Positions 1-64,000 of a DNA stretch of 64,000 nucleotides are shown piece after piece. The position numbers were made by a program, and so were the translations under genes. Source of the stretch: a virus. How positions within the stretch are numbered: position 1 is the first letter of the stretch; each line of letters opens with the position of its first letter. The stretch lies in IMG/VR virus record IMGVR_UViG_3300045988_123611; one strand, written 5' to 3'. The notes under the pieces are model-generated. The model did not search any database, was not told the DNA's origin, and worked only from the letters and a program-made list of their open reading frames with translations.

Positions 1-68
1 TTTGGTACATCAATGTTTTAAAATTTGCTGTTAGCGTCTTTGTTATTCAAAAAGAAAGGAAAGATAAA

Positions 69-272
69 TTATGCGTTTGCGGGTTCCACATTCTTCGGTC
101 TGCGGAACTTTACATAACGCTCACCATCATATCGGGACATCCAAATGATTGTGCCATCCTTAAAATGGAAATCATAAGTAAAATCCTTATCCTGTTCATC
201 AACCTGATGGCAAAAGCCCTTACCGTACTTCTTAGAATAAACCTTATCGCCGGGCTTAAACTTAAACTTCAT
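69..272 (-). CDS. small hypothetical protein (67 aa)
   Basis: Complete ORF with an AAGGAG site 8 nt upstream of the ATG. No TAG. Near the tRNA array. Confidence 0.45.
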   Translation of the reverse strand: MKFKFKPGDKVYSKKYGKGFCHQVDEQDKDFTYDFHFKDGTIIWMSRYDGERYVKFRRPKNVEPANA

Positions 273-310
273 TTAGATATCTCCTTTTGGATTATTTTAA
301 TTTTACAAGA

Positions 311-384
311 CACAAATGAAATATTTGTTGGAATTGAACCAACTACAATTTGTTTAACAGACAAATACTCTACCAATGAGTTAA
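311..384 (-). tRNA. tRNA-Asn(GTT)-like, AT-rich, no encoded CCA
   Basis: Minus-strand cloverleaf. D arm ACTC/GAGT, anticodon loop CTGTTAA, T arm GTTGG-TTCAATT-CCAAC. Paralogous to the tRNA-Asn at 3523-3599. Confidence 0.4.
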
Positions 385-471
385 AATACTTTCAATAGAA
401 AATGATTGCTGTGTGTGTCTTTATTACTGTGATACCTCTTAAAAGAGGGCTTACGGCATTACGCCTAATAT

Positions 472-1262
472 TTATATGTTTTTCCATTCATCATCAGTGT
501 ATAAATTTATAATTTTTTTTGTATTAGGTAAATTATAAGAAATACACCATTTTCTAATGGAATTATCACTTACATGATATATATTCGCGATAGAAGTAAA
601 ACTTTTATTACGAATCAATTTTTTTAATTTATCACGAGAAGGTCTTTTAATTTTTCGATGTTCTTTAGCAGAACATTTCTAACATTTTTGACCTTTTCCG
701 CTCCACTCTCCACCACATATAGGACAAACTTTTTTTAAAAGTTTTTTCTCTTCTTCTGGTTTATTTTTATCAAAACGAGAATAATGTAAAGGATAATTTA
801 ATTTTTCATTAAACCAAGTTCTTCCAACATTTATATCTCTAATAGTATCTTTACTAACTTTATATTTTTTAGCTAATTCCGAATGATTAACTACACCTAA
901 CTTATCATTAATTAAAATATTTTGAATATCTTGGACTTCCTAATAATTTAATTTTTGATAAATTACGCGATAATCTCCACCTATTGTCTAATTATACTCT
1001 GGTTTATAATAATCAATCCAATAAGTTTCTCTACTATTTAGATTATCAATTTCACATTCTTCTAACACTTCAAATATAAAATTAGAAACACCATATTTTC
1101 TGAAACTTTGATATAAGGGATAATTATAGCTTTTACTCTTTTCATCTTGGGAGCTATATATATGATTTTCCCAACGTTCTGCTATATTTCTTGACTATCC
1201 AATATAACAATGATTATTTATTTTATTAGTAATTTTATAAATTCCTATCATATTACCATCTC
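472..1262 (-). CDS. GIY-YIG homing endonuclease with C-terminal zinc finger/HTH; four in-frame TAG codons
   Basis: Translation MIGIYKITNKINNHCYIG(tag)SRNIAERWENH gives the GIY-x9-YIG motif. The TAG falls exactly at the conserved Gln of YIGQS. CPICGG...C finger. AAGGAG RBS. It is an ORF only if TAG is sense. Confidence 0.75.
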
Positions 1263-1334
1263 CTTACACTATAATTAAAATTTTATTTAAGATAATTATA
1301 ATTTTTCGACCTCGAAAGTATTTAGGTGATGATA

Positions 1335-1407
1335 TGGTTGCGGTCGGGCGATTCGAACGCCGTTTTTGGCTTATGAGGCCAACGAGCTACCTTTGCTCCA
1401 CCACCGC
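1335..1407 (-). tRNA. tRNA-Met (CAT)
   Basis: Acceptor GCGGTGG, anticodon loop CTCATAA, T loop GGCGTTCGAATCGCC, 3' CCA encoded. Confidence 0.75.
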
Positions 1408-1409
1408 AA

Positions 1410-1485
1410 TGGTCGGTCAAATTAGAATCGAACTAATATCCCTTGTCTTATGAGAACAATGCTCTACCAGTTAAGCTATTGACCG
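1410..1485 (-). tRNA. tRNA with CAT anticodon (second Met/initiator or Ile2-lysidine type)
   Basis: Acceptor CGGTCAA, anticodon loop CTCATAA, T loop TTAGTTCGATTCTAA, CCA encoded. Confidence 0.7.
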
Positions 1486-1642
1486 AAAATAGGATAGATA
1501 TAATATTCATGACTATTATATCTATTGGACTTTCTAACCTATCGTCCCAAAATTCTTAATAGACCTCATCAAATGGCCAACTTTTGTAGAGGCTTTTGTG
1601 CGACCACCTGCGCACTTACATAGACATAAGAATAATGCCAAC

Positions 1643-1722
1643 GTATGGCGACCCCGACGGGTGCCGACCCCGCTATCTCCAGCGTGACAGGCTGGCGGCT
1701 CTGCTGACTGCCCCCAGGGCCA
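1643..1722 (-). ncRNA. GC-rich tRNA-like element, unresolved. Possible anticodon arm CCAGC-CTGTCAC-GCTGG (GTC, Asp) but non-canonical T arm.
   Basis: A 65% GC island inside the tRNA array with a good anticodon-arm hairpin. I could not fold a canonical acceptor/T arm by eye. Confidence 0.25.
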
Positions 1723-1724
1723 TA

Positions 1725-1801
1725 TGGTACTCCCAGCCGGATTCGAACCGGCGACTCCAACGTGAAAGGCTGGTGACTTAAGTCCGCTTGTCGATGGGAG
1801 C
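1725..1801 (-). tRNA. tRNA-Glu (TTC)
   Basis: Acceptor GCTCCCA/TGGGAGT, anticodon stem CCAGC/GTTGG, loop CTTTCAC, T loop GGTTCGAATCC, CCA. Confidence 0.7.
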
Positions 1802-1868
1802 ATATTAAATAGACTATAAAGCCGTTTATTAGGGCAAATAATATTTCAGTTCCTTACTAAAAGCGATA

Positions 1869-1946
1869 AAAGTAAGGTGGTGGCGCGAAGGGGATTCGAA
1901 CCCAACTATCGCGAGAGTGAGAATCTCGCATCCTAAACCGTTAGAC
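1869..1946 (-). tRNA. tRNA with anticodon CTC (Glu, GAG)
   Basis: T loop GGTTCGAATCC. Anticodon arm GCGAGA-TTCTCAC-TCTCGC with U33 and A37. CCA encoded. Acceptor has one mismatch. Confidence 0.55.
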
Positions 1947-1959
1947 GACCGCGTCATAT

Positions 1960-2216
1960 TTAAGCACATCTATCATAATCTTGATTTTTGTGCTTTTGTT
2001 TTCGCTTAAACGAGCCTTTACCTTTCTTCGCAGGAACTTTAAATCCTCTGCGCCGAAACAATTGAAGATACTCATTAAGCTCTTCCTTATTCTTTTTCAT
2101 ATAACTTTTATTCACGGTATTCATCCTCATCTTCATAAAGGGAAAGATCCTGATAAGCAGCATATTCATCACTCTGAATCTCGCAAGCATAGCTTTCATA
2201 GTAATCATTATACATA
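1960..2216 (-). CDS. small hypothetical protein(s). A 35-aa acidic ORF is favoured by RBS spacing, with an overlapping 82-aa alternative frame.
   Basis: Class-A early promoter and AAGAAAGGAAG RBS upstream. The frame is ambiguous. Confidence 0.3.
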
Positions 2217-2224
2217 ATTTAAAT

Positions 2225-2280
2225 CTTCCTTTCTTAACTTTCTATAAATATTATAACTTATTTTTTATAAAATGTCAAAA
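2225..2280 (-). promoter_or_regulatory. Class-A early promoter: TTGACA-N17-TATAAT plus conserved ATATAGAAAGTTAAGAAAGGA leader
   Basis: The reverse complement reads CTTTTGACATTTTATAAAAAATAAGTTATAATATTTATAGAAAGTTAAGAAAGGAA. The same module recurs upstream of about 20 minus-strand genes. Confidence 0.6.
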
Positions 2281-2394
2281 GATTAAAAGACCAACCAAAA
2301 GCGATATTTGTTAACGATGGTCGCCACTCCACCGCCGTCAATATTCACAAACACTTACCATTTTCACACTAACCTACTAATTAAAGGAGGTGAC

Positions 2395-2482
2395 TGGTGC
2401 TTCGAGAGAGACTTGAACTCTCACCATCCGTTCGGATAATCGGGTTTGAGCCGATCGCGTCTGCCAATTCCGCCATCAAAGC
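2395..2482 (-). tRNA. tRNA-Leu (CAA), class II with long variable arm
   Basis: 88 nt. Anticodon arm ATCGG-CTCAAAC-CCGAT, variable arm ATCCGAACGGATGG, T loop GAGAGTTCAAGTCTCTC, CCA. Confidence 0.7.
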
Positions 2483-2496
2483 ATAACTAAGAGGAT

Positions 2497-2625
2497 TTTT
2501 AAGAAGAATCCTCAAAACTTCTTTCTAATCATCTAATTGGATTTTTAAGAAGAACCCTCAAAACTTCTTTCTAATCTAACGGAAGTTTTAAGAAGATCTT
2601 CCAACTTCTTTCTAATCTTAATCGC
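2497..2625. repeat. Three tandem copies of a ~42-bp unit (TTTTAAGAAGAATCCTCAAAACTTCTTTCTAATC...), each with an internal AAGAAG/CTTCTT inverted repeat
   Basis: Direct inspection. Followed by the GC hairpin GGGCGGCCGTCCCTTCGCGGCG. Confidence 0.7.
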
Positions 2626-3029
2626 ACTTTAGGGCGGCCGTCCCTTCGCGGCGTCACGATTTGCATAATTTACTGTATTACCATTTTATTTTCCGAAAAA
2701 GGCTACAAACCAAAATGGGAGTTATTTAAGAATAACTTCTAGACTACGCTAACTGCTCAAATTTTCTCTTCTTAGTGGGAAAAACTTTCTTAGCGCTGAA
2801 ACCAAAATCACTATTAGCATTTTGTATATATTATCTTATTGTATATAAGTTTTATTAATATACCTTATCTATTATATCATTTAGTATATTGTATTAATGT
2901 TTAATTAATAAGATAATATTTCTGGCTGTTTTTATCACCAATCATATAATTGGTTATATTGGGCAATGCTCCCAAACTTGCGGTTTACTTAACCGCCGTG
3001 CTTACTCTTTACACCATATAACCATATAA

Positions 3030-3108
3030 TGGTGGACCTCGTGAGAATCGAACTCACCTGATTTTCTGTGTGCAAGACAGACGACCACGCCATGCAGTCC
3101 CGAAGCCC
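3030..3108 (-). tRNA. tRNA-Ala (TGC), tentative
   Basis: T arm GTGAG-TTCGATT-CTCAC. Anticodon arm TCTGT-CTTGCAC-ACAGA. Acceptor GGGCTTC/GAGGTCC has two G-U pairs. CCA encoded. Confidence 0.45.
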
Positions 3109-3195
3109 GAAATGCGACTTATTTATGTATAGATGGAGTCGCCAACCACCTGCGTTCAAAGTCCGCAAGCCTTCAACGCATTCCCAGGGAGGGAT

Positions 3196-3272
3196 TGGTG
3201 CTGGAGAAAGGACTCGAACCTTCAGATTAATGATCCTAAATCATTCGTCTATGCCAATTCGACTACACCAGC
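3196..3272 (-). tRNA. class-I tRNA with anticodon TAG (decodes CUA, Leu-type). G37 present.
   Basis: Acceptor GCTGGTG/CTCCAGC. Anticodon arm AATGA-TTTAGGA-TCATT. T loop GGTTCGAGTCC. CCA. Note it is not the CTA suppressor. Confidence 0.55.
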
Positions 3273-3284
3273 AAATAAAGAGTT

Positions 3285-3380
3285 TTATAACCCACATCGC
3301 GAAGATTCGAACTTCGTCAACCGTTAGGACTCGAACCAACTTTTACTCTTTTGGATTCCCAGAACCCATAGCCTTGATTA
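3285..3380 (-). ncRNA. tRNA-like element with two T-loop-like motifs (GTTCGAGTC and CGAAG-TTCGAAT-CTTCG). Possible long-arm or degenerate tRNA.
   Basis: Motifs seen by eye. A full cloverleaf was not resolved. Confidence 0.25.
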
Positions 3381-3522
3381 ATGTGAGTATAGCCACTACT
3401 TCACAATAAGTTTTACTTCGCTTTCTTATATTTAGTCGGGCGTTTTCCGCAAACCACATACTCTTTCGATCGGTGGTAGTTTAAACTTACAAAATCCGTG
3501 TTAACGCCCCAATGGCGGGAGA

Positions 3523-3599
3523 GATAGGATTCGAACCTATGACATCTTGTTTAACAGACAAGCGCTCTAACCAACTGAGCTACACTCCCATAAAAGAAG
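3523..3599 (-). tRNA. tRNA-Asn (GTT)
   Basis: Acceptor GGGAGTG, D arm GCTCAGTTGGTTAGAGC, anticodon arm CTTGT-CTGTTAA-ACAAG, T loop GGTTCGAATCC, CCA. Confidence 0.75.
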
Positions 3600-3699
3600 G
3601 ACTTTTTAAAATCCTTACTTTATATATTTATTATATTATATTTTTTTTAAAAAATCAACTTTTCTCTTTTACCCAAATTTTTTTATTTTCTTTTTTCTT

Positions 3700-3750
3700 T
3701 CTTCATTTTATATAAATATTATATAATATTTTTTATAAAATGTCAATAAG
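3700..3750 (-). promoter_or_regulatory. Class-A promoter facing the tRNA-Asn and tRNA array
   Basis: RC reads TTGACATTTTATAAAAAATATTATATAAT. Same consensus as 2225-2280. Confidence 0.5.
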
Positions 3751-3925
3751 GTCTTTGAATTGGCATTAAATCATCTTCTGAAAGAAGCCACTTTTCACCA
3801 TGCTCATCAAGGACTTCAATCTGATAATTTAATACTCGAATGACAGTACATTTAAGATACTGTCTACGATAACAACGACCACGATAAGGGACAAAACAAT
3901 AAGAATTACCAACTTCAATATTCAT
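3743..3925 (-). CDS. small hypothetical protein (60 aa)
   Basis: GAAAGGAGAAAATAAATAATG RBS. Class-A promoter at 3935-3990. Confidence 0.5.
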   Translation of the reverse strand: MNIEVGNSYCFVPYRGRCYRRQYLKCTVIRVLNYQIEVLDEHGEKWLLSEDDLMPIQRPY

Positions 3926-4081
3926 TATTTATTTTCTCCTTTCTCAACTTTCTATATATATTATATTATATATTTTTAATAAAATCAAAAAAGTTCTTTT
4001 TGTTTAAGTAGATTTAACAAATTTACCACAATTTTAGTCGAAATCAGGAACACCGCGTGAAGGTATTGTGGATAGTTCCCG

Positions 4082-4153
4082 CAGGCGCCGTAGGATTCGA
4101 ACCCACACCTCAAGATTTTGGAGATCCGAATGCGACCGTTACACCAGACGCCT
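4082..4153 (-). tRNA. tRNA-Trp (CCA), no encoded 3' CCA
   Basis: Acceptor AGGCGTC/GGCGCCT. Anticodon loop CTCCAAA with U33 and A37. T loop GGGTTCGAATCC. Confidence 0.5.
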
Positions 4154-4164
4154 ATAAAACAAGA

Positions 4165-4250
4165 CCTTAACTTTGTCCGGAAAATGGATTTGAACCATTA
4201 ACTTAATCTTAAATGATTATGACCTAACCTTTAGTCTATTCTGGAAGTTA
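4165..4250 (-). ncRNA. tRNA-like gene with atypical anticodon arm. Perfect stem TAATC/GATTA but a 6-nt loop ATTTAA.
   Basis: T arm AATGG-TTCAAAT-CCATT, D arm GACT...GGTC, acceptor TCCAGAA/TTCCGGA. Loop geometry is non-canonical. Confidence 0.3.
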
Positions 4251-4324
4251 TTTTTGCTGTAAAGGTCTTTCTTTATTTTATAAATATATTATATATTATT
4301 TTTTTAAAAATGTCAAAAAATTTT

Positions 4325-5641
4325 TTAATTCGTTATTAGTTTCCATGTAGTGTTATTTATTTTTACATATACTCTACTGTCAGGATGAGCCATATAATAA
4401 GTTAAGTATACTGAACCGGTAGTAGAAGAATTGCTATAAGGCTTAACATATATATAATAAGTAGTTCCAGCCGTAACTTTATAACAAATACCAAAATTAG
4501 CTCCAGTACCGCCATATTTTTTTGCATAATCATCATCGCTAGCTAAAATATTAGAAGAAGGCTATCCACTATCATTAAGAGAAGTAATACTTGATGTTAA
4601 ATAACCATAAGTGTCTATTGAAGAATTAGAATAAACAATAAAGTCCCCTGAAATAGTAGGAGTAAAAGAAAAATATCGACAAGTGCTTGGAGATAAAGTC
4701 CAAGAAGAGGTGTTCTATTTGTTATAAGTGGGAGCAGATATTGACACAGTAGAATAAGCCCAATTTGCTATAGACTAAATAGTAATTCTTATATAGCCAT
4801 TTCCACCATGACCTGTTTCAGATGACCCTGTTGGAGAAATAAATGAAGAATTACCTGCGATAGTTGATGCAGAAGTTAAATAATAGTTACTATTTAACAA
4901 ACAACCAGAAGGATAATTAGAAGCAGTGGATGAGGTATATACATAACCAGAACCTCCGCCACCATGATATTTTGTTCCACCCTGCATATTAGAGAGTGAA
5001 ACAATTCCACCATACCAGCCGCCTCCTCCAGCTCCATTTATATTATAAGAAGAACTGGATGAATATCCATTTCCTCCTACTCCAAAGCTATTTCCTGAAG
5101 TTTGTGTACTTAGACCTGGACTATTAGACCCTGCTACACTACTGGTGCCCCCACCGGCATCTCCGCTTTCTGTATTAGATCCCCAAGAGGTAGCTCCGCC
5201 TCCGCCGGCGACAATTACACGAGCGTAGAGAGAGTTTGATCCAATACGAATATCAGAAGCTCCTCCACCACCACCGCTTCGAGACATAGATCCGGAGACT
5301 CCTCCAGTACCGCCTCCATTAAATCCTCCTGTATAATCATTAGCAGAAGAAGAAATACAACCTCCTTTTCCACCAGTATATAAATATACCGTTTGAGAGG
5401 AAGAAAGAGTTAAAATTCCCGTTGAATATCCACCTTTTCCTCCTATAGCTCCCGAAGAAGCGTCAAAACTAGAGTTACTATTAGCACCATTTCCTCCCTA
5501 AGCCCCCCAACATTCTAATTTATAAGTACCTTTTGGAAGGGCAATATTTTTATAAGTTCCACTATAAGGACAATTTAATATATCTCCTGTTTTTAAAGAA
5601 GAAGAAGAAGGAATTGAAGAAGTTAAGTCGTAAGTTGCCAT
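4325..5641 (-). CDS. Gly-rich tail-fibre-like protein, copy 2. Four in-frame TAG codons.
   Basis: GGAGG RBS + ATG at 5641. Motifs KLECWGA(tag)GGNG, GGGGGASDIRIGSNSLYARVIVAGGGG and NYPSGCLLNSNYYLT are shared with copy 1. It is an ORF only if TAG is sense. Confidence 0.6.
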
Positions 5642-7035
5642 GTAGTTATTCCTCCTTTCCAAGTCGTATTATCTATTTTTGTGTATATCGCTTTAATGGG
5701 AGCATAAGTATTAGAATTGATTTTTACATTTAATGGTGATAATACAGTAATGCGAATATATCCCTACGTCCCTCCAGGATTAGTTCTATTATATCCCATT
5801 GTAGTAGAAGCATTTGTTAAATAATAGTTACTATTTAACAAACAACCAGAAGGATAATTAGAAGCGGTTGATGAAGTATATACATACCCAGAACCACCAC
5901 CATTATAAGTTCTATAATCAGCAGAGCTATCACTAACATTAGTAGAAGCACCACCACCATACCAGCCGCCACCACCACCACCGGGGCCATAATTATAATT
6001 AGTAGATCCACTAGCATCAGCACCTTGACCAAAAGATCCATTTGTTCCTGCTTTAGTCTATGTAGCCTTATATTCTTCAACCGCAGAGTTACCCGTCAAT
6101 CCGCCACCCTATTTAATAGAAGAATTACTTTCTCCCGCGCCACCACCACCACCACCGGCAACAATTACACGGGCATAAAGAGAGTCTTGACCTACGCGGA
6201 TATCGGAAGCTCCTCCGCCTCCTCCACCTGATGTGTAAGCAGAAGTATACCATCTAATCCTAGAGCTACCTCCTCCATTAAATCCACCATTAACTATCTT
6301 ACCTTTTTCACTATCACTTGAATAACTACCATGCCCCCCGGTGTATAAATAAATAGTGGTAGGAACTGGTAAAGAAAGAATTCCTATAGAATATCCTCCT
6401 GTTCCACCCCAATAACTATTTTTTGAACTCGCAGGAGTATAAGTAGTATTACTTTCCTATTTCTAAATCTAAAAATAAACTTCTTCATTATCCACGGAAT
6501 TTGAGCTATCTTTAGTATAAGTCATTACGATAGTAGATCCTGATGATAAAGAATAAGTGCCAGTAGTAGTAAGAGAACTTGATCCAGAAACCGCATTTAA
6601 AACTGTATTTCCTCCAACAGTTAAAGTGACTTTATCATAGCTTGCTTCAGTTTTATAATAATATGAAAATTTATAAGTCCCCCCAGAAGTACAAGTTAAT
6701 GTAGTTGTAGCAGTACTTGAATCTATTCCTCCGTTAGTAGCTATCCAGTCATTTCCGTCTTGACGAAAATAATAATTTGAATCATTAACAGTAAAATAAC
6801 TGGTCGCATTATGAGTTCCTATATATATCCATGAAGTTGTTGTTGATGAAGTTAAAGAACCAGAATAACCAATTCCGCCATAGCCACCCCAACATTCTAA
6901 TTGATAATTTCCCGCTGGAAGTTTTACTGGATTTACCGCTCCTGAATAGCTACTATTAATAATATCTCCTGGAATAAATTTAATAGAAGAATAATCTGTT
7001 ATAGAAGTTCCAGAAGGATTATAAGTATTTGGCAT
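5623..7035 (-). CDS. Gly-rich tail-fibre-like protein, copy 1. At least six in-frame TAG codons, three of them within 13 nt at 6457-6471.
   Basis: AGGAGG RBS + ATG at 7035. Motifs LPAGNYQLECWGGYGG and GGGGGASDIRVGQDSLYARVIVAGGGG. Overlaps copy 2 by 19 nt. Confidence 0.6.
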
Positions 7036-7051
7036 TTAAATTCCTCCTCTA

Positions 7052-7606
7052 TTAAGTGAAATACTAAATCCAAATATCTCCAACATTTCCGTCTGAAGCG
7101 GTGGGAGCAGAAGTGGATACTTTAATATTTCTTAAAATATTATTGTTTAAATAAGAAGAATTAGTAGTGACAGATAAATTAGATCCCATAGAACCATTAG
7201 TAATCTAAGCTAAGTCTAATCCTGGATTAATGGGTAAAATATAATCACCACTGGATGACCCTAATTGTATCTATCCGATAAATGCTTCATCTTTATATAG
7301 AAAATTTGCTTCTACAGCAGTATTCTAATGCCAACATCCTAATCCATTATTAGAATGTTCTTTTTTAATATAATATTGAGTTAATTTTAATGCTCCTAAA
7401 TTATTTATATTTATTGTTATATTAGTAATTGGATTTGTCGCAACATTATTCATATTTGGAATAAGGCCAATAATCATTCCGTCTTTATATTCTTTAATAG
7501 ATTTTGCGGTTCCTATGTAAGTTAATCCATCAGTAGAAGTAATTGGAATAATTTCTAAACTACCACTTCCACTACGCATATGTTCTATTGCTTTTGGAAT
7601 TGCCAT
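7052..7606 (-). CDS. hypothetical late/structural protein with three in-frame TAG
   Basis: GGAGG RBS + ATG at 7606. ORF continues through TAG at 7325 to TAA at 7052. Confidence 0.5.
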
Positions 7607-7690
7607 TTAAATGACCTCCTTATAAATTTTATTATTTCTATAAAATTTAAAAATTTATAGGTAAGTCATTAATTTAATTTGGTTAAATAA

Positions 7691-7724
7691 AAAAAGAGTA
7701 ATGTCAAATGACATTACTCTTTAG
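7691..7724. terminator. Bidirectional rho-independent terminator
   Basis: AGAGTAATGTCA-AA-TGACATTACTCT hairpin flanked by A/T runs. Confidence 0.6.
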
Positions 7725-7725
7725 A

Positions 7726-8031
7726 TTAACTTAATCCCAATCTTGCCTTTAAATCGGCAATATTTTTCTTTTCATCTATAGTGATTTCAATTGGGGTTTC
7801 TCCGCCTGCAGTTGCCCCATCTTCAAAATTCAAAACATTTGAATCCGCGGTTGCACCTGCTTCACCGATCGGAGTCTTTGGGCACGTCATACTAATAGCA
7901 ATCTGAATTCGCTCACCATTTTCATTAGCCCAAAGATAATACTTTTTATCTCGCTCGCCGATCCAATCAGCGCCAAATACTTCCGCCATTTTCTTAGCGA
8001 TTTGTTCCTTAGCTACTGCACCTTTAGCCAT
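7726..8031 (-). CDS. hypothetical protein (101 aa)
   Basis: Complete ORF, no TAG. First gene of the non-recoded early block. Confidence 0.55.
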   Translation of the reverse strand: MAKGAVAKEQIAKKMAEVFGADWIGERDKKYYLWANENGERIQIAISMTCPKTPIGEAGATADSNVLNFEDGATAGGETPIEITIDEKKNIADLKARLGLS

Positions 8032-8043
8032 ATCTAATTCTCC

Positions 8044-9477
8044 TTAACTAAAATTATGTATAAAGTCTTTTAAAGACCTAAAATTATTAACTTTTTCTTC
8101 ACCAGCATCTCTAAAACACCAAGGACATAAATACATATCAGTCCCTTTATGATAGTGAATATCTTCTGTATAATATAAATTATTACAACATTCGCATCGT
8201 TTACAATAAGTATCCGCGCAACTATCGCAAACTAATTCATTCTCATCGCCCACAGAATTTGCTTCATCAAGAATTATACGAGAACCGCAACAAGCGCAAT
8301 AACCATAGTTATCGTCTTCGTTTACTCCATAACTGAATTCACAATCTCCGCATCGCATATATTCTCCACTTTCGATTATAGTTTTACCGCATTGTAAGCA
8401 GGGAACATCACCACCAATAGACCAATGAGGAAGATCAGTCTCTAATGGATAATAATACAATTTTAAACTGTAAATAGGTAAATAACAAGAGGAATAAAGC
8501 AAATCATTATATTGAAGAGTATGCTCGCCAATATCTCCAACAATATCACCAATAGGATATAAACGAGATAAAATAGGAATCCATGTTTCAGATAATCCAA
8601 TAATCTCTTCATTCCCAAAATGAGAACTACCCATCCTATTAGAAACAGTGTTAATACCTCCGTCTACCCAATCACGCAACTGAAAAGTCTTATCAAAAGT
8701 ATTGATAATATCTTTAATTTTAATTAAAGCATTAGTTGTCATAAAAGGATATTGGCGACCAGCCATCAAACCGCGTCGTTTATCTTCCATATAAAGAAGC
8801 ATACGCCATTTCTTAGAATTCCAAAGAACGTCTTCGGGGAAATGCGGAAGTTTCTGATTCTCCGCTCCGCGCAAATAGCAAATAAAAGTGCTTCTATCTA
8901 CCATGTAAGATAAATTTCCTGCTCTGTATTCACCATCAAGCGCATGACAAGAACGCCAATTATAAGTATTTTCACTCACGCTCAGAAAATCCAAAGGATG
9001 AACTGAGAAACATAATGTTCCCTCAATCTTGTCCTCTTGGATAATACGACTTGCGTAATTTTGAATATCTTCCAAAGAGCGCGGATTCTCTTCAAAATAC
9101 TTAAAAGCCTTAACTAATTTCATTCCTCTTGGAATCTTTTTATCCTTATAAAAATAAGTATCTATAACTGTATTATTAAAGAATCCTTCTTTATTTACTG
9201 AAATAAAATCTTTTAAGTCTTCATTATTATAAGTATAATTAATTGTTTCAAGAAACTCCTCAAGACGATGCTCTTTAGTTTTATCATCTAAAGAAAAAGA
9301 TACCTTTTCCGGCCATTCATAAATTAAATGACCGTGAAAAAATTTAATTAAGTCTTTTTTGGCTTCGAGGAATCTTTCGAATAGTTCTTCTGTTTTTGGA
9401 TTACTGATTCCTTGGGAGTAACTGATGACTTTGTTGAACTGTTCTCTAATGCTTTCGATGTCGAAGTCATATGACAT
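8044..9477 (-). CDS. large Cys-rich (multi-CxxC zinc-ribbon) protein, paralog of 11985-13589
   Basis: Shared core FSVHPLDFLSVSEN...WRSCHALDGEYRAGNLSYM versus LSVHPLDYITMSDN...WDSCMRWQNGGGEYRQGTVEM. C-terminal CxxC clusters. GGAGG RBS before MSYDF. Confidence 0.6.
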   Translation of the reverse strand: MSYDFDIESIREQFNKVISYSQGISNPKTEELFERFLEAKKDLIKFFHGHLIYEWPEKVSFSLDDKTKEHRLEEFLETINYTYNNEDLKDFISVNKEGFFNNTVIDTYFYKDKKIPRGMKLVKAFKYFEENPRSLEDIQNYASRIIQEDKIEGTLCFSVHPLDFLSVSENTYNWRSCHALDGEYRAGNLSYMVDRSTFICYLRGAENQKLPHFPEDVLWNSKKWRMLLYMEDKRRGLMAGRQYPFMTTNALIKIKDIINTFDKTFQLRDWVDGGINTVSNRMGSSHFGNEEIIGLSETWIPILSRLYPIGDIVGDIGEHTLQYNDLLYSSCYLPIYSLKLYYYPLETDLPHWSIGGDVPCLQCGKTIIESGEYMRCGDCEFSYGVNEDDNYGYCACCGSRIILDEANSVGDENELVCDSCADTYCKRCECCNNLYYTEDIHYHKGTDMYLCPWCFRDAGEEKVNNFRSLKDFIHNFS

Positions 9478-10454
9478 TTGACTAATCCTCCAATACAATC
9501 TTTACAATACTCGCTGTGTGGGTTCGCAGGGTCAATTTCAAATGCCTCTTCACACTCCGCACACCATTCAACATTACTGGGAATACAATCAGGACAATAA
9601 AAACATGTATGTCCATCTAATCCCTTTACTGGAAATGTTTCATACTCACTAAATAGCTGACCGCATCCTCTACAATGAACGTAGAATCCATCGCCATCAG
9701 TTGGAAAATTCTTACAAATATTATCGAACCAAATATTATGATAATTACGATAATACTCAAAATTAGGGATATCTTTCTCTTGGAGCATGCGGATTACCTT
9801 ATTAATCGTATCAAAAAGAGCGCCCGCATTTAATGTTTCAACATGACTATGTTCATTCTTGTATCCAACTGAAAGATTTACACCACAAATTTTCCATTCA
9901 GGACATAAAACACTAATATCACTAAACGTGCCAAAATCCTCTACAAATCCAAAAGATTCAATGTAATCAATGAATTTAGGATTGTAAAGGTCGTAAAATA
10001 CACAATCATTTGTGCCTTGTCTATCCAACTGAATAATATATTTCAAATCAGGAAATGGACACTCAAAATATTGTAATACTAATGCTTCGGCGCCTAATCC
10101 ACCAATTTCTTCATCAGTGGTAAAAATAATAGAAGGGCGCAAAAATGTATTCCTCAAAATATGAAGAATCGCATATACTCCTGCTCTATCATCTGCACCA
10201 AGACCTTCAGGTGACCAAAGCACATTTTTTCTTGTGTCATAATATAAATCTTTGACCGGTTTCTCAAACACGGTATCAAGATGAGCCACTAAGGCAATCG
10301 GAATATCGCCAACCGCACAAACATACTCTTTAGTAATAACTACTTCAGAATATTTAGATTTCAATACATCGGCAACATATTCCCTTAACTCATCTTGCGT
10401 CGAGCGAACCAGATATTCAAATAACCAAAGTTCATTAGTTTTAAAACCTCTCAC
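9348..10454 (-). CDS. M42/M20-family metallopeptidase-like domain fused to C-terminal zinc ribbons
   Basis: Motifs AHLDTVF, GADDRAGV, FTTDEEIGGLGA and IQLD match the co-catalytic metal ligands of M42/M28 peptidases. The C-terminus is CxxC-rich. The 3' end overlaps the next gene by about 130 nt. Confidence 0.55.
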   Translation of the reverse strand: MRGFKTNELWLFEYLVRSTQDELREYVADVLKSKYSEVVITKEYVCAVGDIPIALVAHLDTVFEKPVKDLYYDTRKNVLWSPEGLGADDRAGVYAILHILRNTFLRPSIIFTTDEEIGGLGAEALVLQYFECPFPDLKYIIQLDRQGTNDCVFYDLYNPKFIDYIESFGFVEDFGTFSDISVLCPEWKICGVNLSVGYKNEHSHVETLNAGALFDTINKVIRMLQEKDIPNFEYYRNYHNIWFDNICKNFPTDGDGFYVHCRGCGQLFSEYETFPVKGLDGHTCFYCPDCIPSNVEWCAECEEAFEIDPANPHSEYCKDCIGGLVKCHMTSTSKALENSSTKSSVTPKESVIQKQKNYSKDSSKPKKT

Positions 10455-10505
10455 AGTTTATTCTCCTATCTTTTATCTTATATTTATATTATAACATTAT
10501 TTTTT

Positions 10506-11306
10506 TTATTTGTCAATTGAGTCCTCTTCCGCCTCGGGGATAGGATTATTCTGCTTACTTGCTTGAACGGCTTTATCTATAACACGAGAGAATATAAATG
10601 CGGTTTCACAATAATGGCACGTCCCTTGTCGTTGACAGCGCTGACCGCAATTGATGCGGTTGGGGCCAAAATCTTCGGGGATTCCACGATTATCCGCATT
10701 ATAATTTAGATTGGTTAATAAAAGGTTTAGATTACCTTGCCAATGACCGCTTTGGTAGATATCCAAAAGCACAGCTTCTTTGGAGAGTGCGGGCTCGTCG
10801 AATTCTAAAGTTGAGACATATGTTCCATAGTAATCTACGTCTTCCGGTCGGACGTAGGAACCGCATATCCCATTTTCTCTTGGAAGGTTATCGTCATAGC
10901 ATTTATTCGCAATCATACGGATTGGAACTTTTGCTTGCTGATTTAATTGTCTCAAATCAAATGTAAGCGGTGCTCCGATAAAAAGTTCGCTAACTCCAAG
11001 GTCAAGGAGAACGCGGACTTCTGCCCATGTAGTAGCAGGATAAGCAAAATAATACTTTACATCAATATTACACCCATTACGAGTAAGCATATCTTCAAAT
11101 GCTACAATAAGATCAACTTTATCCTTAAATGAATCAATCTCTTCCCAATTCACTTCTTCATCTTTGCGGATTCTGATAATATATCGCTTATTAGAGAATT
11201 TCTAAATCATATCATACATAATGTTTATATCATTATAATTAACCATAAGCTCATCAGCCTTTTCGCGAACGGCATCAGGTTGGCGCACAGAAACACAATA
11301 TTTCAA
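10506..11306 (-). CDS. hypothetical protein. Either 215 aa from ATG 11153, or about 267 aa from TTG 11306 including one in-frame TAG.
   Basis: The in-frame upstream extension carries AAGGAGTGATATAA-TTG. The start is uncertain. Confidence 0.4.
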
Positions 11307-11477
11307 ATTATATCACTCCTTTATAATATAATTATAATAAAAAACTCCAATTTTGTCAAGAAAATTCTAAACGGCTTTTTACTTTTGGACTTTCGGTATG
11401 TGCGACCAGCACCGGTCGGAGCAGATAACAAGAAAAAATGGACTGAAAAATTTTCAGTCCATTTAATCATTTAATGC

Positions 11478-11894
11478 TTAGTCCTCAGCGACAATCTTGC
11501 GATAAGCCACTTTCTTTGAAGCCTTACCGCCATCAGCACCCGGAACGGAAACCTCAGTCTTCTCCGCGCGATTCTCGCTCACAAGAGTGCGGAGTCGATA
11601 ACTCGCCTTCTGAGCAGAAACGCTCTCATCGCCGAGAGCCTTGACGATCTCAGGGATGGTCATAAACTCATCGTCATAAAGAACATTATAAATCTGCTCA
11701 GTCAGCTCATCACCCTCAGCACGCTTGGCGGCCGCACGCTCCTTAGCCTTGGCGGTCTTCTTATCAAGCAACTCAATCTCATGCTCACAGAATGCGATCA
11801 CATCATTGGGATCATACTTGATCTCACCAGTGTGCATAGCTCCGATAATCGCGGTCAGATAATCGCGCTTAGAAACCTTAACTTCATTAGTCAT
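11478..11894 (-). CDS. hypothetical protein, member of a 3-copy small-protein family (with 32781-33218 and 35404-35784). Possible winged-helix.
   Basis: Shared N-terminal SKRD(Y/R)...A and C-terminal basic segment. GC-rich relative to its neighbours. Confidence 0.5.
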   Translation of the reverse strand: MTNEVKVSKRDYLTAIIGAMHTGEIKYDPNDVIAFCEHEIELLDKKTAKAKERAAAKRAEGDELTEQIYNVLYDDEFMTIPEIVKALGDESVSAQKASYRLRTLVSENRAEKTEVSVPGADGGKASKKVAYRKIVAED

Positions 11895-11984
11895 AATTTT
11901 TACCTTAACCTTTCATAAATAACAATTTTATTTTTAGGAAGTATCTCTTCCTTTACCTTACATAAATATTATATATTATTTTTT

Positions 11985-13589
11985 TTAAAAAATCAAAGAA
12001 GGTCTTTGATTTGGGTTAGTGCCATTGACCCAAGAAATAAATTCCTCTTCATTAATGTCAAAGAGGTCTCTGCCCTTTTCAGTGAGAGTTTCTCCATCGA
12101 CATAATAATTAGAACGCCAACCGTCTCTTTCTTCTTCAATTTCACCAGTGAAGAAGGTTTTTACTTTTTTATCTCCACAACAATCCCAACAAATATCCGC
12201 ATAGAATCCAACTGGCTTCTTTTGGAATCGAAGGCGGATTTGCTTCATATCATCATAATCTTTACGAACTTCACAACAAGGACAAACTTCTGTGCTTTCG
12301 TCATAACAATAAGCACAATAAGTTTTTCCATCGACATTATAAGTGTCATCGACATAAACAATATCGCCACACTTATCGCACTTTACTGCACCCGAGCAAC
12401 TCGGACAGATAGTCATTTCTGCATTATTCTCTCTATCATCAAAGAGAGAATCATCAAAAAGCTCTCCGCAACACATACACTCAGATTCACCTGAGTAGTT
12501 AAGATCAATGTTTTCATCCGTAGGGATTTTAGTGGAAACATAAGCATTATGATCTGAGTAGATATCGTTATACATAAAATTGGTATCAAGATTGAAGTAA
12601 ATACTTCTATCAAGCTCACCAATAAAATTAACACTGTAGTTATGAATCTGGTTCAAATACTGAGTATAAGGGCCAAAGCCAAGATTCTGTTCAGCGAGCT
12701 TCTTGATCCAAGCGAGACAAATACTTTCAAGGTTATCATTACAATAAGGATACCCCTTGATGCCAAGGATAAGGCTTTCATCTACAATGAAAAGTTCACG
12801 CCAGCGCTTGCTATTCCACATCACAGGCCTACCAACCTTATAACAAATTTCCATGTCCTTATCAGACTTAAGATAAGCCTCAAGGATAATGGGAGAATTC
12901 ATCATCTCAACGGTTCCCTGACGATATTCGCCACCGCCATTCTGCCATCTCATACAAGAATCCCAACCGCAATCATTATCACTCATAGTGATATAATCAA
13001 GAGGATGAACAGAAAGACAAAGTTCACCAGAAATATTTTTCTGATTGAGGAACTGAGAATGAGCGATACGGAACTTTTCATAAACATCGCGGTCAATCTC
13101 CAAAATATCACTCAGCTTACCAAGCATCTTACTAAGCTTCATGCCCTTATTAATCATAAGAGTTTTATTATTATAAGTGAATTTAAAAGATTCACCATCA
13201 TAGATGTTAGACATTAAAGGTTCAACATCCAAAAGACTTGCCAAATTAAGATACTGAGTATTAGAGATGGTTGTCCTGAGATAAAGATCTCTTACCTTAT
13301 TATTAAAGGTATTTCGGAATTCGAAACCATCACCATTTCTACTGAAATAATCATAATAATCATCACTCATCTCTTCATAAGAACGAGAATAACTTACCTT
13401 ACGAGAAATGATAAGATTATCTCCCAACATCTTATAAAGATTCTGCTTATTATAAGCCCAAAAGCGGAGAATGTAGTCGAGAGATGCCTTCATATCGGAA
13501 CTATCTCCGCCGAGGCCCGCAAAATTACGAATATACTCTTCAATCTTTTCGCAATCTTCTTTGGAAAGGAGCTCAAATAAATTAGCCAT
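11985..13589 (-). CDS. large Cys-rich zinc-ribbon protein (534 aa), paralog of 8044-9477
   Basis: See 8044-9477. Class-A promoter at 13600-13660. Confidence 0.6.
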   Translation of the reverse strand: MANLFELLSKEDCEKIEEYIRNFAGLGGDSSDMKASLDYILRFWAYNKQNLYKMLGDNLIISRKVSYSRSYEEMSDDYYDYFSRNGDGFEFRNTFNNKVRDLYLRTTISNTQYLNLASLLDVEPLMSNIYDGESFKFTYNNKTLMINKGMKLSKMLGKLSDILEIDRDVYEKFRIAHSQFLNQKNISGELCLSVHPLDYITMSDNDCGWDSCMRWQNGGGEYRQGTVEMMNSPIILEAYLKSDKDMEICYKVGRPVMWNSKRWRELFIVDESLILGIKGYPYCNDNLESICLAWIKKLAEQNLGFGPYTQYLNQIHNYSVNFIGELDRSIYFNLDTNFMYNDIYSDHNAYVSTKIPTDENIDLNYSGESECMCCGELFDDSLFDDRENNAEMTICPSCSGAVKCDKCGDIVYVDDTYNVDGKTYCAYCYDESTEVCPCCEVRKDYDDMKQIRLRFQKKPVGFYADICWDCCGDKKVKTFFTGEIEEERDGWRSNYYVDGETLTEKGRDLFDINEEEFISWVNGTNPNQRPSLIF

Positions 13590-13659
13590 ATCTTATCAAC
13601 CTCTTTTTAATATCTTTCTTAACTTTATATATATATTATAATATATTTTTTTATAAAAA

Positions 13660-13705
13660 TAAAGAAAGCCCTTTGCGGTCAATCAAAGGGCTTTCTTGCG
13701 AAAGG
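13660..13705. terminator. Bidirectional terminator
   Basis: GAAAGCCCTTTG-CGGTCAAT-CAAAGGGCTTTC. Confidence 0.6.
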
Positions 13706-13718
13706 GGTTTTATTATAT

Positions 13719-15077
13719 TTACTTACAAAGATTACCCATGAACATGAGCGGAAGAAGATCATCCGCGTTCTTGGAATCCTTCATAAGGAAATACATCATC
13801 ATAGGATTCTTAGAGAAATCCATACCACTCTGACCACCCATCATAGAGAGCATCAGCATGGTGTTCATGTCGAACTCACCACTATTCTCACTCATCATGA
13901 GGAAGGGAAGCATATTGCCGAACGGCGCATCCGGAGTGGGCGCATCAGAAGTCATGTTAAAGAGAGACACGACCTTCGTTGCGAAGTTGAAACCAAACGG
14001 AGACTTGGTAAGCAGAATCTTCTTCTCCTCACCGGCCTGCGGATCAATCGCAGTCATACCCGTTTCAGCAACCTCAGTCACAAACATCGCCTTGCGGTTG
14101 TGGATCACAATGTCGCCGACCTTAACGTCCTTGATGGCAACCGGCATCTTGTAAAGGAACTTACCGCCATCAAAGTTGAAGATATCGACGTCGATAATCT
14201 CCTTACTCTCAGGGTTGTAAGAAACCCAAGTGCCATTCGCGTTCTTCACGGCCAGGCCATACATAGACATACGAATGTTATCAGTGGTGCAGGGGCCAAA
14301 ATCAAAATTAAACGCCTTCATTTTCTTATTTCCTTTCTTATTATCAACATTATTGTTAAATGTATTTTGTTCGTTCAAAACTTTATTGATTCGATCATCA
14401 ATATAATCGTTATCAATCATGGCACACTTATCTTTAATTGCGTCAATTTGACTACCACCGAGTGTAATTGTATCAGGGGCAGAAGCGAGAGTAGTAGCAA
14501 AAATTGCGTTAGAATCAATTGAAGCAACCTTTCCAGTCATGCAATCATCATCAGAGACTACTGTAATAGGTGTGGCATTTAACTCTCCAAGAATCTTCTG
14601 GGCTTCTTCATCAGAAATAGTCCACGCAGTGGAAAATTCTGTATTCCACCCCGCACACACTTTGGTGTAATCAAGGTCATCGCGAGTTTTGCTTATATCG
14701 TTATTCTTTTCAGTAGTCTTCTTCGCTTTATGCATCTTATATTCGAAAAGCTTTTCAGAGCACTTGATCGCATACTTATCTGTAAAAATATTACAAATAT
14801 TATCAGCTAAAAATTCACCAAAAGAACCATCATCAGCATTGGCAAAGAAAGAATTCATAATGTAAGTATCAGGAAAAACATCAAAGAAAATTTTGCCATT
14901 AAGGTCAGATTTAACGACAATCCTAACACTATTCTTAGAAGTCTTTAACTTACGCCAAAAGACGTAATCAAGCTTATAATACTTATTATCTTGAACTACT
15001 TGACTAAATCTATCTAAAATTTTATCAAAAACATTAGGTGGGAATTCAAAAATTCCCATTACATTAGTTTCAGCCAT
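13719..15077 (-). CDS. hypothetical protein (452 aa) with Met-rich C-terminus
   Basis: Long ORF, no TAG. Confidence 0.55.
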   Translation of the reverse strand: MAETNVMGIFEFPPNVFDKILDRFSQVVQDNKYYKLDYVFWRKLKTSKNSVRIVVKSDLNGKIFFDVFPDTYIMNSFFANADDGSFGEFLADNICNIFTDKYAIKCSEKLFEYKMHKAKKTTEKNNDISKTRDDLDYTKVCAGWNTEFSTAWTISDEEAQKILGELNATPITVVSDDDCMTGKVASIDSNAIFATTLASAPDTITLGGSQIDAIKDKCAMIDNDYIDDRINKVLNEQNTFNNNVDNKKGNKKMKAFNFDFGPCTTDNIRMSMYGLAVKNANGTWVSYNPESKEIIDVDIFNFDGGKFLYKMPVAIKDVKVGDIVIHNRKAMFVTEVAETGMTAIDPQAGEEKKILLTKSPFGFNFATKVVSLFNMTSDAPTPDAPFGNMLPFLMMSENSGEFDMNTMLMLSMMGGQSGMDFSKNPMMMYFLMKDSKNADDLLPLMFMGNLCK

Positions 15078-15230
15078 TTAGTCTCCTCTCCACTTCTCGT
15101 CGGATATATTCCATATCGCTATCCGTCAGAGTGAGTTCAGTCTGGAAACTTGTGGCGCCCGCACTAATTTCCTTGATAATTCTTTCAAGTTCCTCAGTGT
15201 GATTCGCATAACACATAAATAAATTATCCA

Positions 15231-15506
15231 TTACTCCATCCACTCCAATGTATCTTTATCGTCCCAAAAGAAATCAAACTCAGTATACGCTTTACCGTCC
15301 TTATCTTTCTTAATAAGAATATCCATCATATGAGCATGAATACCATCTTCGGGATAATCCATTTCCCAAATTTCACGAATCTTATAACGAGACTTGTGCG
15401 GAATGGCTAAATGAGTAATGAATTCCTCGGGAGTCCAAGTTTCAGTAGCCGTGCAGAACACCAAATCATAATGCTCACTATGAACCGCGATTACTTTTTC
15501 AATCAT
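15231..15506 (-). CDS. hypothetical protein (91 aa)
   Basis: ORF. Overlaps next gene by 8 nt. Confidence 0.45.
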   Translation of the reverse strand: MIEKVIAVHSEHYDLVFCTATETWTPEEFITHLAIPHKSRYKIREIWEMDYPEDGIHAHMMDILIKKDKDGKAYTEFDFFWDDKDTLEWME

Positions 15507-15741
15507 TGTTATCTTCTCCTAATATATCACAAATTGCCTGATGACTAAAAGTAATCTTTGCTCCAAGATAAGGAACTGTTTTATCATCAGCAATAATAAT
15601 TTCCACAAAAGCAATATCGTATTTATAAAAATATACAATACGTTTAATTGCTTCCAAATAATCAGAGGCTACTATTACACCCTGAAAATCTTCCTTTCCT
15701 GGGTCTACTGCATTAACATGAGCTATGTAGTGATACTCCAT
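15499..15741 (-). CDS. hypothetical protein (80 aa)
   Basis: ORF with class-A promoter at 15750-15810. Confidence 0.45.
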   Translation of the reverse strand: MEYHYIAHVNAVDPGKEDFQGVIVASDYLEAIKRIVYFYKYDIAFVEIIIADDKTVPYLGAKITFSHQAICDILGEDNND

Positions 15742-15809
15742 AACAAATAACCTCTTTTCTTATTTTCTATATATATTATATATTATTTTTTTAAAAATGT
15801 CAAAAGATC

Positions 15810-16094
15810 TTACCAACTACGACATACGAGAATACTTACATAGTCAGTATCACAAAAGACCTTACGAAGCTCGGCATAAACACGATTCGCGTTAGCAAAA
15901 ATTTCGCGCTCATCTTCATCAACAAGAGATAAATCTTCATCATTGTTGATAAAATAAACTTCGGTATAACTCCAATCACCAAGAATAACATCTAAAACAT
16001 CATCAACGTCATTCTCTGACCATTCAGGGAAAGTATCATGAAGCCAAATCCTAAATTGACTTCCATATACAATAGGTTTCAAAGTATAATCCAT
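15810..16094 (-). CDS. hypothetical acidic protein (94 aa)
   Basis: ORF with class-A promoter at 16105-16160. Confidence 0.45.
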   Translation of the reverse strand: MDYTLKPIVYGSQFRIWLHDTFPEWSENDVDDVLDVILGDWSYTEVYFINNDEDLSLVDEDEREIFANANRVYAELRKVFCDTDYVSILVCRSW

Positions 16095-16172
16095 AAAAAA
16101 GTCCTCTCTTAACTTTCTATAAATATTATATAATAATATTTATAAAAAATCAAAAAAGGACTTTTAATTTAT

Positions 16173-16844
16173 TTAATTGTTGAATAAATCAGTATCAATG
16201 ATGGCGAAATTCGCACGATGAATATATACTGCCTTGCCATCAATCGTCAACTGAGTAGTCTTAGGAAGATTCTTTGGAATGTCCCAAGAGACGTTATCCC
16301 CTACAAACATACAAATGGGGTCGCCCATCTGGGACTGAATTACTACAATCTTACTGCCGGAATCTGCATTGTTCAAATTTTTAGACTTCAAATACCACCA
16401 AGAAAGATCCCAATAATCATTCCAACGGCGGTCGGTAGGCGCGGAAATGCTAGCTCCATTGCCACTATTAGTCGAAGCTTCCGCGGGAATGTCTACATCA
16501 TACTGAGTGAGACGACTATCAGCAAAAACAATAGTAGAACCGCAACTCTCAATACTCTTACCATCAATATCGACGCTTATAACCGACGAAAGAGAATAAT
16601 AACTAACCCAACTACCGTCAGTGTTATAACCCCATTCCTTCACTTTGTTGGGCTTAATGTCAAAGGTCTCGCCTTCACACTGGAACCACTGAGCACCGTG
16701 GTTATCATAAAAGGTAGCGAGGAAAGAAAGCTTAACGTCGCCGTCCTCCGGCTCGGCGGTAATTGTAGTTGTTTCTGGACTGTCGCACGCAGTCAACGAA
16801 AGGCAAAGGATAATCGCAATAATACCACAAATAAATCTCTTCAT
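16173..16844 (-). CDS. lipoprotein (signal peptide + lipobox LTAC)
   Basis: N-terminus MKRFICGIIAIILCLSLTACDS. Confidence 0.6.
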   Translation of the reverse strand: MKRFICGIIAIILCLSLTACDSPETTTITAEPEDGDVKLSFLATFYDNHGAQWFQCEGETFDIKPNKVKEWGYNTDGSWVSYYSLSSVISVDIDGKSIESCGSTIVFADSRLTQYDVDIPAEASTNSGNGASISAPTDRRWNDYWDLSWWYLKSKNLNNADSGSKIVVIQSQMGDPICMFVGDNVSWDIPKNLPKTTQLTIDGKAVYIHRANFAIIDTDLFNN

Positions 16845-16865
16845 AATTTAATGCTCCTTTGGATT

Positions 16866-17030
16866 ATTTTCCATATAATTTTTGATACGTTCACCATTAA
16901 ACCGAGAAGGACATTTAAGACAAATATAACTATTATAATAGTCGCACCAGTGCTTTTCTGTCCCATCAGGATTCAGAGTAGGATTCAGCGTATCATACGC
17001 ACAATACATCTTATCAGTCATTATTTTACC
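16866..17030 (-). CDS. small Cys-containing hypothetical protein (~55 aa)
   Basis: GTGAGGTAAAATA-ATG start. Manual translation. Confidence 0.3.
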
Positions 17031-17740
17031 TCACTACATCTTGTTAATGTGTTAATCTTTACATTCTTACGAACATCTTGCGACTTCACAGTTCCACGAA
17101 TGTGATAAGTATTTCCAATAGTCCAATCACTCTTGGAAGAAGTGATCCACATAAACTGATTACCATCAACATCGCTCATAGAATAAGCAATGGTATGACC
17201 ATATTTACTTTCAAGGGCGTGCTTGTCATCAATTTTCACAGTAATCTCAATGCGGTCGCCGATGTTGCCGATCCACTGAGCCAAACTCTCATCATACACA
17301 AGGGCATCAACCGCGTGCTTTACCACTTCTTCACGATAAAGCTCGCCGTCCGCTCCGCCGACCTTATCCCAATCAAGACGAATCGGTTCAACATCTGCGG
17401 GAAGCGCAGGAATCTCATCACAAGAGCGGAAATACCAACCCCACAACCGCGTATAGCGCGCAGAGCTCATCTTAAACCAATCGTTCTCTTCATCACAATT
17501 ACCTTTGAAAATCGTGATGTAGCCCGCATCGCCAAACCCAAGAACCTGACGATGCGGAGCCATCTTGGTTGCTACCTCTTGGGATTTTTCGGGGTAAAGT
17601 TTAGCATACTCCGCGTCTTCATACCAACGCACCTGACGAATAGTCCCGGTTTTCGGGTTCTTCACCTGGATATATTTCTTTCCCGCAGATACATACACGT
17701 CGCCAATGAATTCAAATTTTTGAAAACTCGGAGCTACCAT
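17021..17740 (-). CDS. hypothetical protein (239 aa)
   Basis: ORF, no TAG. Confidence 0.5.
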   Translation of the reverse strand: MVAPSFQKFEFIGDVYVSAGKKYIQVKNPKTGTIRQVRWYEDAEYAKLYPEKSQEVATKMAPHRQVLGFGDAGYITIFKGNCDEENDWFKMSSARYTRLWGWYFRSCDEIPALPADVEPIRLDWDKVGGADGELYREEVVKHAVDALVYDESLAQWIGNIGDRIEITVKIDDKHALESKYGHTIAYSMSDVDGNQFMWITSSKSDWTIGNTYHIRGTVKSQDVRKNVKINTLTRCSEVK

Positions 17741-17743
17741 GCT

Positions 17744-18031
17744 TTACACCTCCCACATACTAACTATGCTAAAATGTTTTTCATCCTCTAAAATATAAGC
17801 TTCAAGCGTTTCATATTTCTTAGAGTTATTATACTTATTATATAGCTCAAAAGAGCATTTCATACTATCAAAATAATCTTCAATGGATAAATCGTGATAA
17901 ACACAAGACCAAAGAAAATCATCATAAGTTCTTTCTTCATAAAAAGAAAGAAGCATTTCATATGCATCTGAAAGATCACCGCAAGCTAAAACGGGGCGAA
18001 ATTCATCACATACTAAGTGAACTCTTTTCAT
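17744..18031 (-). CDS. hypothetical protein (95 aa)
   Basis: ORF. Confidence 0.45.
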   Translation of the reverse strand: MKRVHLVCDEFRPVLACGDLSDAYEMLLSFYEERTYDDFLWSCVYHDLSIEDYFDSMKCSFELYNKYNNSKKYETLEAYILEDEKHFSIVSMWEV

Positions 18032-18342
18032 AGGATTGTCTGCTCCTCAATATAATATTCATGGCTCTTAAACTGAATTGCGAAACCTTCGGTTGTGATA
18101 TAGGGAGACTTCATGGCTTGAAGCTTACTATACCAATCTTTCAAACTGGCAACCTCAGTCCACCACTTTTCCGGTTCAATGGTAAGATAAGAGCTTGTGA
18201 ACCGCACGGTATCACTAAGGAATCGCTCATACATTGCTTCCTCTTGGAGAGAAAGAACTGTCTCCTGAGCGTCATCAATAGTTTCTGTAAGAAGAACAAT
18301 CTCCTCAGTCTCATTGTCTCTAATAGCGTAAATCGTTTTCAT
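18028..18342 (-). CDS. hypothetical protein (104 aa)
   Basis: ORF with ATGA overlap. Confidence 0.45.
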   Translation of the reverse strand: MKTIYAIRDNETEEIVLLTETIDDAQETVLSLQEEAMYERFLSDTVRFTSSYLTIEPEKWWTEVASLKDWYSKLQAMKSPYITTEGFAIQFKSHEYYIEEQTIL

Positions 18343-18344
18343 AA

Positions 18345-18596
18345 TTAAAACTCCTTATACTTTTCATATTCTTCTTCCGAGACTTCCCAAACATTGTATC
18401 CACATTCGGCAAGATAAGCGTCATACTCATCATAGAAGTCTTCTTCGCTTTGCTGATCCCACCACTCCATAGCGTCATCTTCAACACAAGATTCCGCATA
18501 TTGTTCCATTTCTTTTTCCGTGCCTTTAAAGAAATGATCTATTGTTTCGCCACAATAGCAGGTATATGTTTGAATGTGATAAAATTTAACTTCCAT
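18345..18596 (-). CDS. hypothetical acidic protein (83 aa)
   Basis: ORF. Confidence 0.45.
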   Translation of the reverse strand: MEVKFYHIQTYTCYCGETIDHFFKGTEKEMEQYAESCVEDDAMEWWDQQSEEDFYDEYDAYLAECGYNVWEVSEEEYEKYKEF

Positions 18597-18597
18597 A

Positions 18598-18876
18598 TTA
18601 ATCCTCCATCAAATAGTCAAATCCATAACCGCATAAACGACCTTCTTCAACCCAAGAGATGAAGCAAGCGCCACCTTTTTCATTAGGCCATTCAGAGCAA
18701 GAAAGATTCCATTGCTGAGACGCGGGCTTACTCTGGAAGTATTCAATAATTTTATCAACCGCGATCTCGTCGCAAGTCATTACATCATAACCACCATGAC
18801 CATACTCAACGCAAATATTCTCAATATCTTCTTCAATTTTAGAATAAGGAATATTAACAGTGCCAAGCATAAGCAT
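18598..18876 (-). CDS. hypothetical protein (92 aa)
   Basis: ORF with class-A promoter at 18885-18950. Confidence 0.45.
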   Translation of the reverse strand: MLMLGTVNIPYSKIEEDIENICVEYGHGGYDVMTCDEIAVDKIIEYFQSKPASQQWNLSCSEWPNEKGGACFISWVEEGRLCGYGFDYLMED

Positions 18877-18971
18877 CTCTCCTTTTTTTATCTTCTCTTT
18901 AACTTTCTATAAATATTATAATATATTTTTTTATAAAAATAAAGAAAGACCTTATGATTTACATAAGGTCT

Positions 18972-19145
18972 TTAATCATCGCCATATTTATCATCATAAA
19001 CGTTCCAAAAACAGCGGAATGCCAGAACCAGCCAAGTGATTAGTGCGGGAACCGCGATCTCTACGCCGACACCTTCCATAATATTGAGGCAAGCACCGGC
19101 ACATAAAACAGAGAAACAAAGTCCACCTAAAATATTACCTTTCAT
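18972..19145 (-). CDS. small membrane protein (~57 aa)
   Basis: ACGGAGGATCCTACTG-ATG start. Hydrophobic. Confidence 0.35.
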   Translation of the reverse strand: MKGNILGGLCFSVLCAGACLNIMEGVGVEIAVPALITWLVLAFRCFWNVYDDKYGDD

Positions 19146-19152
19146 CAGTAGG

Positions 19153-19320
19153 ATCCTCCGTATCTTACATTCCAGTAATAAAGTCATACCAATAGCTAAA
19201 AGCAATGGCACCAGACAGAAGCACCGGAACAATCCAATGAATAGGATGCCCATGAATTCCCTCTAAAAGAAGGAACGTTGTAAGAAAAGTATAACACCCA
19301 GCGTTAAGAAACTTCATCAT
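19153..19320 (-). CDS. small membrane protein (~55 aa)
   Basis: Hydrophobic ORF MMKFLNAGCYTFLTTFLLLEG. Confidence 0.3.
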
Positions 19321-19487
19321 AAATCAATCCCTCATATGATCAGTAGCGTCAAGAAAACCGTAAGCAGAAATCGCCAGAGCAAAAATTACAGTAATGGGCC
19401 AAGGAATGATAGCTCCTGAAAGCCCAACAAAGGTAAAAAAGATAGCTAGAAGCCCATAGGCAATGCCAATTACAAAACCAGCTTTCA
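19310..19487 (-). CDS. small membrane protein (~59 aa, GTG start)
   Basis: GGAGGATTTGAACT-GTG. Two predicted TM helices. Confidence 0.3.
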
Positions 19488-19787
19488 CAGTTCAAATCCT
19501 CCATACATCATAGCCTGAGAAGAGAAACGAAGCAAGCCCGCGATCATTTCGCGGTTCTTAATATCTTTTTTGAGAGTCTCAGGGCAACAACCCGTGGTTT
19601 CCTCAATATAAGAGACGAGTTCCGCATTGCGCTCACAAGCTTCCGCGAGTTCTTTCTTCGCGGTTTCCAGCTCCTTTTGGGCTTCCGCAAGCTCTCTACA
19701 AAGTTGAAGATTACGTGCTTGAAGCTTAACCTTCTCGCGTTCAAAAGCGAGATCTTTCGCGCTCTTCTTATACTTACTCGTTGCCAT
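19485..19787 (-). CDS. coiled-coil protein (100 aa)
   Basis: Heptad-like segment KLQARNLQLCRELAEAQKELETAKKELAEA. Confidence 0.45.
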   Translation of the reverse strand: MATSKYKKSAKDLAFEREKVKLQARNLQLCRELAEAQKELETAKKELAEACERNAELVSYIEETTGCCPETLKKDIKNREMIAGLLRFSSQAMMYGGFEL

Positions 19788-20373
19788 TAAGATTCATCTC
19801 CTTATTATAAAGCTCCTCGTAAATCTGACAGGTCTCAAGGTAAACATATACGCCATACTGCTTATTATATTCCGTAGCAAAATGCTCCTCAAAGGTTTCG
19901 ATCTGAGCATCAATCTCAGTGTTAGAATAACCCTTAACCTTGATATACACAGGATCACCAACATGTTCCTTAGTGATAGAATTGTAATAATCAATGCGAT
20001 AATACTCTTCGCGCATTTCATTATCCTCTTCATCTTCAAGGCCATTGGCTCGATCCCAAAGAGTATTAAGCATCTGCCCATAAGGGAAGAATCCAAACTC
20101 AGGGAACTTCTTACCGAAGACCATTTCAATGCCTTCGGGATACTCTTCGAACTCAGACGTCTCAAAGGCACTAAGGAACTCATCGACGTTATTATATTCA
20201 ATTTCCTCATTAGAGCCAACTTGGTAGATAAACGGCTGACCGCACTCCATGTCCGTAATAATCGCGTTCAGAGCTACAACATAACGCTCATATTCCTTTT
20301 CGTCCATAATGGAGAAACCTTCAATGGTCATTTCATCAGCCCAGCTATCAGTATAACGAACACAATAAAACAT
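19774..20373 (-). CDS. hypothetical protein (199 aa)
   Basis: ORF. Confidence 0.5.
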   Translation of the reverse strand: MFYCVRYTDSWADEMTIEGFSIMDEKEYERYVVALNAIITDMECGQPFIYQVGSNEEIEYNNVDEFLSAFETSEFEEYPEGIEMVFGKKFPEFGFFPYGQMLNTLWDRANGLEDEEDNEMREEYYRIDYYNSITKEHVGDPVYIKVKGYSNTEIDAQIETFEEHFATEYNKQYGVYVYLETCQIYEELYNKEMNLNGNE

Positions 20374-20394
20374 ATTGATTACTCCTTTACACTC

Positions 20395-20703
20395 TTAATA
20401 AACATCAATGCCTTCAACCGCATCTTCGCAATTCCAAAGAATTTCGAAAGCCTTCACAGTCTCTTCGGTATGAAATAACTCAGTAGAAGAATCCATTGCT
20501 TCAAAAGCTTCTACGACATTGCTTTCTTCGAGGTCTTCATAATGGATAGTTTTAATGATATAAGTTTCATTATGACAAATTGCAATCTTATTAACAAAAA
20601 GCCAGAAACTATACTTATGAATATCGCCTTCACAGATGACATACTTATCGTGATAGCCATCATCAAAAACGATTGCATTAATAAACTTCTCCATAATTAT
20701 CAT
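20395..20703 (-). CDS. hypothetical protein (102 aa)
   Basis: ORF. Confidence 0.45.
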   Translation of the reverse strand: MIIMEKFINAIVFDDGYHDKYVICEGDIHKYSFWLFVNKIAICHNETYIIKTIHYEDLEESNVVEAFEAMDSSTELFHTEETVKAFEILWNCEDAVEGIDVY

Positions 20704-20730
20704 TCCCTTTCTTTTACTAATATTTATTGA

Positions 20731-20913
20731 TTACTCTTTTACCGACCTAATAAAACTTTCAAGAATTGAAATGTTTAAAGTAAGTTCATCAAGCTCATCG
20801 CTATCAATGATACCCTGCCAGTCAAGCATATCAACATAAGTGTCAATTACTTCAAGAGCCTTAACTGCGTCTTCCTTAGTAAAGGGCTTTTCTACCAACT
20901 TCATAATTATCAT
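20731..20913 (-). CDS. hypothetical protein (60 aa)
   Basis: ORF with class-A promoter at 20915-20975. Confidence 0.4.
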   Translation of the reverse strand: MIIMKLVEKPFTKEDAVKALEVIDTYVDMLDWQGIIDSDELDELTLNISILESFIRSVKE

Positions 20914-21149
20914 TCCCTTTCTTAACTTTCTATAAATATTATATTATATTTTTTATAAAAAATCAATAAAACTCTTTTTTGGAGGTATCATACAATCAAG
21001 GATTCAGCGTATATAATATAGCCTATTCAAGTTTGTTAGCAGAACTATCATACCCACTTATAATCTAACCTTATTGAATAGCACCCCTGAGCGGTATGGA
21101 CTGAAACTTTATCCTATTGGGGAAGAGAATGCCCTTCCAGAGTTTTATA

Positions 21150-21467
21150 TTAAGTATTGTGGATATCTACACAACAATACTCATCAATAAAGAGACTTCT
21201 ACCGAGGTTCGCAAATTCGCAGTCAAGCTCACTAACGGAAAGCCCAGTGTTATCGCGGACGGGCCAAACTTCCCATTCAATGCCTTCCTCTACCTCTTCT
21301 AAGTCGTAATCCTCAAAGGCATGACTATAACCGTCGATTACGTCATAAGCCATTCCTTTGCCAATATCATCAGCTTCTGCGACACTATCAACCTCAAAGA
21401 CACCACCAGTATTAATACCGTGGAGTCCGCAATAGACGCTTTCATAAGCATAAATCATTACAACCAT
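21150..21467 (-). CDS. hypothetical acidic protein (105 aa)
   Basis: ORF. Confidence 0.45.
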   Translation of the reverse strand: MVVMIYAYESVYCGLHGINTGGVFEVDSVAEADDIGKGMAYDVIDGYSHAFEDYDLEEVEEGIEWEVWPVRDNTGLSVSELDCEFANLGRSLFIDEYCCVDIHNT

Positions 21468-21724
21468 TAGATAGTCTCCTTATCAACTTCCATAATCTTT
21501 ATATAGTAGTCGCCGTAGCCGTGAACGAAAAACCCATCAAACGAAGGCTTTTTACAATATGAGATAGACTTATTTTTTTCCCAACGTTCTTGCGCTTCCT
21601 TTTCTTTCTTTCGTCCTGCTTCAAAAGCCTTTTCCTCAGTAGAATAAAGGGCAAGCACCGCGGTATCATCACCGCCAAAACTATCATAATGATAACAAAG
21701 AGCATAAACAGTCATTAATGACAC
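21467..21724 (-). CDS. hypothetical protein (85 aa)
   Basis: ORF. Confidence 0.45.
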   Translation of the reverse strand: MSLMTVYALCYHYDSFGGDDTAVLALYSTEEKAFEAGRKKEKEAQERWEKNKSISYCKKPSFDGFFVHGYGDYYIKIMEVDKETI

Positions 21725-21999
21725 ACCTCCGTATAATAAGTTCCAAGAGAGCCATCTGCGTTAATCCAAGAGACAATCAGCACGTAAACCATTTCGATGC
21801 CGATTGTATCAAAAACGCAGGGGATTTCAATGTTATACTCACGGATTCGGCCCTCGCCCTTAGCCTTAGAGAAAAGAATCTCGACCGCATTGGCGATATG
21901 AACGCCATCCTTAGAAACGAGCATTGCATATTCATCATCTTCTGGATCAGTGTATTTTCTACCAATCAGATCCCAAAGCTCTACATACATAATTTTCAT
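21715..21999 (-). CDS. hypothetical protein (94 aa)
   Basis: ORF with class-A promoter at 22000-22060. Confidence 0.45.
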   Translation of the reverse strand: MKIMYVELWDLIGRKYTDPEDDEYAMLVSKDGVHIANAVEILFSKAKGEGRIREYNIEIPCVFDTIGIEMVYVLIVSWINADGSLGTYYTEVCH

Positions 22000-22087
22000 T
22001 TCCTTCCTTTACTTTATATATATATTATATTATATTTTTTTAATAAAATAAAATAAGGACTTATGAATTAACATAAGTCCTTATTGT

Positions 22088-22690
22088 TTAATAAGCATTA
22101 TCTGCTTCGCCGAGATAATACATAACTTCACCAACATCAGTAATTTTACCTTCAACAGTGATATAAATTCCAATAGTAGTATTTTTAATAAACTCATATA
22201 CATCAGAAGTTTTCTTCATCTTCCACTGAATTGTATTGGTAATAACAAAACTATCATCATCTTCGGCAATAGTAAAATATTTACCATCACTATCTACATT
22301 CCGCACATAACCTGAGACGCGGATATACTGACCCTCGTAATCTTCTGCCTGCATAGGGTAATTATCCACAAGAGCGATCATATCGCTAATATTTTCATTA
22401 GAATATTTATCTTCTTCGCTTTTGGTCGCGGTTTCCTGCTCTTCGATCTCTTCGACGGGATCAACCGCACTCTGAGACGAGACTCCCGCGCTTTCTACAA
22501 CCGGAGTGCGGTATACCATAGGTTCGGGATCGGGATTCCTAATGACATAATCAATCCCCGTAAAGATGATAAGCACAAGGAGAATGTGGAACTACGTCTT
22601 ATCATAGAAAGGAACTTTTACATTGCCTCCACAAAACGGACAAATCTTTGACTTATCAGAAATGGGCTGACCGCAATGTTTACAAATAAT
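22088..22690 (-). CDS. zinc-ribbon + single-TM protein with one in-frame TAG (~200 aa)
   Basis: N-terminus MIICKHCGQPISDKSKICPFCGG, then (tag), then TM FHILLVLIIFTGI. GGAGAATAAAA-ATG start. Confidence 0.45.
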
Positions 22691-22704
22691 CATTTTTATT
22701 CTCC

Positions 22705-23109
22705 TTACTTTAACTCAATAGGTTCAAGTCGATCAACATATTCTCCGGCGTAGATCTTCAACCAAGGGTTCGCGCGATTAGATTTTGCGCCCGCAAGGTC
22801 TTCATTATATTCCTGAATTTCTTTATAAAGTTCAGTTGCGCCAAGGTTGTTATCATTATCGGTATAATCCTGTTCGAGTCGCCATTCAAGAGCTTCTCGA
22901 CGAGTTGTATATTTCTCATAAAGAGCATCACTGTATACATTTTCATTGATAATCACAATAGTAGAAAATACCATTACGATTCCAAAGATAACGGTGCCAG
23001 CGATGCCGACAATCGAAGTAAGACAACCAAGAGCAGAATATTTATCAAAACCCCAAATTGCGAGAGCAATAAAGCCCGCAAACGCAAGAATAAAAACTAC
23101 ATAAAGCAT
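22705..23109 (-). CDS. membrane protein (134 aa, two N-terminal TM)
   Basis: ORF. Confidence 0.5.
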   Translation of the reverse strand: MLYVVFILAFAGFIALAIWGFDKYSALGCLTSIVGIAGTVIFGIVMVFSTIVIINENVYSDALYEKYTTRREALEWRLEQDYTDNDNNLGATELYKEIQEYNEDLAGAKSNRANPWLKIYAGEYVDRLEPIELK

Positions 23110-23122
23110 AACTATTTTCTCC

Positions 23123-23329
23123 TTAATGAATAAAATATTGAATTACTCCATACAATCCTAAAATAATTGGGAGTGCTGAGATTACAAGTAGAAGAATTCC
23201 GGTAATGATACAAGTATCAATCAGAAACATATCTTTGGAAGAGTCGGCGCCGTCGATAAGGTTAAAGATATACAAAGCAATCCTTATTACAACTAATCCA
23301 AGAATAATTTCTATAATAAATCCTACCAT
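23123..23329 (-). CDS. small membrane protein (68 aa)
   Basis: ORF. Confidence 0.4.
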   Translation of the reverse strand: MVGFIIEIILGLVVIRIALYIFNLIDGADSSKDMFLIDTCIITGILLLVISALPIILGLYGVIQYFIH

Positions 23330-23408
23330 ACACCCTCCTTAATCTAATTCATCGAACAAAACGGATAAAATGCCAAGAGCGCAAAAACAAAGAATTATTG
23401 TTTTAAGC

Positions 23409-23575
23409 ATAAAAGACTGACTGAATGAAACCGGCAAACAGGCAGAGCAACATGCCCATACCGCAGTAATAATACTTCTCATTAAGAGACATAGTATTAT
23501 CATCCAGCAAATCCATATACATAAAGCCGAAAAATACTAATATAATAAATAGCATAATAATCATTTCTCCCATAC
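23409..23575 (-). CDS. small membrane protein (~55 aa)
   Basis: Manual translation MGEMIIMLFIILVFFGFMYMD. Confidence 0.3.
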
Positions 23576-24295
23576 CTTTTTGCCTCCTCGCTTCTGCTTT
23601 CTCTTGGTCGCGGTGTCAATTGTTTTTCTATGGACGCTCCCAATCTTCGCGGTCGGACCATTTTTCATGAACTGATTCAAGTTCAAAGGGGTGGGGCCAA
23701 ACACATCTACACAAACATTCTTATGATAGATATCCGTCTCTTTATGATTGTGGTCGTGGCCGTGAAGATTGAGAGCCCAGTCCTGCTTAATCGGTTCGTG
23801 AGAAAGCATAAGTTTCTCACCAATAAGGAGCGCGCCATCATATACTTCGTCAAAAAGACCGTTGTCCGCGGAAACCTCCCAATATTCATAGGGAGCATGA
23901 AAATCATATCCTGAATCAATGGAATATTTACAGTCAGGATAAAGGCGCTTCATTTCCATAAGCGCCTCGTCCTTTTGGTATTGATCCATAGAGAACTTCT
24001 TCTTAACGATTTTGCGTTTATAGTTTTCAGATCCCGCATCGTGGTTGCCCTTGATAAGAACCTTATAGCCGGCGCGCAGTTTCCGCACATAGGAGATTTC
24101 GTTTACATCACCCAAACAAAGAAGCACATCTTTCCGACCGGCTTTGCTGTTTAAAAGTTTTACAAGGTCATCATCAGAAATGCGGTCGGGGTGGCCAATC
24201 CGCAAATCTGAATCACCAAAATGCCAATCAGAAGATACCCAGACCGTCTGACCGCCCCAGCGCGTATTAAAAATTTCATAAAGTCCAGGAATCAT
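23561..24295 (-). CDS. calcineurin-like metallophosphoesterase
   Basis: Motifs SDWHFG, LGDV, GNHD and GHDH in canonical order. Confidence 0.7.
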   Translation of the reverse strand: MIPGLYEIFNTRWGGQTVWVSSDWHFGDSDLRIGHPDRISDDDLVKLLNSKAGRKDVLLCLGDVNEISYVRKLRAGYKVLIKGNHDAGSENYKRKIVKKKFSMDQYQKDEALMEMKRLYPDCKYSIDSGYDFHAPYEYWEVSADNGLFDEVYDGALLIGEKLMLSHEPIKQDWALNLHGHDHNHKETDIYHKNVCVDVFGPTPLNLNQFMKNGPTAKIGSVHRKTIDTATKRKQKRGGKKVWEK

Positions 24296-24306
24296 TTATA
24301 TCCTCC

Positions 24307-24588
24307 TTAAAATACGTAAGCATTAAATTTATACATATAGAACTCGCCATCCATAAGAAGAAGTTTATCAACTTCTTTCTGATAATCCACTTCTGTTCTC
24401 CACCAATCGGGCTTAGGAAGAGGGATATCGAAGTATTCGATCTGTTGCGTTTCCATAATATCTTCTTCGATCGCGCCTTCAAGAAAAGCGAGATATAACT
24501 CTTCTGCTTCTGCCTCAGAAATATTGGCGAAGGTCCAAGACTTACCAGTCATTTCATCTTCGATTTTATAACAAGTAATTTCTTTCAT
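24307..24588 (-). CDS. hypothetical protein (93 aa)
   Basis: ORF. Confidence 0.45.
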   Translation of the reverse strand: MKEITCYKIEDEMTGKSWTFANISEAEAEELYLAFLEGAIEEDIMETQQIEYFDIPLPKPDWWRTEVDYQKEVDKLLLMDGEFYMYKFNAYVF

Positions 24589-24599
24589 AGTTATTCTCC

Positions 24600-24920
24600 T
24601 TACATTTCAACCGCGTCAACGAAATCAATGAAAACATCATCGGCGACGTTATTCATCATATCGAGATAAGAAGAGAATCTCTTCGTCCAATCGCCGGTCA
24701 TCTCGCCATGGTAATGCCACCAGTCGTAATCAGAATCCGCCTGAATCGCTTGAAACTGACGCTCCATAAGGCTATCATTGACCATATCACGGCAGTATTC
24801 CATAAACATTTCCTGCATATCGGCTTCGGACGCATTCAGGAAATAGAAATTATGGTCTCCGGCCGTATCACAAAGAATACCAATGGAATGAGTTTTAATC
24901 TTAGAATTAGAAGTAGTCAT
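24600..24920 (-). CDS. hypothetical protein (106 aa)
   Basis: ORF with class-A promoter at 24935-25000. Confidence 0.45.
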   Translation of the reverse strand: MTTSNSKIKTHSIGILCDTAGDHNFYFLNASEADMQEMFMEYCRDMVNDSLMERQFQAIQADSDYDWWHYHGEMTGDWTKRFSSYLDMMNNVADDVFIDFVDAVEM

Positions 24921-25017
24921 AATTTTTATTTCCTTTCTTTACTTTATATATATATTATATATTATTTTTTATAAAAAATCAAAAAAGGATTTGCGGTTTG
25001 CGCAAATCCTTTAAAGA

Positions 25018-25233
25018 TCAAAGAACAGGAGCATAATTATAATAAATAATCATATCTTCCAATGCGTCTTTGTAAAGTTTTGTATCAAATTTATGACAGT
25101 GGAATCGTTTCTCAACATTCTCTTCAATCGCGGACATAGCGATTTCCAGCGCATCAGATCCACTTACGTTTGTAGCGCAATAAATCTCATCACAAGGCGC
25201 GTCATAAACGAATAAGACAGGCATATGCTTCAT
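25018..25233 (-). CDS. hypothetical protein (71 aa)
   Basis: ORF. Confidence 0.4.
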   Translation of the reverse strand: MKHMPVLFVYDAPCDEIYCATNVSGSDALEIAMSAIEENVEKRFHCHKFDTKLYKDALEDMIIYYNYAPVL

Positions 25234-25291
25234 ATATTATTCCTCCATTAATTGATTTTACCCAAAATTTTTGTTATAATATATTTAGAAA

Positions 25292-25537
25292 TTAAAAGAT
25301 TTCAACTGCGTTTTCAAAAAGATTGAGGAATTCATCAGCTACTTCGGAAATTGCGAGAATGCTTGTGGAAGAACCGCCATACCAATCAATATGAATGCGC
25401 GTGAGGGGACTACCGCCCGCTTCCGCAATCTCGTCTGCATACTGTTTAGAATCGACCGCAGAAAAGCTAACGCTATTGATATTATTAGTATTGATAAGAT
25501 ACTTAATACCGCGGAAGTTGTGTAAAATTACAGTCAT
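25292..25537 (-). CDS. hypothetical protein (81 aa)
   Basis: ORF. Confidence 0.4.
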   Translation of the reverse strand: MTVILHNFRGIKYLINTNNINSVSFSAVDSKQYADEIAEAGGSPLTRIHIDWYGGSSTSILAISEVADEFLNLFENAVEIF

Positions 25538-25549
25538 CTAAATGCCTCC

Positions 25550-25803
25550 TTAGTATAAGAAATTTCTAAGTTGTCTCATAACTGCCATACCATCAGGATC
25601 ATTGTCCTCGAACTCATATGAATAAAGAGTTTTATTACTCATACAAAAATCAAGTTTTGTTTCAAAAGTTTCAGTAGAAATACTGTCATTGTCTGAATTA
25701 TCCTTAGTAGTATGGGAAATAAGGACCGCGATAATTTCATTCGCATTAAGAAAAACGCTGTCGCCGTTAGACATTTTTAAATAAATCAAATCACCTTTGT
25801 TCA
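25550..25803 (-). CDS. hypothetical protein. ORF track gives 25550-25933, but the upstream part overlaps the next gene, so a shorter start is likely.
   Basis: ORF. Confidence 0.35.
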
Positions 25804-25805
25804 TT

Positions 25806-26405
25806 TTACTTCTCCACAATATAGTCTTTTGCCACGTCTGTTCCTTCTGGAATATAAAGATAAGCTCGCGTTGATTTAGTGCAGACAAAGAACCACTCTC
25901 TCCAATCGCCATAACGAGGGAGACGCTTTTCAATGTGCGGAACCTGATTAGAGTAAATAACTACTGTGCTATTCACGGGATAATTTTCAGTGCTTGTAAT
26001 GCCATCAGCACTGAGTGTAAGATAAGTGTAATAAACACTTTCCCCTTCGAATGCGCGGTAAGTATAGATATTGCCATCATTATCCATACTTGTTAGCTCT
26101 TGGGCTTCCGCAATCGTATAATCATACTTAGAATAGTCCTTATTAACAGAAGACATTATAACTCCACCAAACATACCCACGGCAAGATAAAGACAAACGC
26201 CGATCCAAAAGGCAGGAATAATTTGACGGGGAATGTCAACGCGGTCGCGGTGAGACCAATTGCGGAAGCGCTTGGCCTTAGGATCGGAAAGAGTGCTGTA
26301 ATAGCCATAGCTACAATAAGCAGAATGAATGGCGAAAATCAGAAAAATAATTAAGGTCGGTAGAACAAATCCGCCCACCAGCGTTTTCAAGAAGAAGATA
26401 AACAT
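25806..26405 (-). CDS. membrane protein (199 aa)
   Basis: N-terminal TM segments. Confidence 0.5.
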   Translation of the reverse strand: MFIFFLKTLVGGFVLPTLIIFLIFAIHSAYCSYGYYSTLSDPKAKRFRNWSHRDRVDIPRQIIPAFWIGVCLYLAVGMFGGVIMSSVNKDYSKYDYTIAEAQELTSMDNDGNIYTYRAFEGESVYYTYLTLSADGITSTENYPVNSTVVIYSNQVPHIEKRLPRYGDWREWFFVCTKSTRAYLYIPEGTDVAKDYIVEK

Positions 26406-26419
26406 ATTTAAAAACTCCT

Positions 26420-26869
26420 TTAAAGAATAGGTTTGAGGTTATCGCAACAATTGAAATCTCTCATACAACCATTTTCTTCGCTGAAACAAGAACAACCATT
26501 TTGGCATGTGTCTCGGACAATGTCGGGATTACGGACATTCATAACGGTTTGCATATTTCCAACGACTTCTCGCTTTTGGATCATTTTCGGCGTGTCGGGA
26601 GAAGCATTAAATGCGCAGTTCACATTTTGTTCACAATTAGCGCATGTGTTAAGTTTTGCCCAACATTTATTACAATAAGTGTTGCCTTGATCGTCGATGA
26701 TCATTTGCTTATGGAAAATTGGAGTATGACATACTTTACAAGTGTAATATTCACCGCAAAGAAAATTATCGCAGATCGCATGATTTGGATCAATTGTATT
26801 GCCTGTGATTTGACATAATCCGGTTGTTGGCCGGTAATAACCGCAGTTATTACAATAAAAAGTCATCAT
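26420..26869 (-). CDS. Cys-rich protein (149 aa, ~28 Cys)
   Basis: Repeated CxxC/CxC motifs. Confidence 0.5.
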   Translation of the reverse strand: MMTFYCNNCGYYRPTTGLCQITGNTIDPNHAICDNFLCGEYYTCKVCHTPIFHKQMIIDDQGNTYCNKCWAKLNTCANCEQNVNCAFNASPDTPKMIQKREVVGNMQTVMNVRNPDIVRDTCQNGCSCFSEENGCMRDFNCCDNLKPIL

Positions 26870-27120
26870 AGTGTTTTAGCAGAATAGGGTTCATCTTCGC
26901 TGTCAAATTTTAGAATCTTGTTAGCAAGATCGCGGTTGACGCGCAAAGGGCCATCGTCAAGAGGGGTAAATGCGACAGTAATAAGATCGTCGAAATACTC
27001 TTCTGCCCAACGACCAGCCTCAGTGAGAGTTTCCGCGAAGATAAAACCGCACGTAAATCTATCCATTTTATCAGAGTCGTCCCAATAGCGCGCTTCATAA
27101 TAAACGGGGCATTGTTTCAT
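26866..27120 (-). CDS. hypothetical protein (84 aa)
   Basis: ORF. Confidence 0.45.
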   Translation of the reverse strand: MKQCPVYYEARYWDDSDKMDRFTCGFIFAETLTEAGRWAEEYFDDLITVAFTPLDDGPLRVNRDLANKILKFDSEDEPYSAKTL

Positions 27121-27136
27121 ATTTATTTTCCTTTCT

Positions 27137-27475
27137 TTAAGAAATTGTGGAGATTAGAAAAATCTCGGGATCATCGAGGCTTTCAATGGGGATTTTAAGA
27201 AACTTTGCATAAGCTTCTTTCATCGCGTCATTAAGGCGATAATACTCCTGCGGAGCGATGAAGATATTGTCGATGCGGATGGCTTGTCCCGATTCAGCAT
27301 CACCGAGAACATAACCAAAGACCGGATTTTCATCGTTATTATAGTAGCTTGCGCGATGCCAATAACCTTCCTCGGTAAGCTGTTCGATAGCTTCAGTCAT
27401 ATTATCATAGTTCTCAAGAAGGTTCTTGGGGACTTTATAACCACATACGAGCTTAGAACCAAAATCAACAGACAT
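27137..27475 (-). CDS. hypothetical protein (112 aa)
   Basis: ORF. Confidence 0.45.
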   Translation of the reverse strand: MSVDFGSKLVCGYKVPKNLLENYDNMTEAIEQLTEEGYWHRASYYNNDENPVFGYVLGDAESGQAIRIDNIFIAPQEYYRLNDAMKEAYAKFLKIPIESLDDPEIFLISTIS

Positions 27476-27476
27476 A

Positions 27477-27674
27477 TTACTTATCCTCCTTAAAAATAGA
27501 ATTGATAAAAGTGCTATATTCAGTGGGTCTTACATAATACGCGGTTTTCGCTTCATTATCCCAAAAAATCATCACAAGTTTATCCGACCCAGAATTCTTT
27601 ACGGAAATTGAATGAATATGAGTCGTATTAAGGATATGAGTTTGACCTTGATTATCAATAAGTTTAGCAAGCAT
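27477..27674 (-). CDS. hypothetical protein (65 aa)
   Basis: ORF with class-A promoter at 27685-27750. Confidence 0.4.
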   Translation of the reverse strand: MLAKLIDNQGQTHILNTTHIHSISVKNSGSDKLVMIFWDNEAKTAYYVRPTEYSTFINSIFKEDK

Positions 27675-27884
27675 TTTTTATCACCTTTAATAGTTTTTCT
27701 TTATTTTATATTTATATTATATATTAAAATTTAATAAAAATCAATAAAGAATAAGCGATTGGACAAAAATGTTAAATGTAATTAAATGTTAAAAAATTGT
27801 GTTAAAATTTTAGACATCTATGTGTAGGTATTAGAGATCGCTATGCTTAGGATAGAAGGAACATTAGACGGGAAAACCGCGTCT

Positions 27885-28035
27885 TTTTACCAAAAATGGT
27901 CATTTCAAATGAAAATGGTCAAAATTTTCTATATGTTGGTCAAAAATTTCTATAAAAATGGTCAAAAATTTCTATATTTTTGGTTAAAAAATGGTAGATA
28001 AATGGTCAAAAATTTCTATATTTTTGGTTGTATTT
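27885..28035. repeat. Iteron array: at least 5 direct repeats of (A)TGGTCAAAAATTTCTATA spaced ~21-25 bp
   Basis: Sequence reads tggtcatttcaaatgaaaatggtcaaaattttctatatgttggtcaaaaatttctataaaaatggtcaaaaatttctatatttttggttaaaaaatggtagataaatggtcaaaaatttctata. Confidence 0.7.
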
Positions 28036-28099
28036 TTTAGGTCAGGAACAAATAATAGATTATAAATAATTTTTAAATAATAGTGAGAGGAGGTGTGTT

Positions 28100-28723
28100 A
28101 TGGAGATAAAGAAAAATTCTCGATAGATTCCCTCTGTTCCGACTATTACACGAGAAAAAGATTATTGTGATTTATTATATGCTTGGTTGTAGTGTCATTC
28201 AGAGAGAATTACTATGGATAGTGAAGGTCGTCGAATTAATAAGTCATTAGTTAAATGGACGGCCATAGAAAAAGACTTTGTTAGAACATTGTCAGATGGC
28301 ACAACTGAAAAAGTTATGTCAAGAAAAACTATTGCGAAATATTTCAAATATTTAGAAGATAAAGGTTTAATTCAATTACAAGATGATGGTTATTATTATT
28401 TGACTATATTAGATGCTACAGAAGCTAATTTAATTGAATATAATACTTTATCTAAATTAATAAATGTTTTATAGAAAAATAGTTTGAGTATTTATGTTTA
28501 TTTGTTTAATAGATATTACGCCAATGGTTTTTAGCCATTTATTGCTACTATTAAATAGATAAAAGAATTTATTGGTATTGCCACTACCACAACATCTAAT
28601 AATATTATTGTAGATGATACAATTGATATTTTAAAAAGATTAGGATTATTAGATTATAGAATTAAAACTGAAGATAATAAAAGTTATTTAGAGTTTTAGT
28701 GGGTAAAGAACGCGTTAGAATAA
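28100..28723 (+). CDS. winged-HTH replication-initiator-like protein, iteron-flanked, six in-frame TAG
   Basis: GAGAGGAGG RBS + ATG. Central segment LVKWTAIEKDFVRTLSDGTTEKVMSRKTIAKYFKYLEDKGLIQL is wHTH-like. Iteron arrays lie on both sides. Confidence 0.5.
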
Positions 28724-28724
28724 A

Positions 28725-28800
28725 AATGGTCAAAATTTTCTGACGGAGTGGTCAAAATTTTCTGATAAATGGTCAAAATTTTCTACATTTTGGTCGTTTT
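28725..28800. repeat. Second iteron array: 3-4 copies of TGGTCAAAATTTTCT(G/A)
   Basis: Sequence reads aaaaatggtcaaaattttctgacggagtggtcaaaattttctgataaatggtcaaaattttctacattttggtcg. Confidence 0.7.
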
Positions 28801-28930
28801 TTAGAAACCATATAAATAGTAATAGTAATAGTTTTTAAAATAGAGGGTATATATTTATAAAACTCCGGGCTACGCCCTTCGTTTTATAAATATATACCGG
28901 GGTATTTTTTGAGAGTAAAAGGAGTAAAAT

Positions 28931-29182
28931 ATGAGTTATAGTTATACAGATATAAGAGGCGGGAAAGGCAATCCTTCAATAATAAGATTTGTAAGAGGAA
29001 CGCAAGAATAGTTTGATAAGATGGATAAAACAAATATGATAAAACCTGAATTATATATGAGAGATGATATTCTTTATTTTGTTATTCCAAGTAATACAAA
29101 ACCAGTAAAAGTAGCATTTGACAACGATAGACCTGAATCAATAGAAGAAAATCCATTCTTACAAGAGTCAATTGACTTTTGA
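28931..29182 (+). CDS. hypothetical protein (~83 aa, one in-frame TAG)
   Basis: AAAGGAGTAAAAT-ATG. Confidence 0.4.
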
Positions 29183-29412
29183 CTCGGATACTACGTATCC
29201 TCGTTGATAAGGGTATTATTGACTTCGGGCATAAATGCCCTCGTTTATAGGGGTATTATTTGATTTATAATAAATAATATATTATAATATATATAATAAA
29301 AGAAAAAATGAAATGAAAATAATACCCCGTAGGCAGGGAGGATCGTAGATCCGAGTCGCCTGCCGGCGTGGCGAACGCAATTTCAAATGAAAAAACGAAA
29401 AGGAAAAATGAA

Positions 29413-29784
29413 ATGAAATTTACGATTGAAGAATTAAAGAAGAATAATGGAGAAAAGGTAGGCGTCTTCCGCAATTGGAATGTAATTGCTACTACTAAGA
29501 AAGAGTTCTTTAATAGAGAGAATACGCAAGGCGCATATCTTATTTGGGACGATTGTAATAAGTTGGTTTTTAATGGTAAGGTTCTTGGTCGAATTAGTGA
29601 GCAAGGTAAGGTGGAATATATTGAGAGTGAGTATAGATATGTGAAGCCTGTATTAGAAGAGAAACCGCAGGCTATTAATTCTGTTGCTCCTGGATCTGAG
29701 GATGTGGATCTCAGTAAGAGAACGCTTGCTGATGATATTCTTGATAGTGCATTTAAAACAAAGTTGGAGGAGTTGCTTGTATGA
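29413..29784 (+). CDS. hypothetical protein (~123 aa)
   Basis: Part of the 29368-29784 ORF. Start at MKFTIEELKK. Confidence 0.45.
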   Translation: MKFTIEELKKNNGEKVGVFRNWNVIATTKKEFFNRENTQGAYLIWDDCNKLVFNGKVLGRISEQGKVEYIESEYRYVKPVLEEKPQAINSVAPGSEDVDLSKRTLADDILDSAFKTKLEELLV

Positions 29785-29855
29785 GTGGTATTATTTGGTT
29801 TTTAATTGGTGTAGCTGTTGGATATTGCATATGGAACGCTGGAAGAGACCGATAA
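29781..29855 (+). CDS. 24-aa hydrophobic peptide MSGIIWFLIGVAVGYCIWNAGRDR
   Basis: ATGA overlap with upstream gene. Confidence 0.25.
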   Translation: MSGIIWFLIGVAVGYCIWNAGRDR

Positions 29856-29989
29856 TAGACCTATATTGGTTGATTCGCTTCTGGATAGTGATTAAGTTTT
29901 TAGGTTCAGAATCGGATGACGTAGAGTAAAGTGCGGTTGAGTGGAATAATTGATCGGAAATATAGAAATTATTATGAATTGCTGAAATT

Positions 29990-30040
29990 TGCGAAAATGC
30001 TGGAATGCTGAAATGCTGAAATGCTGAAATGCTGAAATGC
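29990..30040. repeat. Microsatellite (GCTGAAAT)x6
   Basis: Sequence reads tgctggaatgctgaaatgctgaaatgctgaaatgctgaaatgctgaaaattgc. Confidence 0.7.
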
Positions 30041-30117
30041 TGAAAATTGCGGTTGTGTGGTGCCGATCGGTTTAATCAATCACCAACCACATTTTCCCCG
30101 TCTCCGATCTCCGAACC

Positions 30118-30155
30118 TAAAAAAAAGAGAGACTTTTTTTAGTCTCTCTTTTTTC
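30118..30155. terminator. Bidirectional terminator
   Basis: AAAAAAAAGAGAGACT-TTTTT-AGTCTCTCTTTTTTC. Confidence 0.65.
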
Positions 30156-30221
30156 ATATTAGGCAATTCTTGGTGAAATTGTCGATTCTTAGGATGAAAA
30201 ATATCTCACCCGACACATTGT

Positions 30222-30602
30222 TCACTTATTGATGAAAGTATTCAAAAAATCGGCAATTACATCATCATCAGTTCTCTTGACCTTCTTAACCTTTACTTTT
30301 TCACTCTTGGGAAAAAGCACGTCAAGAAGATCGTTAACCCCGGTCATAAGACCGTAAACCTCAGCAAAGATGTTCTCCACATCGGACGCGGTCAACGCGG
30401 AATCCTTGTAGCCATTAAGAGCGGCATACTCGTTAATCCGATCGGCGATTTCCTGCGCGAGTGCGGTCTTCCGATCGGCCTGCTTGGTTTCCTTCTCTAC
30501 CTGCTTGACCGCAGCGTTCAGAGATTTAGCCATTTCGTCCGCAATAGTCTGAGCGTCCTCACCATTCTTCAGACGAGCAATAATATCATTCATATCCATA
30601 TG
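30222..30602 (-). CDS. hypothetical protein (~126 aa). First gene of the GC-richer cassette block.
   Basis: AAGAAAAGAGGT RBS before MDMNDIIARL. Confidence 0.5.
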   Translation of the reverse strand, partial: HMDMNDIIARLKNGEDAQTIADEMAKSLNAAVKQVEKETKQADRKTALAQEIADRINEYAALNGYKDSALTASDVENIFAEVYGLMTGVNDLLDVLFPKSEKVKVKKVKRTDDDVIADFLNTFINK

Positions 30603-30919
30603 AATACCTCTTTTCTTATTTTCTATATATATTATATACTTTTTTTTTAAAAATGTCAAGATTTTTTTAAATGAAAACATACGTGTGAAACAATGTAAGG
30701 GCGAAGCAATTTTTAATTAATCATAAAGGCATATGATCCTACGCGGGCTTAAAAAAGTCTTTTTTTACCATTATAACATATTTTTTATAAAAAGTCAATT
30801 TTCGGGATTTTTTTGGGCCATATGGAGAGGTGCTAGAAGTATGAGAAATTTTGCATATGGGTATACCGATCGGAAACTCGGCCCGAGACGTTCCACCTCG
30901 GGCCGGCCAACCCAATGTA

Positions 30920-31534
30920 TTAGAGCTCTTGAAGCAACTCCAAAGTTTTTTCGTATCCATACTTATTTATCAATCGAGTTGTTTCAATTGTAATTTCTTT
31001 TCGATTCATTAACATCCATCTGGTGTTATCTTCCGGCGAACCCCATCTAAGATTTTCTAATCTATTATCAGTGCGGTTTCCGTTAATGTGATCTACAATC
31101 TATTCTTCAAAATTAATATTTGGTTGCCAAGATTGTAATACTACACGATGTAAATTATAATTCTAATTATCAATAGAAACTCTAACATAGCCCTAATGAA
31201 TTGTTCCTTTTAAAATTATTTTAGTTCGTTTATTTCTTACTCGACCTAAATTAGAAACTTCATAATTTTTAGAGCAATAAGTTTCTATCCATTTTTCACC
31301 TTCTAGTTCTGTCGTATCACTTCCGCGAGTAGAAAATAAAGATTTATCAACATCTTGTTTTTCTGCGCGTTCAACTGTATAAATTGCTTTTGCTCCAATA
31401 CCTGTCCTTGTAATTAAAAATCCTCGTTTTAATTGATTTTTACAAAACAAAGGAAAATTTGTATTAATTGTGGAGATGGCTACTCCAAAATAATCTGCTA
31501 ATTCTTGTTTATTCAAAATAATCAGTCCTTTCAT
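30920..31534 (-). CDS. HNH homing endonuclease with N-terminal HTH and NUMOD4-like motif, three in-frame TAG
   Basis: ETYCSKNYEVSNLGRVRN (NUMOD4-like). (tag)GYVRVSIDN...LHRVVL...DHINGNRTDNRLENLRW (HNH_3). AT-rich insert in a GC-richer region. Confidence 0.7.
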
Positions 31535-31738
31535 TATTATATAAATTTCGGGATTTCATAATTTTCTATTTTTGTCCGATAATTTTTCGCAAAATTTGCT
31601 AAACCTATAATTATTCCGAAATTCCGCCCGGAGCGTCAGTGATCGGGCGGTTCATTATACCACATTTTCCGATCGGTGTCAATAGGCAAAATGCACAAAA
31701 AAAATCAGCAGGTTTTAGTCAACCTGCTGATTGAATAT

Positions 31739-32155
31739 TTATGCAAGAAATGCGCTTACAATTTCATCGAAAACCGTGGGGTTAATGTCCACATTAAAAA
31801 AGCGGTCGTTCTTGCGGAACGCTTTGGGGTAGCGTCTAATCAGTTCCGCACGCAACGCGCTTTCCGCACCCTCGGCGGGATAGTCCCCGCAAGAACGGAT
31901 TCGATGAACTTCAACGCGCGTGATAGAATACTTTTTCGAGTATTCGCCGATTTCATCACGCAAGCGCCCTACAACGTCTTTTGCGGACGTGCCTACCTTG
32001 TTAAATTCAAGTTTGTTGTTGTTGTAAAACTTGAAAAAGTAGACCGCTTGAACGTCTTTCAGATTCTCGCCACAATTAGGCATAAACTCCATTGAAACGG
32101 GTGGTCTACCGTCCTTAAATCGGCGTAGCTTAATAGTAATTTCTTCCATCGGCAC
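31739..32155 (-). CDS. hypothetical protein (138 aa). Weak GIY-YIG-like pattern.
   Basis: Pattern VYFFKFY...KVGTS...RLRDEIGEY is weak. Confidence 0.45.
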   Translation of the reverse strand: MPMEEITIKLRRFKDGRPPVSMEFMPNCGENLKDVQAVYFFKFYNNNKLEFNKVGTSAKDVVGRLRDEIGEYSKKYSITRVEVHRIRSCGDYPAEGAESALRAELIRRYPKAFRKNDRFFNVDINPTVFDEIVSAFLA

Positions 32156-32272
32156 AAAATCCTCTCTATTGATTGAGGTTTACCATCGTTCTCTCAACCA
32201 TTATTTTTTACCCTTTTTTGCTTGTTTTTGGGTGAAAAACCGCATTTTTCAGCGGTTTTTCACCCTTTTTCG

Positions 32273-32680
32273 TCAGTTTTTGGGCTTTCGCTTTTGAATC
32301 AGGGTCAATTCATAGTCATTTTCGCCCACATGGAACGCAATCATGCGCTCGACATTCGTAATTTCTACATTTTCGCACGCATTTTCGCTGTTTTCACGCA
32401 AAAAAGTCGCAAGTTCAGCGATAATCGAGCGTTTTGTGGGGTTTTCCTTGCGCTGTCGCTTCTCAAACTTATAAGCGGTCGGCGCTTTGCGTGTTCCGGT
32501 CTTAGAATACTTGTTAGCTTCTTTCAGCTTTTCCGCGGACAGGTCAAAGTCCTTGGCGATTCCATGGTCAATGTCATCATCGTCCATGAGAATTTCTTTT
32601 GCTTCCTCGGCAGTACAATCCAACTTTTTCATCAGATTATCAATCTTTGCCTGAAAGTCCTTTTCACTCATTTTAGGCAT
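32273..32680 (-). CDS. hypothetical protein (135 aa)
   Basis: ORF. Confidence 0.5.
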   Translation of the reverse strand: MPKMSEKDFQAKIDNLMKKLDCTAEEAKEILMDDDDIDHGIAKDFDLSAEKLKEANKYSKTGTRKAPTAYKFEKRQRKENPTKRSIIAELATFLRENSENACENVEITNVERMIAFHVGENDYELTLIQKRKPKN

Positions 32681-32780
32681 TTCTTTTGCCCCCTTTCAAG
32701 TATGATTATAACACCGCCGTCAGCAAATGTCAAGAGAAATTTTTGGGAGCGCCTAATTTTTTTTAGGCGCTCCCCCTGAA

Positions 32781-33218
32781 TCAGTGAGCGAGACGGAAGT
32801 AGGACTTGCGCTTGTCCACAATCTTCTCGACGCCGTTCGCTTCAATCATCTGACGCAGAAGAGCGGAAACGCGCTGGTTGGTGAGGTCGCCCAGACCGTC
32901 CACGTTCTTGATGAGGTCGGTCACGGTGTACAGCTTGTCAGGGTTTGCGGACAGCTCAGCGAAGATAATGTCCTTGTAGCCGTCGTTGGCAATCTGATTC
33001 GCGGTCGGCTTCTTATCTCCCGAGTTCTTACGAGCCAACAGGTCAATCTCGTGATTGATAAACTCAACCATAGCGGGGTCAGCCTGAACCTCGCTCATTT
33101 TGAGCAGAGCCTCGAAACGGTCGCGCTTGGTGAGCTTCTTAACAGTAGAAGTAGACATAGTATCAATTCCTTTCTTTGGCGGTAGGTCGCTACCCTTTTG
33201 ATATATTGAGTATACCAC
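32781..33218 (-). CDS. small protein family member A (145 aa), paralog of 35404-35784. Possible winged-helix.
   Basis: About 70% identity to 35404-35784 across KKLTKRDRFEALLKMSEVQA...NQRVSALLRQMIEAN. Confidence 0.6.
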   Translation of the reverse strand: MVYSIYQKGSDLPPKKGIDTMSTSTVKKLTKRDRFEALLKMSEVQADPAMVEFINHEIDLLARKNSGDKKPTANQIANDGYKDIIFAELSANPDKLYTVTDLIKNVDGLGDLTNQRVSALLRQMIEANGVEKIVDKRKSYFRLAH

Positions 33219-33699
33219 ATTTTAGAGTGCTTGTCAAGAGGTTTCACAAACTTTTCACACGAATTACTACCCCGACCTGACGGATAATTTATTGTTTGTT
33301 GATTCAATCTATTTGTCAGCGGAAAACCGCGTCAAGGATAGTTGGTTCAATCAAACTCACTTTCGCGTTCAACGTTTGGCTTTACAACGTGGTGTATTAT
33401 GTTTTCTTCCTGTACTTTCTCAAGGTCGCGCGCCCTCGGATTTCTTGGGCTACTCCCTCTTGACATTTTCTATTGTAGCACACTCGCTGGGATTTGTCAA
33501 GAGGTTTTCAAGAAAAAACTCATGAATTTTTTCTTTTATCCCGTGCGTTCCGCTCCGAAGAGACCTTAACGTAATAGGTGAACGGTCTATTGCTACTTCC
33601 AACCGTAGCCCCACACCGACCTGTGGCTCAGGGGTTCCCCTCTTGACATTATCTATTATAACAGATTGCCCACGGATTACAATTGACAAAATAACCAAA

Positions 33700-33895
33700 T
33701 TACGGGAAAAAATTTTCTTTACTTTTGTGCAACTTTTCTCTTGACAAAATTGGCGGGGCGTGATATAATGGTGAATTCGGCCCGCTTTGGGCGTTGGCGG
33801 GCCGGCCATTTTATCATAAAAGTTCTTGTTTGTCAATAGACAAAATAGACAAAAAAAACTACCCATTTTTGGGCAGTTTTTTTATTTTAGTCCAG
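33700..33895 (+). ncRNA. Plus-strand mini transcription unit, copy 1: promoter TTGACAAAATTGGCGGGGCGTGATATAAT, GC hairpin, ATTTTATCA, TTGTCAATAGACAA, terminator
   Basis: Elements in the same order and spacing as the other six copies. Confidence 0.5.
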
Positions 33896-34132
33896 CAGGT
33901 TAATCTCACCGGGAATTTTGAAAGAATCAGCGTCCAGTGTGGAATTGTAGTCCTCGGTAAAAAGGTCAATCATTCCACATTCCATGATGTAATTCTGCAC
34001 CGCCCGCTGAACATTTCTCCAAAGGTCAATCTTTCGGCTTTCCTCGCGGGCTTTTCTGGCTTCCTGTATCTGGATAATGAGTTCGTCCAGTTCCTCGTCG
34101 GTCATGTAATTCAAATCTAAATCCATTTTCAA
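33887..34132 (-). CDS. hypothetical protein (81 aa)
   Basis: ORF. Confidence 0.45.
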   Translation of the reverse strand: MKMDLDLNYMTDEELDELIIQIQEARKAREESRKIDLWRNVQRAVQNYIMECGMIDLFTEDYNSTLDADSFKIPGEINLLD

Positions 34133-34416
34133 AACTCCCCTTTAATTGCTTCTTTCCATGCATCCCAGCCGAATTTTTCCTCGCGGTCTAACTTCTTGCC
34201 AATGTCTTTTGCGGTCAGTAGGTCAAGCTCGTCCGCAATCTCATCTTCAAAGTTTACCCAAGAGTCGTAGGTCTGAATAATGAAAACTTCATCGGCTTCA
34301 AAGACGCCACCGCACTCGGCGCAGATAATATAGTCATGGTCGATTAAAATGCCCATGTGAGGGTCATTGTCATCAGGGACTACAAAAAGGACTTGTTTAG
34401 CGTTCATGTGAAACAC
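34129..34416 (-). CDS. hypothetical protein (95 aa)
   Basis: Class-B promoter and AAAGGAAAGGGG-type leader upstream. Confidence 0.5.
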   Translation of the reverse strand: MFHMNAKQVLFVVPDDNDPHMGILIDHDYIICAECGGVFEADEVFIIQTYDSWVNFEDEIADELDLLTAKDIGKKLDREEKFGWDAWKEAIKGEF

Positions 34417-34484
34417 CTCTTTCGTTTGATGTATTGATTATACCATAGGGAATAGGACTTGTCAAGCCCTATTCCCTATTTTTT

Positions 34485-35261
34485 TTAGCTCATGTTTACA
34501 ACGGGATTTTCCTTAATGTTTCGCATGAGCGCGCGCTGAAACTCGGTAGGCTTGGGGCGTTCCGCCGTGGGAGTTTTGAAAAGGGACTTTTCCATGGTCT
34601 TATGCTGTCGGACGCAATAGCGCAGAATCTCAACTTCAATGAGAACATCTTCAAGTCCCGTGTGGGATTCATCAAAGCTGTCCTCACCGCTGATAAAGCG
34701 ATAAAGAATTTCTGCGGTAAAGCGGAGCTGTCCGTTCTTGGTCTTGTAGCCGTTCTTTTCGCAATAGTCGCGGTAAGTGGGCATTTTGCCGATAACCTGT
34801 CGCGCCATTTTCAACGTGTCCCAAATTTCGAGGTCGTAGGGAAAGAAATAGCGATACTTGCTTTTCGTGTCCCATCTTTGCGCGTTGTTGCAGGCGTTAA
34901 GGTCGAACCGCATATTATGAGCACAGACAAAAGAGCAGTTGTAGCGCTCGACACATTCGCAGAACGCCTGACGAATTTCGTAAAGGTCAGCCATAATGCG
35001 CGAACCGTTCTTAATGTCCTCAATGTAGCGAGGAATCTTGTCGGCGTAGTAGGCAGACCGCATGAGGTCGCGTTCGTAGCAGAAAATGTCGCGATTCACA
35101 AAGGAATGAGTTTCATAAACATTTCCCTTGGAATCAATGACCGCCCAGCCGAAGTCGTAGGGAAGCACATTTGACATATCCAGCTTATCGCCATCCTGAA
35201 TGGTGTTTGCGGTTTCCGTGTCCAGCATAATGCCGTAGTTTTTGCGCCTATCAATACCCAT
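34485..35261 (-). CDS. DEDDh 3'-5' exonuclease (DnaQ/RNase T-like)
   Basis: Exo I IMLDTETAN, Exo II AHNMRFD, Exo III HTGLEDV. Confidence 0.75.
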   Translation of the reverse strand: MGIDRRKNYGIMLDTETANTIQDGDKLDMSNVLPYDFGWAVIDSKGNVYETHSFVNRDIFCYERDLMRSAYYADKIPRYIEDIKNGSRIMADLYEIRQAFCECVERYNCSFVCAHNMRFDLNACNNAQRWDTKSKYRYFFPYDLEIWDTLKMARQVIGKMPTYRDYCEKNGYKTKNGQLRFTAEILYRFISGEDSFDESHTGLEDVLIEVEILRYCVRQHKTMEKSLFKTPTAERPKPTEFQRALMRNIKENPVVNMS

Positions 35262-35403
35262 CTTATCGTCTCCTATTGGAAAAGTAGATTGAGGTTTACC
35301 ATCGTTCTCTCAACCTCTGATAATAGTATAGCACTTTGCTATTGGTTTGTCAACAGTTTTTTTTGTAGGGCAGGGGATTTTTTTATCCCCTGCCCTTTTC
35401 CCT

Positions 35404-35784
35404 TTACGCGAGGGAGAAGTAGGACTTGCGCTTGTCAACCGTCTTGACAACGGTGTTGGCCTCAATCATCTGACGCAGAAGAGCGGAAACGCGCTGATTG
35501 GAGTAGTCCGCAAGCTCGGGAACGCCCTTGATGAGGTCGGTCACGGTATACAGCTTGTCAGGGTTTGCGGTCATCTCGTCCAGAATGACCTGCTTCACAG
35601 TGTCATTCTCCATCTGCTTGGCCGTGGGCTTCTTGTCGCCCGCGTTCTTCTTGGCGAGCAGTTCAATCTCATGCTCGATGAACGCCACCATGTCAGGATT
35701 TGCCTGAACCTCGCTCATTTTGAGCAGAGCCTCGAAACGGTCGCGCTTGGTGAGCTTCTTAGTGGTAGAAGTAGAAGTAGCCAT
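35404..35784 (-). CDS. small protein family member B (126 aa), paralog of 32781-33218
   Basis: See 32781-33218. Confidence 0.6.
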   Translation of the reverse strand: MATSTSTTKKLTKRDRFEALLKMSEVQANPDMVAFIEHEIELLAKKNAGDKKPTAKQMENDTVKQVILDEMTANPDKLYTVTDLIKGVPELADYSNQRVSALLRQMIEANTVVKTVDKRKSYFSLA

Positions 35785-36287
35785 AGTATCAATTCCTTTC
35801 TGGTTTTTAAGACTGTCCTTGTCTTTGATGTAGTTATTATACCATAGGCGGAGCAGGTTGTCAATAGTTTTTGCAAATTTTTTTTAGGGGCGGTCGCGAG
35901 GTTTATTACTATACATCTTGTTTATACCTACCTTTATCTATACTCATAAACCAATTCATTTTACTAAACCAAATTAGTCTTTAAGGCGGTGGGCGAGCAT
36001 TAGAAGTCATCTTGTTTTTACCTCTCTCATTTGATGTATTCATTATACCCTACGTAGAACGGTTTGTCAAGGGGTTTTTCAAACTTTTTTTGAAAGTTTG
36101 TTCGGCACGCCACGCTTGGAACATTCCGTCGGATTTTGGTATAATGAATGGTCAAGAGAACTGCCTTTCCGAAGGTCTTACTCTTTCCTCCTGACATTAT
36201 GTAGTATAGCAGATTGGTAATGATTTGTCTATTGGTAAAATAGCTAAATAACGGGAAAAAATAAAATTGAAATTTGTGCGAAATTTC

Positions 36288-36435
36288 TCTTGACAAAAAT
36301 GCTGGCAGGGTGTATAATGGTAAATTCCGGCCGTAGCGCGCGGAAACGGCCGGCCCATTATATCACATTCAAGGAATTTTGTCAATGGTCAAAGTAAACA
36401 AAAAAATCTCCCCATTTTTGGGGAGATTTTCTTTT
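36288..36435 (+). ncRNA. Plus-strand mini transcription unit, copy 2
   Basis: CTTGACAAAAATGCTGGCAGGGTGTATAAT, CCGGCCGTAGCGCGCGGAAACGGCCGG, CCATTATATCACATTCAAGGAATTTTGTCAATGG, terminator ATCTCCCCATTTTTGGGGAGAT. Confidence 0.5.
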
Positions 36436-36691
36436 AGCCAATCACACTGACTTCGGTTCTGACAGGCGTTACCATCTTGTCGCGCGAGAACTCGCGAACC
36501 TGACCCGTTTCAAGATTCACCGCGTAGCAATACTGCGAACCTCTCGACCGGACAAACGGCGTGTTGTTGTTGCTGTCAATTTTGAGATACATTCCCATAC
36601 CGCTACCGTTAGAGCGCAGAGTGGTGAACGTGCCACCGCTGAGAATGTTGATAATTTGGAGCTGACCCTTAGTGCCAAAATTTACTTTCAT
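36434..36691 (-). CDS. hypothetical protein (85 aa)
   Basis: ORF. Confidence 0.45.
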   Translation of the reverse strand: MKVNFGTKGQLQIINILSGGTFTTLRSNGSGMGMYLKIDSNNNTPFVRSRGSQYCYAVNLETGQVREFSRDKMVTPVRTEVSVIG

Positions 36692-36707
36692 TTTTATTTC
36701 TCCTCTC

Positions 36708-36852
36708 TTAAAGCAGATGTTCCTTGACCCATTTTGCGGTCACGGTCGCGCGTTCTTTGGTGATAACAGTTTCATAGATGAAAAGGTCGTCATCAATCTT
36801 TTCAACTACTTTTCCGATGATTCCAACATCAACCCAAAAATAAGGCATCATT
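36708..36852 (-). CDS. hypothetical protein (~47 aa, start MMPYFWVDV)
   Basis: AAAGGGGTGATAAAA-ATG. Confidence 0.35.
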
Positions 36853-36856
36853 TTTA

Positions 36857-37063
36857 TCACCCCTTTGAACCGACCGAGAAGATGGACTGCAAAAGCACGA
36901 GAATAATCCAAATTGCGAGTGCCAGCTTCCACGAGAACACGATGACGAAAGTGCCGATTGCGGTAATACCGAGGGCGGGAAGAAGCCAACAGAGAAGCCA
37001 AACCAGACCAGAGGTAGCAAGGAACGAAAATGCGAGAGACAGCAGAATCAAAAGAACAAACAT
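36857..37063 (-). CDS. two-TM membrane protein (~68 aa)
   Basis: AAAGGGGAAAATAAA-ATG before MFVLLILL. Confidence 0.45.
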   Translation of the reverse strand: MFVLLILLSLAFSFLATSGLVWLLCWLLPALGITAIGTFVIVFSWKLALAIWIILVLLQSIFSVGSKG

Positions 37064-37117
37064 TTTATTTTCCCCTTTCATTTGATACATTTATTATACC
37101 ATTGGAGTAGGGTTTTG

Positions 37118-37618
37118 TCAAGCCCTTTTCTCCAAAAGTTCCGAAAGTTTTTCGATAATGTTTACTGCGGTTGGGTCAATGGTTTCACCCAAGTGCCAAC
37201 CATTCCGAACCTTTTCATTATCGTCAACCAAGATGGACACGTCATAGCGGTCGCGCACGCTGTCGGCCTTAGTCGCGCCATATTGGACGCCGTGGAAGTG
37301 GTCATAGTGGAAGCCCTGTTCTTCAAGCCACGCGCGCTTTGCTTCACGCACGAGGTTTTTGTATTCCTCGCTCGAATCTTTGGAAAGCCAAGTGATGATG
37401 TTGATTTCCCAGCCCTCGGCGCGGAGAAGTTCGCAAACCTCATTCAATTCAGCCATATCACACATGGGAACGGCAGTCCGATAGGGCTTAGGATTTTCCG
37501 AACGGAGAAGTGCAAGCCAATCCTTGACGCCGTAGAGGTCAGCAATAGTGCCGTCCATGTCAAAGTTGATGGAGCGTCGAGTGGCCACAACGTGGGACTT
37601 GATGTAAGTGATTTTCAT
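37118..37618 (-). CDS. HAD-superfamily phosphatase (deoxyribonucleotidase-like)
   Basis: Motif I FDMDGTIADL (DxDGT). Motif IV ILVDDN. Confidence 0.7.
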   Translation of the reverse strand: MKITYIKSHVVATRRSINFDMDGTIADLYGVKDWLALLRSENPKPYRTAVPMCDMAELNEVCELLRAEGWEINIITWLSKDSSEEYKNLVREAKRAWLEEQGFHYDHFHGVQYGATKADSVRDRYDVSILVDDNEKVRNGWHLGETIDPTAVNIIEKLSELLEKRA

Positions 37619-37734
37619 AGGTATTTACCCCTTTCCTTTACTGTATCCATAGTATAGCAGATTATTACATTCTTGTCTATTGGTAAAATACCCAAATTCG
37701 GGAAAATAATTAGTTGGACTTTTGGCTAAATTTC

Positions 37735-37887
37735 CTATTGACAAATTGCTGAGATGGTGGTATAATGGAAATTCCGGCCGTGGCATGCGCAAACGGCCGG
37801 CCATTTTATCACACTATTGGATTTTTGTCAATAGGCAAAATAAATAAAATTTTGAGACGAGATTTGGTTATCTCGTCTCAAAATATT
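37735..37887 (+). ncRNA. Plus-strand mini transcription unit, copy 3
   Basis: ATTGACAAATTGCTGAGATGGTGGTATAAT, CCGGCCGTGGCATGCGCAAACGGCCGG, CCATTTTATCACAC, TTGTCAATAGGCAAAATA, terminator TTGAGACGAGAT...ATCTCGTCTCAA. Confidence 0.5.
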
Positions 37888-37888
37888 T

Positions 37889-38341
37889 TTAATGTTCGGA
37901 CACAATGCTGAGGTAGCGGACAATCATGTCCATTTCGCAACCCATGTCCTGCTGGTCGCAAACCGCATAACCCACAAGGTCGCCGTCCGCACAAATCGGG
38001 TAAACGCCATAAGTGTTATTGAAAACAAACGGCTTTCTTTTAAAATCCCACTGGGTCGAAACATAAGGCGGAAAGTTTTCCATACCCCGCAGTTTCACGG
38101 TAGTATCATAGATTGCGATGGGACGCAAACCGGAATTTGATGCCATTGTAATAGCGGTTCGCAGAGCTTCTTCGGTCAAAGAGCCAAGCACCAAATACCT
38201 CTTGAAGCAAACGCAGTCGTTGTCTTCAATGAAGATTTCGAGCGGGTCTCCCTCGCGAATCTTCAAAGTCCGGCGAATCTCTTTCGGGATAACCACACGT
38301 CCAAGGTCATCAATTCTGCGAACAATACCAGTAGCTTTCAT
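37889..38341 (-). CDS. AbrB/SpoVT-family transcriptional regulator (swapped-hairpin N-domain + C-terminal domain)
   Basis: N-terminus GIVRRIDDLGRVVIPKEIRRTLKIREGDPLEIF matches the AbrB/MazE/SpoVT DNA-binding fold. 150 aa, as in SpoVT-like proteins. Confidence 0.7.
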   Translation of the reverse strand: MKATGIVRRIDDLGRVVIPKEIRRTLKIREGDPLEIFIEDNDCVCFKRYLVLGSLTEEALRTAITMASNSGLRPIAIYDTTVKLRGMENFPPYVSTQWDFKRKPFVFNNTYGVYPICADGDLVGYAVCDQQDMGCEMDMIVRYLSIVSEH

Positions 38342-38405
38342 TTTAATTTTCCCCTTTCACTTGATACATTAAGTATAGCAGAATAAAAGGCTTTTGTCAA
38401 GCCCT

Positions 38406-38948
38406 TTATTCAAGATTTTTCCAAAAATAACCGTAAGCGCTCTTTCTTCGTCCTTTTATTACCGCGCTGATATTTGAACTGGCGCTGTCTGATAAATTGA
38501 GAAAATGAATGGCATCACGGACACTATCAAATTCTTTAATTGTTTCATGAGTGGTTTTATTACATATCGCAACTTTTACACAATAACCATTCTTCTTTCG
38601 TGTTTCAACAGATTTTAGAATTCTGTTATCATAATGATTATTCTCTTTATACGTGCACCATTCTAAATTTGAAACATTATTATTTAATTTATTACAATCC
38701 AAATGATTAACACAAGGTAAATTATTTGGATTTGGTATAAAAGTTAAAGCTATTAAACGATGAACTCGACAAGCTTTTTGCTAATTATTTTTACATAAAT
38801 TAACATAATAATATTTTTTCCCTTCTGGACCTCTTAGTTGCAAAGAAAGAAATTTCTTATGTTTCATACTCCAAATCTATCCGTCAGAAGTGGCTTGATA
38901 CCAACCTTCATAACCTGGCACATCTCTAAAAATTCTATTCACTTAGTT
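38406..38948 (-). CDS. HNH homing endonuclease with AP2-like C-terminal domain, two in-frame TAG, GTG start
   Basis: VPGYEGWYQATSDG(tag)IWS (NUMOD4-like). HRLIALTFIPNPNNLPCVNHLDCNKLNNNVSNLEWCTYKEN (HNH). ETIKEFDSVRDA...YGYFWK (AP2-like). Confidence 0.65.
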
Positions 38949-39009
38949 CACCCTTTTTTATTTTATTATACTCTAAAATTTTGATAAAGTCAAGTGGATA
39001 GAGTTTATC

Positions 39010-39483
39010 TTATGTTAGTTTATTTTCAGAAGCGAACATTTTTCCATGATATTTTTTACATAGCTCAGTAATAAAAGCAGTATCTTCTCTTTTATCGCAA
39101 TAGCAATCTAAAACATAATATTTCCCTAAATCATAATAAGTGCAAGGAATTTTTGTTTTTTCAATTTCTTCATGAAACCAAAGAAAATTTTCATGGGGTA
39201 CAGTTGTTTTTACAAGCCATAGCTTGTCTTTGCGGGCTTTCTCTTCAATCCACTTGACAAAGTAGACGCCCACAAAATTACAAACGGCAGTAATAGCCAT
39301 TTTCAACCATATAGGCATACCGTCTGCGGAAGTCAGCACAATCACATAGGAATAAAAACCATAAGTGATAGCATTGATAAGAGACGCGCTAACTTTTCCG
39401 CCGTTGACAGTCAAAATGCTTTTGATAGTTGACAGAATCACATTCACCGCCGTGCAAAGCGCGAACAGAAGAATTGTATTCAT
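39010..39483 (-). CDS. membrane protein (N-terminal TM helices + C-terminal domain)
   Basis: AAGGAAAGGGTGATAATA-ATG before MNTILLF. Confidence 0.5.
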   Translation of the reverse strand: MNTILLFALCTAVNVILSTIKSILTVNGGKVSASLINAITYGFYSYVIVLTSADGMPIWLKMAITAVCNFVGVYFVKWIEEKARKDKLWLVKTTVPHENFLWFHEEIEKTKIPCTYYDLGKYYVLDCYCDKREDTAFITELCKKYHGKMFASENKLT

Positions 39484-39562
39484 TATTATCACCCTTTCCT
39501 TTTTCTATTATAATAATATCATATTATAATAGAAATGTCAATAGAGAGTTTTTAATTTACTC

Positions 39563-39722
39563 TTTTAATTTTTCTAATAGATCATCAGCACATTCATAAC
39601 TGATACTTCTGCGGTTGCACTCGTTGGACAAAGGACAACAAGCGCAGTCATTAAAGGTTTCCGTCCAAGCGCGCAACCAGTCAGTCAAACGCAAAGTGTT
39701 AACTTCCTCATACATTGTTATC
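39563..39722 (-). CDS. small Cys-containing protein (~52 aa)
   Basis: Manual translation MITMYEEVNTLRLTDWLRAWTETFNDCACCPLSNECN. Confidence 0.35.
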
Positions 39723-40055
39723 ATTCTCCTTCACTCGGACAAAAAAGACCTTGTTATAGATTTTATTTGCTTTAAGGTCAATCCAAAAATACACGTTTCC
39801 GCATACTCGATAGATTTTACAAGTTTCTCCGCTAACCTTTTTGACTTCTTCAAATTTCTCAGGCGTTGTGGGGTGGAAAACCGTCAGTTTGAGAAATATG
39901 CAATAGAAAGACAAAGGAACGAAGCCGATAATCAGAGCAATCCATGCGAGAACGTCAGTTAAAGTGTTTTCCCATTCGCACCACTCATCGGTGATTGTAG
40001 CGAACGCAATACCCACGCAAAACGCGAGAATCAACCAATACCATGCGACCATCAT
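39708..40055 (-). CDS. membrane protein (115 aa)
   Basis: TM helices. Confidence 0.5.
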   Translation of the reverse strand: MMVAWYWLILAFCVGIAFATITDEWCEWENTLTDVLAWIALIIGFVPLSFYCIFLKLTVFHPTTPEKFEEVKKVSGETCKIYRVCGNVYFWIDLKANKIYNKVFFVRVKENDNNV

Positions 40056-40154
40056 TTTAGTCCCCCTTTATTTGTTGTATACATCTTACCACATTATAGG
40101 ATTTTTGTCTATTGGCATTTTACACAAAAATTCGTGTGAAAATTTGTTGGACTT

Positions 40155-40282
40155 ACATCTTGACAAAAAACTCGGCGCGCCACAATCGTGCACGCGCCGC
40201 CAATTTTATCACATTCAAGGAACTTTGTCAATAGTGAAATTAAACAAAAAAAATCACCCAAATTGGGTGATTTTTTATTTAG
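40155..40282 (+). ncRNA. Plus-strand mini transcription unit, copy 4
   Basis: CTTGACAAAAAACTCGGCGCGCCACAATCG, GCGCGCCGCC hairpin, AATTTTATCACATTCAAGGAACTTTGTCAATAG, terminator ATCACCCAAATTGGGTGAT. Confidence 0.45.
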
Positions 40283-40287
40283 TTTTT

Positions 40288-40470
40288 TTACGCTTCAAGG
40301 TCTTCGAGAATGGGGACGAGCTTATCTTCAAGAAGCTCGATGCGCTTAATCATTTCATTCCCCGTAGTATTTTTTGAAGAATACTTTTCCTGAACGCCAT
40401 GTCGTGCCATCAGGCACACAGCCTTGACAGTCTCACTAAGTTTCTTATTCTTCATTTTTCTTATCTCCAT
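40288..40470 (-). CDS. hypothetical protein (60 aa)
   Basis: ORF. Confidence 0.4.
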   Translation of the reverse strand: MEIRKMKNKKLSETVKAVCLMARHGVQEKYSSKNTTGNEMIKRIELLEDKLVPILEDLEA

Positions 40471-40565
40471 TTAATTTATTTTTTGGAAAGGGTGTCGGTT
40501 GTTTCAGGCACAACCGCCAAAGCCATTAGAAAGGGGAGAAAAACACGAACAAAAGTTCGGTTTTG

Positions 40566-40814
40566 TCAAGGAATAATCAGTTCCGCGTCATAGACAGGCC
40601 GAACCATGCAGGGCGCGCCAAAGCAGTCGAGATTGTAAGTGTCCAAATTGAGAGCGTTCCATTCTTCTGCGCCGGTATTTTCATCAACCACTGACGCGGT
40701 TTTGATGTAATAGACGTTTCCGGAAGCGGGGTCTTGAAAAATCATACCCTCGGGGAGGTCTTCAAATGCAACCATTTTGTTGCTATGCTTAACAGTAATT
40801 TTCATTTTATTCAC
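40566..40814 (-). CDS. hypothetical protein (82 aa)
   Basis: ORF. Confidence 0.45.
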   Translation of the reverse strand: MNKMKITVKHSNKMVAFEDLPEGMIFQDPASGNVYYIKTASVVDENTGAEEWNALNLDTYNLDCFGAPCMVRPVYDAELIIP

Positions 40815-41166
40815 TCCTTGTTATAACGTTCATAAGCCCGTTCGATAACTTCATGACTCGTGGTAGACCATTCTTTTTTGGGGCTGTCAAACTTGTCCGT
40901 GTATTTTTTGATATAATCGTTGTATTCCATACGCGCGGTATCGTATGCTCCAATAGCCACAAGCAAGGACTGTTTTGCCTTTTCAGCATCGGAAACGGCT
41001 TTCTTGCGGTCAGCACCATCGGGGTAAAGGTTAATCACTCCTACGCGCGTAATGACTTGCCTTGTCTTTTTGTCCATGTAATCGATCTTCTCCCAAAGTT
41101 CATAGGTCATTTCCTCAACGCGCATTTCATATGGGTTAAAAGATTTCTTTTTCTTACCGAACATTT
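40811..41166 (-). CDS. hypothetical protein (~118 aa)
   Basis: AAAAGGAGAAAAAGAAAA-ATG before MFGKKKKSF. Confidence 0.45.
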
Positions 41167-41492
41167 TTCTTTTTCTCCTTTTCCTGTTTATTCCACATTC
41201 TATCAAAGAACGCATTTGCGAGGACACGCTTGTAAAGGTTGTCAGGCATGGGGCGCTCGCCATGCTTGTTTCTCCATATCGCGGTGATTTTATCAATATC
41301 CGCGATATAGGCTGTAATGAGTGTGCCGTCCTTGGCACTACGAATAAGTAGAATACCGGTCGTAGTGATAGTGTAGAGAACATCGTCCTCAACGCTGTCG
41401 ATATATGGTTCGCCGATTCCTACATTATCATAGATGAAGAGCAGGCGGTCAATGCGGTCTTGCGTGGCGTGTTTTGACATTTTGATAAGCAT
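41154..41492 (-). CDS. hypothetical protein (112 aa)
   Basis: AAGAGGAAAAAAAGAGGTAAATAAA-ATG. Confidence 0.5.
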   Translation of the reverse strand: MLIKMSKHATQDRIDRLLFIYDNVGIGEPYIDSVEDDVLYTITTTGILLIRSAKDGTLITAYIADIDKITAIWRNKHGERPMPDNLYKRVLANAFFDRMWNKQEKEKKKNVR

Positions 41493-41567
41493 TTTATTTA
41501 CCTCTTTTTTTCCTCTTGGATTGATTATATTGTATCACAGGAAAGGGCTTTTGTCAAGCCCTTTTTA

Positions 41568-41774
41568 TCAGAAATAATAATTTCTGATGATTGCATCGAA
41601 CTTGGGGGCATATACGTTTTTCCACTGCTCTTCCAGAGTTTTGTCATTCGTGCGATATAATTCCCACGAGACTGCGCCATAAGCATTATGCTTGAAAAGC
41701 TCGGCATCACTGGGCATCTGCTCAGCATAGAGAAGCTGGGTCTTGACAAAAGAGTGAATATTGTAGTTAGTCAT
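41568..41774 (-). CDS. hypothetical protein (~68 aa, start MTNYNIH)
   Basis: GGAAAGATGAGGTAAATAAA-ATG. Confidence 0.4.
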   Translation of the reverse strand: MTNYNIHSFVKTQLLYAEQMPSDAELFKHNAYGAVSWELYRTNDKTLEEQWKNVYAPKFDAIIRNYYF

Positions 41775-41894
41775 TTTATTTACCTCATCTTTCCGTTCCC
41801 CTTGGAACAATTATAGTATAGCAAATGCTTAGGCATTTGTCTATTGACGGATCGCACAAAATCGGGAAAAATAATTTGTGCAAATTTTCGCAAC

Positions 41895-42050
41895 TTTTTG
41901 CTTGACAAATTGCTGGCCCTGTGATATAATGGAAATTCCGGGCGCGTGGGCCGTGCGCGCCCGGCCGAACAGTCATTGTTAAAATTTTAACAAAAATGAA
42001 ATAGAAAGGGCGCGGTAATTATCAGCTACCGCGCAAACCATAGTATGAAA
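41895..42050 (+). ncRNA. Plus-strand mini transcription unit, copy 5
   Basis: CTTGACAAATTGCTGGCCCTGTGATATAAT, CCGGGCGCGTGGGCCGTGCGCGCCCGG hairpin, terminator GCGCGGTAATTATCAGCTACCGCGC. Confidence 0.45.
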
Positions 42051-42178
42051 AATTTGTTTACTACTTCAAGAGGCTTACCATTTCCTCTTGACATGATTAT
42101 AATACCACAATGGGGCGAGTTTGTCAATAGTTTTTTGAAAAAAAATTTCAGGCGAGATAATTAAATCTCGCCTGAAAA

Positions 42179-42385
42179 TTACACGTCCCACATGGCTTCC
42201 GCAATCCAGAAGTAGTCATAGCGGAGTTTTGACTGAATCGCAAACAAGGCGTCCGCGATTTCTTTGCCGTCTCTGCGATCTTCCGTATCTGAAAATTTCT
42301 GGCTTTCTTTCGCAATTCTTTGAGCCAACTTTTCAAGGGCGTCTGCCTGTTCTCTCAAAGCCTGCGGGATAGGTTTTTCATTCAT
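42179..42385 (-). CDS. hypothetical protein (~68 aa)
   Basis: AAAGGGGGAAACAAATA-ATG. Confidence 0.45.
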   Translation of the reverse strand: MNEKPIPQALREQADALEKLAQRIAKESQKFSDTEDRRDGKEIADALFAIQSKLRYDYFWIAEAMWDV

Positions 42386-42734
42386 TATTTGTTTCCCCCT
42401 TTGCAAAGTTAGAGGTTAGCTCTAACGTATGTCCGCATTCATCGCAATACCAATAGTAATAAACTGTTCCATACCGGCCATGAGAAGCATTTACAAATTT
42501 CATTTCATTTCCGCAGATGGAGCAATAGCCGTCACTCCATGCTTTTTTATCGGCGTTGTGGTCTGCAACTACTGCACCCGTCATACCATAGCCAAGGGCG
42601 CATGAAATGAGAAGACCAACCAACAGTCTGACTATTGGGTGAGACTTGTCCATGTTGCACCAACAGACAAGGCAGACAAACAGCGCAAGGATTGCGCTAA
42701 AAATTCCGCCAACAATTAAGAATTCCGTTCCCAT
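42378..42734 (-). CDS. membrane protein with C-terminal zinc ribbon (~118 aa)
   Basis: TM segment then CSICGN...CDECGH. Confidence 0.5.
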   Translation of the reverse strand: MGTEFLIVGGIFSAILALFVCLVCWCNMDKSHPIVRLLVGLLISCALGYGMTGAVVADHNADKKAWSDGYCSICGNEMKFVNASHGRYGTVYYYWYCDECGHTLELTSNFAKGETNNE

Positions 42735-42807
42735 TTTTATTTCCCCTTTCCGCATTTAATGCATTGAGCGTGCGTTCAGCACTTTCCATCGCAATAAGGA
42801 CATTTCA

Positions 42808-42921
42808 TTTTAATTCCCCTTTCTCAAACTCTCTTCAATTTCTTCCCATTCGCTTCTGAACAATTCAATGTTCGTATTGCAGATACACTCTAAAATAGCT
42901 TTAATCTGTTCCTCAGTAAAT
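42808..42921 (-). CDS. 37-aa hypothetical peptide
   Basis: GGAAAGGGGAATAAAAAA-ATG start. Manual translation. Confidence 0.3.
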
Positions 42922-43003
42922 TTCATTTTTTTATTCCCCTTTCCTTTGATACATTAAGTATAGCAAAAAAAGGGCTTTTTGTCAAGCCCTTTTTCTTATT
43001 TTT

Positions 43004-43360
43004 TTATTCTTTTTCTCGAATGGAATAATAAACCTTACTCCCTCGCGGCCTGCGTTTGAGTTTATGGTCGAGGTATAACTGCATACAATACCAAGTGAAT
43101 TTGCCGTTGGCATACTCATAGCCATACTTTTTGAATGCCATAAACTGCATTTCAGTCGGCGTGATAGGTCTGCCCGCCTCGTTCAGCAGTTCAAAGACGA
43201 GTTTAATCATCTGCTGATTTTTCCATTCGCGTTCCTCGCGGTCGGCTTTTAAGTCTCTTTCATATTTGTCGCAAGCGTGTTCTGCGATACTCAGATCAAT
43301 GGGCGAGAGAGTGCCCGACGCGATAGCCTTTTTCAAAACTTCATAGATATCCTTGTTCAT
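43004..43360 (-). CDS. hypothetical protein (118 aa)
   Basis: ORF. Confidence 0.5.
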   Translation of the reverse strand: MNKDIYEVLKKAIASGTLSPIDLSIAEHACDKYERDLKADREEREWKNQQMIKLVFELLNEAGRPITPTEMQFMAFKKYGYEYANGKFTWYCMQLYLDHKLKRRPRGSKVYYSIREKE

Positions 43361-43460
43361 TGTAGTTTCCCCTTTCCTTTATTGTGCTTTTATTATAGCA
43401 TCTGTTTTTGGATTTGTCAAGGGCTTTTTGGAAAAAGAGGGAAAAATTTTCCTTCTTTAT

Positions 43461-43733
43461 TTATCCCCAATAAATCGAAAGAACGTTGTCAATGTAGCTG
43501 GCTTTATAACCATAATTCTGCATGATATCTTTGCAAGCCTGCCTGACCTTCTTGTCATTTATTGAAGCAAGAGAACACTCGTAAAGTGTTTCTCCCGTTC
43601 CTGACACTCGCTCAATTTCTGGCATGATGTGGTCTTCGATGAACGCACGCGCGAGAGCATTGTTTTTAGCTTGGATTTCTTTGCGGACTTCTTCGGCTTT
43701 GCGCGTCATTTCATAAGCATATTTAATTTCCAT
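43461..43733 (-). CDS. hypothetical protein (90 aa)
   Basis: ORF. Confidence 0.5.
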   Translation of the reverse strand: MEIKYAYEMTRKAEEVRKEIQAKNNALARAFIEDHIMPEIERVSGTGETLYECSLASINDKKVRQACKDIMQNYGYKASYIDNVLSIYWG

Positions 43734-43812
43734 GGTGTTTCTCCCTTTCCTTTATTGTATTTTTATTGTAGCATATAGGGCTTGTTTTGTCAAGCCCTAT
43801 ATGCAATTTTTT

Positions 43813-44121
43813 TTAGCAGTAAGCCAGATTCCCGCGTGCCCAGCCATATACGCTGATTTGATTGCACGCCTTGCCAATTTCAAGCGCCTGCTTCTTGGTC
43901 TGCACCCTCTTGGACTTGTCAACATAATAGATGCCGTTCGCAAGCCATACACCGCAGTTTCCGCCATATTCCTTAACCGCGTTGATAGCTTCGCGGGCGG
44001 TCTTACATTCAACGCCGTTGGTAGCGACCTGCCAGCCGGACTTGTAGTTGACTTTCTTGCCATATTTGAGGGTCATGCCGTCGTTTTCAGTGAGCTTGCG
44101 AATAGAACGAATGTTAATCAT
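43813..44121 (-). CDS. hypothetical protein (~102 aa, start MINIRSIRKL)
   Basis: AAACCGGAAAGGGATAACAAC-ATG. Confidence 0.45.
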   Translation of the reverse strand: MINIRSIRKLTENDGMTLKYGKKVNYKSGWQVATNGVECKTAREAINAVKEYGGNCGVWLANGIYYVDKSKRVQTKKQALEIGKACNQISVYGWARGNLAYC

Positions 44122-44244
44122 GTTGTTATCCCTTTCCGGTTTGGTAGGTTTTCCTTCCCTTACTGTGATTATAGTATAGCACCGATTCGGGATTTTGTCT
44201 ATTGACATTATGCACAAAGATTTGCCCCAAAAATTTGTGCAATC

Positions 44245-44375
44245 CGCCTATTGACAAAAACTCGGCGCGCCAGGTCCGATCGCGCGCCGCCCAATTATAC
44301 CACAAAGTTTTGAAATTGTCAATAGGCAAAATATACAAAAAAATCTCCCCATTTTTGGGGAGATTTTCATTTTAT
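44245..44375 (+). ncRNA. Plus-strand mini transcription unit, copy 6
   Basis: ATTGACAAAAACTCGGCGCGCCAGGTCCGATCGCGCGCCGCC, CAATTATACCACAAAG, TTGTCAATAGGCAAAATA, terminator ATCTCCCCATTTTTGGGGAGAT. Confidence 0.45.
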
Positions 44376-44378
44376 TTT

Positions 44379-44618
44379 TTAACCATCAACATAAATGATA
44401 AGAACATCATCTTTGGCTTTCAAACCGCTGACCGGCAGTCCCAGCACCCATTCTTCGCTTGCGCCCAAAGCATCGCCGTTCAGAGTCATGCGACCTTTGC
44501 GGTCTTTGAGATAGCGACCGCAAGTGTTTTCATTTATCACTTCAACGCCGTTCCCCTCATAGAACATCAGCGCGCCTTTTACCAGACCAATCACATTTTT
44601 AACCATGCCCAAAGTCAT
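44379..44618 (-). CDS. hypothetical protein (79 aa)
   Basis: GAAAGAGGTTAACAAAA-ATG. Confidence 0.45.
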   Translation of the reverse strand: MTLGMVKNVIGLVKGALMFYEGNGVEVINENTCGRYLKDRKGRMTLNGDALGASEEWVLGLPVSGLKAKDDVLIIYVDG

Positions 44619-44747
44619 TTTTGTTAACCTCTTTCATCTTTAATGTCGTTCCCTTGGAACAATTATAGTATAGCATGAAGTATAGTAAAAATCAATAGGC
44701 AAAATAGATAAAAACTCGGCAGGATTTTGTGTATCCTGCCGAGTTTC

Positions 44748-44942
44748 TTATTCCTCCCAGCTCTCAATGACTTCGCCGGTCATTGCATCGATGATGTCCA
44801 CCGAGAGGACGTTATCCGCGTCCATGAACTTCTGCCCGAGGGCATAGGCATTTTCCTGTCCCGCGACAGACACTTCATAGCGGTAATGCCCCATGTCGCC
44901 CGCCTTATAATTGTAGTAGTTGACAGAAACGATAAATAACAT
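44748..44942 (-). CDS. hypothetical protein (64 aa)
   Basis: AAAGGAAAGGGGATAAAAAAA-ATG. Confidence 0.45.
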   Translation of the reverse strand: MLFIVSVNYYNYKAGDMGHYRYEVSVAGQENAYALGQKFMDADNVLSVDIIDAMTGEVIESWEE

Positions 44943-45047
44943 TTTTTTTATCCCCTTTCCTTTTATACTCTTATTATACCACAGATTCGAGATTTGTCAA
45001 TAGTTTTTTGAAAAAAATTTGAAAAAAAAATAAGGGCGTTTCCGCCC

Positions 45048-45302
45048 TTATTCTTCATAAACGATGATATTGTTGCCTTGCTTTTCAACGCGGGAATCTT
45101 CGCAAAAGTGATAAGTGAATTCCACAGAGAGATGTTTGAGAAATTCGCGTCTCCATTCGCGGGGCTTCGGCTCTAATTCAAAGAGAATGTAAAGCGTTTC
45201 CTCTAACCGGTCAAGGAAGTTTTCAGTATCCGCAACGTTGAATTTGCCCGCAAGCTTCGGTTCAAGAGAAGCGCCAATAGTGAGAATGTTGTAAGTAGTC
45301 AT
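45048..45302 (-). CDS. hypothetical protein (84 aa)
   Basis: ORF. Confidence 0.45.
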   Translation of the reverse strand: MTTYNILTIGASLEPKLAGKFNVADTENFLDRLEETLYILFELEPKPREWRREFLKHLSVEFTYHFCEDSRVEKQGNNIIVYEE

Positions 45303-45404
45303 GGTTTTTACCCCCTTCCTTTATTGTATCTACATTATACCATCTGCTTTTGGATTTGTCAAGTGTTTTTTATAAAAAAATAAGGGCTTTTTCAGCCCTT
45401 ATTC

Positions 45405-45566
45405 TTAGTACTTGACCCACGTGTTGGCTAACTTCCGCTCAATGGTCGCGGGCTTCGTCAAAGTCTTCGCATACGCTTGTGCTTCTTTCTTAGTCTTGAA
45501 GTAGGTCGGCAGGTAGTAGCCAAGGCGAGCGCTGTAATTATCTTCGGTGTAAACTCTGTATTTCAT
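45405..45566 (-). CDS. hypothetical protein (~53 aa)
   Basis: AAAGGAAAGGGGAAAACAAAAG-ATG. Confidence 0.35.
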   Translation of the reverse strand: MKYRVYTEDNYSARLGYYLPTYFKTKKEAQAYAKTLTKPATIERKLANTWVKY

Positions 45567-45654
45567 CTTTTGTTTTCCCCTTTCCTTTACTATAATTATA
45601 ATACCACAGACCGCGGAGAATGTCAAGAGTTTTTTATAAAAAAAGAGAAGTTTT

Positions 45655-45774
45655 TCAACTTCTCTTTCTGCGATGAATCGCTCTCTTTACGCGGTGCTCC
45701 ACGTATTCGATGAGCGCACCCGCGCCGATAACACCAACATAGATAGCGAGAAGAACAAGACCGTCATGAGTAGA
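45655..45774 (-). CDS. 39-aa single-TM peptide
   Basis: AAAGAAAGAGGTAAATCAA-ATG before MSTHDGLVLLAIYVGVIGAG. Confidence 0.3.
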   Translation of the reverse strand, partial: STHDGLVLLAIYVGVIGAGALIEYVEHRVKRAIHRRKRS

Positions 45775-45856
45775 CATTTGATTTACCTCTTTCTTTCTTT
45801 TGATGTATTCATTATACCAAACAAAGGGGCTTTTGTCAAGCCCCTTTTTTATTTTT

Positions 45857-46075
45857 TTACAGTTCTTTTCCAACCTTAACAAATACGATTTTCTCCGGTA
45901 AGACTTCGATGCCCTTAATGCCCGCTTCATTGACTTCCTTGTTCGTGCAAGTCCACCCAAACTCATCTAATGCGTCCCATTCATCGTTCCCGCTGGGAGT
46001 CCAAGTGTTGAATCCATCATCAATCATCACGTCATAGCCCTTGCTGTAAGTCTCCATAATCTGTTCGATAGTCAT
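45857..46075 (-). CDS. hypothetical protein (~72 aa)
   Basis: AAAGGAAAGGGGAATACAACAA-ATG. Confidence 0.45.
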   Translation of the reverse strand: MTIEQIMETYSKGYDVMIDDGFNTWTPSGNDEWDALDEFGWTCTNKEVNEAGIKGIEVLPEKIVFVKVGKEL

Positions 46076-46258
46076 TTGTTGTATTCCCCTTTCCTTTGAT
46101 GATACTATTATAGCATTTCGGGATAGGAATGTCAAGTGGTTTTTGGCAAAAAATGGAAAAAATTTTGCTTTAACGCTTTACTGTGGTAAAGTTCGGGCTG
46201 GGACGCCCTACACGCGCACTACGGCGCAAGAGAAAGAGCGGGAAGCCCGCTCCCGCCC

Positions 46259-46468
46259 TTAATACATTTCGCTATTGGGTTTAACTGTGAAATACTCGAC
46301 ATTCCGCAAGTCGAGCTTGCCATAGGATTTGTCATTATACATTGTAGCACCTGTCGCGAGTAAGTCATTCATCTTACCTGCAATCTCCATAGCGCGCTGT
46401 TCCTCGAACGCCTGCTGGAAGAGATAGCCCTGACCGCCCTTAGTGTAATAAACAATGCCGTAAATCAT
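46259..46468 (-). CDS. hypothetical protein (69 aa)
   Basis: AAAGGAAAGGGGAATGAAAA-ATG. Confidence 0.45.
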   Translation of the reverse strand: MIYGIVYYTKGGQGYLFQQAFEEQRAMEIAGKMNDLLATGATMYNDKSYGKLDLRNVEYFTVKPNSEMY

Positions 46469-46599
46469 TTTTCATTCCCCTTTCCTTTTGTGATTATAGA
46501 ATACCACACTCTAACTGATTTGTCAAGACCTTTTTGAGAAAAAATCTTTGTTAATTTTTTAACAATCTACGCCGTTGGAAAGAGAGCATTACTGCTCCC

Positions 46600-46890
46600 T
46601 TATTCTGCGTAAAGACTTATCAATTCATTTATCTTTTCAATGGCTTCATCAATGTCATCGAGGTAGTTGTCTGCTAACATACTTGCATGGCTGGCTTCCT
46701 CATAATCATCATACGCGTCGCTGAGTTCCTGTGTGCCAAACTTGTCTGCCTGTTCGAGTGCATCTACCTCGTGCCATGCCCTCGACATCTCACCACGCTT
46801 AACCTGACAGTCGCGGAACGCCTGCTTGCTTTCGTTCATTAAACGTTCCTTTTCTGCTTTGAGAGCCTTGTAAAAATCCTGATTAGTCAT
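46600..46890 (-). CDS. hypothetical protein (~96 aa)
   Basis: AATAAGAAAGGGGAATACTCAA-ATG. Confidence 0.45.
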   Translation of the reverse strand: MTNQDFYKALKAEKERLMNESKQAFRDCQVKRGEMSRAWHEVDALEQADKFGTQELSDAYDDYEEASHASMLADNYLDDIDEAIEKINELISLYAE

Positions 46891-47018
46891 TTGAGTATTC
46901 CCCTTTCTTATTGTATCTACATTGTAGCACATTACCGCGCATTTGTCAAGACCTTTTTACTCTTCTCTGCTTGTTAATTTTTTAACAATCTTCGCCGATC
47001 CGCAAGAAAGAGAGAGAC

Positions 47019-47381
47019 TTAATAAGCCTCTCTCCATACCTTAATGATTGTATCATCTTCCACAGTATCAGTGTCATTGTCGTTAATCCACAAGAGCAAG
47101 AAGTCGTTGTCATCAATGTTGAGTGCTTCTACGTTCCACAGGTTGTCCTGCTCATCAATGAGCGTCAGGGTATCGTCTTCGCGTGCGTAGACCTCTGCGC
47201 CGACGAAACGAATGCTTCCGCGCTCCGTACCTGCACCGCACCAATTCTCAATGACCGAGAGGTCGTAGGACTGGGGTGCTTCCTCACAGGCTTCCGCCGT
47301 TGTGTGGTCGTGGAATCCGAAGAAAGACACGGAAAGAATGATGGCAATGGCCATGGTGATGATTTTGGAAACGTTCTTCAT
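47019..47381 (-). CDS. secreted acidic protein with signal peptide (120 aa)
   Basis: N-terminus MKNVSKIITMAIAIILSVSFFG. Confidence 0.5.
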   Translation of the reverse strand: MKNVSKIITMAIAIILSVSFFGFHDHTTAEACEEAPQSYDLSVIENWCGAGTERGSIRFVGAEVYAREDDTLTLIDEQDNLWNVEALNIDDNDFLLLWINDNDTDTVEDDTIIKVWREAY

Positions 47382-47429
47382 TTTGATTTACCTCTTTCTT
47401 TTTGATGATACAAGTATAGCACATGACTA

Positions 47430-47600
47430 CTGGATTGTCAATAGTCATTTTGCACAAATGTGATGGCGTAGTTTCGGGTATTTTGACTATTGTGCATTAT
47501 GACGAAGTTTCGGCGAGAAATTTGTGCAAACTACTGATTTTTATAAAACTCGGCTCGCCACTACCGCCAGCGAGCCGAGCAACGTTTACCGGGGTGTTTG
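47430..47600 (+). ncRNA. Degenerate seventh copy of the plus-strand unit. Has TTGTCAATAG and three TTTGTGCA boxes but lacks the TTGACA-N17-TATAAT promoter and the CCGGCCG-type GC hairpin.
   Basis: Hairpin CTCGGCTCGCCACTACCGCCAGCGAGCCGAG. Confidence 0.3.
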
Positions 47601-47754
47601 TGCGGGATGGCATCGTGCGTTCCGCAAAAGAGCGAGAGTAAGGCTGGTATACTCTCAGAGAATAAACGAGTTAGAACCTTATGGATGGGGGTGTATTTCG
47701 GGAAAAAATTTTTTTTGATTTGTGTTTTTTCTTTTGCGTGGACAAAACACAATC

Positions 47755-47860
47755 CAAATCAATTTTCAATTTCAGAATACGGTTTAAAACAACAAATCAA
47801 TTTTCAATTTCAGATTACGATTACAAATCAATTTTCAATTTCAAATTACGAAACAAAATA
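47755..47860. repeat. Three tandem ~30-bp repeats CAAATCAATTTTCAATTTCA(G/A)A(A/T)TACG at the early/late module junction
   Basis: Direct inspection. Confidence 0.65.
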
Positions 47861-47868
47861 ATAATTTT

Positions 47869-48005
47869 AAATCACGATTTCTTTTTTCTACCTCTTTTAG
47901 GTTTTTCACCCCACATAAGAGTGTATAATCCAGAAGTAGCAGAATAAGTAGCTTTCTGCTGATACTTTTTAGCAACTGCCTTCAAGGGACTGAGTGGTTT
48001 CCGCA
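47869..48005 (-). CDS. small basic protein (~45 aa)
   Basis: GGAGGAAAAATTAA-ATG start. Manual translation. Confidence 0.3.
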
Positions 48006-48364
48006 TTTAATTTTTCCTCCATATATTCGATTAATTTATCTCTATATTTACAACTATCAATATATCTGTTAATAGTATTTATATCATATTTTTCCATTAA
48101 ATGTTCTAATACATATTTATATTTATTTAATAAATATTCTTCTTGTTCTGTCCTCGTGCTTAATTGAGCTTTTTCCGCATCAGATAAAGGCTTATAAGTA
48201 ATTGTTCTTGATCCATTAGCTTTTTGCTCAATACGTATTGTTTTAAATTTTTTCCAATCTCTTAAAAAGGGATCTTTATCTCTGGTAGCATTAAAATATT
48301 CTTGTTCTAATCTAAATATTACTGCGTCTATCCCTCTTACTTCAAAAGGCTGGTTCCGCCTCAT
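47969..48364 (-). CDS. hypothetical protein (~131 aa from M12)
   Basis: GGGAGG RBS before MRRNQPFEV. TAA stop. Confidence 0.45.
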   Translation of the reverse strand: MRRNQPFEVRGIDAVIFRLEQEYFNATRDKDPFLRDWKKFKTIRIEQKANGSRTITYKPLSDAEKAQLSTRTEQEEYLLNKYKYVLEHLMEKYDINTINRYIDSCKYRDKLIEYMEEKLNAETTQSLEGSC

Positions 48365-48720
48365 CTTCGATATCCTCCCATTCAAATGTTCCATCATCTA
48401 ATTCATATACAAATGCTTGTTTATAAAATGATGAAACAATTCCATCATTTGCAATTCCTTTTGGACTATTTTTTGCATCATGAAAACAATTATAAACAAT
48501 TAATCCTTGCGTTTCATATCGTGAAAAATCTACTGCCCTTCCCTCAAAATCATAATTATAAAATATATTTAACAATAGCATACACTCATATTGTGCGATT
48601 GGCCATTTATTCAATTCTTTTTGCTAATTTGCCATTTTTTGGTACAATACCCAAAAAGCTTTTCTATATAACCATAAAAAAAGGAGTGATGCTACTAACG
48701 CACAACTCAATAATATAATA
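48342..48720 (-). CDS. membrane-anchored hypothetical protein with one in-frame TAG (~125 aa)
   Basis: AAAAGGAGTATTT-ATG before METIFIILLSCALVASLLF...MAN(tag)QKELNKWPIAQYE. Confidence 0.4.
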
Positions 48721-48873
48721 AAAATAGTTTCCATAAATACTCCTTTTCTTTTTTCTTATAATAATAATAAAATAAAAATAAAGAAATGTCAAGTCATGGA
48801 GCGTGATTGGGCAAAAGTTATTTGTTTTATTAAAAAAATTTTTAAATATAAAAAGAAAAAATTTTAAATGAAA

Positions 48874-48905
48874 CTTGACAAAAAAAATTTTTTCGAGTAT
48901 AATAT
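48874..48905 (+). promoter_or_regulatory. Plus-strand sigma70-type promoter at the head of the late module
   Basis: CTTGACAAAAAAAATTTTTTCGAGTATAAT, about 20 nt before the RBS of 48928. Confidence 0.5.
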
Positions 48906-48927
48906 AAATATAGACTGGAGGTAAAAA

Positions 48928-49983
48928 ATGATAAAACTTGATTATTCTTTACAAACTCCAGAAGAAAGAAATCAATTAGTCGAACAAATTTTGGCTGATA
49001 ATCCAGATCCGCCTGAAAAGTATTTAGAAATTTTAGCAGACTATTTGGTTCTTTGTATGGAGAAACAAGAAAAAAAGGAGAAAAAATTATTAACTGATAA
49101 TCGTATGGCTACAGTTAATAAGCGTGAGACTTCTTTTGAAGGTCTTGTTTCCCAACTCGAAAATGGCGAAGATGGAATTTATAATTTAATTACAGATAAT
49201 AGAAATACAATATTTCAACCACATATTACAATTACAAAAAAAGATTTAGAAGAGATACCAAGTTTAAATTAGTTAAGAGAAGCCATTAATGTTTGGGAGG
49301 CTAAATTAAAAGTAACAGAAGGTAAAGATGCTTTTGTTATTAAAAAGGCTCTTATTGAAATGCGTAAAGATTAGTATGTTATGAAAAATGCTTATCGTCG
49401 TCCAATAGTGCCTACAAAATTAACCAGATCAAAGTCTTATATTCCATTAGATGATAAAACATTTATTTTTGATGATGATGGTTTTCCCATTCCTGATGGA
49501 ATTAGTTTATTAAGACCTGAAATATGTTCTGCGGTTTTATGTAATTATTCCCGATTAAAGCAAGATAGTTGGGGTGAATACGATAAAGACTTATGGTATT
49601 TAATGAAGGATTTTGATAAACTTTGTGATAAAGCTTTAGCTAATTACCCTCTTTATGATAGAATCGTTGAATATAAAATTGATGGTTTACAAAATATTGA
49701 CATTCAAGAGAAAATACAAATGGAATTTGGTATTAAACATAGTCTTGAATATATTTCAAGTTTATGGCGTAATAAAATTCCAAAATTAATTGCTTCGACT
49801 GCGGAAGATGAATATTTAGATAATTATTATTTAAATGTTGAAAAAGGTAAATATAAAAAATGTAGTCGTTGTGGTAAAATAAAATTAGCTCATAATAAAT
49901 ATTTTAGTAAAAATAAAACAAGTAAAGATGGCTTTTATAGTATTTGTAAAAGTTGTCGAAATTCTAAGGCCAAAAAATCTTAA
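48928..49983 (+). CDS. hypothetical protein with C-terminal zinc ribbon, two in-frame TAG (~351 aa)
   Basis: ORF-track segments 48928-49272 and 49381-49983 are in the same frame and joined by TAG codons. C-terminal CSRCGK...CKSC. Confidence 0.5.
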
Positions 49984-50032
49984 TATTGTCCTTTTGTTTA
50001 TAATAAATAGTTGAAAGGAGAATATTTTATTT

Positions 50033-51220
50033 ATGGCTGAAACATATTATTGCGAAAAATGTAATCGCACAATGAATGGCACGGAATTTTATTCATCTAA
50101 TAATTTAGAAAAATATCCTAATGATGGTAAATTTCCTGTGTGCAAAAAATGTATGACAATGCACGTCGATAATTGGAATCCAGATACTTATTTATGGATT
50201 TTACAAGAAGCGGATGTTCCTTATGTTCCAGATGAATGGAATAAATTAATGGAAAAATATGGGCGCGATCCGCAGTCTATGACCGGTATGACAATTCTTG
50301 GACGTTATTTGTCAAAAATGAAACTCAAATAGTTTAAAGATTATCGTTGGAAAGATACAGAATTTTTATAGTAGATGGCGAATAATAAATTAGAACAAAC
50401 TATGAAGCGTCAAGGATATGATGCTCAATAGATTGCAACCGCTATTGAAAAAAGTTCTATTGCTATTCCAGAAGGAGAACTAAAAGAGCCGGTTTATGCT
50501 CCACCACCTAACGCCCCTACGGAAGATTATTTCGCACAATAGAGTGGTGAAGTGGAACAAGAATTAGACTTAACTGATGAAGACCGCACTTATTTAAGAC
50601 TTAAATGGGGCAAAACTTATAAACCTGAAGAATGGGTTAAGCTTGAATAGTTGTATGAAGAAATGATGGCTTCTTATGATATTCAAGGCGCCGGACATAA
50701 GGATACGCTAAAACTAATATGTAAGACATCTTTAAAGGCAAATCAATTGATCGATATTGGTGATATTGAAGGTTTCCAAAAGATGAGCAAAGTATACGAT
50801 AGCTTAATGAAGTCTGGTAAATTTACTGCTGCTCAAAACAAAGCAGAATCAGGTGAATTTGTTGATTCAATTGGTGAATTAATTGAATTGTGTGAAAAAG
50901 AAGGATATATTGAAAGATATTATGTTGAATAGCCACATGATAAAGTGGATTTAACTATTCAAGATATGCAACGTTATACTCGCACTCTTATTGAAGATGA
51001 AACTAATATCAGCACAATGGTAGAAAAAGCTTTGCGCGAAAATGCTAAAGAAGATGAAGAGAAAGCAAAGAACGCGGAAAGCGATATCGTTGATGATGCT
51101 GATTTAAGTATTGAAGAACTTGAAAAAACTATCAAAGATAGTGATTACGCAGATTTTGAGGAATTTAAAGAATAGGAATCTGCGCAAGATAATGAGTTCT
51201 TATAGGGTTTAGATAAATAA
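50033..51220 (+). CDS. hypothetical protein with N-terminal zinc ribbon and acidic C-terminus, ~9 in-frame TAG (~395 aa)
   Basis: Segments 50033-, 50651- and 50945- are in the same frame. TAATG overlap with the terminase start. Confidence 0.45.
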
Positions 51221-52958
51221 TGGCATTACAAGATTTACTGTAGTTAAGTGATAGCCGTAGAAAAATAGGTCTATCACCGGAGCGAGTAGAAGCGGTAATG
51301 CCCACTATCCGTAAATACGTTGCCTTTTGGAGAGAATATCCTGATTTATTTGTAGATTTTATGGTGCGAGGAAGACGCACTGAAATAAAAGATGGAGAAT
51401 TTAATTTTTATTTTTATTAGAGAGTATTTCTCCGTTCTGTTATGCGTTATTAGTATGTTTATGCAGTTTTTCCTCGTGCTTATTCTAAATCATTTTTGTC
51501 TGTTATGGCGTTAATGATTAGATGTATTTTATATCCTGGTGCGCATTTGTTTGTTACTTCTGGAGGTAAAGAACAAGGTGCTAGTATTCTTCATGATAAA
51601 GTTCAAGAAATATGTGAACTTATTCCAAGCTTTAATCGAGAAATTGATTGGAGTCGAGGAAAAACTCTTGAAGGAAAAGATAAAGTTAGATACGTATTTA
51701 AAAATGGTTCAGTTTTGGATAACCTCGCAGCTCGTGAAAGCACTCGTGGTCAACGTCGTCATGGTGGATTAATGGAAGAATGTGTTGGTATTGATGATGC
51801 CATTCTTCGTGAAGTTATTATTCCTGTTATGGCAATTTCCCGTAGAGCTAAAGATGGCACTACCAATGAACAAGAGCCATTAAATAAATCACAAATTTAT
51901 ATTACTACTGCTGGTTATAAGGGCACATTTCCTTATGATAGACTTATTGGTTTCTTAGTTCGTATGGTGACTTAGCCTGATCGTTGTATGGTATTAGGCG
52001 GAACATGGCGAACTCCTGTTGCAGTAGGATTACAAAGTAAAACATTTATTACTGACCAAAAGAATGAAGGAACTTATAATGAAGCTTCATTCGAACGTGA
52101 ATATGAATCTAAGTGGTCAGGAACTGTTGAAGATGCTTTCTTTAATGGAGAGCATTTTGATAGAAATAGAAAATTATTATAGCCTGAGTATGAAGCTTCT
52201 GGACGTGCGGGCGCGCAAGCTTATTATGTGCTTTCTGTAGATGTAGGTCGTAAAGGATGCGATTCAGTAGTTTGTGTATTTAAAGTAACACCACAAGCCC
52301 AAGGTCCAGCTATTAAGTCTTTAGTAAATATGTATACTATGTCAGATGATCATTTTGAAGATCAGGCTATTAAATTAAAGAAATTATTTTATAAATATAA
52401 AGCTAAAACTTTGGTTATAGATGGTAATGGTTTAGGTATTGGACTTTTGGATTATATGGTAAAATCTCAAAATGATGAAGATGGTGAATTTTTACCTGAT
52501 TTTGGTGTTGAGAATGATGATGATGGGTATTATAAAAAATATCGCACACCAAATACTCAATTTGATGCTATGTATGTTATTAAAGCAAATGCTCCAATAA
52601 ATACTGAATGTCATGCTAATGCTCAGACTCAATTACAGGCGGGTAAGGTAAAATTCTTAATAGATGAGAGAACAGCTAAAGAAAAACTATTAGCCACTCA
52701 AAAAGGTTCAAAAATGACTTCTGAACAAAGGGCAGATTATTTAAAACCATTTACTTTAACCTCCATATTAAAAGAAGAAATGATGAATTTACGCGAAGAA
52801 AACGAAGGTATTAATATTATCTTAAAATAGGCAAATCGCGGAATTCGTAAAGATAAATTTTCGGCTTTTGAATATGGATTATATTATTTAAAACTTGAAG
52901 AAGATAAAAAGAAAAAACGTAAAAAGTTTAATGCGGCTGATTGGTGCTTTTTAAATTA
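51220..52958 (+). CDS. terL: terminase large subunit, six in-frame TAG (~579 aa)
   Basis: N-terminal ATPase region with deviant Walker A FPRAYSKSF. C-terminal RNaseH-like nuclease region LSVDVGRKGCDSVVCV...FGVENDDDGYY. Size and position fit. Confidence 0.65.
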
Positions 52959-52971
52959 AGGAGGGTGGAAA

Positions 52972-53328
52972 ATGCGTGCTTCAAGAGGAGAAATTAAAAT
53001 TGAAGAAATCTTAGAAGAAGCAGGACTACCTTTTAAAATGGAATACATCTTTCCAGATTTAAAAAGCCCAAGCGGGCGTCCACTTCGTTTTGATTTTGTT
53101 ATATTTGATGATGATGGAAAAATTGATTTCATTATTGAGTATTAGGGAAAATAGCATTATGAAGCCAGTTCTAAATTTGGTGGAAAGCGCGGTTTATACC
53201 AGTAGCAATATAATGATAATCAAAAAAGACGTTTTTGCGCTTTACATGATTTTAGATTAATAGAGATTCCATATACCGACGAAAACCTTATTTCTTATGA
53301 TTATATAATGAAATTAGCAGGTTATTAA
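52972..53328 (+). CDS. DUF559/Vsr-like PD-(D/E)xK endonuclease-fold protein, three in-frame TAG (~118 aa)
   Basis: RPLRFDFVIFDDDGKIDFIIEY(tag)GK(tag)HY matches the DUF559 signature (R.DF...iIE.DG..H). Strong AAGGAGGGTGGAAA-ATG. Free-standing between terL and portal. Confidence 0.55.
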
Positions 53329-53341
53329 AGGAGGTGGAACT

Positions 53342-54991
53342 TTGGATACGCAAGATCGTAATGATTAGATTCACGCTAAAGGTTTTGATATTTATAATAG
53401 TCGTTATGAATATAATTATAATGACACTATGGATTATGCCAATAGAAAAATAAAAGTTGGCACAAAAACCTTAGATGATGCTATTTTAAAACTTGGTGAT
53501 TATAGTAAGATTAGATATCCAGGTCAAAATCGTATTATTACGAAACCTGATGTGCTTCGCGCACTAGCAGAAAGAGATTTAAATGCTTTGCGATATATTT
53601 CTAATCTTTATTATGATATAAGTGGTGTATATCAACGAGTTTGTAATTATGTTGCTTTTTTATACCGCTATGATTGGTATATTGCAGCCGAAACTTATGA
53701 TGATAATGTAAAAGAAGAAAAAGTTTTAAAAGATTTTTATAGAATGTTGAATTATTTTGATAATAGTTATATTAAAAAGATTTGCGGAGATATTGCTTTA
53801 CAAGTCGTTAAAAATGGATGCTATTATGGATATATAGTTCCTTCAGAGAAAAATCTAATTTTACAAGAATTGCCAGTTAGATATTGTAGAACACGTTATA
53901 GTGTAAATAATACCCCAGTTGTCGAATTTGATATGCGATTTTTTGATACTTTTAGAGATATGAATTACCGCTTAAAAGTATTAAAATTATTCCCAGAAGA
54001 ATTCGCTAAAGGTTATGTTTTATATAAGCAAGGAAAACTTGCTTTAGAAGAAGCGGTTGGATGCTAGCATACTGGTAGTTGGTATGTTCTTGAGCCAGAA
54101 AATTGTATTAAATTTAATATTAATAATAGTGATGTTCCTATTTTTGTAAATTCCATTCCTACTATTATGGATTTAGATGCAGCGCAAGATCTTGACCGCA
54201 AGAAACAAATGTAGAAGTTGCTTAAAATTTTAGTCCAAAAGCTCCCAATGGATAAAAATGGTGATTTGATATTTGATGTTGATGAAGCCAGAGATATCCA
54301 TAATAATGCCGTTTAGATGTTATAGAGGGCTATTGGAGTAGATGTTTTAACTACATTTACTGATGTAGATTCTATTGATATGTCTGATAAGAATACTACT
54401 ACAACGACAGATGATTTAGCTAAAGTTGAACGTAGCGTTTATAATTCGTTAGGTATTTCATAGAATTTATTTAATACTGATGGTAATATGGCTTTAGAAA
54501 AATCAGTGTTAAATGATGAATCTACAATAAGAAGTTTAATTTTATAGTTTAATATATTCTTTAATAGAATTATTGAAAAAAAGAGTAGTAATAAGAAATA
54601 TAATTTTAGATTTTATTTATTAGAAACTACTCAGAATAATTATCAAACACTTTCTAAAATGTATAAAGAACAAGCGCAAATGGGACAATCAAAACTATTG
54701 TCTTAGATTGCTCTTGGACATTCATAGAGTTTTATTCTTAATGCAGCTCATTTTGAAAATGAGATTTTACATTTAAGTGAAATTATGATTCCTCCTCTTA
54801 TGAGTTCTACTATGGGTAGTGAAGATATTTTGGGTTTAAAAGGTTCATCATCTAATAATAAAACTCAAAATAATTCAGGAAGTTCAGGCTCTGGAACTGC
54901 TAAAGCTTCTAATGGCGAGGCAGGACGTCCGGAAAAACCTGATGATTAGAAAAGTGAAAAAACTATTCAAAATAAAGAAGCAATGAAATAA
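53342..54991 (+). CDS. portal protein (putative), ~10 in-frame TAG (~549 aa, TTG start)
   Basis: GGAGGTGG RBS. Size and position immediately after terL and before scaffold. Confidence 0.5.
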
Positions 54992-55000
54992 GGAGGATTT

Positions 55001-56578
55001 ATGAAACATACAAGTATTAAATTAAATACACCTTGTGAGTTTATAAATATAACTCCTGTAAATCCTTTAATTTCTAAATGCCAAATTAAGGTTTGTTATG
55101 TAGATGATAAACCTAATCGTAACAAAAGCGTAATTACTAAAGATGTAGCGACTGAGATGGCTAATAGTCTTCCTGGCAGTCCTATTGTTGGCTTTTTTAA
55201 TGAGAATGCTGAAGATTTTGAAGAACATAATAGGATAATTGAATTATCTAATGGCGAATTTAGAATGAGAGATAATACTCGCCCTTATGGTTTTGTTGAT
55301 CTTGGAGCTAAAGTTTGGTTTTAGAAATTTTTGGATGATGGTGTTGCCGAACGCGAGTATTTAATGACTGAAGGTTATTTATGGACTGGTTAGTATCCTG
55401 AATGTAAACGTGTAATTGATAAAGGGAATAATCATTCTATGGAGCTTGATGAAAAAACATTAAATGCTACGTGGGCAAAAGATAGCAATGGAAAACCTTA
55501 GTTTTTTATTATAAATAAGGCAATTATTTCTAAACTTTGTATTTTGGGAGAAGAAAATGAACCTTGTTTTGAAGGCTCCCAAATCAATGTGAATTTTTCA
55601 TTCGATGATGGTTTTAAGAACACTTTGTTCTCCATGATGAATGAACTTAAAGAATTTATGAAAGAAGGAGGAGCCAAAGTGTTTACACAATACGCTGTTA
55701 ATATTGGCGACAATTTGTGGAATTCTCTTTATTCTTATATTGAGAATAAGTATCCTGTCGAACCAAAGAATTATTGTTCTGTTTATCGCATTGAAGGTGT
55801 TTGCGAAGATGGTGAACAAAAGTTTGCTGTTTTGAAGAATAAACAGGATGAAAAATACTATCGTATGGATTTTTCTCTTGAAGCAGAGAATTTCGTTCCT
55901 TCTGATACTTTGATTGAAGTAACTGATTATGCTCCTGCGGCAGAGCCTCAGTTTGCTCTTAATGCTGTAGAAGAATTTGAAAATGAGTATGCTTCAAAAA
56001 AGAAAGCAGAAGAGGACAAAAATAATAAATCAAATAATCCTGACGGTGAAAATAAATCAGAGGGTAATGATAATAAAAAGAACCCTGATAATGGGGATCC
56101 CTCTAATAAGTCTGATAAAGGCGACAACGGTGAGAATGATGATGATAAAAAGAAAAAGAAAAATTATTCTCTTGAGGATGTCGTTGAATATACTGAACTT
56201 AAAGCTCAGTATGATGAATTACAGACTAAATTCGCGGCTCTTGAAACTGAAAATAATAGCTTGAAAGAGCAAATTGCTCCACTTGCTGAATTTAAAAATG
56301 CCGCTGAAAAGAAAGATAAAGAAGATATGATTGCTAAATTCTATATGCTTTCTGATGAAGATAAGGCTGATGTTGTTGAAAATATTGATAAATATTCTCT
56401 TGATGATATTGAAGCTAAATTATCTGTTATTTGTGTTCGCAACAAGGTGAGTTTCGACCTTGACGAAAATAATAAGCCCAATGGTGCTACTACTTTTAAT
56501 TTGAACAATAATGGTTCAGAAGATGATGATATGCCCGCTTGGGTGAAGGCGGCTTTTGCTACCGCCAACAAAAATTAA
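55001..56578 (+). CDS. scaffolding protein (putative), three in-frame TAG
   Basis: KD-rich low-complexity linker. Coiled-coil ELKAQYDELQTKFAALETENNSLKEQIAPLAEF. Located between portal and capsid genes. Confidence 0.5.
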
Positions 56579-56595
56579 TAAGGAGGACATACTAA

Positions 56596-57513
56596 ATGTT
56601 TAAAGACTTTTTGAATAAGAATCTTCCTATTAAGTCTCAGGCAAAGTATGTTGAGTTTGGTTACGGTCAGGTCGAGCCTAATCACCTTTCCGCGCAAAGA
56701 AATGCTCAAATCTATGCTCAACTTCCCGCCAATAAAGACATTGAGATTCTTGAAAACGGTCAGTTTGTAAAGTATGACTATGCTGCTAATGGTAATGGTA
56801 TCGGCGAAGTCAACTTCACTGGCGAAGGTGAATGGATGCTCGTTTATAACGAGATTAAGCTTTATCGTGATCATTATGATGGCAGTAAGCAGTGGGACTG
56901 CGAATTTGCTATGATTAAAGATGACTATCAGGCTCGTGTTTATAGTCCTTATGATTGGGAGCATACCGAGGTTGAATATGGTGGTCGTTTCTGGAATGGT
57001 GTTGATGAAAAGGGTCAAACCTATAAATTAATCAATCAAACCGTTTCCGCAGATCAGGGCTTAAAGACTGTTACTATTGCTGGTCGTGTTTATGATGTTG
57101 ATGAAACCGGTAAGTTTACTTATGATGGTAATGAATATACTCTTGATAGTAATCATCAGGTTGCTAATGTTCCTGTAAAGTATTATTATGATAAACTTCT
57201 TACTGATGTTCCTGATATGTATGAAATGAATTGGACCAATGATCCATATCATAAGTTGGGCATCTATCATGAGAAGTTCATGGAATCTGGCACTTCTATG
57301 GTTCCTCGTGTATTTAAGACCATGATTGGTGATCTTTATACTACTAATATGATTAATGAAGAGACTCTTGCTGTTGGAGATAAGCTTTCTCCTTCTGCGG
57401 CTACAAAGGGTATTCTTAGCAAAACTGGCGACGATTCAATGACCTGGCAGGTTGTTAAAGTTTATACTATGCCTGATGGTCAAAAGGGCGTCAAAGTAAT
57501 GCGTATTAAGTAA
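56596..57513 (+). CDS. abundant virion protein (305 aa, no TAG). Capsid-associated, possibly the major capsid protein.
   Basis: AAGGAGG RBS. High-expression codon usage. No TAG. Confidence 0.45.
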   Translation: MFKDFLNKNLPIKSQAKYVEFGYGQVEPNHLSAQRNAQIYAQLPANKDIEILENGQFVKYDYAANGNGIGEVNFTGEGEWMLVYNEIKLYRDHYDGSKQWDCEFAMIKDDYQARVYSPYDWEHTEVEYGGRFWNGVDEKGQTYKLINQTVSADQGLKTVTIAGRVYDVDETGKFTYDGNEYTLDSNHQVANVPVKYYYDKLLTDVPDMYEMNWTNDPYHKLGIYHEKFMESGTSMVPRVFKTMIGDLYTTNMINEETLAVGDKLSPSAATKGILSKTGDDSMTWQVVKVYTMPDGQKGVKVMRIK

Positions 57514-57530
57514 GAAAGGAGAAAAGGATA

Positions 57531-58637
57531 ATGTTAGATAAAAATAATTTAATTGCTCTTATGAAGCAAGTTGCTAAGGCTGATCCTTCTGCTCCTGTTG
57601 CTTATAGTTATGAGGGAAAAAATCTTAGTTATGAAGCCTTAAATGAAACTCTTCGTAATGAAATGAATGAGTTGGCTGGTACTTACGCTCTTTATCGTGA
57701 AAATAAGAATCTTATTTTCTCTATGATTGAGCAGACTCTTGATGAGGTTCTTCCTAAGAAAGTTATTCAGCAATATGATCAGTTTGCTGAGGTTAAGACT
57801 TTCGCTCAGGGTGATAAGCCTATTTTCCGCCGTCCTCTTAATAATCGTGCTCGTGCTAAGCAGTTTGTAACTCGCGTTGGTCTTGCTGGTATTTATGAAG
57901 TCTTCAAGCTCGGACCTAAAGAGAATGAAGCCTTCGAGGTACGCACTAGCGCTATCGGCGGAGCTGCTCAGATTGGCTTCGAAGAATTCCTTGATGGTCG
58001 TGTTGATTTTGGTGAAGTAACCAAGATCATCATGGATGGTATGGATGAACTTATTTATAAAGAAGTCGCTGCTGCTCTTAGATCTTCTATCAATCAGCTT
58101 CCTCCTGCTAACCGCGTTGCGGCTGCCGGATTTGATGAAGCTGCTATGGATCGTTTGATCACTATTGCTTCTGCTTATGGTACTCCTACTATTTATTGTA
58201 CTTATGAGTTCGCTGTTAAGATGATTCCTCATGAGGCTTGGAGATATACTGAAGCTATGAAGAACGAGCTTTGGAATAATGGTCGTCTTGCCACTTACAA
58301 GGGTACTAAGGTTATTATTCTTGAGCAGGGCTTTGAAGATGAAACCAATACTCGTAAGGTTATTGATCCTGGTTATGCTTGGGTTATTCCTACGGGCGCT
58401 GATGGTAAGCCTGTAAAGATTGCTTTCGAAGGTGGCACTATTGTTGATGAATTCAACAATTATGATCGTTCTCGTGAGATTCAGGTTTACAAGAAGGTTG
58501 GCGTAGTTTGTATGCTTGCCAATAACATCTGTGCTTATGTTGATACTTCACTTCTCGGTCAGATGTATACTTGGAATTATGATGGAGTTACTGGTAAGGT
58601 TATCACTTATGATGGTCGCCTTGGCGGTACTGTCTAA
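57531..58637 (+). CDS. major capsid protein candidate (368 aa, no TAG)
   Basis: AAGGAGAAAAGGATA-ATG. Size typical of HK97-fold MCP. Strongly biased codons and no TAG. Confidence 0.45.
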   Translation: MLDKNNLIALMKQVAKADPSAPVAYSYEGKNLSYEALNETLRNEMNELAGTYALYRENKNLIFSMIEQTLDEVLPKKVIQQYDQFAEVKTFAQGDKPIFRRPLNNRARAKQFVTRVGLAGIYEVFKLGPKENEAFEVRTSAIGGAAQIGFEEFLDGRVDFGEVTKIIMDGMDELIYKEVAAALRSSINQLPPANRVAAAGFDEAAMDRLITIASAYGTPTIYCTYEFAVKMIPHEAWRYTEAMKNELWNNGRLATYKGTKVIILEQGFEDETNTRKVIDPGYAWVIPTGADGKPVKIAFEGGTIVDEFNNYDRSREIQVYKKVGVVCMLANNICAYVDTSLLGQMYTWNYDGVTGKVITYDGRLGGTV

Positions 58638-58723
58638 TTTAATATAAATTATTCCATGGGGAGAAGGGATTAAACTCCCTCTCCCCATATTTTTGTTTTA
58701 TGAGTAAAAGGAGAAATTGAATA

Positions 58724-59317
58724 ATGATTAATAATGAAGATATTTATAATGTAAAAAATAGAAGCACTAGTGTAGTTGTTTATACTATTCCTGATACTAA
58801 TTTGCGTCGTGAATTTGCGCCCGGTGAAACTAAGCGCATTCCATTTGGTGAGCTAGAGAAGTTAACTTATCAGGCGGGCGGCCGCGAATTAATTGCTAAT
58901 TTTTTACAAATTTTAGAGCCAGAAGTAACTCATACTCTTAATGTTCATACTGAACCTGAATATAATATGTCAGAGCAACAAGTTGCTGATTTAATTCTTA
59001 ATGGCTCATTAGATGCTTTTTTAGATGCTCTTGATTTTGCTCCTATTGGAATTATTGACTTAATCAAGAATTTATCTGTTAGCCTTCCTATTACTGATAT
59101 TAATAAGCGTAGAGCTTTGAAGGAAAAAACTGGGTTTGATGTTGATAAAGCTATTGCTAATGATATCGCTAGTAAAGAAGAAGATACTATTGTAGAGAAA
59201 GAACCCGCTGCTAAGCGTCGTGTAGTAAGAGAAGAACCTACTACTCAAGGTCGTCGCACAAGCGGTTCTGGATATAAAGTAATTAATAAAACCGAGGAAA
59301 CTTCCTCCAAGAAATAA
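58724..59317 (+). CDS. virion-associated hypothetical protein (197 aa)
   Basis: AAAGGAGAAATTGAATA-ATG. Basic C-terminal tail. Confidence 0.45.
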   Translation: MINNEDIYNVKNRSTSVVVYTIPDTNLRREFAPGETKRIPFGELEKLTYQAGGRELIANFLQILEPEVTHTLNVHTEPEYNMSEQQVADLILNGSLDAFLDALDFAPIGIIDLIKNLSVSLPITDINKRRALKEKTGFDVDKAIANDIASKEEDTIVEKEPAAKRRVVREEPTTQGRRTSGSGYKVINKTEETSSKK

Positions 59318-59336
59318 TTTATAGGAGGGCGATTAA

Positions 59337-59909
59337 GTGGGAACATTATTCTCAACTGTTTATAATCGCTTTCTTAACAAGGTTACTGATGATATGTATC
59401 TGGAATTAACTCCCGAAGATACTTTAAGAGATTTATAGAATCTTATAATAGATGCTATTCCTGGATTTGAATTTCCACGAAAAAATCTTTTAGATTATAA
59501 TTTAGATGTTGCTACTATTAATGAATCTGATGCTGCGCCTGATGATTTCATTGTAGGAACAGTATGGGGAGAGCTTCCAGAACCGGGTGAAGAACCTCAA
59601 GTTTTAGTTGATAGATCCAGTTTTAATTGTGATCTAACTGAAGAAGAAATTAATATTCTAGCTATTTTAATGATGTGTGGTTGGACGCAAAGACAAGTCA
59701 CTTCAATTGAGAACACTCGAATGAAATATAGTGGCTCTGATTTTAAATTTACTTCTTAGGCAAATCATTTATCTAAATTATTAAATTTACTAGGTGAATG
59801 CCAAAGATAGTCTCACCATATGTAGCGTTTATATAAACGTAGACGCTTAAATGACAAAGGTGAGTATGAATCTAATTGGGATGTATTTAAAAGTCGGTAT
59901 GATTACTAA
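59337..59909 (+). CDS. hypothetical structural protein, four in-frame TAG (GTG start)
   Basis: TAGGAGGGCGATTAA-GTG. Confidence 0.4.
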
Positions 59910-60207
59910 ATATAATTTTGATATTCCAGTAGAAAGTATAAAGGTCAATTGTTTGCGCTTAACCAATCAATTATGGAAATTAATTCCAATGCGCGAAAAT
60001 AATGAAGATTGGCATAAATAGCTAGAAACTGTTATAAATGAAATTGTGGGGTTTAGTGTGATTTTTAGCGCTGAACCCCTTTATTTATAGTTATTAAACA
60101 AACTTGAGGGATTGTAGAATCAAGATACTGATTTTAATTTTTATCGTAAGACTGTATTTGAAACGATTAGTCTTTTATAGGAGATAAATTATGGCATCAG
60201 GGTTTGA
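59899..60207 (+). CDS. hypothetical protein, four in-frame TAG (~103 aa)
   Basis: Overlapping ATG. Continuous frame through TAGs. Confidence 0.35.
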
Positions 60208-61255
60208 TTATAGTAGTAAGCAACCTTTTAGATTACAACAAGGTCGCTTAGGAATTTATGATAAGTCACCCTTTGAAGGTAGCCCTGTTGAAGGCGTTAA
60301 TTATACAGCGGTTCGGCTCGGTCAGATGGGCGGAAACCGCCAACAAGAACGTATGATTTTATCTAAGCGCAGAAGTTTAGATAGAGCAGTATGGAATTCA
60401 TACCAAGCCGCGGAAATTATTAAATAGGACGCGGAATATAAAAAGCCTATTAGATGTTTGATTAATCCTAATAAATTAAAATAGGATTATGATGATAAGA
60501 TTTTGTCTGTTGGAAATGAATATTAGTTTAAGCCAGGAGATATTTTTGAATGGTGTGGAACTAATACTTATTGGATTTGTTATCTTTAGGATTTGACTGA
60601 ATTAGCTTATTTTAGAGGGGATATTAGAAAATGCTCTTATAAAATAAATTGGGTAGATAATGGAGAGAAAAAATCTACTTATGCAGCAATTCGCGGTCCA
60701 GTAGAAACGAAAATTGATTATATTTAGAAACATGAAATTAGCGTGGATCGACCTAATTATTCATTAAATATTTTAATGCCTAAAAATAAAGATACTTTAA
60801 GTTATTTTAGACGTTATACTAAATTTTATTTAGATAGTTAGGATGAAGGAGATAATTTAATTTGTTGGCGCGTTGAAGCTGTAGATTCCATAGGCATGCC
60901 TGGCATTTTGGAAGTCAATGCAACTGAATATTATATTAATGAGTAGGAAGATAATTTAGACGATAAGACTGTTGGTTCTTTAATTACAGAACCAATTGAT
61001 CCAAATCCTACGACAACTGATATTATAGGGGAAACATTTATTTTTCCAAAGAAAACTTATACTTATTATTTTGATGGTAAAGCTGTTTTAGAATGGGAAA
61101 TAAAGAATAATAAAAAGTTGCCGGTTTCTTTAAAAATTATTAAAGAAGCAAAAAAGCCAACAGTTGAAATAAGTTGGACTTCTGGATATAGTGGATAGTT
61201 CGATTTATGTTATGGAGACTATAAGAAAACGATTGTAGTTCAATCATTATTTTAA
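60191..61255 (+). CDS. hypothetical structural protein, ~8 in-frame TAG (~354 aa)
   Basis: GGAGATAAATT-ATG. Continuous frame to TAA. Confidence 0.4.
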
Positions 61256-61270
61256 GGAGTAAAAGGTGTT

Positions 61271-61852
61271 ATGAAAATTAATGGTGTAAATTTACCTAAA
61301 TCAAGTTTTCTTTCTGTTGAAAAAGATTTAGAAATTATTGTAAAACATCTCTGTAAAAATGAGAGATTAAAGCGCTTATTGTATTATACAACAAAAGATG
61401 CTATTGATAAGCCAGATTTAAATGATGAACAAATGATTCAATTATTTAATAAAAATATTAAGTTAATTCCTAAGCTTTATGTTGATGGAAGTGTATTAAA
61501 TTATTTAATTATTAATTTTGATAATTTTACACAAAGCGGAAATCCTGAGTTTAGAGATAATATTGTTGAATTCGATATTATTTGTCATTTTGATCAATGG
61601 CATTTAAAAGATTATCAATTGCGCCCTTATCGTATCGCCGCAGAAATTGATAGCATGATAGATAAAACACATTTAACTGGTATTGGTAAGTTAGAATTTC
61701 TTGGTGCGAATCAAATTATTTTAACTGATGAATATGCTGGTTTGTGTCTTATGTATCAGGCAGTTCATGGCGAGGAAGATAAAAAATTTATGCCGAATCC
61801 TAATGACGAGGAAAGATTTATAGAAGATTTTAAAAAAAGAACTGAAGAATAA
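61271..61852 (+). CDS. hypothetical protein (193 aa, no TAG)
   Basis: AAGGAGTAAAAGGTGTT-ATG. Confidence 0.5.
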   Translation: MKINGVNLPKSSFLSVEKDLEIIVKHLCKNERLKRLLYYTTKDAIDKPDLNDEQMIQLFNKNIKLIPKLYVDGSVLNYLIINFDNFTQSGNPEFRDNIVEFDIICHFDQWHLKDYQLRPYRIAAEIDSMIDKTHLTGIGKLEFLGANQIILTDEYAGLCLMYQAVHGEEDKKFMPNPNDEERFIEDFKKRTEE

Positions 61853-62577
61853 TGGATATTAGACTTGGTTTAATGACAGGTATTGATTTACCAATACCTG
61901 AATTAGAAGTCACTATTCATTAGCCATCTATAAAAGAAATTTCTTTTATAGGTGAAAAAGATCTTTTCTTGGGGATTTAGTGCTTATGTATTGATAAAAA
62001 CATAATAGAGAATTCGGGCGAAAGTCTTTTAAGAGAAACAAATAATTTTTAGATATTTATGACAATGATGAAAGAAAAAGAGATGGCCGATAAAAAACAA
62101 GCATCTATATAGGTTCTTACATTATTGTTTCCAAAGCAAAATGTTTTATTTACCCCGAGGTCAATTGTTTTACAAGGTGACTCACAAATAATGATTGACG
62201 AAAGCAATTTTAATATATTATAGGAATATATTAAAGAAATATTTTGTTTTAAATCTAATGCTTCGCAAGAAATGGGATTCAATCCTGGAAATGCGGCCGC
62301 GAAAAAGATAGCCGATAAATTAATGCGAGGTAGACAACGTGTCGCTGAATTAAACGGCACGGCTAATGCTAGTATATTTAGTTAGTATCTTTCAATGCTT
62401 ACTATAGGTCTTGATTCAATGTCTTTACAGGATTTAATGGATTTAACAATGTTCCAACTCTATGACCTTGTTGAAAGATATCAACTTTATATTAATTGGG
62501 ATATTGATATCCGGTCTAGATTAGCAGGCGCGAAGCCTGATAATAAGCCGGATAACTGGATGAAAAATATCCATTAA
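61852..62577 (+). CDS. hypothetical protein, six in-frame TAG (~241 aa). Candidate chaperone, since it sits before the abundant tail/virion gene.
   Basis: TAATG overlap start. Continuous frame. Confidence 0.4.
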
Positions 62578-62601
62578 ATTTTTTAAGGAGGAAAAAAACC
62601 T

Positions 62602-63585
62602 ATGAAATTTGGTGTACGCGAAATTTGCGATGTCGTTTTAAAGGCAAAGGCTAATCAAAAGATTGGTAATAAGCAATTTTATAAGAACGAGCCAGTTATT
62701 TATTTCGACACTTTAAAGACTTCCAGTATGGAAGGCGCTGCTACCACCGTATACGCACAGGGCGGTCGTGGTAATACTAACTTAGTCGCATGGGAAGGCG
62801 AGCGTACTGTTACCTTCACAATGGAAGATGCTCTTATTTCTCCTGAAGGTTTCATGATTCTTTCCGGTGCTGGTCTTGTTGAGGCTTCTGCTAACAATAA
62901 GATTAAGCAACATATTACTCAAACTGTTGATAAGACTAAAGACATTGTCCCTGCTAATACTGAAAAAGACATTAAAACTGATGGATTAATTATTCCTGTC
63001 TCTTATGCCCCTTATCTTGATAATGAACATAAAGATGACGATTATGTTTATGTTTTCTTCATGAAGGATGGCGAAATTATTTCTGAGCCTTATTTAGCAC
63101 ATGAAGGAGTTACCACTGGAGACACTGGTTTTAGTGTTACCGTAAAGGGATTTGCTCGTTCTACTGGAGCGGCTTATACTACTAACGATTTAGAGAATGA
63201 TTATGCTAAATGCGACTCTGTAATGATTGATTATTACACTGAGCGTGAATCTGGTGCTAAGCAGATTGAAATTACTGCTGATAAATTTGGTGGTAACTAT
63301 TATCTTGAAGCTTCTACTTTATTCCGTAATCAAGATGGTGTAGATATGCCTGCTGAATTTATTATTCCTAACTGTAAGATTCAGTCCAACTTTAACTTTA
63401 CAATGGCTTCTTCTGGTGATCCTTCCACTTTCACCTTTACTATGGATGCATTCCCTGACTATACTCGTTTCGATCATAGTAAGAAAGTTTTGGCTGCTAT
63501 TCAGATTATTGAAGAAGACGAAACTGTTGACAACGATATTCGTAGAAAGACCGCTGCTAATAGCACCACTGTTATTGGAGGCTAA
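62602..63585 (+). CDS. abundant virion protein (327 aa, no TAG). Candidate major tail/tube protein.
   Basis: AAGGAGGAAAAAAACCT-ATG. High-expression codon usage. Confidence 0.45.
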   Translation: MKFGVREICDVVLKAKANQKIGNKQFYKNEPVIYFDTLKTSSMEGAATTVYAQGGRGNTNLVAWEGERTVTFTMEDALISPEGFMILSGAGLVEASANNKIKQHITQTVDKTKDIVPANTEKDIKTDGLIIPVSYAPYLDNEHKDDDYVYVFFMKDGEIISEPYLAHEGVTTGDTGFSVTVKGFARSTGAAYTTNDLENDYAKCDSVMIDYYTERESGAKQIEITADKFGGNYYLEASTLFRNQDGVDMPAEFIIPNCKIQSNFNFTMASSGDPSTFTFTMDAFPDYTRFDHSKKVLAAIQIIEEDETVDNDIRRKTAANSTTVIGG

Positions 63586-63590
63586 TTAAT

Positions 63591-63773
63591 ATGGTTGTAA
63601 AAGGTCCAGTAAAATATACTCCACCAAAACAGCCTAAAAAAGAATCTACTAAAAAGCAGCCAAAAGTAGAAAAGGCTGTAAAGAAAGAGCCTATTAAACC
63701 TATTGAGGAAGTAATTCTTCAATAGGAAGATGAGGTAAGTAAGATTTTATCTGAATTAGATAAAAAAGATTAA
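63591..63773 (+). CDS. small Lys-rich protein, one in-frame TAG (~60 aa)
   Basis: ATG 5 nt after the previous stop. Confidence 0.35.
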
Positions 63774-63834
63774 TTAATGGGAGAGAATAGAAATATTCTC
63801 TCCCATTTTTTTGTTATGTGGAAAAGGAGAAAAT

Positions 63835-64000
63835 ATGGTTATTAAATCAGATGGAAATATTAAAAGTTCTTCTACTATTAATGAAACTGAAAAATAGATT
63901 ATTTAGGATATGACTACAGCAACTTAGTAGGATTGGGGATCTTTATTACAAAAATGGTCGATAGATATTTATAAATGGTTAAATAAAGCAAGAGCTTATG
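63835..64000 (+). CDS. partial gene with several TAGs, runs off window
   Basis: GGAAAAGGAGAAAAT-ATG. Confidence 0.3.

What the first reader, a model, noticed from the sequence alone, without database searches (positions are those of the whole stretch)
27750..28810. Iteron-flanked wHTH Rep-like gene: candidate phage or plasmid-type replication origin
There are at least 5 direct repeats of TGGTCAAAAATTTCTATA (27885-28035) and 3-4 of TGGTCAAAATTTTCT (28725-28800). They bracket a plus-strand gene encoding a small winged-helix-like protein (28100-28723) that itself needs six TAGs read as sense.

Iterons at ~21-25 bp spacing flanking their cognate initiator are the classic architecture of theta-type plasmid and phage origins.

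The locus sits exactly between the AT-rich early block and the GC-richer cassette block. It is followed by further short repeats (GGGGTATT boxes at 28860-29270 and (GCTGAAAT)6).

TAG-dependence of the initiator would tie DNA replication to availability of the suppressor.
Basis: partly seen in the sequence, partly recalled or inferred. Interest (0 to 1): 0.7.

Follow-up and report, generated by a model that had tools for sequence, protein, structure and literature searches.

The report
Repeat-flanked phage DNA-binding gene, probable origin
A small two-domain DNA-binding gene in a gut phage that reads TAG as glutamine is flanked by arrays of its own matching 22-bp repeats, laid out like the replication-control region of plasmids F and P1, so it is most likely a replication origin with its initiator, though that activity is not shown.

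Summary
The 15-mer TGGTCAAAAWTTTCT occurs seven times in 64 kb. All copies are on the + strand: four (plus three degenerate) upstream and three (plus one degenerate) just downstream of ORF 28100-28723, spaced 21-22 bp (0 of 100 shuffles reach 7).

The ORF needs six TAGs read as Gln. Two of them fall on family-invariant Gln columns where relatives use CAA/CAG.

The protein is a confident tandem winged-helix model (pLDDT 97). It belongs to a large phage family: 231 clusters at 50% identity, PHROG 3396, mislabelled "ScpB".

In about 13 of 16 distinct relatives the same cassette recurs: upstream array, palindrome of the repeat half-site (clear in 6-8 relatives), gene, downstream array, conserved AT-rich terminal box. 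The repeat sequence changes together with the recognition helices. A nearly collinear 193-kb phage carries a swapped cassette (37% identical protein, different repeats).

Best reading: an exchangeable iteron/initiator replicon cassette (confidence about 0.5). Rivals are an autoregulated regulator, a segregation centre and a packaging site.

The parts
27716..27744 (-). PL: leftward promoter of the phage's stereotyped early class (TTGATTTTT-N14-TATAAT). It heads the roughly 20-kb TAG-free minus-strand block and marks the left edge of the cassette region.
   Evidence: 22 class members against 2.4 expected. Conserved in L021.
27770..27823 (+). One compound unit of a foreign repeat type (TGTTAAAT...TGTTAAAAAATTG TGTTAAAATTTTAGACATCTATGT). 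This is the repeat type that belongs to the cassette of relatives L012, L013, L018 and L021. Probably a relic of an earlier cassette.
   Evidence: (95% match to L012). L021 carries the reciprocal TGGTCA-type relic.
27897..28039 (+). Upstream iteron array. Four exact cores (27916, 27937, 27959, 28003) and three degenerate copies (27897, 27981, 28025), spaced 19-22 bp, all in one orientation.
28039..28050 (.). Degenerate palindrome AGGTCAGGAACA of the repeat's 5' half-site. It is perfect (TGGTCAGGACCA) in L007 and takes the form TTGTTAAnnnnTTAACAA in the TGTTAA-type relatives. Candidate autoregulatory operator.
28085..28093 (+). Ribosome-binding site GAGAGGAGG.
28100..28723 (+). Gene for a 207-aa tandem winged-helix protein (WH1 about residues 1-113, WH2 about 114-207). 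It has six in-frame TAG (=Gln) codons and belongs to PHROG 3396.
28727..28805 (+). Downstream iteron array. Three exact cores (28727, 28749, 28770) starting 4 nt after the stop codon, plus a degenerate terminal copy at 28791.
28802..28847 (+). Conserved AT-rich terminal box TAGAAACCATATAAATAGTAATAGTAATAG...AATAGAGGG. It keeps its sequence across clades whose iterons differ and is unique in the window. Candidate unwinding or initiation element, or a promoter.
   Evidence: 13 of 16 loci; top 0.6% least stable 50-mers.
28846..28910 (+). Long hairpin with an AT-rich stem and a GC tip, followed by a T-run. Probably a terminator or insulator. It belongs to the backbone, not to the swapped cassette.
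   Evidence: (I4).
29260..29288 (+). PR: rightward member of the same early promoter class. With PL it brackets the cassette.
   Evidence: (I1).

Best explanation
The locus is a self-contained, exchangeable cassette that works like an iteron-type (theta) replicon.

Proposed mechanism:
- The 207-aa tandem winged-helix protein binds as a monomer to each 15-18-bp direct repeat. One winged-helix domain reads the 5' block (TGGTCA) and the other reads the 3' block (TTTCTATA), one helical turn away.
- The 21-22-bp spacing places all bound monomers on one face of the DNA.
- The upstream array, together with the half-site palindrome next to the ribosome-binding site, autoregulates the gene.
- The downstream array, ending in the conserved AT-rich box, is the candidate site of melting and initiation, and/or a copy-control array like incA of P1.
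- The gene holds six TAG codons, starting at codon 9, so no functional protein can be made until the phage's TAG-to-Gln suppression is active. This would place the function after the early, TAG-free phase.

Shown: the repeats, the reading frame, TAG = Gln, the fold, the conservation of the cassette, the co-variation of repeats with the protein, and the cassette swap.

Inferred: binding, the stoichiometry, origin activity, and the timing.
For: 1. Seven exact cores occur only here, in one orientation, at two helical turns.

2. The same anatomy appears in about 13 of 16 distinct relatives down to 27% identity. The half-site palindrome is clear in 6-8 of the relatives read. Meanwhile the genes on either side differ, so the conserved unit is the cassette itself and not a regulated target gene.

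3. Repeat type tracks the recognition helices:
- SRKTIAKYF with TGGTCA
- SRQTVSTKF with TGTTAA
- DRRSASKYV with TGTACA
- TTSNN..DDTIDIL with TTTCTATA/TTTCTGA, against TRSNND..NILYVL with TTAGACACC

4. L021 is 85-96% identical on both sides, but window 27486-28837 is replaced by a 37%-identical protein with its own repeats.

5. The layout equals the annotated P1 arrangement: five iterons at 21 bp over PrepA, then repA, then nine iterons starting at the stop codon. Iterons bound by winged-helix Rep proteins and an adjacent unwinding element with short repeats define iteron origins (PMC4980987).

7. The protein is not a small terminase by position: another gene sits directly upstream of the large terminase.
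Against: - No profile-level membership in Rep_3, RepA_N, DnaD or lambda-O families. PHROG side hits to replication initiators cover only the roughly 35-residue helix-turn-helix.
- Structural similarity to RepE is no better than to generic winged-helix regulators.
- No homologue in 72,556 plasmids.
- No helicase, loader or primase gene next to the cassette in any locus.
- No DnaA box in the locus.
- The AT-rich tracts nearby belong to a 22-copy promoter class.
- GC skew does not place an origin here.
- Heavy TAG use groups the gene with late genes, which is unexpected for an initiator needed early. Flanking control iterons are typical of copy-limited plasmids rather than of lytic amplification.
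- The palindrome is degenerate in this window.
- Cultured Enterococcus-phage homologues (28-30% identity) have no flanking repeats.
Confidence: 0.5

Rival explanations
1. Autoregulated transcription factor acting as a timing switch. The protein appears only after the code switch, coats the two arrays, and controls its own promoter and transcription through the island between the two outward-facing early promoters PL and PR. It would have no role in replication.
For: - WH1 resembles MarR/Crp/ArsR-type regulators at the same weak level as any Rep similarity.
- A half-site palindrome sits next to the ribosome-binding site.
- The cassette lies exactly between PL and PR.
- In the TGTTAA-type relatives the array starts about 15 bp from the -35 of PL.
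- TAG-rich coding fits a middle or late regulator.
Against: - There are no sites anywhere else in 64 kb.
- The genes downstream and upstream of the cassette differ between relatives, so there is no conserved target.
- In this window the arrays are 150-460 bp away from PL and PR.
- Multi-copy direct repeats at 22 bp on both sides of the gene are unusual for a simple regulator.
- The phage has its own sigma factor for late genes.
Confidence: 0.2
2. Segregation or genome-organising centre. The protein would be a centromere-binding or nucleation factor, comparable to ParR/parC, TubR/tubC or the single-protein Par of pSK1, or to a loading site for a condensing complex. The arrays would be the centromere, in a plasmid-prophage or late-infection setting.
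For: - Centromere-binding proteins also sit next to arrays of direct repeats and autoregulate (general knowledge).
- The PHROG 3396 label places the family with tandem winged-helix ScpB-like proteins.
- Foldseek finds ScpB, Stn1 and ESCRT-II tandem winged-helix proteins among the top hits.
- An antitoxin-like (MazE) gene lies about 10 kb away.
Against: - No ParA, ParM, TubZ, SMC or ScpA partner gene is adjacent in any locus.
- No Pfam ScpB hit.
- ScpB is not known to bind DNA sequence-specifically (my own knowledge).
- A TAG-coded gene could not be expressed in a lysogen that uses the standard code.
- No plasmid homologues.
Confidence: 0.12
3. Packaging or genome-end recognition site. The protein would be a late DNA-recognition factor that marks a pac site or terminal-repeat boundary through the repeats, like the small-terminase R sites of lambda cosB or pacL/pacR of SPP1.
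For: - The gene is coded like a late gene (six TAGs).
- Three family members hit a small-terminase PHROG.
- Eight of 24 IMG/VR contigs end within about 2.6 kb of the cassette.
- Cultured relatives are large Enterococcus myophages. Such phages have long terminal repeats (my own knowledge).
Against: - The large terminase at 51220-52959 has its own upstream partner gene, 22 kb away.
- Tandem winged helices without an oligomerisation domain are not a small-terminase architecture.
- Contig ends are equally well explained by strain-level cassette swapping.
- Complete 193-197 kb contigs place the cassette at arbitrary positions.
Confidence: 0.06

Closest known systems
P1 plasmid-prophage R replicon (incC/oriR - repA - incA) and the equivalent F ori2 - repE - incC
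   Same: - Direct repeats at 21-22 bp upstream of the initiator gene that overlap its promoter region.
- A second array in the same orientation starting at the stop codon.
- An initiator with two winged-helix domains.
- The element sits in a phage genome.
Source: P1 annotation. The F details are from my own knowledge.
   Different: - The protein is 207 aa against 286 aa, has no Rep_3 profile hit, and gives only a marginal WH2-level hhalign match.
- No DnaA boxes, Dam sites or adjacent par operon.
- The host is a Firmicutes-type gut bacterium, inferred from the GGAGG ribosome-binding site and one Lachnospiraceae MAG hit.
- The gene is TAG-recoded.
- A conserved terminal AT-rich box has no P1 counterpart.
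Lactococcal pCI305-type theta replicons (22-bp iterons x3.5, inverted repeat at the repB promoter, AT-rich region); from my own knowledge, not tested here
   Same: Low-GC Gram-positive setting, 22-bp period, an inverted repeat sharing iteron sequence next to the rep promoter, and an AT-rich element beside the iterons.
   Different: Those RepB proteins are Rep_3 members and this family is not demonstrably so. Those plasmids have no downstream array. No homologue of this protein was found in PLSDB.
Phage replication initiators or replisome organizers with repeated sites (lambda O/ori-lambda, SPP1 G38P/oriL)
   Same: A winged helix-turn-helix initiator encoded beside or over its own repeated binding sites. 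Initiator-origin specificity modules are exchanged among related phages. Helix-turn-helix-level PHROG similarity.
   Different: Those origins lie inside the initiator gene. Those proteins carry a C-terminal domain that recruits a helicase or loader, and are followed by a loader gene. Here the repeats flank the gene, the protein is only two winged-helix domains, and no loader gene follows.
PHROG 3396, 'segregation and condensation complex subunit ScpB'
   Same: 81 of 84 family members match this PHROG over their full length. This is the label that annotation pipelines give to the Enterococcus-phage homologues.
   Different: There is no Pfam ScpB hit. The co-varying flanking repeats argue for sequence-specific DNA binding, which the ScpB label would not predict (my own knowledge), so the label is probably a fold-level misnomer.

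Membership tests
Rep_3 (PF01051) iteron-plasmid initiators (RepE, pi, P1 RepA) | Match to the Rep_3 profile | tested here: not met
   There is no Rep_3 hit for the window protein at E<=10. Rep_3 is not among the 25 most-matched of 53 Pfam families for the 84 members at E<=0.01. P1 RepA relatives do carry PF01051.
Rep_3 (PF01051) iteron-plasmid initiators (RepE, pi, P1 RepA) | Remote homology by profile-profile comparison | tested here: inconclusive
   hhalign of A1 against P1 RepA gives probability 65%, E 5.9e-5. Against a 29-sequence RepA alignment it gives 53%, E 1.4e-4. The match covers only WH2 (our residues 88-193, RepA residues 171-270).
Rep_3 (PF01051) iteron-plasmid initiators (RepE, pi, P1 RepA) | Two winged-helix domains (WH1 and WH2) resembling RepE | tested here: inconclusive
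Iteron-type theta origin (functional class) | Several direct repeats of 17-22 bp, phased with the helix, next to the initiator gene | tested here: met
   Seven exact and four degenerate copies at 21-22 bp spacing, found only here.
Iteron-type theta origin (functional class) | Inverted repeat of the iteron half-site at the initiator promoter (autorepression) | tested here: inconclusive
   Clear in 6-8 relatives (TTGTTAAnnnnTTAACAA; TGGTCAGGACCA in L007; TTGTACAA in L009). In the window it is degenerate: AGGTCAGGAACA at 28039-28050.
Iteron-type theta origin (functional class) | Adjacent AT-rich DNA-unwinding element | tested here: inconclusive
   A conserved AT-rich box abuts the downstream array (86% AT, top 0.6% least stable). 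The most unstable tracts nearby (27686-27736, 29254-29304) are copies of a 22-member promoter class.
Iteron-type theta origin (functional class) | DnaA boxes (optional in this class) | tested here: not met
   No TTATCCACA with one mismatch or fewer between 26.1 and 30.3 kb.
Iteron-type theta origin (functional class) | Autonomous replication, and initiation mapped to the site | not testable with these tools
   This needs cloning, marker-frequency analysis or 2D gels. GC skew was tried and is dominated by gene class.
DnaD / replisome-organizer / lambda-O-like phage initiators | Profile match beyond the helix-turn-helix, and a following helicase-loader gene | tested here: not met
   PHROG hits to these families span only residues about 51-88. 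Neighbouring genes are small, unrelated and variable.
ScpB (SMC-ScpAB complex) | ScpB profile match and partner ScpA/SMC genes | tested here: not met
   No Pfam ScpB hit. No partner is annotated in the precomputed Pfam tables of the neighbours. The label comes only from PHROG 3396.
Small terminase | Gene directly upstream of the large terminase | tested here: not met
   The large terminase is at 51220-52959 with a different gene upstream (50033-51220), 22 kb away.
Centromere-binding partition proteins (ParR, TubR, ParB) | Adjacent partition NTPase gene | tested here: not met
   No such gene is found within 10 kb on either side here or in relatives.

The most novel reading that the evidence does not exclude
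These large TAG-recoded gut phages may carry interchangeable initiator/iteron 'specificity cassettes'. A new cassette would be inserted beside the old one, leaving foreign iterons upstream: TGTTAA-type in this window, TGGTCA-type in L021 and a third flavour in L005. The retained foreign sites would then act as decoys or incompatibility determinants against co-infecting relatives. The initiator would be deliberately TAG-coded so that genome replication, or a late replication mode, starts only after the phage has switched the cell's genetic code.
Probability: 0.12. Interest if true: 0.8.

Novelty: new variant of a known kind. Interest (0 to 1): 0.55.

Why it matters
If the cassette is an origin, it would be a replication origin and initiator assigned from sequence for a widespread group of uncultured gut phages of roughly 100-400 kb, including TAG-recoded ones. 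I searched the paper library and found no description of it.

It would correct a misleading "ScpB" annotation that pipelines already propagate.

It would offer a compact fragment of about 1.1 kb that could be tested as a vector origin for Lachnospiraceae-like hosts.

It would also give a concrete test of the idea that stop-codon recoding gates stages of infection. Here the gated gene is a DNA-binding master element rather than a structural or lysis gene.

The cassette swap and the relic repeats additionally show how specificity modules turn over between nearly identical phages.

Tried and rejected
- **Sequence searches.** Searches of Pfam, NCBIfam and PDB sequences gave only generic winged-helix matches.
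- **Similar DNA.** blastn of the locus against 50,697 phage records found nothing. tblastn against plasmids found nothing.
- **Bacterial genomes.** A single-protein scan found one Lachnospiraceae MAG contig.
- **Suppressor tRNA.** None was found in the window by ARAGORN or Rfam.
- **Second family member in the window.** None.
- **GC skew.** The cumulative minimum in the window is near 48.5 kb. Minus-strand genes to the left have higher coding-strand skew than those to the right in 11 of 12 loci. But third-position skew (0.03, -0.01 and 0.20 for the left-minus, right-minus and late-plus groups) does not fit an additive replication model, so I rejected skew as a locator.
- **AT-rich tracts as an unwinding element.** Rejected, because they belong to the promoter class.
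- **The hairpin as a cassette-specific element.** Rejected. It lies in the backbone shared with L021, and comparable hairpins are common genome-wide.
- **Small terminase.** Rejected by position.
- **L013 as a small circular replicon.** Rejected, because it has no terminal overlap.
- **Whole-genome analysis.** Not possible. Only 10 kb on either side of a known protein can be fetched.
Full report
**1. What is in the sequence**

Between 27.7 and 28.9 kb there is a plus-strand ORF (ATG 28100, TAA stop 28721-28723, ribosome-binding site GAGAGGAGG) that is open only if six TAG codons are read as sense.

The 15-mer TGGTCAAAAWTTTCT occurs exactly seven times in the 64-kb window, always on the + strand. 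Four copies lie upstream (27916, 27937, 27959, 28003). Three lie downstream (28727, 28749, 28770), the first only 4 nt after the stop codon. Dinucleotide-preserving shuffles give a mean of 1.4 matches at up to two mismatches, and none of 100 reaches seven.

Degenerate copies at 27897, 27981, 28025 and 28791 fill the register, so spacing is 19-22 bp throughout.

**2. The window is a TAG-recoded phage**

ORFs become long when TAG is read as sense in the blocks at 0.4-7.6 kb (minus strand) and 48.9-63.6 kb (plus strand). The second block holds a sigma factor, the large terminase and the portal. The 8-27.6 kb minus-strand block is almost free of TAG.

An identical 207-aa protein with Gln at the six positions is recorded on contigs of 193-197 kb.

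Codons 9 and 31 fall on Gln columns that are invariant in the 16-sequence alignment and nearly invariant in the 84-sequence one. Relatives encode them with CAA, CAG or TAG interchangeably. TAG = Gln is thus well supported.

Six of the eight Gln residues in this gene are TAG, and the first is at codon 9. No useful product can therefore be made without suppression. No suppressor tRNA lies in the window.

Published surveys of recoded gut phages report that structural and lysis genes are recoded, while recoding of replication genes varies between clades (bioRxiv 10.1101/2021.08.26.457843).

**3. The protein**

Sequence libraries give only generic winged helix-turn-helix matches for residues about 45-100, and a weak DUF6945 match for the C-terminal half.

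The family is large: 524 clusters at 90% identity and 231 at 50%. It corresponds to PHROG 3396, which carries the label "ScpB" (81 of 84 members match it).

AlphaFold2 run with an 84-sequence alignment gives a very confident model (pLDDT 97.2, pTM 0.92) of two winged-helix units joined by a helix.

Structure comparison gave the following:
- In Foldseek the best full-length TM-score (0.44) goes to entries 9yzn and 9yzq. I recognise these as RepE54-DNA co-crystals from my own knowledge; the listing gives only their crystal titles.
- In the viral structure library the model matches uncharacterised gut-phage proteins over its full length (TM-score 0.74), and one entry is named "Replication initiator protein".

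Profile-profile comparison with P1 RepA, a Rep_3 member, aligns our WH2 with RepA's WH2 at 53-65% probability, E about 1e-4.

PHROG side hits to replication-initiator families are confined to the roughly 35-residue helix-turn-helix.

In short, the fold is of the tandem winged-helix class to which Rep initiators belong, but membership in Rep_3, DnaD or O-like families is not demonstrated.

**4. Comparative anatomy: the strongest evidence**

I compared 16 distinct loci. They came from IMG/VR, one GenBank record, one Logan contig and one MAG.

The gene is flanked in the same way in about 13 of them:
- 3-7 direct repeats with a period of 22 bp, or a compound period of 44 bp, between -80 and -260.
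- In 6-8 loci, a palindrome made of the repeat's 5' half-site just before the ribosome-binding site. Examples are TTGTTAAnnnnTTAACAA, TGGTCAGGACCA in L007 and TTGTACAA in L009. The window has only the degenerate AGGTCAGGAACA.
- The gene.
- 2-4 repeats immediately after the stop codon.
- A terminal element, [half-iteron]-TAGWAWCC-WTATAAATAGWAATAG(R)G, that keeps its sequence even in clades whose iterons differ (13 of 16 loci). This element is unique in the window.

The repeat sequence itself changes from clade to clade: TGGTCAAAAWTTTCTATA, TGTTAAAATTTTAGACACCTATAT, TGTACAAAATTTTCTGA, TGAAAGAAAAAAGTAKGTAAA. It changes together with the two predicted recognition helices:
- The WH1 helix (SRKTIAKYF, SRQTVSTKF, DRRSASKYV or SPPTIRKYF) tracks the 5' block.
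- The WH2 helix (TTSNN..DDTIDIL against TRSNND..NILYVL) tracks the 3' block.

The two blocks are about one helical turn apart. This is what one expects if one monomer reads one repeat with both domains. The number of independent clades is small (4-5), so this is suggestive rather than statistical.

The genes to the left and right of the cassette differ between phages. The conserved unit is therefore the cassette itself, not a regulator-target pair.

**5. Cassette swap**

L021 comes from a 192.8-kb IMG/VR contig. It is collinear with the window at 85-96% identity on both sides. However, window 27486-28837 is replaced by a cassette encoding a 37%-identical protein with TGTTAA-type repeats and a perfect palindrome.

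The right-hand break falls just before the long hairpin at 28846-28898. The hairpin therefore belongs to the backbone. Similar hairpins with an AT-rich stem and a GC tip are common across these genomes, so it is probably a terminator.

Each phage keeps upstream remnants of another repeat type:
- a TGTTAA-type compound unit at 27770-27823 in the window;
- TGGTCA-type copies in L021;
- a third flavour in L005 and L006.

The simplest reading is that these are scars of successive cassette replacements.

**6. Setting in the genome**

The phage has a stereotyped promoter class, TTGA(T/C)(T/A)TTTT-N13-TATAAT, with 22 matches against 2.4 expected. Nearly all copies are on the minus strand between 2 and 31 kb.

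PL (27716-27744, minus strand) and PR (29260-29288, plus strand) are a divergent pair of this class, and they bracket the cassette. The TAG-rich gene thus sits in a 1.5-kb island that these early promoters do not transcribe.

Two of the three least stable 50-mers in the window are exactly PL and PR. They cannot therefore be counted as a dedicated unwinding element. The conserved terminal box (86% AT) is a better candidate.

There is no DnaA box in the locus.

GC skew changes sign at 26-28 kb, but the positive stretch lasts only as long as the plus-strand island, and the cumulative minimum in the window is near 48.5 kb. Coding-strand skew of minus-strand genes is higher to the left than to the right of the cassette in 11 of 12 loci. 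Third-position skew, however, follows gene class and does not fit an additive replication model. Skew is therefore uninformative here.

**7. Interpretation**

The annotated P1 record shows the same layout, and it has been worked out experimentally. Five RepA iterons at 21-bp spacing overlap PrepA within oriR, followed by repA, followed by nine iterons (incA) beginning at the stop codon.

Iteron origins are defined by three things: winged-helix Rep proteins bound to phased direct repeats, an adjacent unwinding element with short repeats that Rep can bind as single-stranded DNA, and optional DnaA boxes (PMC4980987).

On anatomy, the cassette works like such a replicon, and I consider this the most likely function (about 0.5).

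Several facts hold the confidence down:
- there is no family membership;
- there are no plasmid homologues;
- there is no neighbouring loader or helicase gene;
- the gene is coded like a late gene;
- cultured Enterococcus-phage homologues (28-30% identity, annotated ScpB) are lone opposite-strand genes without any flanking repeats.

The rivals are an autoregulated timing regulator (0.2), a segregation or organising centre (0.12) and a packaging or genome-end site (0.06). The last is disfavoured because the large terminase has its own upstream partner gene 22 kb away.

**8. Novelty and verdict**

The feature is real and conserved, and I found no description of it in the literature searches I ran. 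Current annotation calls the protein ScpB, which is probably a fold-level misnomer.

I rate it a new variant of a known kind: an iteron/initiator cassette built on a protein family not yet linked to replication, exchangeable between near-identical phages, and dependent on TAG suppression. Its interpretation is plausible but only partly supported, and its own proposed tests (profile search, skew, unwinding element) come out inconclusive rather than positive.

Noticed in passing
window 2250-44695 (22 sites, e.g. 3630, 11968, 16125, 20938, 24954, 27716 on the minus strand; 29260 on the plus strand): A stereotyped AT-rich promoter class, TTGA(T/C)(T/A)TTTT-N13-TATAAT, occurs 22 times against 2.4 expected. 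Nearly all copies are on the minus strand in front of small TAG-free genes. These are probably the phage's early promoters.
   Followed up: partly
window 30000-48600: This block is GC-richer (0.40-0.46) and holds about 30 small minus-strand genes with near-zero GC skew. It contains internally repeated segments: 32788-33175 resembles 35408-35801, and 33639-33881 resembles 36184-36437, 37650-37849 and 44259-44374. It looks like an array of related cassettes.
   Followed up: no
window 29995-30046 and 30118-30155: A tandem repeat (TGCTGAAA)x5-6 is followed by a perfect bidirectional terminator, at the point where the plus-strand island converges with the minus-strand block.
   Followed up: no
window 28899, 29210, 29250 (+), 29321 (-): Three of the four exact GGGGTATT copies in the window cluster here. 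Each follows a short GC-rich hairpin of the form CTCGG...CCTCG. Their role is unknown.
   Followed up: no
window 318-4245 (-): A cluster of 12 tRNA genes, two each for Asn, Met, Glu and Leu. One call (4175-4245) has an abnormal anticodon loop. There is no CUA suppressor, so the TAG suppressor must lie outside the window.
   Followed up: partly
window 48928-54991 (+): The late block starts with a phage sigma factor (phrog_5767, 2 TAGs). It is followed by a zinc-ribbon protein of unknown function (phrog_3314), the large terminase and the portal. All of them contain TAG.
   Followed up: partly
window 27477-27674 (-): A 65-aa gene is present here but absent from the otherwise collinear L021, where the same leader and ribosome-binding site directly precede the 112-aa gene. 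This is a small gene insertion next to the cassette.
   Followed up: no
L005 and L006, about 290-330 nt upstream of the gene: In the slot where the window has the TGTTAA-type relic, these 86%-identical relatives have a third repeat flavour (AGGTAAAAATTGTGGGTAATTTTTCATAG). The slot evolves quickly.
   Followed up: partly
IMG/VR loci L007, L015, L017, L019, L020, L025, L027; also L029 and L001: About a third of the contigs carrying the family end within 2.6 kb of the cassette, and several end inside the upstream array. Strain-level cassette swapping that breaks assemblies is the likely cause, but real genome ends are not excluded.
   Followed up: no
L032 (Enterococcus phage VRE9_1, PP680567.1) 7001-7696: Cultured 134-142 kb Enterococcus phages (EF1, EF5, H1, VRE9_1 to VRE9_4) encode a 28-30% identical homologue annotated 'ScpB'. 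It is a lone plus-strand gene among minus-strand small genes and has no flanking repeat arrays.
   Followed up: partly
L029 (Logan SRR28408214 contig), flanks of the gene at 115-972: In this 285-aa family member the flanking repeats are TGTGGATAT / ATATCCACA, which resemble DnaA boxes at 8 of 9 positions.
   Followed up: no
L031 (JBGVOM010000060.1): The only hit in the bacterial-genome collection is a 33-kb contig binned in a faecal Lachnospiraceae MAG (71% identity to the L013-type protein). This is a weak hint to the host.
   Followed up: no

Follow-up and report, generated by a model that had tools for sequence, protein, structure and literature searches.

Between the minus-strand genes of the window, a stretch of 64,000 nucleotides of viral DNA (IMG/VR record IMGVR_UViG_3300045988_123611), an intergenic module of about 200 bp comes back again and again (Table 1). 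The phage, which is uncultured, TAG-recoding and siphovirus-like, is one of gut Clostridia, and the modules are regulatory cassettes between its early genes. As a previous sequence-only reading had proposed, the repeat is real: in the window it goes far beyond chance, and its copies are recovered by the direct-repeat families D7, D8, D15, D17, D18 and D20. Along the gene (minus) strand, the order is a terminator, an optional promoter P1, a GC hairpin, a promoter on the opposite strand (Pas), a phased 58-bp spacer and a promoter P2, followed by the downstream gene. Within the spacer lie two inverted TTTGTGCA boxes and TTTTCCCG. Related gut-phage contigs display the identical design. Sigma-70-like sites number 94 between 31 and 48.5 kb, as compared with 34.6 ± 6 in shuffles; 33 promoter matches are on the minus strand, and the four full-consensus matches on the plus strand all fall within modules.

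Table 1. Coordinates of the modules and associated features in the window
Feature	Position	Strand	Remarks
m0, partial module	31624..31732	-	Bidirectional terminator 31703-31732; P1 31654-31682; GC hairpin 31624-31650; intact antisense promoter absent
Winged-helix paralog 1	32781..33158	-	Candidate DNA-binding protein; co-occurs with modules
m1 P2	33655..33682	-	TTGTAA-N16-TGTTATAAT; serves left-hand unit
m1 inter-promoter elements	33703..33732	+	CGGGAAAAAAT 33703-33713; TTTGTGCAA upstream box of Pas 33724-33732
m1 Pas (antisense promoter)	33741..33769	+	TTGACA-N17-TGATATAAT, 12/12
m1 GC hairpin	33778..33804	.	8 nt past Pas -10, 3 nt past P1 -10
m1 P1	33808..33836	-	TTGACA-N17-TGATAAAAT; faces Pas, -10 boxes 38 bp apart
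m1 bidirectional terminator	33851..33883	.	Ends predicted Pas RNA and gene 33887-34132
Winged-helix paralog 2	35404..35784	-	AlphaFold2 pLDDT 82; C-terminal wHTH matches to MarR, ArsR and Fur family domains
m2 P2	36203..36231	-	TAGACA-N17-TGCTATACT
m2 Pas	36290..36318	+	12/12; upstream box 36273-36281; CGGGAAAAAAT 36252-36262
m2 GC hairpin	36327..36353	.	
m2 P1	36357..36385	-	12/12, extended -10
m2 bidirectional terminator	36400..36435	.	
m3 P2	37651..37679	-	TAGACA-N17-TGCTATACT; for gene 37118-37618
m3 Pas	37738..37766	+	12/12, extended -10
m3 GC hairpin	37774..37800	.	
m3 P1	37803..37831	-	P1 -10 to Pas -10, 36 bp
m3 bidirectional terminator	37849..37884	.	Ends AbrB-like gene 37889-38341
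m4, variant without Pas -10	40083..40276	-	P2 40083-40111; inverted boxes 40119-40142; P1 40203-40231; terminator 40248-40276
m4 -35 hexamer only	40160-40165	+	
m4 hairpin	40173-40199		Then GAGTTTTTTG on minus strand
m5 P2	41815..41843	-	For gene 41568-41774
m5 Pas and GC hairpin	41902..41964	+	Pas 41902-41930; hairpin 41938-41964; P1 beside hairpin absent (41.9 kb)
m5 flank			Next minus-strand promoter 42099-42127; terminator 42146-42177, ~180 bp beyond hairpin
m6, variant without Pas -10	44173..44368	-	P2 44173-44201; P1 44294-44322; terminator 44339-44368
m6 inverted TGCACAAA/TTTGTGCA boxes	44210-44242		
m6 -35 only	44251-44256	+	
m6 hairpin	44263-44289		Then GAGTTTTTG on minus strand
One-gene cassette	44343..44692	-	Gene 44379-44618; flanked by direct repeat (T/A)TCAATAGGCAAAATA
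m7, degenerate copy	47413..47579	-	Minus-strand promoter 47413-47441; inverted boxes 47449-47459, 47521-47529; GC hairpin 47549-47579; neither Pas nor P1, no terminator located

The copies are not all complete. Seven plus-strand TTGACA-N17-TATAAT units had been announced; four are there (m1, m2, m3 and m5), while the copies at 40155 and 44245 have the -35 hexamer but no -10, and the copy at 47430 has neither. In these four, the picture of a short plus-strand unit placed back-to-back with the promoter of the left gene and aimed at a bidirectional terminator is borne out, and it is conserved in distant relatives. The GC hairpin is present in each of the seven listed copies (m1-m7), and the bidirectional terminator to their right in the six between 33.7 and 44.3 kb, none being located at 47430. 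A partial copy made of P1 and hairpin (31624-31682) had escaped the first count. Other elements change identity. The C(C)ATTTTATCACA tract and the TTGTCAATAGGCAAAATA palindrome, first taken as elements in their own right, are the minus-strand promoter P1 in reverse complement, and the supposed conserved RNA linker between two hairpins is P1 read backwards. In the same way the first palindrome, TTGTCTATTGG, is the -35 (TAGACA) of P2, the minus-strand promoter of the left gene.

The three promoters form a set of fixed geometry. P1, beside the hairpin in m1, m2, m3, m4 and m6, has the minus-strand consensus TTGACA-N17-TGnTAtAAT, and Pas, P1 and P2 have in common TTTGTGCA-N9-(CTA)TTGACA, an upstream element of which the TTTGTGCAA box is a part. 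The -10 of P1 lies 36-39 bp from that of Pas in 50 modules out of 50. From the -35 of Pas to that of P2 the distance is 58-59 bp in 77 of 106 modules; minor classes lie near 47, 68 and 79 bp (within the window the values are 58, 58, 58, 58, 48 and 49 bp), and the -35 of P2 departs from consensus in 71 of 77. A stretch of 7-8 nt (GGAAATT) separates the -10 of Pas from the hairpin, and the predicted start site is 0-2 nt from the stem; on the P1 side the interval is 2-4 nt. In an unbiased sample of loci, found through the winged-helix protein at 34-57% identity without use of the motif, the hairpin follows 57 of 87 antisense consensus promoters, as against 31 of 568 gene-strand promoters.

The hairpin is conserved as a shape. 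Its stem has 8-10 bp. In 66 IMG/VR loci and the window, we collected 127 unique promoter-adjacent GC hairpins, of which 42 have both P1 and Pas, 48 P1 only and 37 Pas only. They comprise 95 distinct stem sequences, yet some 96-97% of stem pairs are Watson-Crick; 98.9% of stem cells are paired, against 77.5% when shuffled and at most 50% with the partner slid, figures inflated by the filter of at most one mismatch used in the collection, which leaves compensatory changes unaffected. Such double-sided changes occur at six of the eight stem pairs, and the covariation anticipated for the stem is thus found. For 63% of hairpins the end of a promoter (at least 10/12) is no more than 12 nt away on one side, and for 30% on both sides, compared with 3% and 0.17% at random positions. 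Since mismatches of the G-U and A-C kinds are equally rare (12 vs 11), the stem is silent on whether the RNA of one strand or the other, or DNA itself, is under selection.

Modules are also places where related phages differ. Clusters of alignment breakpoints are intergenic in 24 cases out of 35, for an expectation of 34.6% (p = 4e-5), and insertions or deletions of cassettes are precise at the TCAATAGGCAAAATA motif. The one-gene cassette 44343..44692 is missing from a relative (L100), and the direct repeat around it marks the modules as recombination junctions. This recalls the promoter-early stem-loop (PeSL) cassettes of T4-type phages, as described in the extracts used here of two articles (Arbiol et al., 2010, PMC2839356; Comeau et al., 2014, PMC4122927). 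Within the compass of those extracts, PeSL and modules are alike as intergenic repeats of about 100-200 bp that join an early promoter of sigma-70 consensus, AT-rich upstream, to a GC-rich stem-loop or terminator; both border small genes without known function in a variable region, and both contain the breakpoints at which related phages differ by insertion, deletion or replacement. The compact junctions of the window, with a -35 within the terminator loop, are almost identical in design to PeSL. By contrast, phage lineage and host phylum are different, there is no sequence homology, and the long modules have in addition an antisense promoter, conserved and starting on the hairpin, a second promoter face-to-face with it and a phased divergent pair, additions that the portions consulted of PMC2839356 and PMC4122927 do not describe for PeSL. 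The modules enlarge on a type of promoter-terminator cassette already known from phages; they are not a new structured RNA family.

With moderate confidence, then, we read each module as a PeSL-like composite boundary cassette between early-gene cassettes, in which Pas would shield P2. Interference or insulation by Pas is what we infer from the geometry, and among the roles previously put forward transcriptional interference appears to fit best. Pas, of maximal-strength consensus and starting at the foot of the hairpin, would fire backwards, yielding a non-coding RNA of about 105 nt that begins with the hairpin, which probably stabilizes its 5' end, and finishes at the bidirectional terminator. 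With -10 boxes only 36-39 bp apart, P1 and Pas could not be occupied by two polymerases simultaneously; a polymerase sitting on Pas or leaving it would stop P1-initiated and read-through transcription short of P2. As a result of this block, expression of each cassette would be set by its own P2, which would drive the downstream gene from a 'deliberately imperfect' -35. In copies devoid of the Pas -10, hairpin and U-run would become a plain terminator just past P1. Over evolution, the conserved 200 bp or so may have served as a homology patch for the swapping of gene cassettes, as PeSL in T4-type phages. It is odd, however, for a block by Pas that one-third of modules retain a strong P1 facing it. 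Moreover, insulation explains the conserved phasing and the weak -35 of P2 no better than would a regulator sitting between Pas and P2, or a coupling by supercoiling.

Such a regulator belongs to an operator system, possible if rather doubtful, where winged-helix paralogs or an AbrB-like protein would bind the boxes and switch P1, Pas and P2 jointly, for early-gene shut-off for example; this is compatible with a boundary cassette. The upstream element common to the three promoters suggests it, as do inverted boxes at a helically phased spacing (48, 58 or 68 bp), the antisense TTGACA box retained despite loss of the Pas -10, and the suboptimal -35 of P2. Candidate proteins exist: among the genes near modules none is as widely shared as the winged-helix gene, its paralog family does model as wHTH, and 37889-38341 has an AbrB/MazE-type domain, in keeping with what had been noticed for both. 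The fold matches of the former, however, are weak (E ~3e-3) and generic, and the boxes sit where the UP element for the polymerase alpha subunit is expected, so that they may simply add promoter strength. The palindrome itself, once proposed as a dimer operator spanning both divergent -35s, is mostly the -35 hexamer; its copies overlap the -35 of P2 and P1, never that of Pas, and its left half, reduced to T-T-N-N-C, is weakly symmetric.

It is rather unlikely that the product is what matters, Pas units making a family of abundant, trans-acting small RNAs stabilized at both ends, which could serve as decoys to a host RNA-binding protein or RNase, or pair as antisense with read-through and P1 leader RNAs. 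To be sure, Pas looks in every respect like a maximal promoter, with the conserved hairpin exactly at its start even without P1, and stable RNAs are classically built with a 5' stem-loop and a 3' terminator. Where a terminator is found, the predicted RNA has a median length of 106 nt, and fold z-scores are -4.3 to -7.4 for the three units ending at a bidirectional terminator. But a canonical terminator lies within 160 nt downstream in only 58 of 137 Pas units, less than half, which means that in many relatives the transcript may run antisense into the upstream gene. Stems and loops vary from one copy to another (95 stem sequences), the loops being unconserved in distant relatives, and there is no common recognition sequence or seed; the sole conserved single-stranded stretch, P1 backwards, is missing in Pas-only modules. 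Nor does the homologous two-hairpin RNA first envisaged survive: RNAalifold retains the 5' hairpin only, the 3' hairpin belongs to the terminator of whatever gene is upstream and is not homologous between copies, and an Rfam search gave no family at threshold.

Supercoiling leads to a third, clearly improbable account, in which Pas is a dead-end helper sending negative supercoils into the 130 bp between start sites, and so easing the opening of the weaker P2 on linear DNA that has just been injected and is relaxed. The fixed, phased Pas-P2 spacing would agree with this, as would a P2 -35 systematically weaker than in other early promoters and a Pas unit that is short and terminator-bounded in the lineage of the window; however, the idea is purely theoretical here, it leaves the conserved 5' hairpin and P1 without a role, and the 40.1 kb and 44.2 kb copies lacking the Pas -10 keep an equally weak P2. 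Hardly credible is a put- or nut-like hairpin that renders polymerase terminator-resistant, letting Pas transcripts cross the early region to the plus-strand late genes: Pas is co-oriented with those genes (48-64 kb), the region is full of terminators and the Pas spacer is moderately conserved, but there is a single hairpin against two in put, variable in stem and loop sequence and pointing away from adjacent genes, the Pas -10 is lost in some copies, and the strong bidirectional terminator directly after the unit in this lineage looks selected to stop Pas.

Read as boundary cassettes, the modules have parallels elsewhere. In the Firmicute phage SPO1, many small early genes are grouped in short operons that each have a terminator and a host-type promoter of great strength. 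Antisense units of promoter and hairpin, or a phased divergent pair, are not known to us from that phage. This host-takeover module of a Bacillus phage, reportedly described by Stewart et al. in 1998, resembles the present block of small early genes in short promoter-terminator operons. In the comparisons made, the proteins showed no relationship. Convergent promoters tens of bp apart, whose 5'-overlapping transcripts lead to transcriptional interference or antisense pairing, make the face-to-face switches of phage P2 (Pe/Pc), coliphage 186 (pR/pL) and IS10 (pIN/pOUT); the P1/Pas distance is in the same range as in phage P2 and IS10. Each of those systems is one isolated switch, developmental or for transposition, and its overlap carries a repressor gene or a ribosome-binding site, whereas here the overlap contains only a variable hairpin, there are several pairs per genome and the target gene has a further promoter of its own. 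The position of the stem, within a few nt of the predicted Pas 5' end, is that of the 5'-terminal stem-loops which in Bacillus block 5'-end-dependent decay (aprE leader, ermC, SP82 early RNA), but what they protect is messenger RNA, not a non-coding antisense transcript like the one predicted for Pas. Finally, in type I toxin-antitoxin pairs such as par/fst of pAD1 or txpA/RatA, convergent RNAs share a bidirectional terminator, and here too a small RNA would run up to the 3' end of a small gene, stopping in a shared terminator. In contrast to these pairs, the genes upstream vary widely (55-150 aa) and do not encode small hydrophobic toxins, and the overlap is restricted to the terminator.

Between consecutive minus-strand genes of the early region lies a module of about 200 bp, and its repetition, noticed in a sequence-only reading of the window, is borne out by the direct-repeat families D7, D8, D15, D17, D18 and D20, which recover its copies. 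That reading saw in it seven plus-strand transcription units; full-consensus plus-strand promoters are found in four copies only (see table). Read on the gene strand, the unit consists of a bidirectional terminator, an optional minus-strand promoter (P1), a GC hairpin, the plus-strand, antisense promoter (Pas, in four copies), an inter-promoter region, the promoter of the left-hand, downstream gene (P2), a ribosome-binding site and the gene itself. The CATTTTATCACA tract and second palindrome of the earlier description become, on this strand, the consensus promoter P1, and the first palindrome, TTGTCTATTGG, formerly a candidate operator, contains the -35 box (TAGACA) of P2. The TTTGTGCAA box and CGGGAAAAAAT are present as described, with the identity of shared upstream or inter-promoter elements: the upstream element TTTGTGCA-N9-(CTA)TTGACA is common to P1, Pas and P2, and the inter-promoter region also retains TTTTCCCG-N-AATTTG. 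Comparison of the inter-promoter motifs, by eye only, with a CodY box (about 9 of 15 positions) and with a Rex box (sequence and spacing differ) led us to drop both. Promoters are abundant in this region, a scan of 31-48.5 kb giving 94 sigma-70-like sites where shuffles give 34.6 +/- 6, and a looser pattern search 33 minus-strand matches, nearly all of the form TTGACA-N17-TGnTATAAT and most with a T-rich upstream stretch. P2 is weak at its -35 box: 71 of 77 modules depart there from the consensus, with TAGACA, TTGTAA or TTGCAA, whereas the other early promoters have TTGACA.

Positions in the window of the module copies and of the features discussed with them
Feature	Position	Strand	Remark
Full-consensus Pas	33741, 36290, 37738, 41902	plus	
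Copies without Pas -10	40.1 kb, 44.2 kb		plus-strand -35 hexamer kept; gene-strand hairpin followed directly by GAGTTTTT(T)G
Degenerate copy	47.4 kb		
Extra partial copy	31624-31682		P1 and hairpin
Compact junctions	38389-38403, 41540-41565, 42967-42994, 43771-43804, 45823-45847		-35 within terminator loop
AATGTCA(A/G)GAGG leaders	33640-33650, 33455-33466, 36188-36198, 42082-42092	minus	
Winged-helix paralogs	32781-33158, 35404-35784		125-126 aa
AbrB/MazE-type gene	37889-38341		
One-gene cassette	44343-44692		absent in a relative
AT-rich promoter cassettes	2214-30800		15-18 copies (D1-D4)
AT-rich insertion	38420-39217		about 800 bp
tRNA genes	318-4245	minus	12 genes
tRNA-like gene	4175-4245		beside tRNA-Trp
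Iteron-like tandem repeats	27912-28029, 28724-28795, 47755-47851		

Conservation was followed in two samples of relatives. The first, found via the motif, comprised 66 related loci and the window, with 127 unique promoter-adjacent GC hairpins, of which 42 have both P1 and Pas, 48 only P1 (many of the T-run form) and 37 only Pas. In the related loci a promoter match of at least 10/12 ends within 12 nt at one side of 63% of hairpins and at both sides of 30%, against 3% and 0.17% at random positions, which ties the hairpin to promoters. To avoid the bias of a motif search, a second sample was anchored on the 125-aa winged-helix paralog family, the most widely shared neighbouring gene. At these loci, where this protein has 34-57% identity, a GC hairpin follows within 14 nt after 57 of 87 antisense consensus promoters and after 31 of 568 gene-strand promoters. 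In these distant phages the promoters coupled to hairpins point against the direction of the genes, so that the conserved core is the antisense promoter with its hairpin, P1 being an optional insertion between terminator and hairpin.

Two distances within the module are fixed. In each of the 50 unique modules with P1 and Pas face to face, 36-39 bp separate the two -10 hexamers (38, 38 and 36 bp in the window); protection by an open complex extends to about +20, and by inference polymerases cannot occupy both promoters simultaneously. The -35 hexamers of Pas and P2 stand 58-59 bp apart in most modules (77 of 106); smaller groups cluster around 47, 68 and 79 bp, and helical phase is therefore kept. 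Within the window this distance is 58 bp in the four Pas copies, and 48 and 49 bp in the two copies where Pas has lost its -10 box. A third regularity places the hairpin at the start site: between -10 box and stem, Pas leaves 7-8 nt (GGAAATT or a variant of it) and P1 2-4 nt. Transcription usually starts some 7 nt past the -10 box, so that the first nucleotide of the Pas RNA would fall at the stem's foot and that of the P1 RNA within the 5' arm.

The hairpin itself is under selection for structure. Its stems, 7-12 bp long and nearly all G-C, come in 95 distinct sequences with about 96-97% Watson-Crick pairs. Across 33 aligned copies both-sided changes occur in six of eight pairs, and 98.9% of cells are paired, against 77.5% when shuffled and at most 50% with the partner slid, a percentage that the hairpin filter inflates while leaving the compensatory changes unaffected. 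As G-U pairs and A-C mismatches are equally rare in the stem (12 vs 11), neither strand is favoured. A U-run follows the hairpin on the gene strand solely in the two window copies without a Pas -10 box, a predicted terminator form. A conserved loop motif was considered and rejected: a CG at loop positions 4-5, near-invariant in close relatives, is lost in distant ones, whose loops are not conserved, and reads as shared ancestry. Hairpin promoters of the N4 type and priming signals were likewise set aside, the hairpin being always tied to sigma-70-type -10 boxes.

What would such an arrangement be for? The reading that we prefer, though its chances seem to us evenly balanced, is that of a boundary cassette akin to the promoter-early stem-loop (PeSL) cassettes of T4-type phages. 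Pas, a maximal promoter, would fire a short hairpin-capped RNA back to the upstream terminator, shutting out P1 and running into polymerases that read through. P2 would thereby be shielded and every cassette expressed on its own terms, while the conserved module sequence would serve over evolutionary time as a recombination handle. The main weakness of this shielding model is that a strong P1 is kept facing Pas in a third of modules, a fact for which it has no explanation. In the searchable literature neither the unit of antisense promoter and hairpin nor its phased link to P2 was found, and both are directly testable. More speculatively, Pas and its hairpin might make up a dedicated device, so far undescribed, that belongs to a large clade of gut-Clostridia phages: a maximal 'dead-end' promoter at one fixed, phased distance from the gene promoter, with the sole job of insulating or switching in cis at each cassette boundary, or of flooding the cell with 5'-hairpin-capped decoy RNAs of about 100 nt, possibly read out by the co-occurring winged-helix family. 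We regard this proposal as less likely than not.

The junction role is visible in genomic comparisons. In alignments with close relatives (85-97% identity), intergenic DNA, 34.6% of the region, contains 24 of the 35 breakpoint clusters (p = 4e-5). The one-gene cassette of the table, absent in the relative L100, is flanked in the window by the direct repeat (T/A)TCAATAGGCAAAATA, and another relative, L034, carries an extra cassette directly after the (T/A)TCAATAGGCAAAATA motif of the 37.8 kb module. PeSL are described as consensus early promoters joined with GC-rich stem-loops, which lie beside orphan genes and allow modules to be shuffled (PMC2839356, PMC4122927); neighbouring PeSL can also recombine into excised mini-circles. 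The module likewise has early promoters of sigma-70 consensus preceded by AT-rich DNA, flanks small genes of unrecognised type in a variable region of distinct GC content, and lies at indel or replacement breakpoints between related phages. As for the GC-rich intergenic stem-loop of PeSL, which can stop upstream transcription, the module has covarying stem-loops with predicted termination. It differs from the PeSL so described in standing outside T4-type myoviruses, with no nucleotide match in GenBank phages, and is an analogue of PeSL, not a homologue. For phage early regions built with an antisense promoter or a bidirectional terminator, a literature search gave no match beyond PeSL. A MITE or mini-transposon was rejected: likeness between copies (70-78%) is confined to functional parts of the promoters, the inverted repeats are promoter boxes, and what recurs at the junctions is the motif, not a target-site duplication.

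If the module is such a cassette, the idea of regulatory units doubling as recombination handles would extend from T4-type phages of Gram-negative hosts to Firmicute phages, and would give a concrete, testable picture of early-gene organisation and independence in a large group of uncultured human-gut phages recoding TAG. With its fixed distances of 36-39 bp and 58 bp, the Pas/hairpin/P2 unit would be a compact natural case of promoter interference or coupling, usable in reporters or as an insulator part, and the conserved promoter box a practical metagenome marker for these phages and their early regions.

Among the alternatives, operation of the shared boxes by a phage protein, which is compatible with the shielding model, strikes us as rather doubtful. 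The candidates named in the sequence-only reading are tied to the boxes only by co-occurrence. The gene at 37889-38341 has an AbrB/MazE-type domain. The two paralogs belong to a family of 3305 metagenomic homologues that matches no Pfam family; in the model (pLDDT 82) a helical N-terminal part precedes a winged helix made of the C-terminal 65 residues or so, which matches MarR, ArsR and Fur family domains (E about 3e-3), and a PDB sequence search with the alignment gave no match. Their gene is the most consistent neighbour of the module in distant phages. A match to Z-alpha was attributed to the generic winged-helix fold, and Z-DNA binding discarded.

That the Pas RNA would itself be the effector is unlikely. 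A short transcript is predicted: a canonical terminator comes after 58 of 137 Pas units, against 6% at random positions, with a median RNA of 106 nt in those, and the three window RNAs that end at the bidirectional terminator would fold into a 5' GC hairpin, a weak stem from the -35 palindrome and the terminator (z-scores -4.3 to -7.4). On the other side, RNAalifold applied to 21 diverse Pas RNAs retains only the 5' hairpin, which covaries; the 3' hairpins fail to align because they are owned by whichever gene lies upstream, and the conserved linker is P1 read backwards. Against Rfam 15 the window passes with tRNAs only, searches at gathering and E-value thresholds adding sub-threshold terminator-like matches (best 24-34 bits in 31-48.5 kb, thresholds 50-114). 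The dispersed family of two-hairpin RNAs formerly proposed is therefore not a homologous multi-helix family, and the earlier description stands as an observation confirmed in part, with an interpretation supported in part. Stimulation of P2 by Pas via supercoiling, across the phased interval that separates them, appears quite improbable. An antiterminator like put, also suggested earlier, is very unlikely indeed, since put of HK022 consists of two stem-loops with a set architecture, placed directly after the promoter of the operon that is to be read through, whereas the module has a single hairpin with variable loops, directed away from the adjacent genes and soon met by a strong terminator.

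Other known systems are related in part. Antisense control of the IS10 RNA-OUT and P22 sar type has convergent promoters with overlapping 5' ends, as do P1 and Pas with their -10 boxes 36-39 bp apart; there, however, the antisense RNA reaches over its target's ribosome-binding site or start codon, while in the module the overlap is limited to the hairpin, the downstream start codon lying roughly 150-180 nt past it, beyond P2. Type I toxin-antitoxin systems encode a small hydrophobic toxin opposite a convergent small RNA, in contrast with the genes upstream of the module, a varied set of 55-150 aa and for the most part hydrophilic.

The DNA of the window is that of a phage. Queried with 15 kb and 20 kb of sequence and with a single module of 251 bp, GenBank phages gave no close nucleotide match except a 77-nt HNH fragment. 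The nearest proteins are those of phAss-1 (50% identity) and of Enterococcus phages of 134-142 kb. phAss-1 is a gut phage with TAG recoding (PMC10607447). Its first 50 kb hold no module, only six loose promoter matches (TTGA[CT]A as -35, degenerate -10). In the window's late region (48000-64000, plus strand), reading TAG as sense merges short ORFs into frames of 243-580 aa, each with 2-11 in-frame TAGs, the early region having almost none; this fits the 'code 15' TAG-recoded clade of phAss-1. No tRNA with a CTA anticodon was seen among the 12 of the window; the tRNA-like gene beside tRNA-Trp has an abnormal two-base anticodon loop call, '(tt)', by ARAGORN, and is unlisted by the Rfam tRNA model at gathering score. 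Between about 31.5 and 48 kb, GC content is 42-46%, against 27-40% in the flanks, and the genes are small (38-258 aa), on the minus strand, with Pfam and PHROG matches nearly absent: 30 proteins gave almost no informative match. An exact 17-mer of P1 matches at least 119 IMG/VR stretches, dozens having the entire module with differing hairpin sequences, and the P1 pattern (25 specified bases) 31 MAG contigs, mostly labelled gut Clostridia or Eubacteriales, which weakly suggests the host group, as phage contigs are often mis-binned.

Further features accompany these genes. At compact junctions the hairpin that terminates the upstream gene has the -35 TTGACA in its loop, as in AAAGGGCTTGACAAAAGCCCTTT, and terminator and next promoter therefore overlap. 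To the left, a second, AT-rich family of promoter cassettes (reverse complement TTGACA...TATAAT with A/T-run flanks) serves the minus-strand genes of the lower-GC part; it contains no antisense promoter. The sequence AATGTCA(A/G)GAGG, reverse complement of the CTCTTGACA box, is conserved 5-6 nt past the -10 of four minus-strand promoters. Its ATG would fall at or beside the transcript start, predicting leaderless MSRG/MSGG peptides of some 18-60 aa; terminators come after about 85-140 nt of further DNA. Fold z-scores near 0 in the two units tested dismissed structured RNAs, and the unit at 33480-33638 is absent in the relative L106. In an apparently unrelated 46-kb viral contig (IMGVR_UViG_3300037067_007425, L042), a perfect inverted repeat, TTGTCAATAGGCAA...TTGCCTATTGACAA, stands upstream of a gene at about 9480-9540, and the 14-mer may therefore serve as operator elsewhere. 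Directly downstream of the promoter 38372-38400, the AT-rich insertion, missing from all 8-9 close relatives, has a 77-nt stretch 87% like the HNH homing endonuclease of Cellulophaga phage phi19:1; its reading frames seem broken, and it is probably a decayed homing-endonuclease gene. Of the iteron-like repeats, one set, with a 22-nt unit (TGGTCAAAAATTTCTATAT), lies where GC skew becomes positive (26-30 kb), and the other, with a 31-38-nt unit, at the divergence point of early (minus) and late (plus) regions; these arrays may be replication origins or binding arrays for a regulator.

Follow-up and report, generated by a model that had tools for sequence, protein, structure and literature searches.

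SpoVT is a late forespore regulator that acts on genes of the sigma-G regulon and whose natural partner is sigma-G, and AbrB is a transition-state regulator. To our knowledge, experimental tests of phage interference with sporulation have concerned sigma factors only; the Spo0A, SpoVT and AbrB homologues of phages are known from catalogues. In bacterial SpoVT, the N-terminal domain is conserved at ~95% and the C-terminal domain at 20–30%, and the protein has no consensus binding site (PMC5061766). SpoVT assembles as a dimer of dimers, and some GAF domains are used solely for dimerization (PMC11237016). With regard to phages, it has been reported by Schwartz et al. (mBio 2023) that spoVT (K04769) and abrB are among the genes overrepresented in phages that infect spore formers, gut viromes included, and that phage copies of spo0A lack the sensor (receiver) domain (PMC10294663). 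Phage-borne SpoVT/AbrB homologues were catalogued in gut viromes in that study and by Bernard et al. (bioRxiv 10.1101/2021.07.15.452460), and both reports treat spoVT at the catalogue level, without a shortened architecture, lineage-wide conservation or a transcription unit.

We analyzed a 64,000-nucleotide stretch of the IMG/VR record IMGVR_UViG_3300045988_123611 (referred to as the window), which carries a 150-aa SpoVT-like gene on its minus strand (37889..38341). This gene is almost certainly a shortened, phage-specific SpoVT paralogue. Compared with B. subtilis SpoVT (2w1t, 2w1r; TIGR02851), the encoded protein keeps a near-invariant N-terminal domain and is shorter, since SpoVT proteins in 80 bacterial genomes were 175–188 aa long. 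SpoVT is encoded on the chromosomes of endospore formers and is expressed in the forespore in a sigma-G-dependent manner, whereas the short gene is phage-borne and preceded by a sigma-A-type early promoter. AbrB and Abh have the same DNA-binding fold and key arginines; however, they are only ~95 aa long, with a small C-terminal multimerization domain and no GAF domain, whereas the phage protein has a GAF-like one. MazE-type antitoxins (PHROG 4681) also share the swapped-hairpin fold, but the phage protein has neither a toxin partner nor an operon, and its C-terminus is a folded GAF-like domain. Its trimmed GAF parallels the loss of the sensor domain in phage spo0A (PMC10294663).

The identification of such proteins as SpoVT-type is not new, as the name is already present in public annotation. 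GenBank entry DAU68643.1 (“MAG TPA: stage V sporulation protein T [Caudoviricetes sp.]”), whose name is an automatic annotation only, is 150 aa long and belongs to the same 90%-identity cluster, and the exact protein bears the JGI label “AbrB family looped-hinge helix DNA binding protein”. We found no literature description of the shortened GAF architecture common to this phage-only clade, of the status of the gene as a core early gene in a large gut siphovirus lineage, or of its stand-alone transcription unit.

Domain anatomy of the short SpoVT-like protein

The coding sequence starts with ATG, ends with TAA and contains no in-frame TAG. [quoted passage not shown] Pfam MazE_antitoxin (PF04014) matched the protein with an E value of 3.5e-10 (40.1 bits, cut-off 24.7) and the AbrB-family domain TIGR01439 with 1.2e-11 (44.2 bits, cut-off 28.3). 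In a search of PDB sequences, SpoVT (2w1t) was the top match (E 5e-22), and 36 of the first 37 residues of the phage protein were identical to it; AbrB (E 1e-12) and Abh (E 5e-9) aligned with residues 1–49. Similarly, the domain was identical at 35 of 37 positions to the consensus of 80 bacterial SpoVTs. Arginines R8, R9, R15, R23 and R24 were invariant in a wide-family alignment of 13 sequences, and R8, R15, R23 and R24 (AbrB numbering) are residues which we take to be the DNA-contact arginines on the basis of established knowledge of AbrB. The AlphaFold2 monomer model had pLDDT values of 56–72 in this domain, as expected for one half of an obligate dimer. With similarity far beyond chance, the protein is thus, as judged from its sequence, a SpoVT-like member of the AbrB/SpoVT family.

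A sequence-only reading of this locus, which had quoted the peptide IVRRIDDLGRVVIPKEIRRTLKIREGDPLEIF (residues 6–37 of the protein), had proposed a phage-encoded AbrB/SpoVT-family transition-state regulator. The phage origin and the family were borne out by the PF04014, TIGR01439 and PDB matches together with the phage structural genes of the window, and the swapped-hairpin assignment could be narrowed to the SpoVT type by the 36/37 identity to 2w1t. The label of transition-state regulator was wrong, since the protein is closer to SpoVT than to AbrB (E 5e-22 vs 1e-12) and AbrB matched residues 1–49 only.

The remainder of the protein (aa 51–150; 37892..38191, minus strand) was analyzed by profile–profile and fold comparison, which support its assignment as a trimmed GAF domain of the SpoVT type. 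When profiles restricted to the C-terminal part were built from 127 phage-family sequences and 80 bacterial SpoVTs, hhalign aligned them over 82 columns with a probability of 92.3% (E 5.5e-7). The AlphaFold2 model was predicted with pLDDT 85–93 over this domain, in the order helix, five strands, helix, and Foldseek retrieved full-length SpoVT (2w1t_A) as the best match (E 1.4e-9), followed by many GAF domains. An additional SpoVT-like C-terminal domain, as had been suggested, was therefore supported by hhalign and Foldseek, although the direct Pfam scan was blank: of the two Pfam families named for this purpose, MazE_antitoxin was found as described above, and SpoVT_C gave no match up to an E value of 1. 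Compared with bacterial SpoVTs, ~20 aa are missing from the middle of the GAF core (after F107) and ~8 aa before the last helix, so that the first helix, five strands and last helix are retained and ~28 residues of the sensor core are lost. A search of 1.84 billion representative proteins with the C-terminal domain alone yielded only 17 sequences, of which the full-length ones were 146–153 aa long and had the same N-terminal domain; canonical SpoVT was not reached in this search. The shortened GAF thus represents a natural deletion series, which tells which part of the SpoVT sensor is dispensable under continued selection.

TIGR02851 (spore_V_T) matched the phage protein with an E value of 6.7e-27 over model positions 1–66 of 180 only, and the score of 94.5 bits was below the equivalog cut-off of 235.9 bits. 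Being 28 aa shorter, below this cut-off and behind a sigma-A-type early promoter, the gene does not qualify, on these features of its sequence, as a SpoVT orthologue.

Four cysteines (C43, C45, C128 and C135) were invariant or nearly so in the core family of 149–150-aa proteins and were not conserved across the wider family of short SpoVTs. They may form a metal or redox site.

Phage lineage and conservation of the gene

With a portal, a large terminase, a capsid-like protein and a structural protein, the window is a bona fide phage sequence. The ORF at 62602–63585 matched phrog_2729 (virion structural protein), and the ORF at 57531–58637 matched phrog_4088 and aligned with the annotated major capsid protein gene of Bacillus phage vB_BsuS_PJN02. 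The capsid-like and structural ORFs had relatives in phAss-1 (50% and 47% identity, respectively), in 134–142-kb Enterococcus phages (~40%) and in Bacillus phages, and relatives of the structural protein were also present in Lactococcus, Brevibacillus and Clostridium phages. Other late genes emerged once TAG was translated. When TAG was treated as a sense codon, the plus-strand region 48928–62577 became a series of long, tightly packed ORFs matching full-length phage profiles, including the portal (53342–54991, plus strand; 10 TAG codons; phrog_2739, E 3e-81), the large terminase (51220–52959, plus strand; 6 TAG codons) and an ORF matching the full length of phrog_3313 (55001–56578, plus strand; 3 TAG codons). 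These matches indicate that the phage translates TAG as sense in its late genes. The HNH gene adjoining the SpoVT-like gene (38406–38942, minus strand) has in-frame TAGs at 38877–79 and 38781–83; with TAG read as Q, it encodes a complete 178-aa endonuclease with NUMOD4, HNH_3 and I-HmuI-NUMOD domains. TAG recoding is known for relatives of phAss-1, a group predicted to infect Clostridia (PMC10607447). The source phage is a ~190-kb Firmicutes siphovirus related to phAss-1.

A Firmicutes host, which had been proposed earlier from the SpoVT-like gene itself, is well supported by its fit with both the phage relatives and the sigma-A-type promoters with extended −10 elements, and an endospore-forming host is plausible, as is the reprogramming of host development that had been suggested. 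Among phages with SpoVT/AbrB matches, the named hosts were nearly all endospore formers. A Pfam scan of 70 other ORFs of the window for sporulation regulators matched four families, none of them related to sporulation, and Megablast of positions 30–46 kb against known phages returned a 77-bp HNH match only.

Short versions of the protein (133–158 aa) were found at at least 43 IMG/VR loci, mostly on viral contigs of 85–211 kb, with identities to the window protein from 99% down to 37%. The contigs of the gene family clustered at 181–198 kb and originated from human gut metagenomes. Exact copies of the 150-aa protein occurred on 23 metagenome contigs, the protein is indexed in 44 collection blocks, and its 90%-identity cluster had 900 members. 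When 185,579 bacterial species genomes were searched with family-specific peptides, no close relative was found; only canonical SpoVTs were returned (n = 80, all 175–188 aa, 36–66% identity), so that there was no sign of a prophage copy. All short versions carried the same two deletions relative to SpoVT, which suggests that the gene was captured once, long ago, and has since diverged along with the phage lineage. At the nucleotide level, similarity to bacterial spoVT was confined to approximately the first 110 nt, at 70–85%, the best matches being Paenibacillus and gut Clostridia loci. This limited similarity speaks against a recent transfer from a host, and a recent bacterial donor was rejected on the same ground.

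Both domains are under purifying selection, with dN/dS values between the window gene and its relatives of 0.07–0.24 overall and below 1 in each domain. Among 40 distinct short phage versions, the N-terminal domain was identical to the bacterial SpoVT consensus at 27–35 of 37 positions (mean 89%), and it stayed conserved even where the C-terminal domain was only 27–30% identical to that of the window protein, which resembles the situation in bacterial SpoVT described above. In 31–32 of 44 loci, a 126-aa protein and a 258-aa DEDDh-type exonuclease were encoded 1–4.5 kb downstream of the gene, and this synteny with the exonuclease included distant phages with 27–40% identity in the C-terminal domain. 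The conserved position, distant loci included, indicates that the SpoVT-like gene is a core syntenic early gene of the lineage. The exonuclease is common to the Enterococcus relatives (39%) and phAss-1 (29%), and in phages EF1, VRE9 and H1, whose Enterococcus hosts do not sporulate, the capsid-like protein, the structural protein and the exonuclease were all present at ~39–40% identity. No SpoVT/AbrB match was detected in EF1, VRE9, H1 or phAss-1 at E ≤ 1e-5.

In some related phages, a second SpoVT/AbrB-type paralogue was located less than 5 kb from the first (at +4717 in L106 and −1031 in L117). A “family” that arose from clustering of neighboring genes was discarded as an artefact of spurious ORFs reading through a repeated promoter cassette.

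Transcription unit and candidate roles

The gene is flanked by its own transcription signals. A ribosome-binding site, AAAGGGGA, was read from the sequence 8 nt before the ATG (38350..38357, minus strand) and is kept as aaaggggaaaattaaaATG in close relatives. Upstream of it lies a predicted strong sigma-A-type promoter, TTGACA-17 nt-TATACT with a TG extended −10 (38372..38400, minus strand; 11/12 matches), and equivalent promoters of the form TTGACA-17-TGnTATAAT precede most family members. The −35 box is located in the loop of an 11-bp hairpin (38381..38411, minus strand) which overlaps the stop codon of the upstream HNH gene, an arrangement that we read as a terminator fused to a promoter. 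On the other side, a bidirectional intrinsic terminator with a 15-bp stem (37849..37884, both strands) is predicted 5 nt past the stop codon. With a promoter and a terminator of its own, the SpoVT-like gene is monocistronic. Sigma-G-type elements, as quoted in PMC11237016, were compared by eye with the upstream region and gave a poor match (GAATAAAGG-15-TTTATT), and the short gene is probably not sigma-G dependent.

This promoter is one of many. The minus strand of the window contains 37 TTGACA-N17-TAnnnT sites, 30 of them within the 18 kb between 30.6 and 48.8 kb, that is, about one per small ORF, and almost none of these small ORFs had a Pfam match. The extended motif of the minus-strand promoters, CTATTGACAA, which represents the extended −35 element of early promoters, occurred 25 times vs 6.4 expected. 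Window-wide, 9 of the 37 sites are terminator–promoter fusions in which a hairpin of at least 6 bp carries the −35 box in its loop; in these, the 3′ arm of the hairpin abuts the −10 box, the inner stem is GGGC/GCCC, and the outer stems vary in sequence with pairing kept. Because the stem sequences differ between promoters, the hairpins behave as RNA terminators and not as a common operator. The 30.6–48.8 kb interval resembles an early region of the host-takeover type, transcribed with the host primary sigma factor.

It had also been suggested that the regulator acts on palindromes of small plus-strand units. This was not supported: exact TTGTC-N4-GACAA occurred once in 64 kb (0.07 expected; 6 of 100 shuffles reached one site), the underlying motif (CTATTGACAA) is a promoter −35 element, and more distant phages keep the gene but lack the plus-strand mini units. 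As a single site within a promoter −35 region, TTGTC-N4-GACAA was rejected as an operator. AbrB-type TGGNA-N4/5-TGGNA pairs were not enriched (1 vs 2.2 and 2 vs 1.7 expected), and no repeated operator-like palindrome associated with the SpoVT-like gene was found.

Our tentatively preferred reading is a host-directed role, in which the phage protein imitates or overrides SpoVT/AbrB-type control of sporulation and stationary-phase genes. It is favored because the N-terminal domain is so tightly conserved, because the gene is absent from relatives that infect non-sporulating hosts, and because trimmed-sensor regulators occur in gut phages. The N-terminal domain is held as tightly as in bacterial SpoVT, which suggests that DNA targets or partners constrain it in the same way; if only phage operators had to be matched, nothing would prevent a regulator from drifting, as happened in AbrB and Abh. 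In this scheme, host RNA polymerase would transcribe the gene immediately after infection, and the protein would assemble, like SpoVT, as a dimer of dimers and bind DNA with SpoVT-like specificity. The trimmed GAF would serve for oligomerization and not for ligand sensing, which would make the activity independent of sigma-G timing and of the SpoVT signal. The protein could then impose or override SpoVT/AbrB-type control on host sporulation and stationary-phase genes, possibly also mixing with host SpoVT subunits, and an infected cell, or a cell entering sporulation, would be kept favorable for the phage. Should host genes be its target, the protein would offer a concrete and widespread molecular handle with which to ask whether late spore development is subject to interference by gut phages. 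A more specific version is doubtful: that in TAG-recoding gut siphoviruses (~100–200 kb) a signal-blind “mini-SpoVT” blocks or redirects spore maturation in gut Clostridia, through SpoVT/AbrB targets or subunit mixing. If it is true, these phages would directly control spore formation and hence the transmission of gut commensals, and the deletions would define the part of GAF dispensable for assembly, which would be informative on the SpoVT ligand.

Several observations stand against a host-directed role. A core syntenic early gene, as opposed to a sporadic accessory one, fits the phage's own program equally well; the sigma-A early promoter implies expression in vegetative cells, which lack sigma-G; the conservation of the N-terminal domain may simply come from an intertwined dimer fold that tolerates few changes; the Enterococcus phages without the gene represent one clade only; and a sporulating host is assumed. 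It is accordingly possible, if somewhat less probable, that the protein is the phage's own temporal regulator, a SpoVT scaffold captured long ago that now binds phage DNA without a role in sporulation, for example shutting off or retuning the ~30 early sigma-A promoters or helping to switch on middle or late genes. Such a function is consistent with a core gene of conserved position near the 126-aa protein and the exonuclease (31–32 of 44 loci), embedded in a promoter-dense early region (30 sites in 18 kb) with the common CTATTGACAA motif, with the second paralogue in some relatives, and with the absence of recent host transfer (similarity over ~110 nt only). However, the N-terminal domain differs from host SpoVT no more than bacterial orthologues differ among themselves, a closeness which phage operators alone need not require, and related Enterococcus phages manage without a SpoVT-like gene. 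The absence of a shared operator-like motif (TTGTC-N4-GACAA once, TGGNA pairs unenriched, hairpins diverse) also argues against it, although this is weak evidence. If phage-directed, the gene would be nothing more unusual than a host DNA-binding scaffold captured by a phage.

Two other roles appear less likely than a host-directed or a phage-directed regulator. The near identity of the N-terminal domain to host SpoVT raises the prospect that the protein acts mainly as a dominant-negative subunit, poisoning host SpoVT/AbrB-type proteins in mixed oligomers through its swapped-hairpin domain and not by productive DNA binding; AbrB and Abh, which can bind as heteromers (PMC3025583), would be a precedent, and the altered C-terminal domain would change the tetramer geometry. 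We regard this as improbable: R8, R9, R15, R23 and R24 are all invariant, arguing for retained DNA binding, and early vegetative expression precedes the synthesis of host SpoVT. A type II antitoxin with a MazE/AbrB fold is the reading of the PHROG annotation, as the protein matched phrog_4681 (E 1.5e-19) and phrog_36746 (E 2.3e-9), both described as “antitoxin from a toxin-antitoxin system”, and the name of the Pfam family, MazE_antitoxin, points the same way. The anatomy of the gene makes this extremely unlikely and effectively rules it out: it is a monocistronic unit between a promoter and a terminator of its own; its neighbors, which vary between relatives, are the HNH homing endonuclease and a HAD-like phosphatase and not a toxin; and the C-terminal part folds as a GAF-like domain (pLDDT 85–93) and is not a disordered toxin-binding tail.

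Additional features of the window

The plus-strand late block opens with a 351-aa gene (48928–49983, plus strand) that contains 2 in-frame TAGs and matched phrog_5767 (“sigma factor”) with an E value of 2e-54. A Pfam search of this ORF for sigma domains gave none, and a PDB sequence search gave nothing significant. If its synthesis depends on TAG suppression, such a phage sigma factor could serve as a timing device. Twelve tRNA genes are located at 318–4245 on the minus strand (Asn ×2, Met ×2, Glu ×2, Leu ×2, Thr, Ala, Trp and one odd call); a CTA (suppressor) anticodon was absent among them, so that the suppressor must sit elsewhere in the genome. Besides, two adjacent glycine-rich proteins of ~445–470 aa, with 4 and 6 in-frame TAGs, are encoded at 4325–7035 (minus strand), and one of them has an ALK_LTK_GRD domain (E 2.4e-25). 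These may be fiber or receptor-binding proteins on the “early” strand.

The plus-strand mini units mentioned above are real: four repeated cassettes run antisense to the gene flow (33741–33900, 36290–36430, 37738–37884 and 41902–42040, plus strand). Every cassette combines a perfect TTGACA-17-TATAAT promoter with a GC-rich 5′ hairpin (CCGGCCG...CGGCCGG) and a terminator, giving a predicted RNA of ~110 nt. Rfam scanning of the cassettes found no family at the gathering threshold, and their signature was confined to close relatives. Three of the four oppose a minus-strand promoter (CTATTGACAA-17-GATAAAAT), and with the promoters facing each other, cassette and minus-strand transcripts would overlap across the hairpin. 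From this arrangement, we suspect a switch that controls the downstream gene by antisense action or transcription interference.

The early region is also a compositional mosaic. G+C content is 44–46% at 32–38 kb and 47.5% in the SpoVT-like gene, compared with 30% in the adjoining HNH gene and 27–38% in most of the remaining window.
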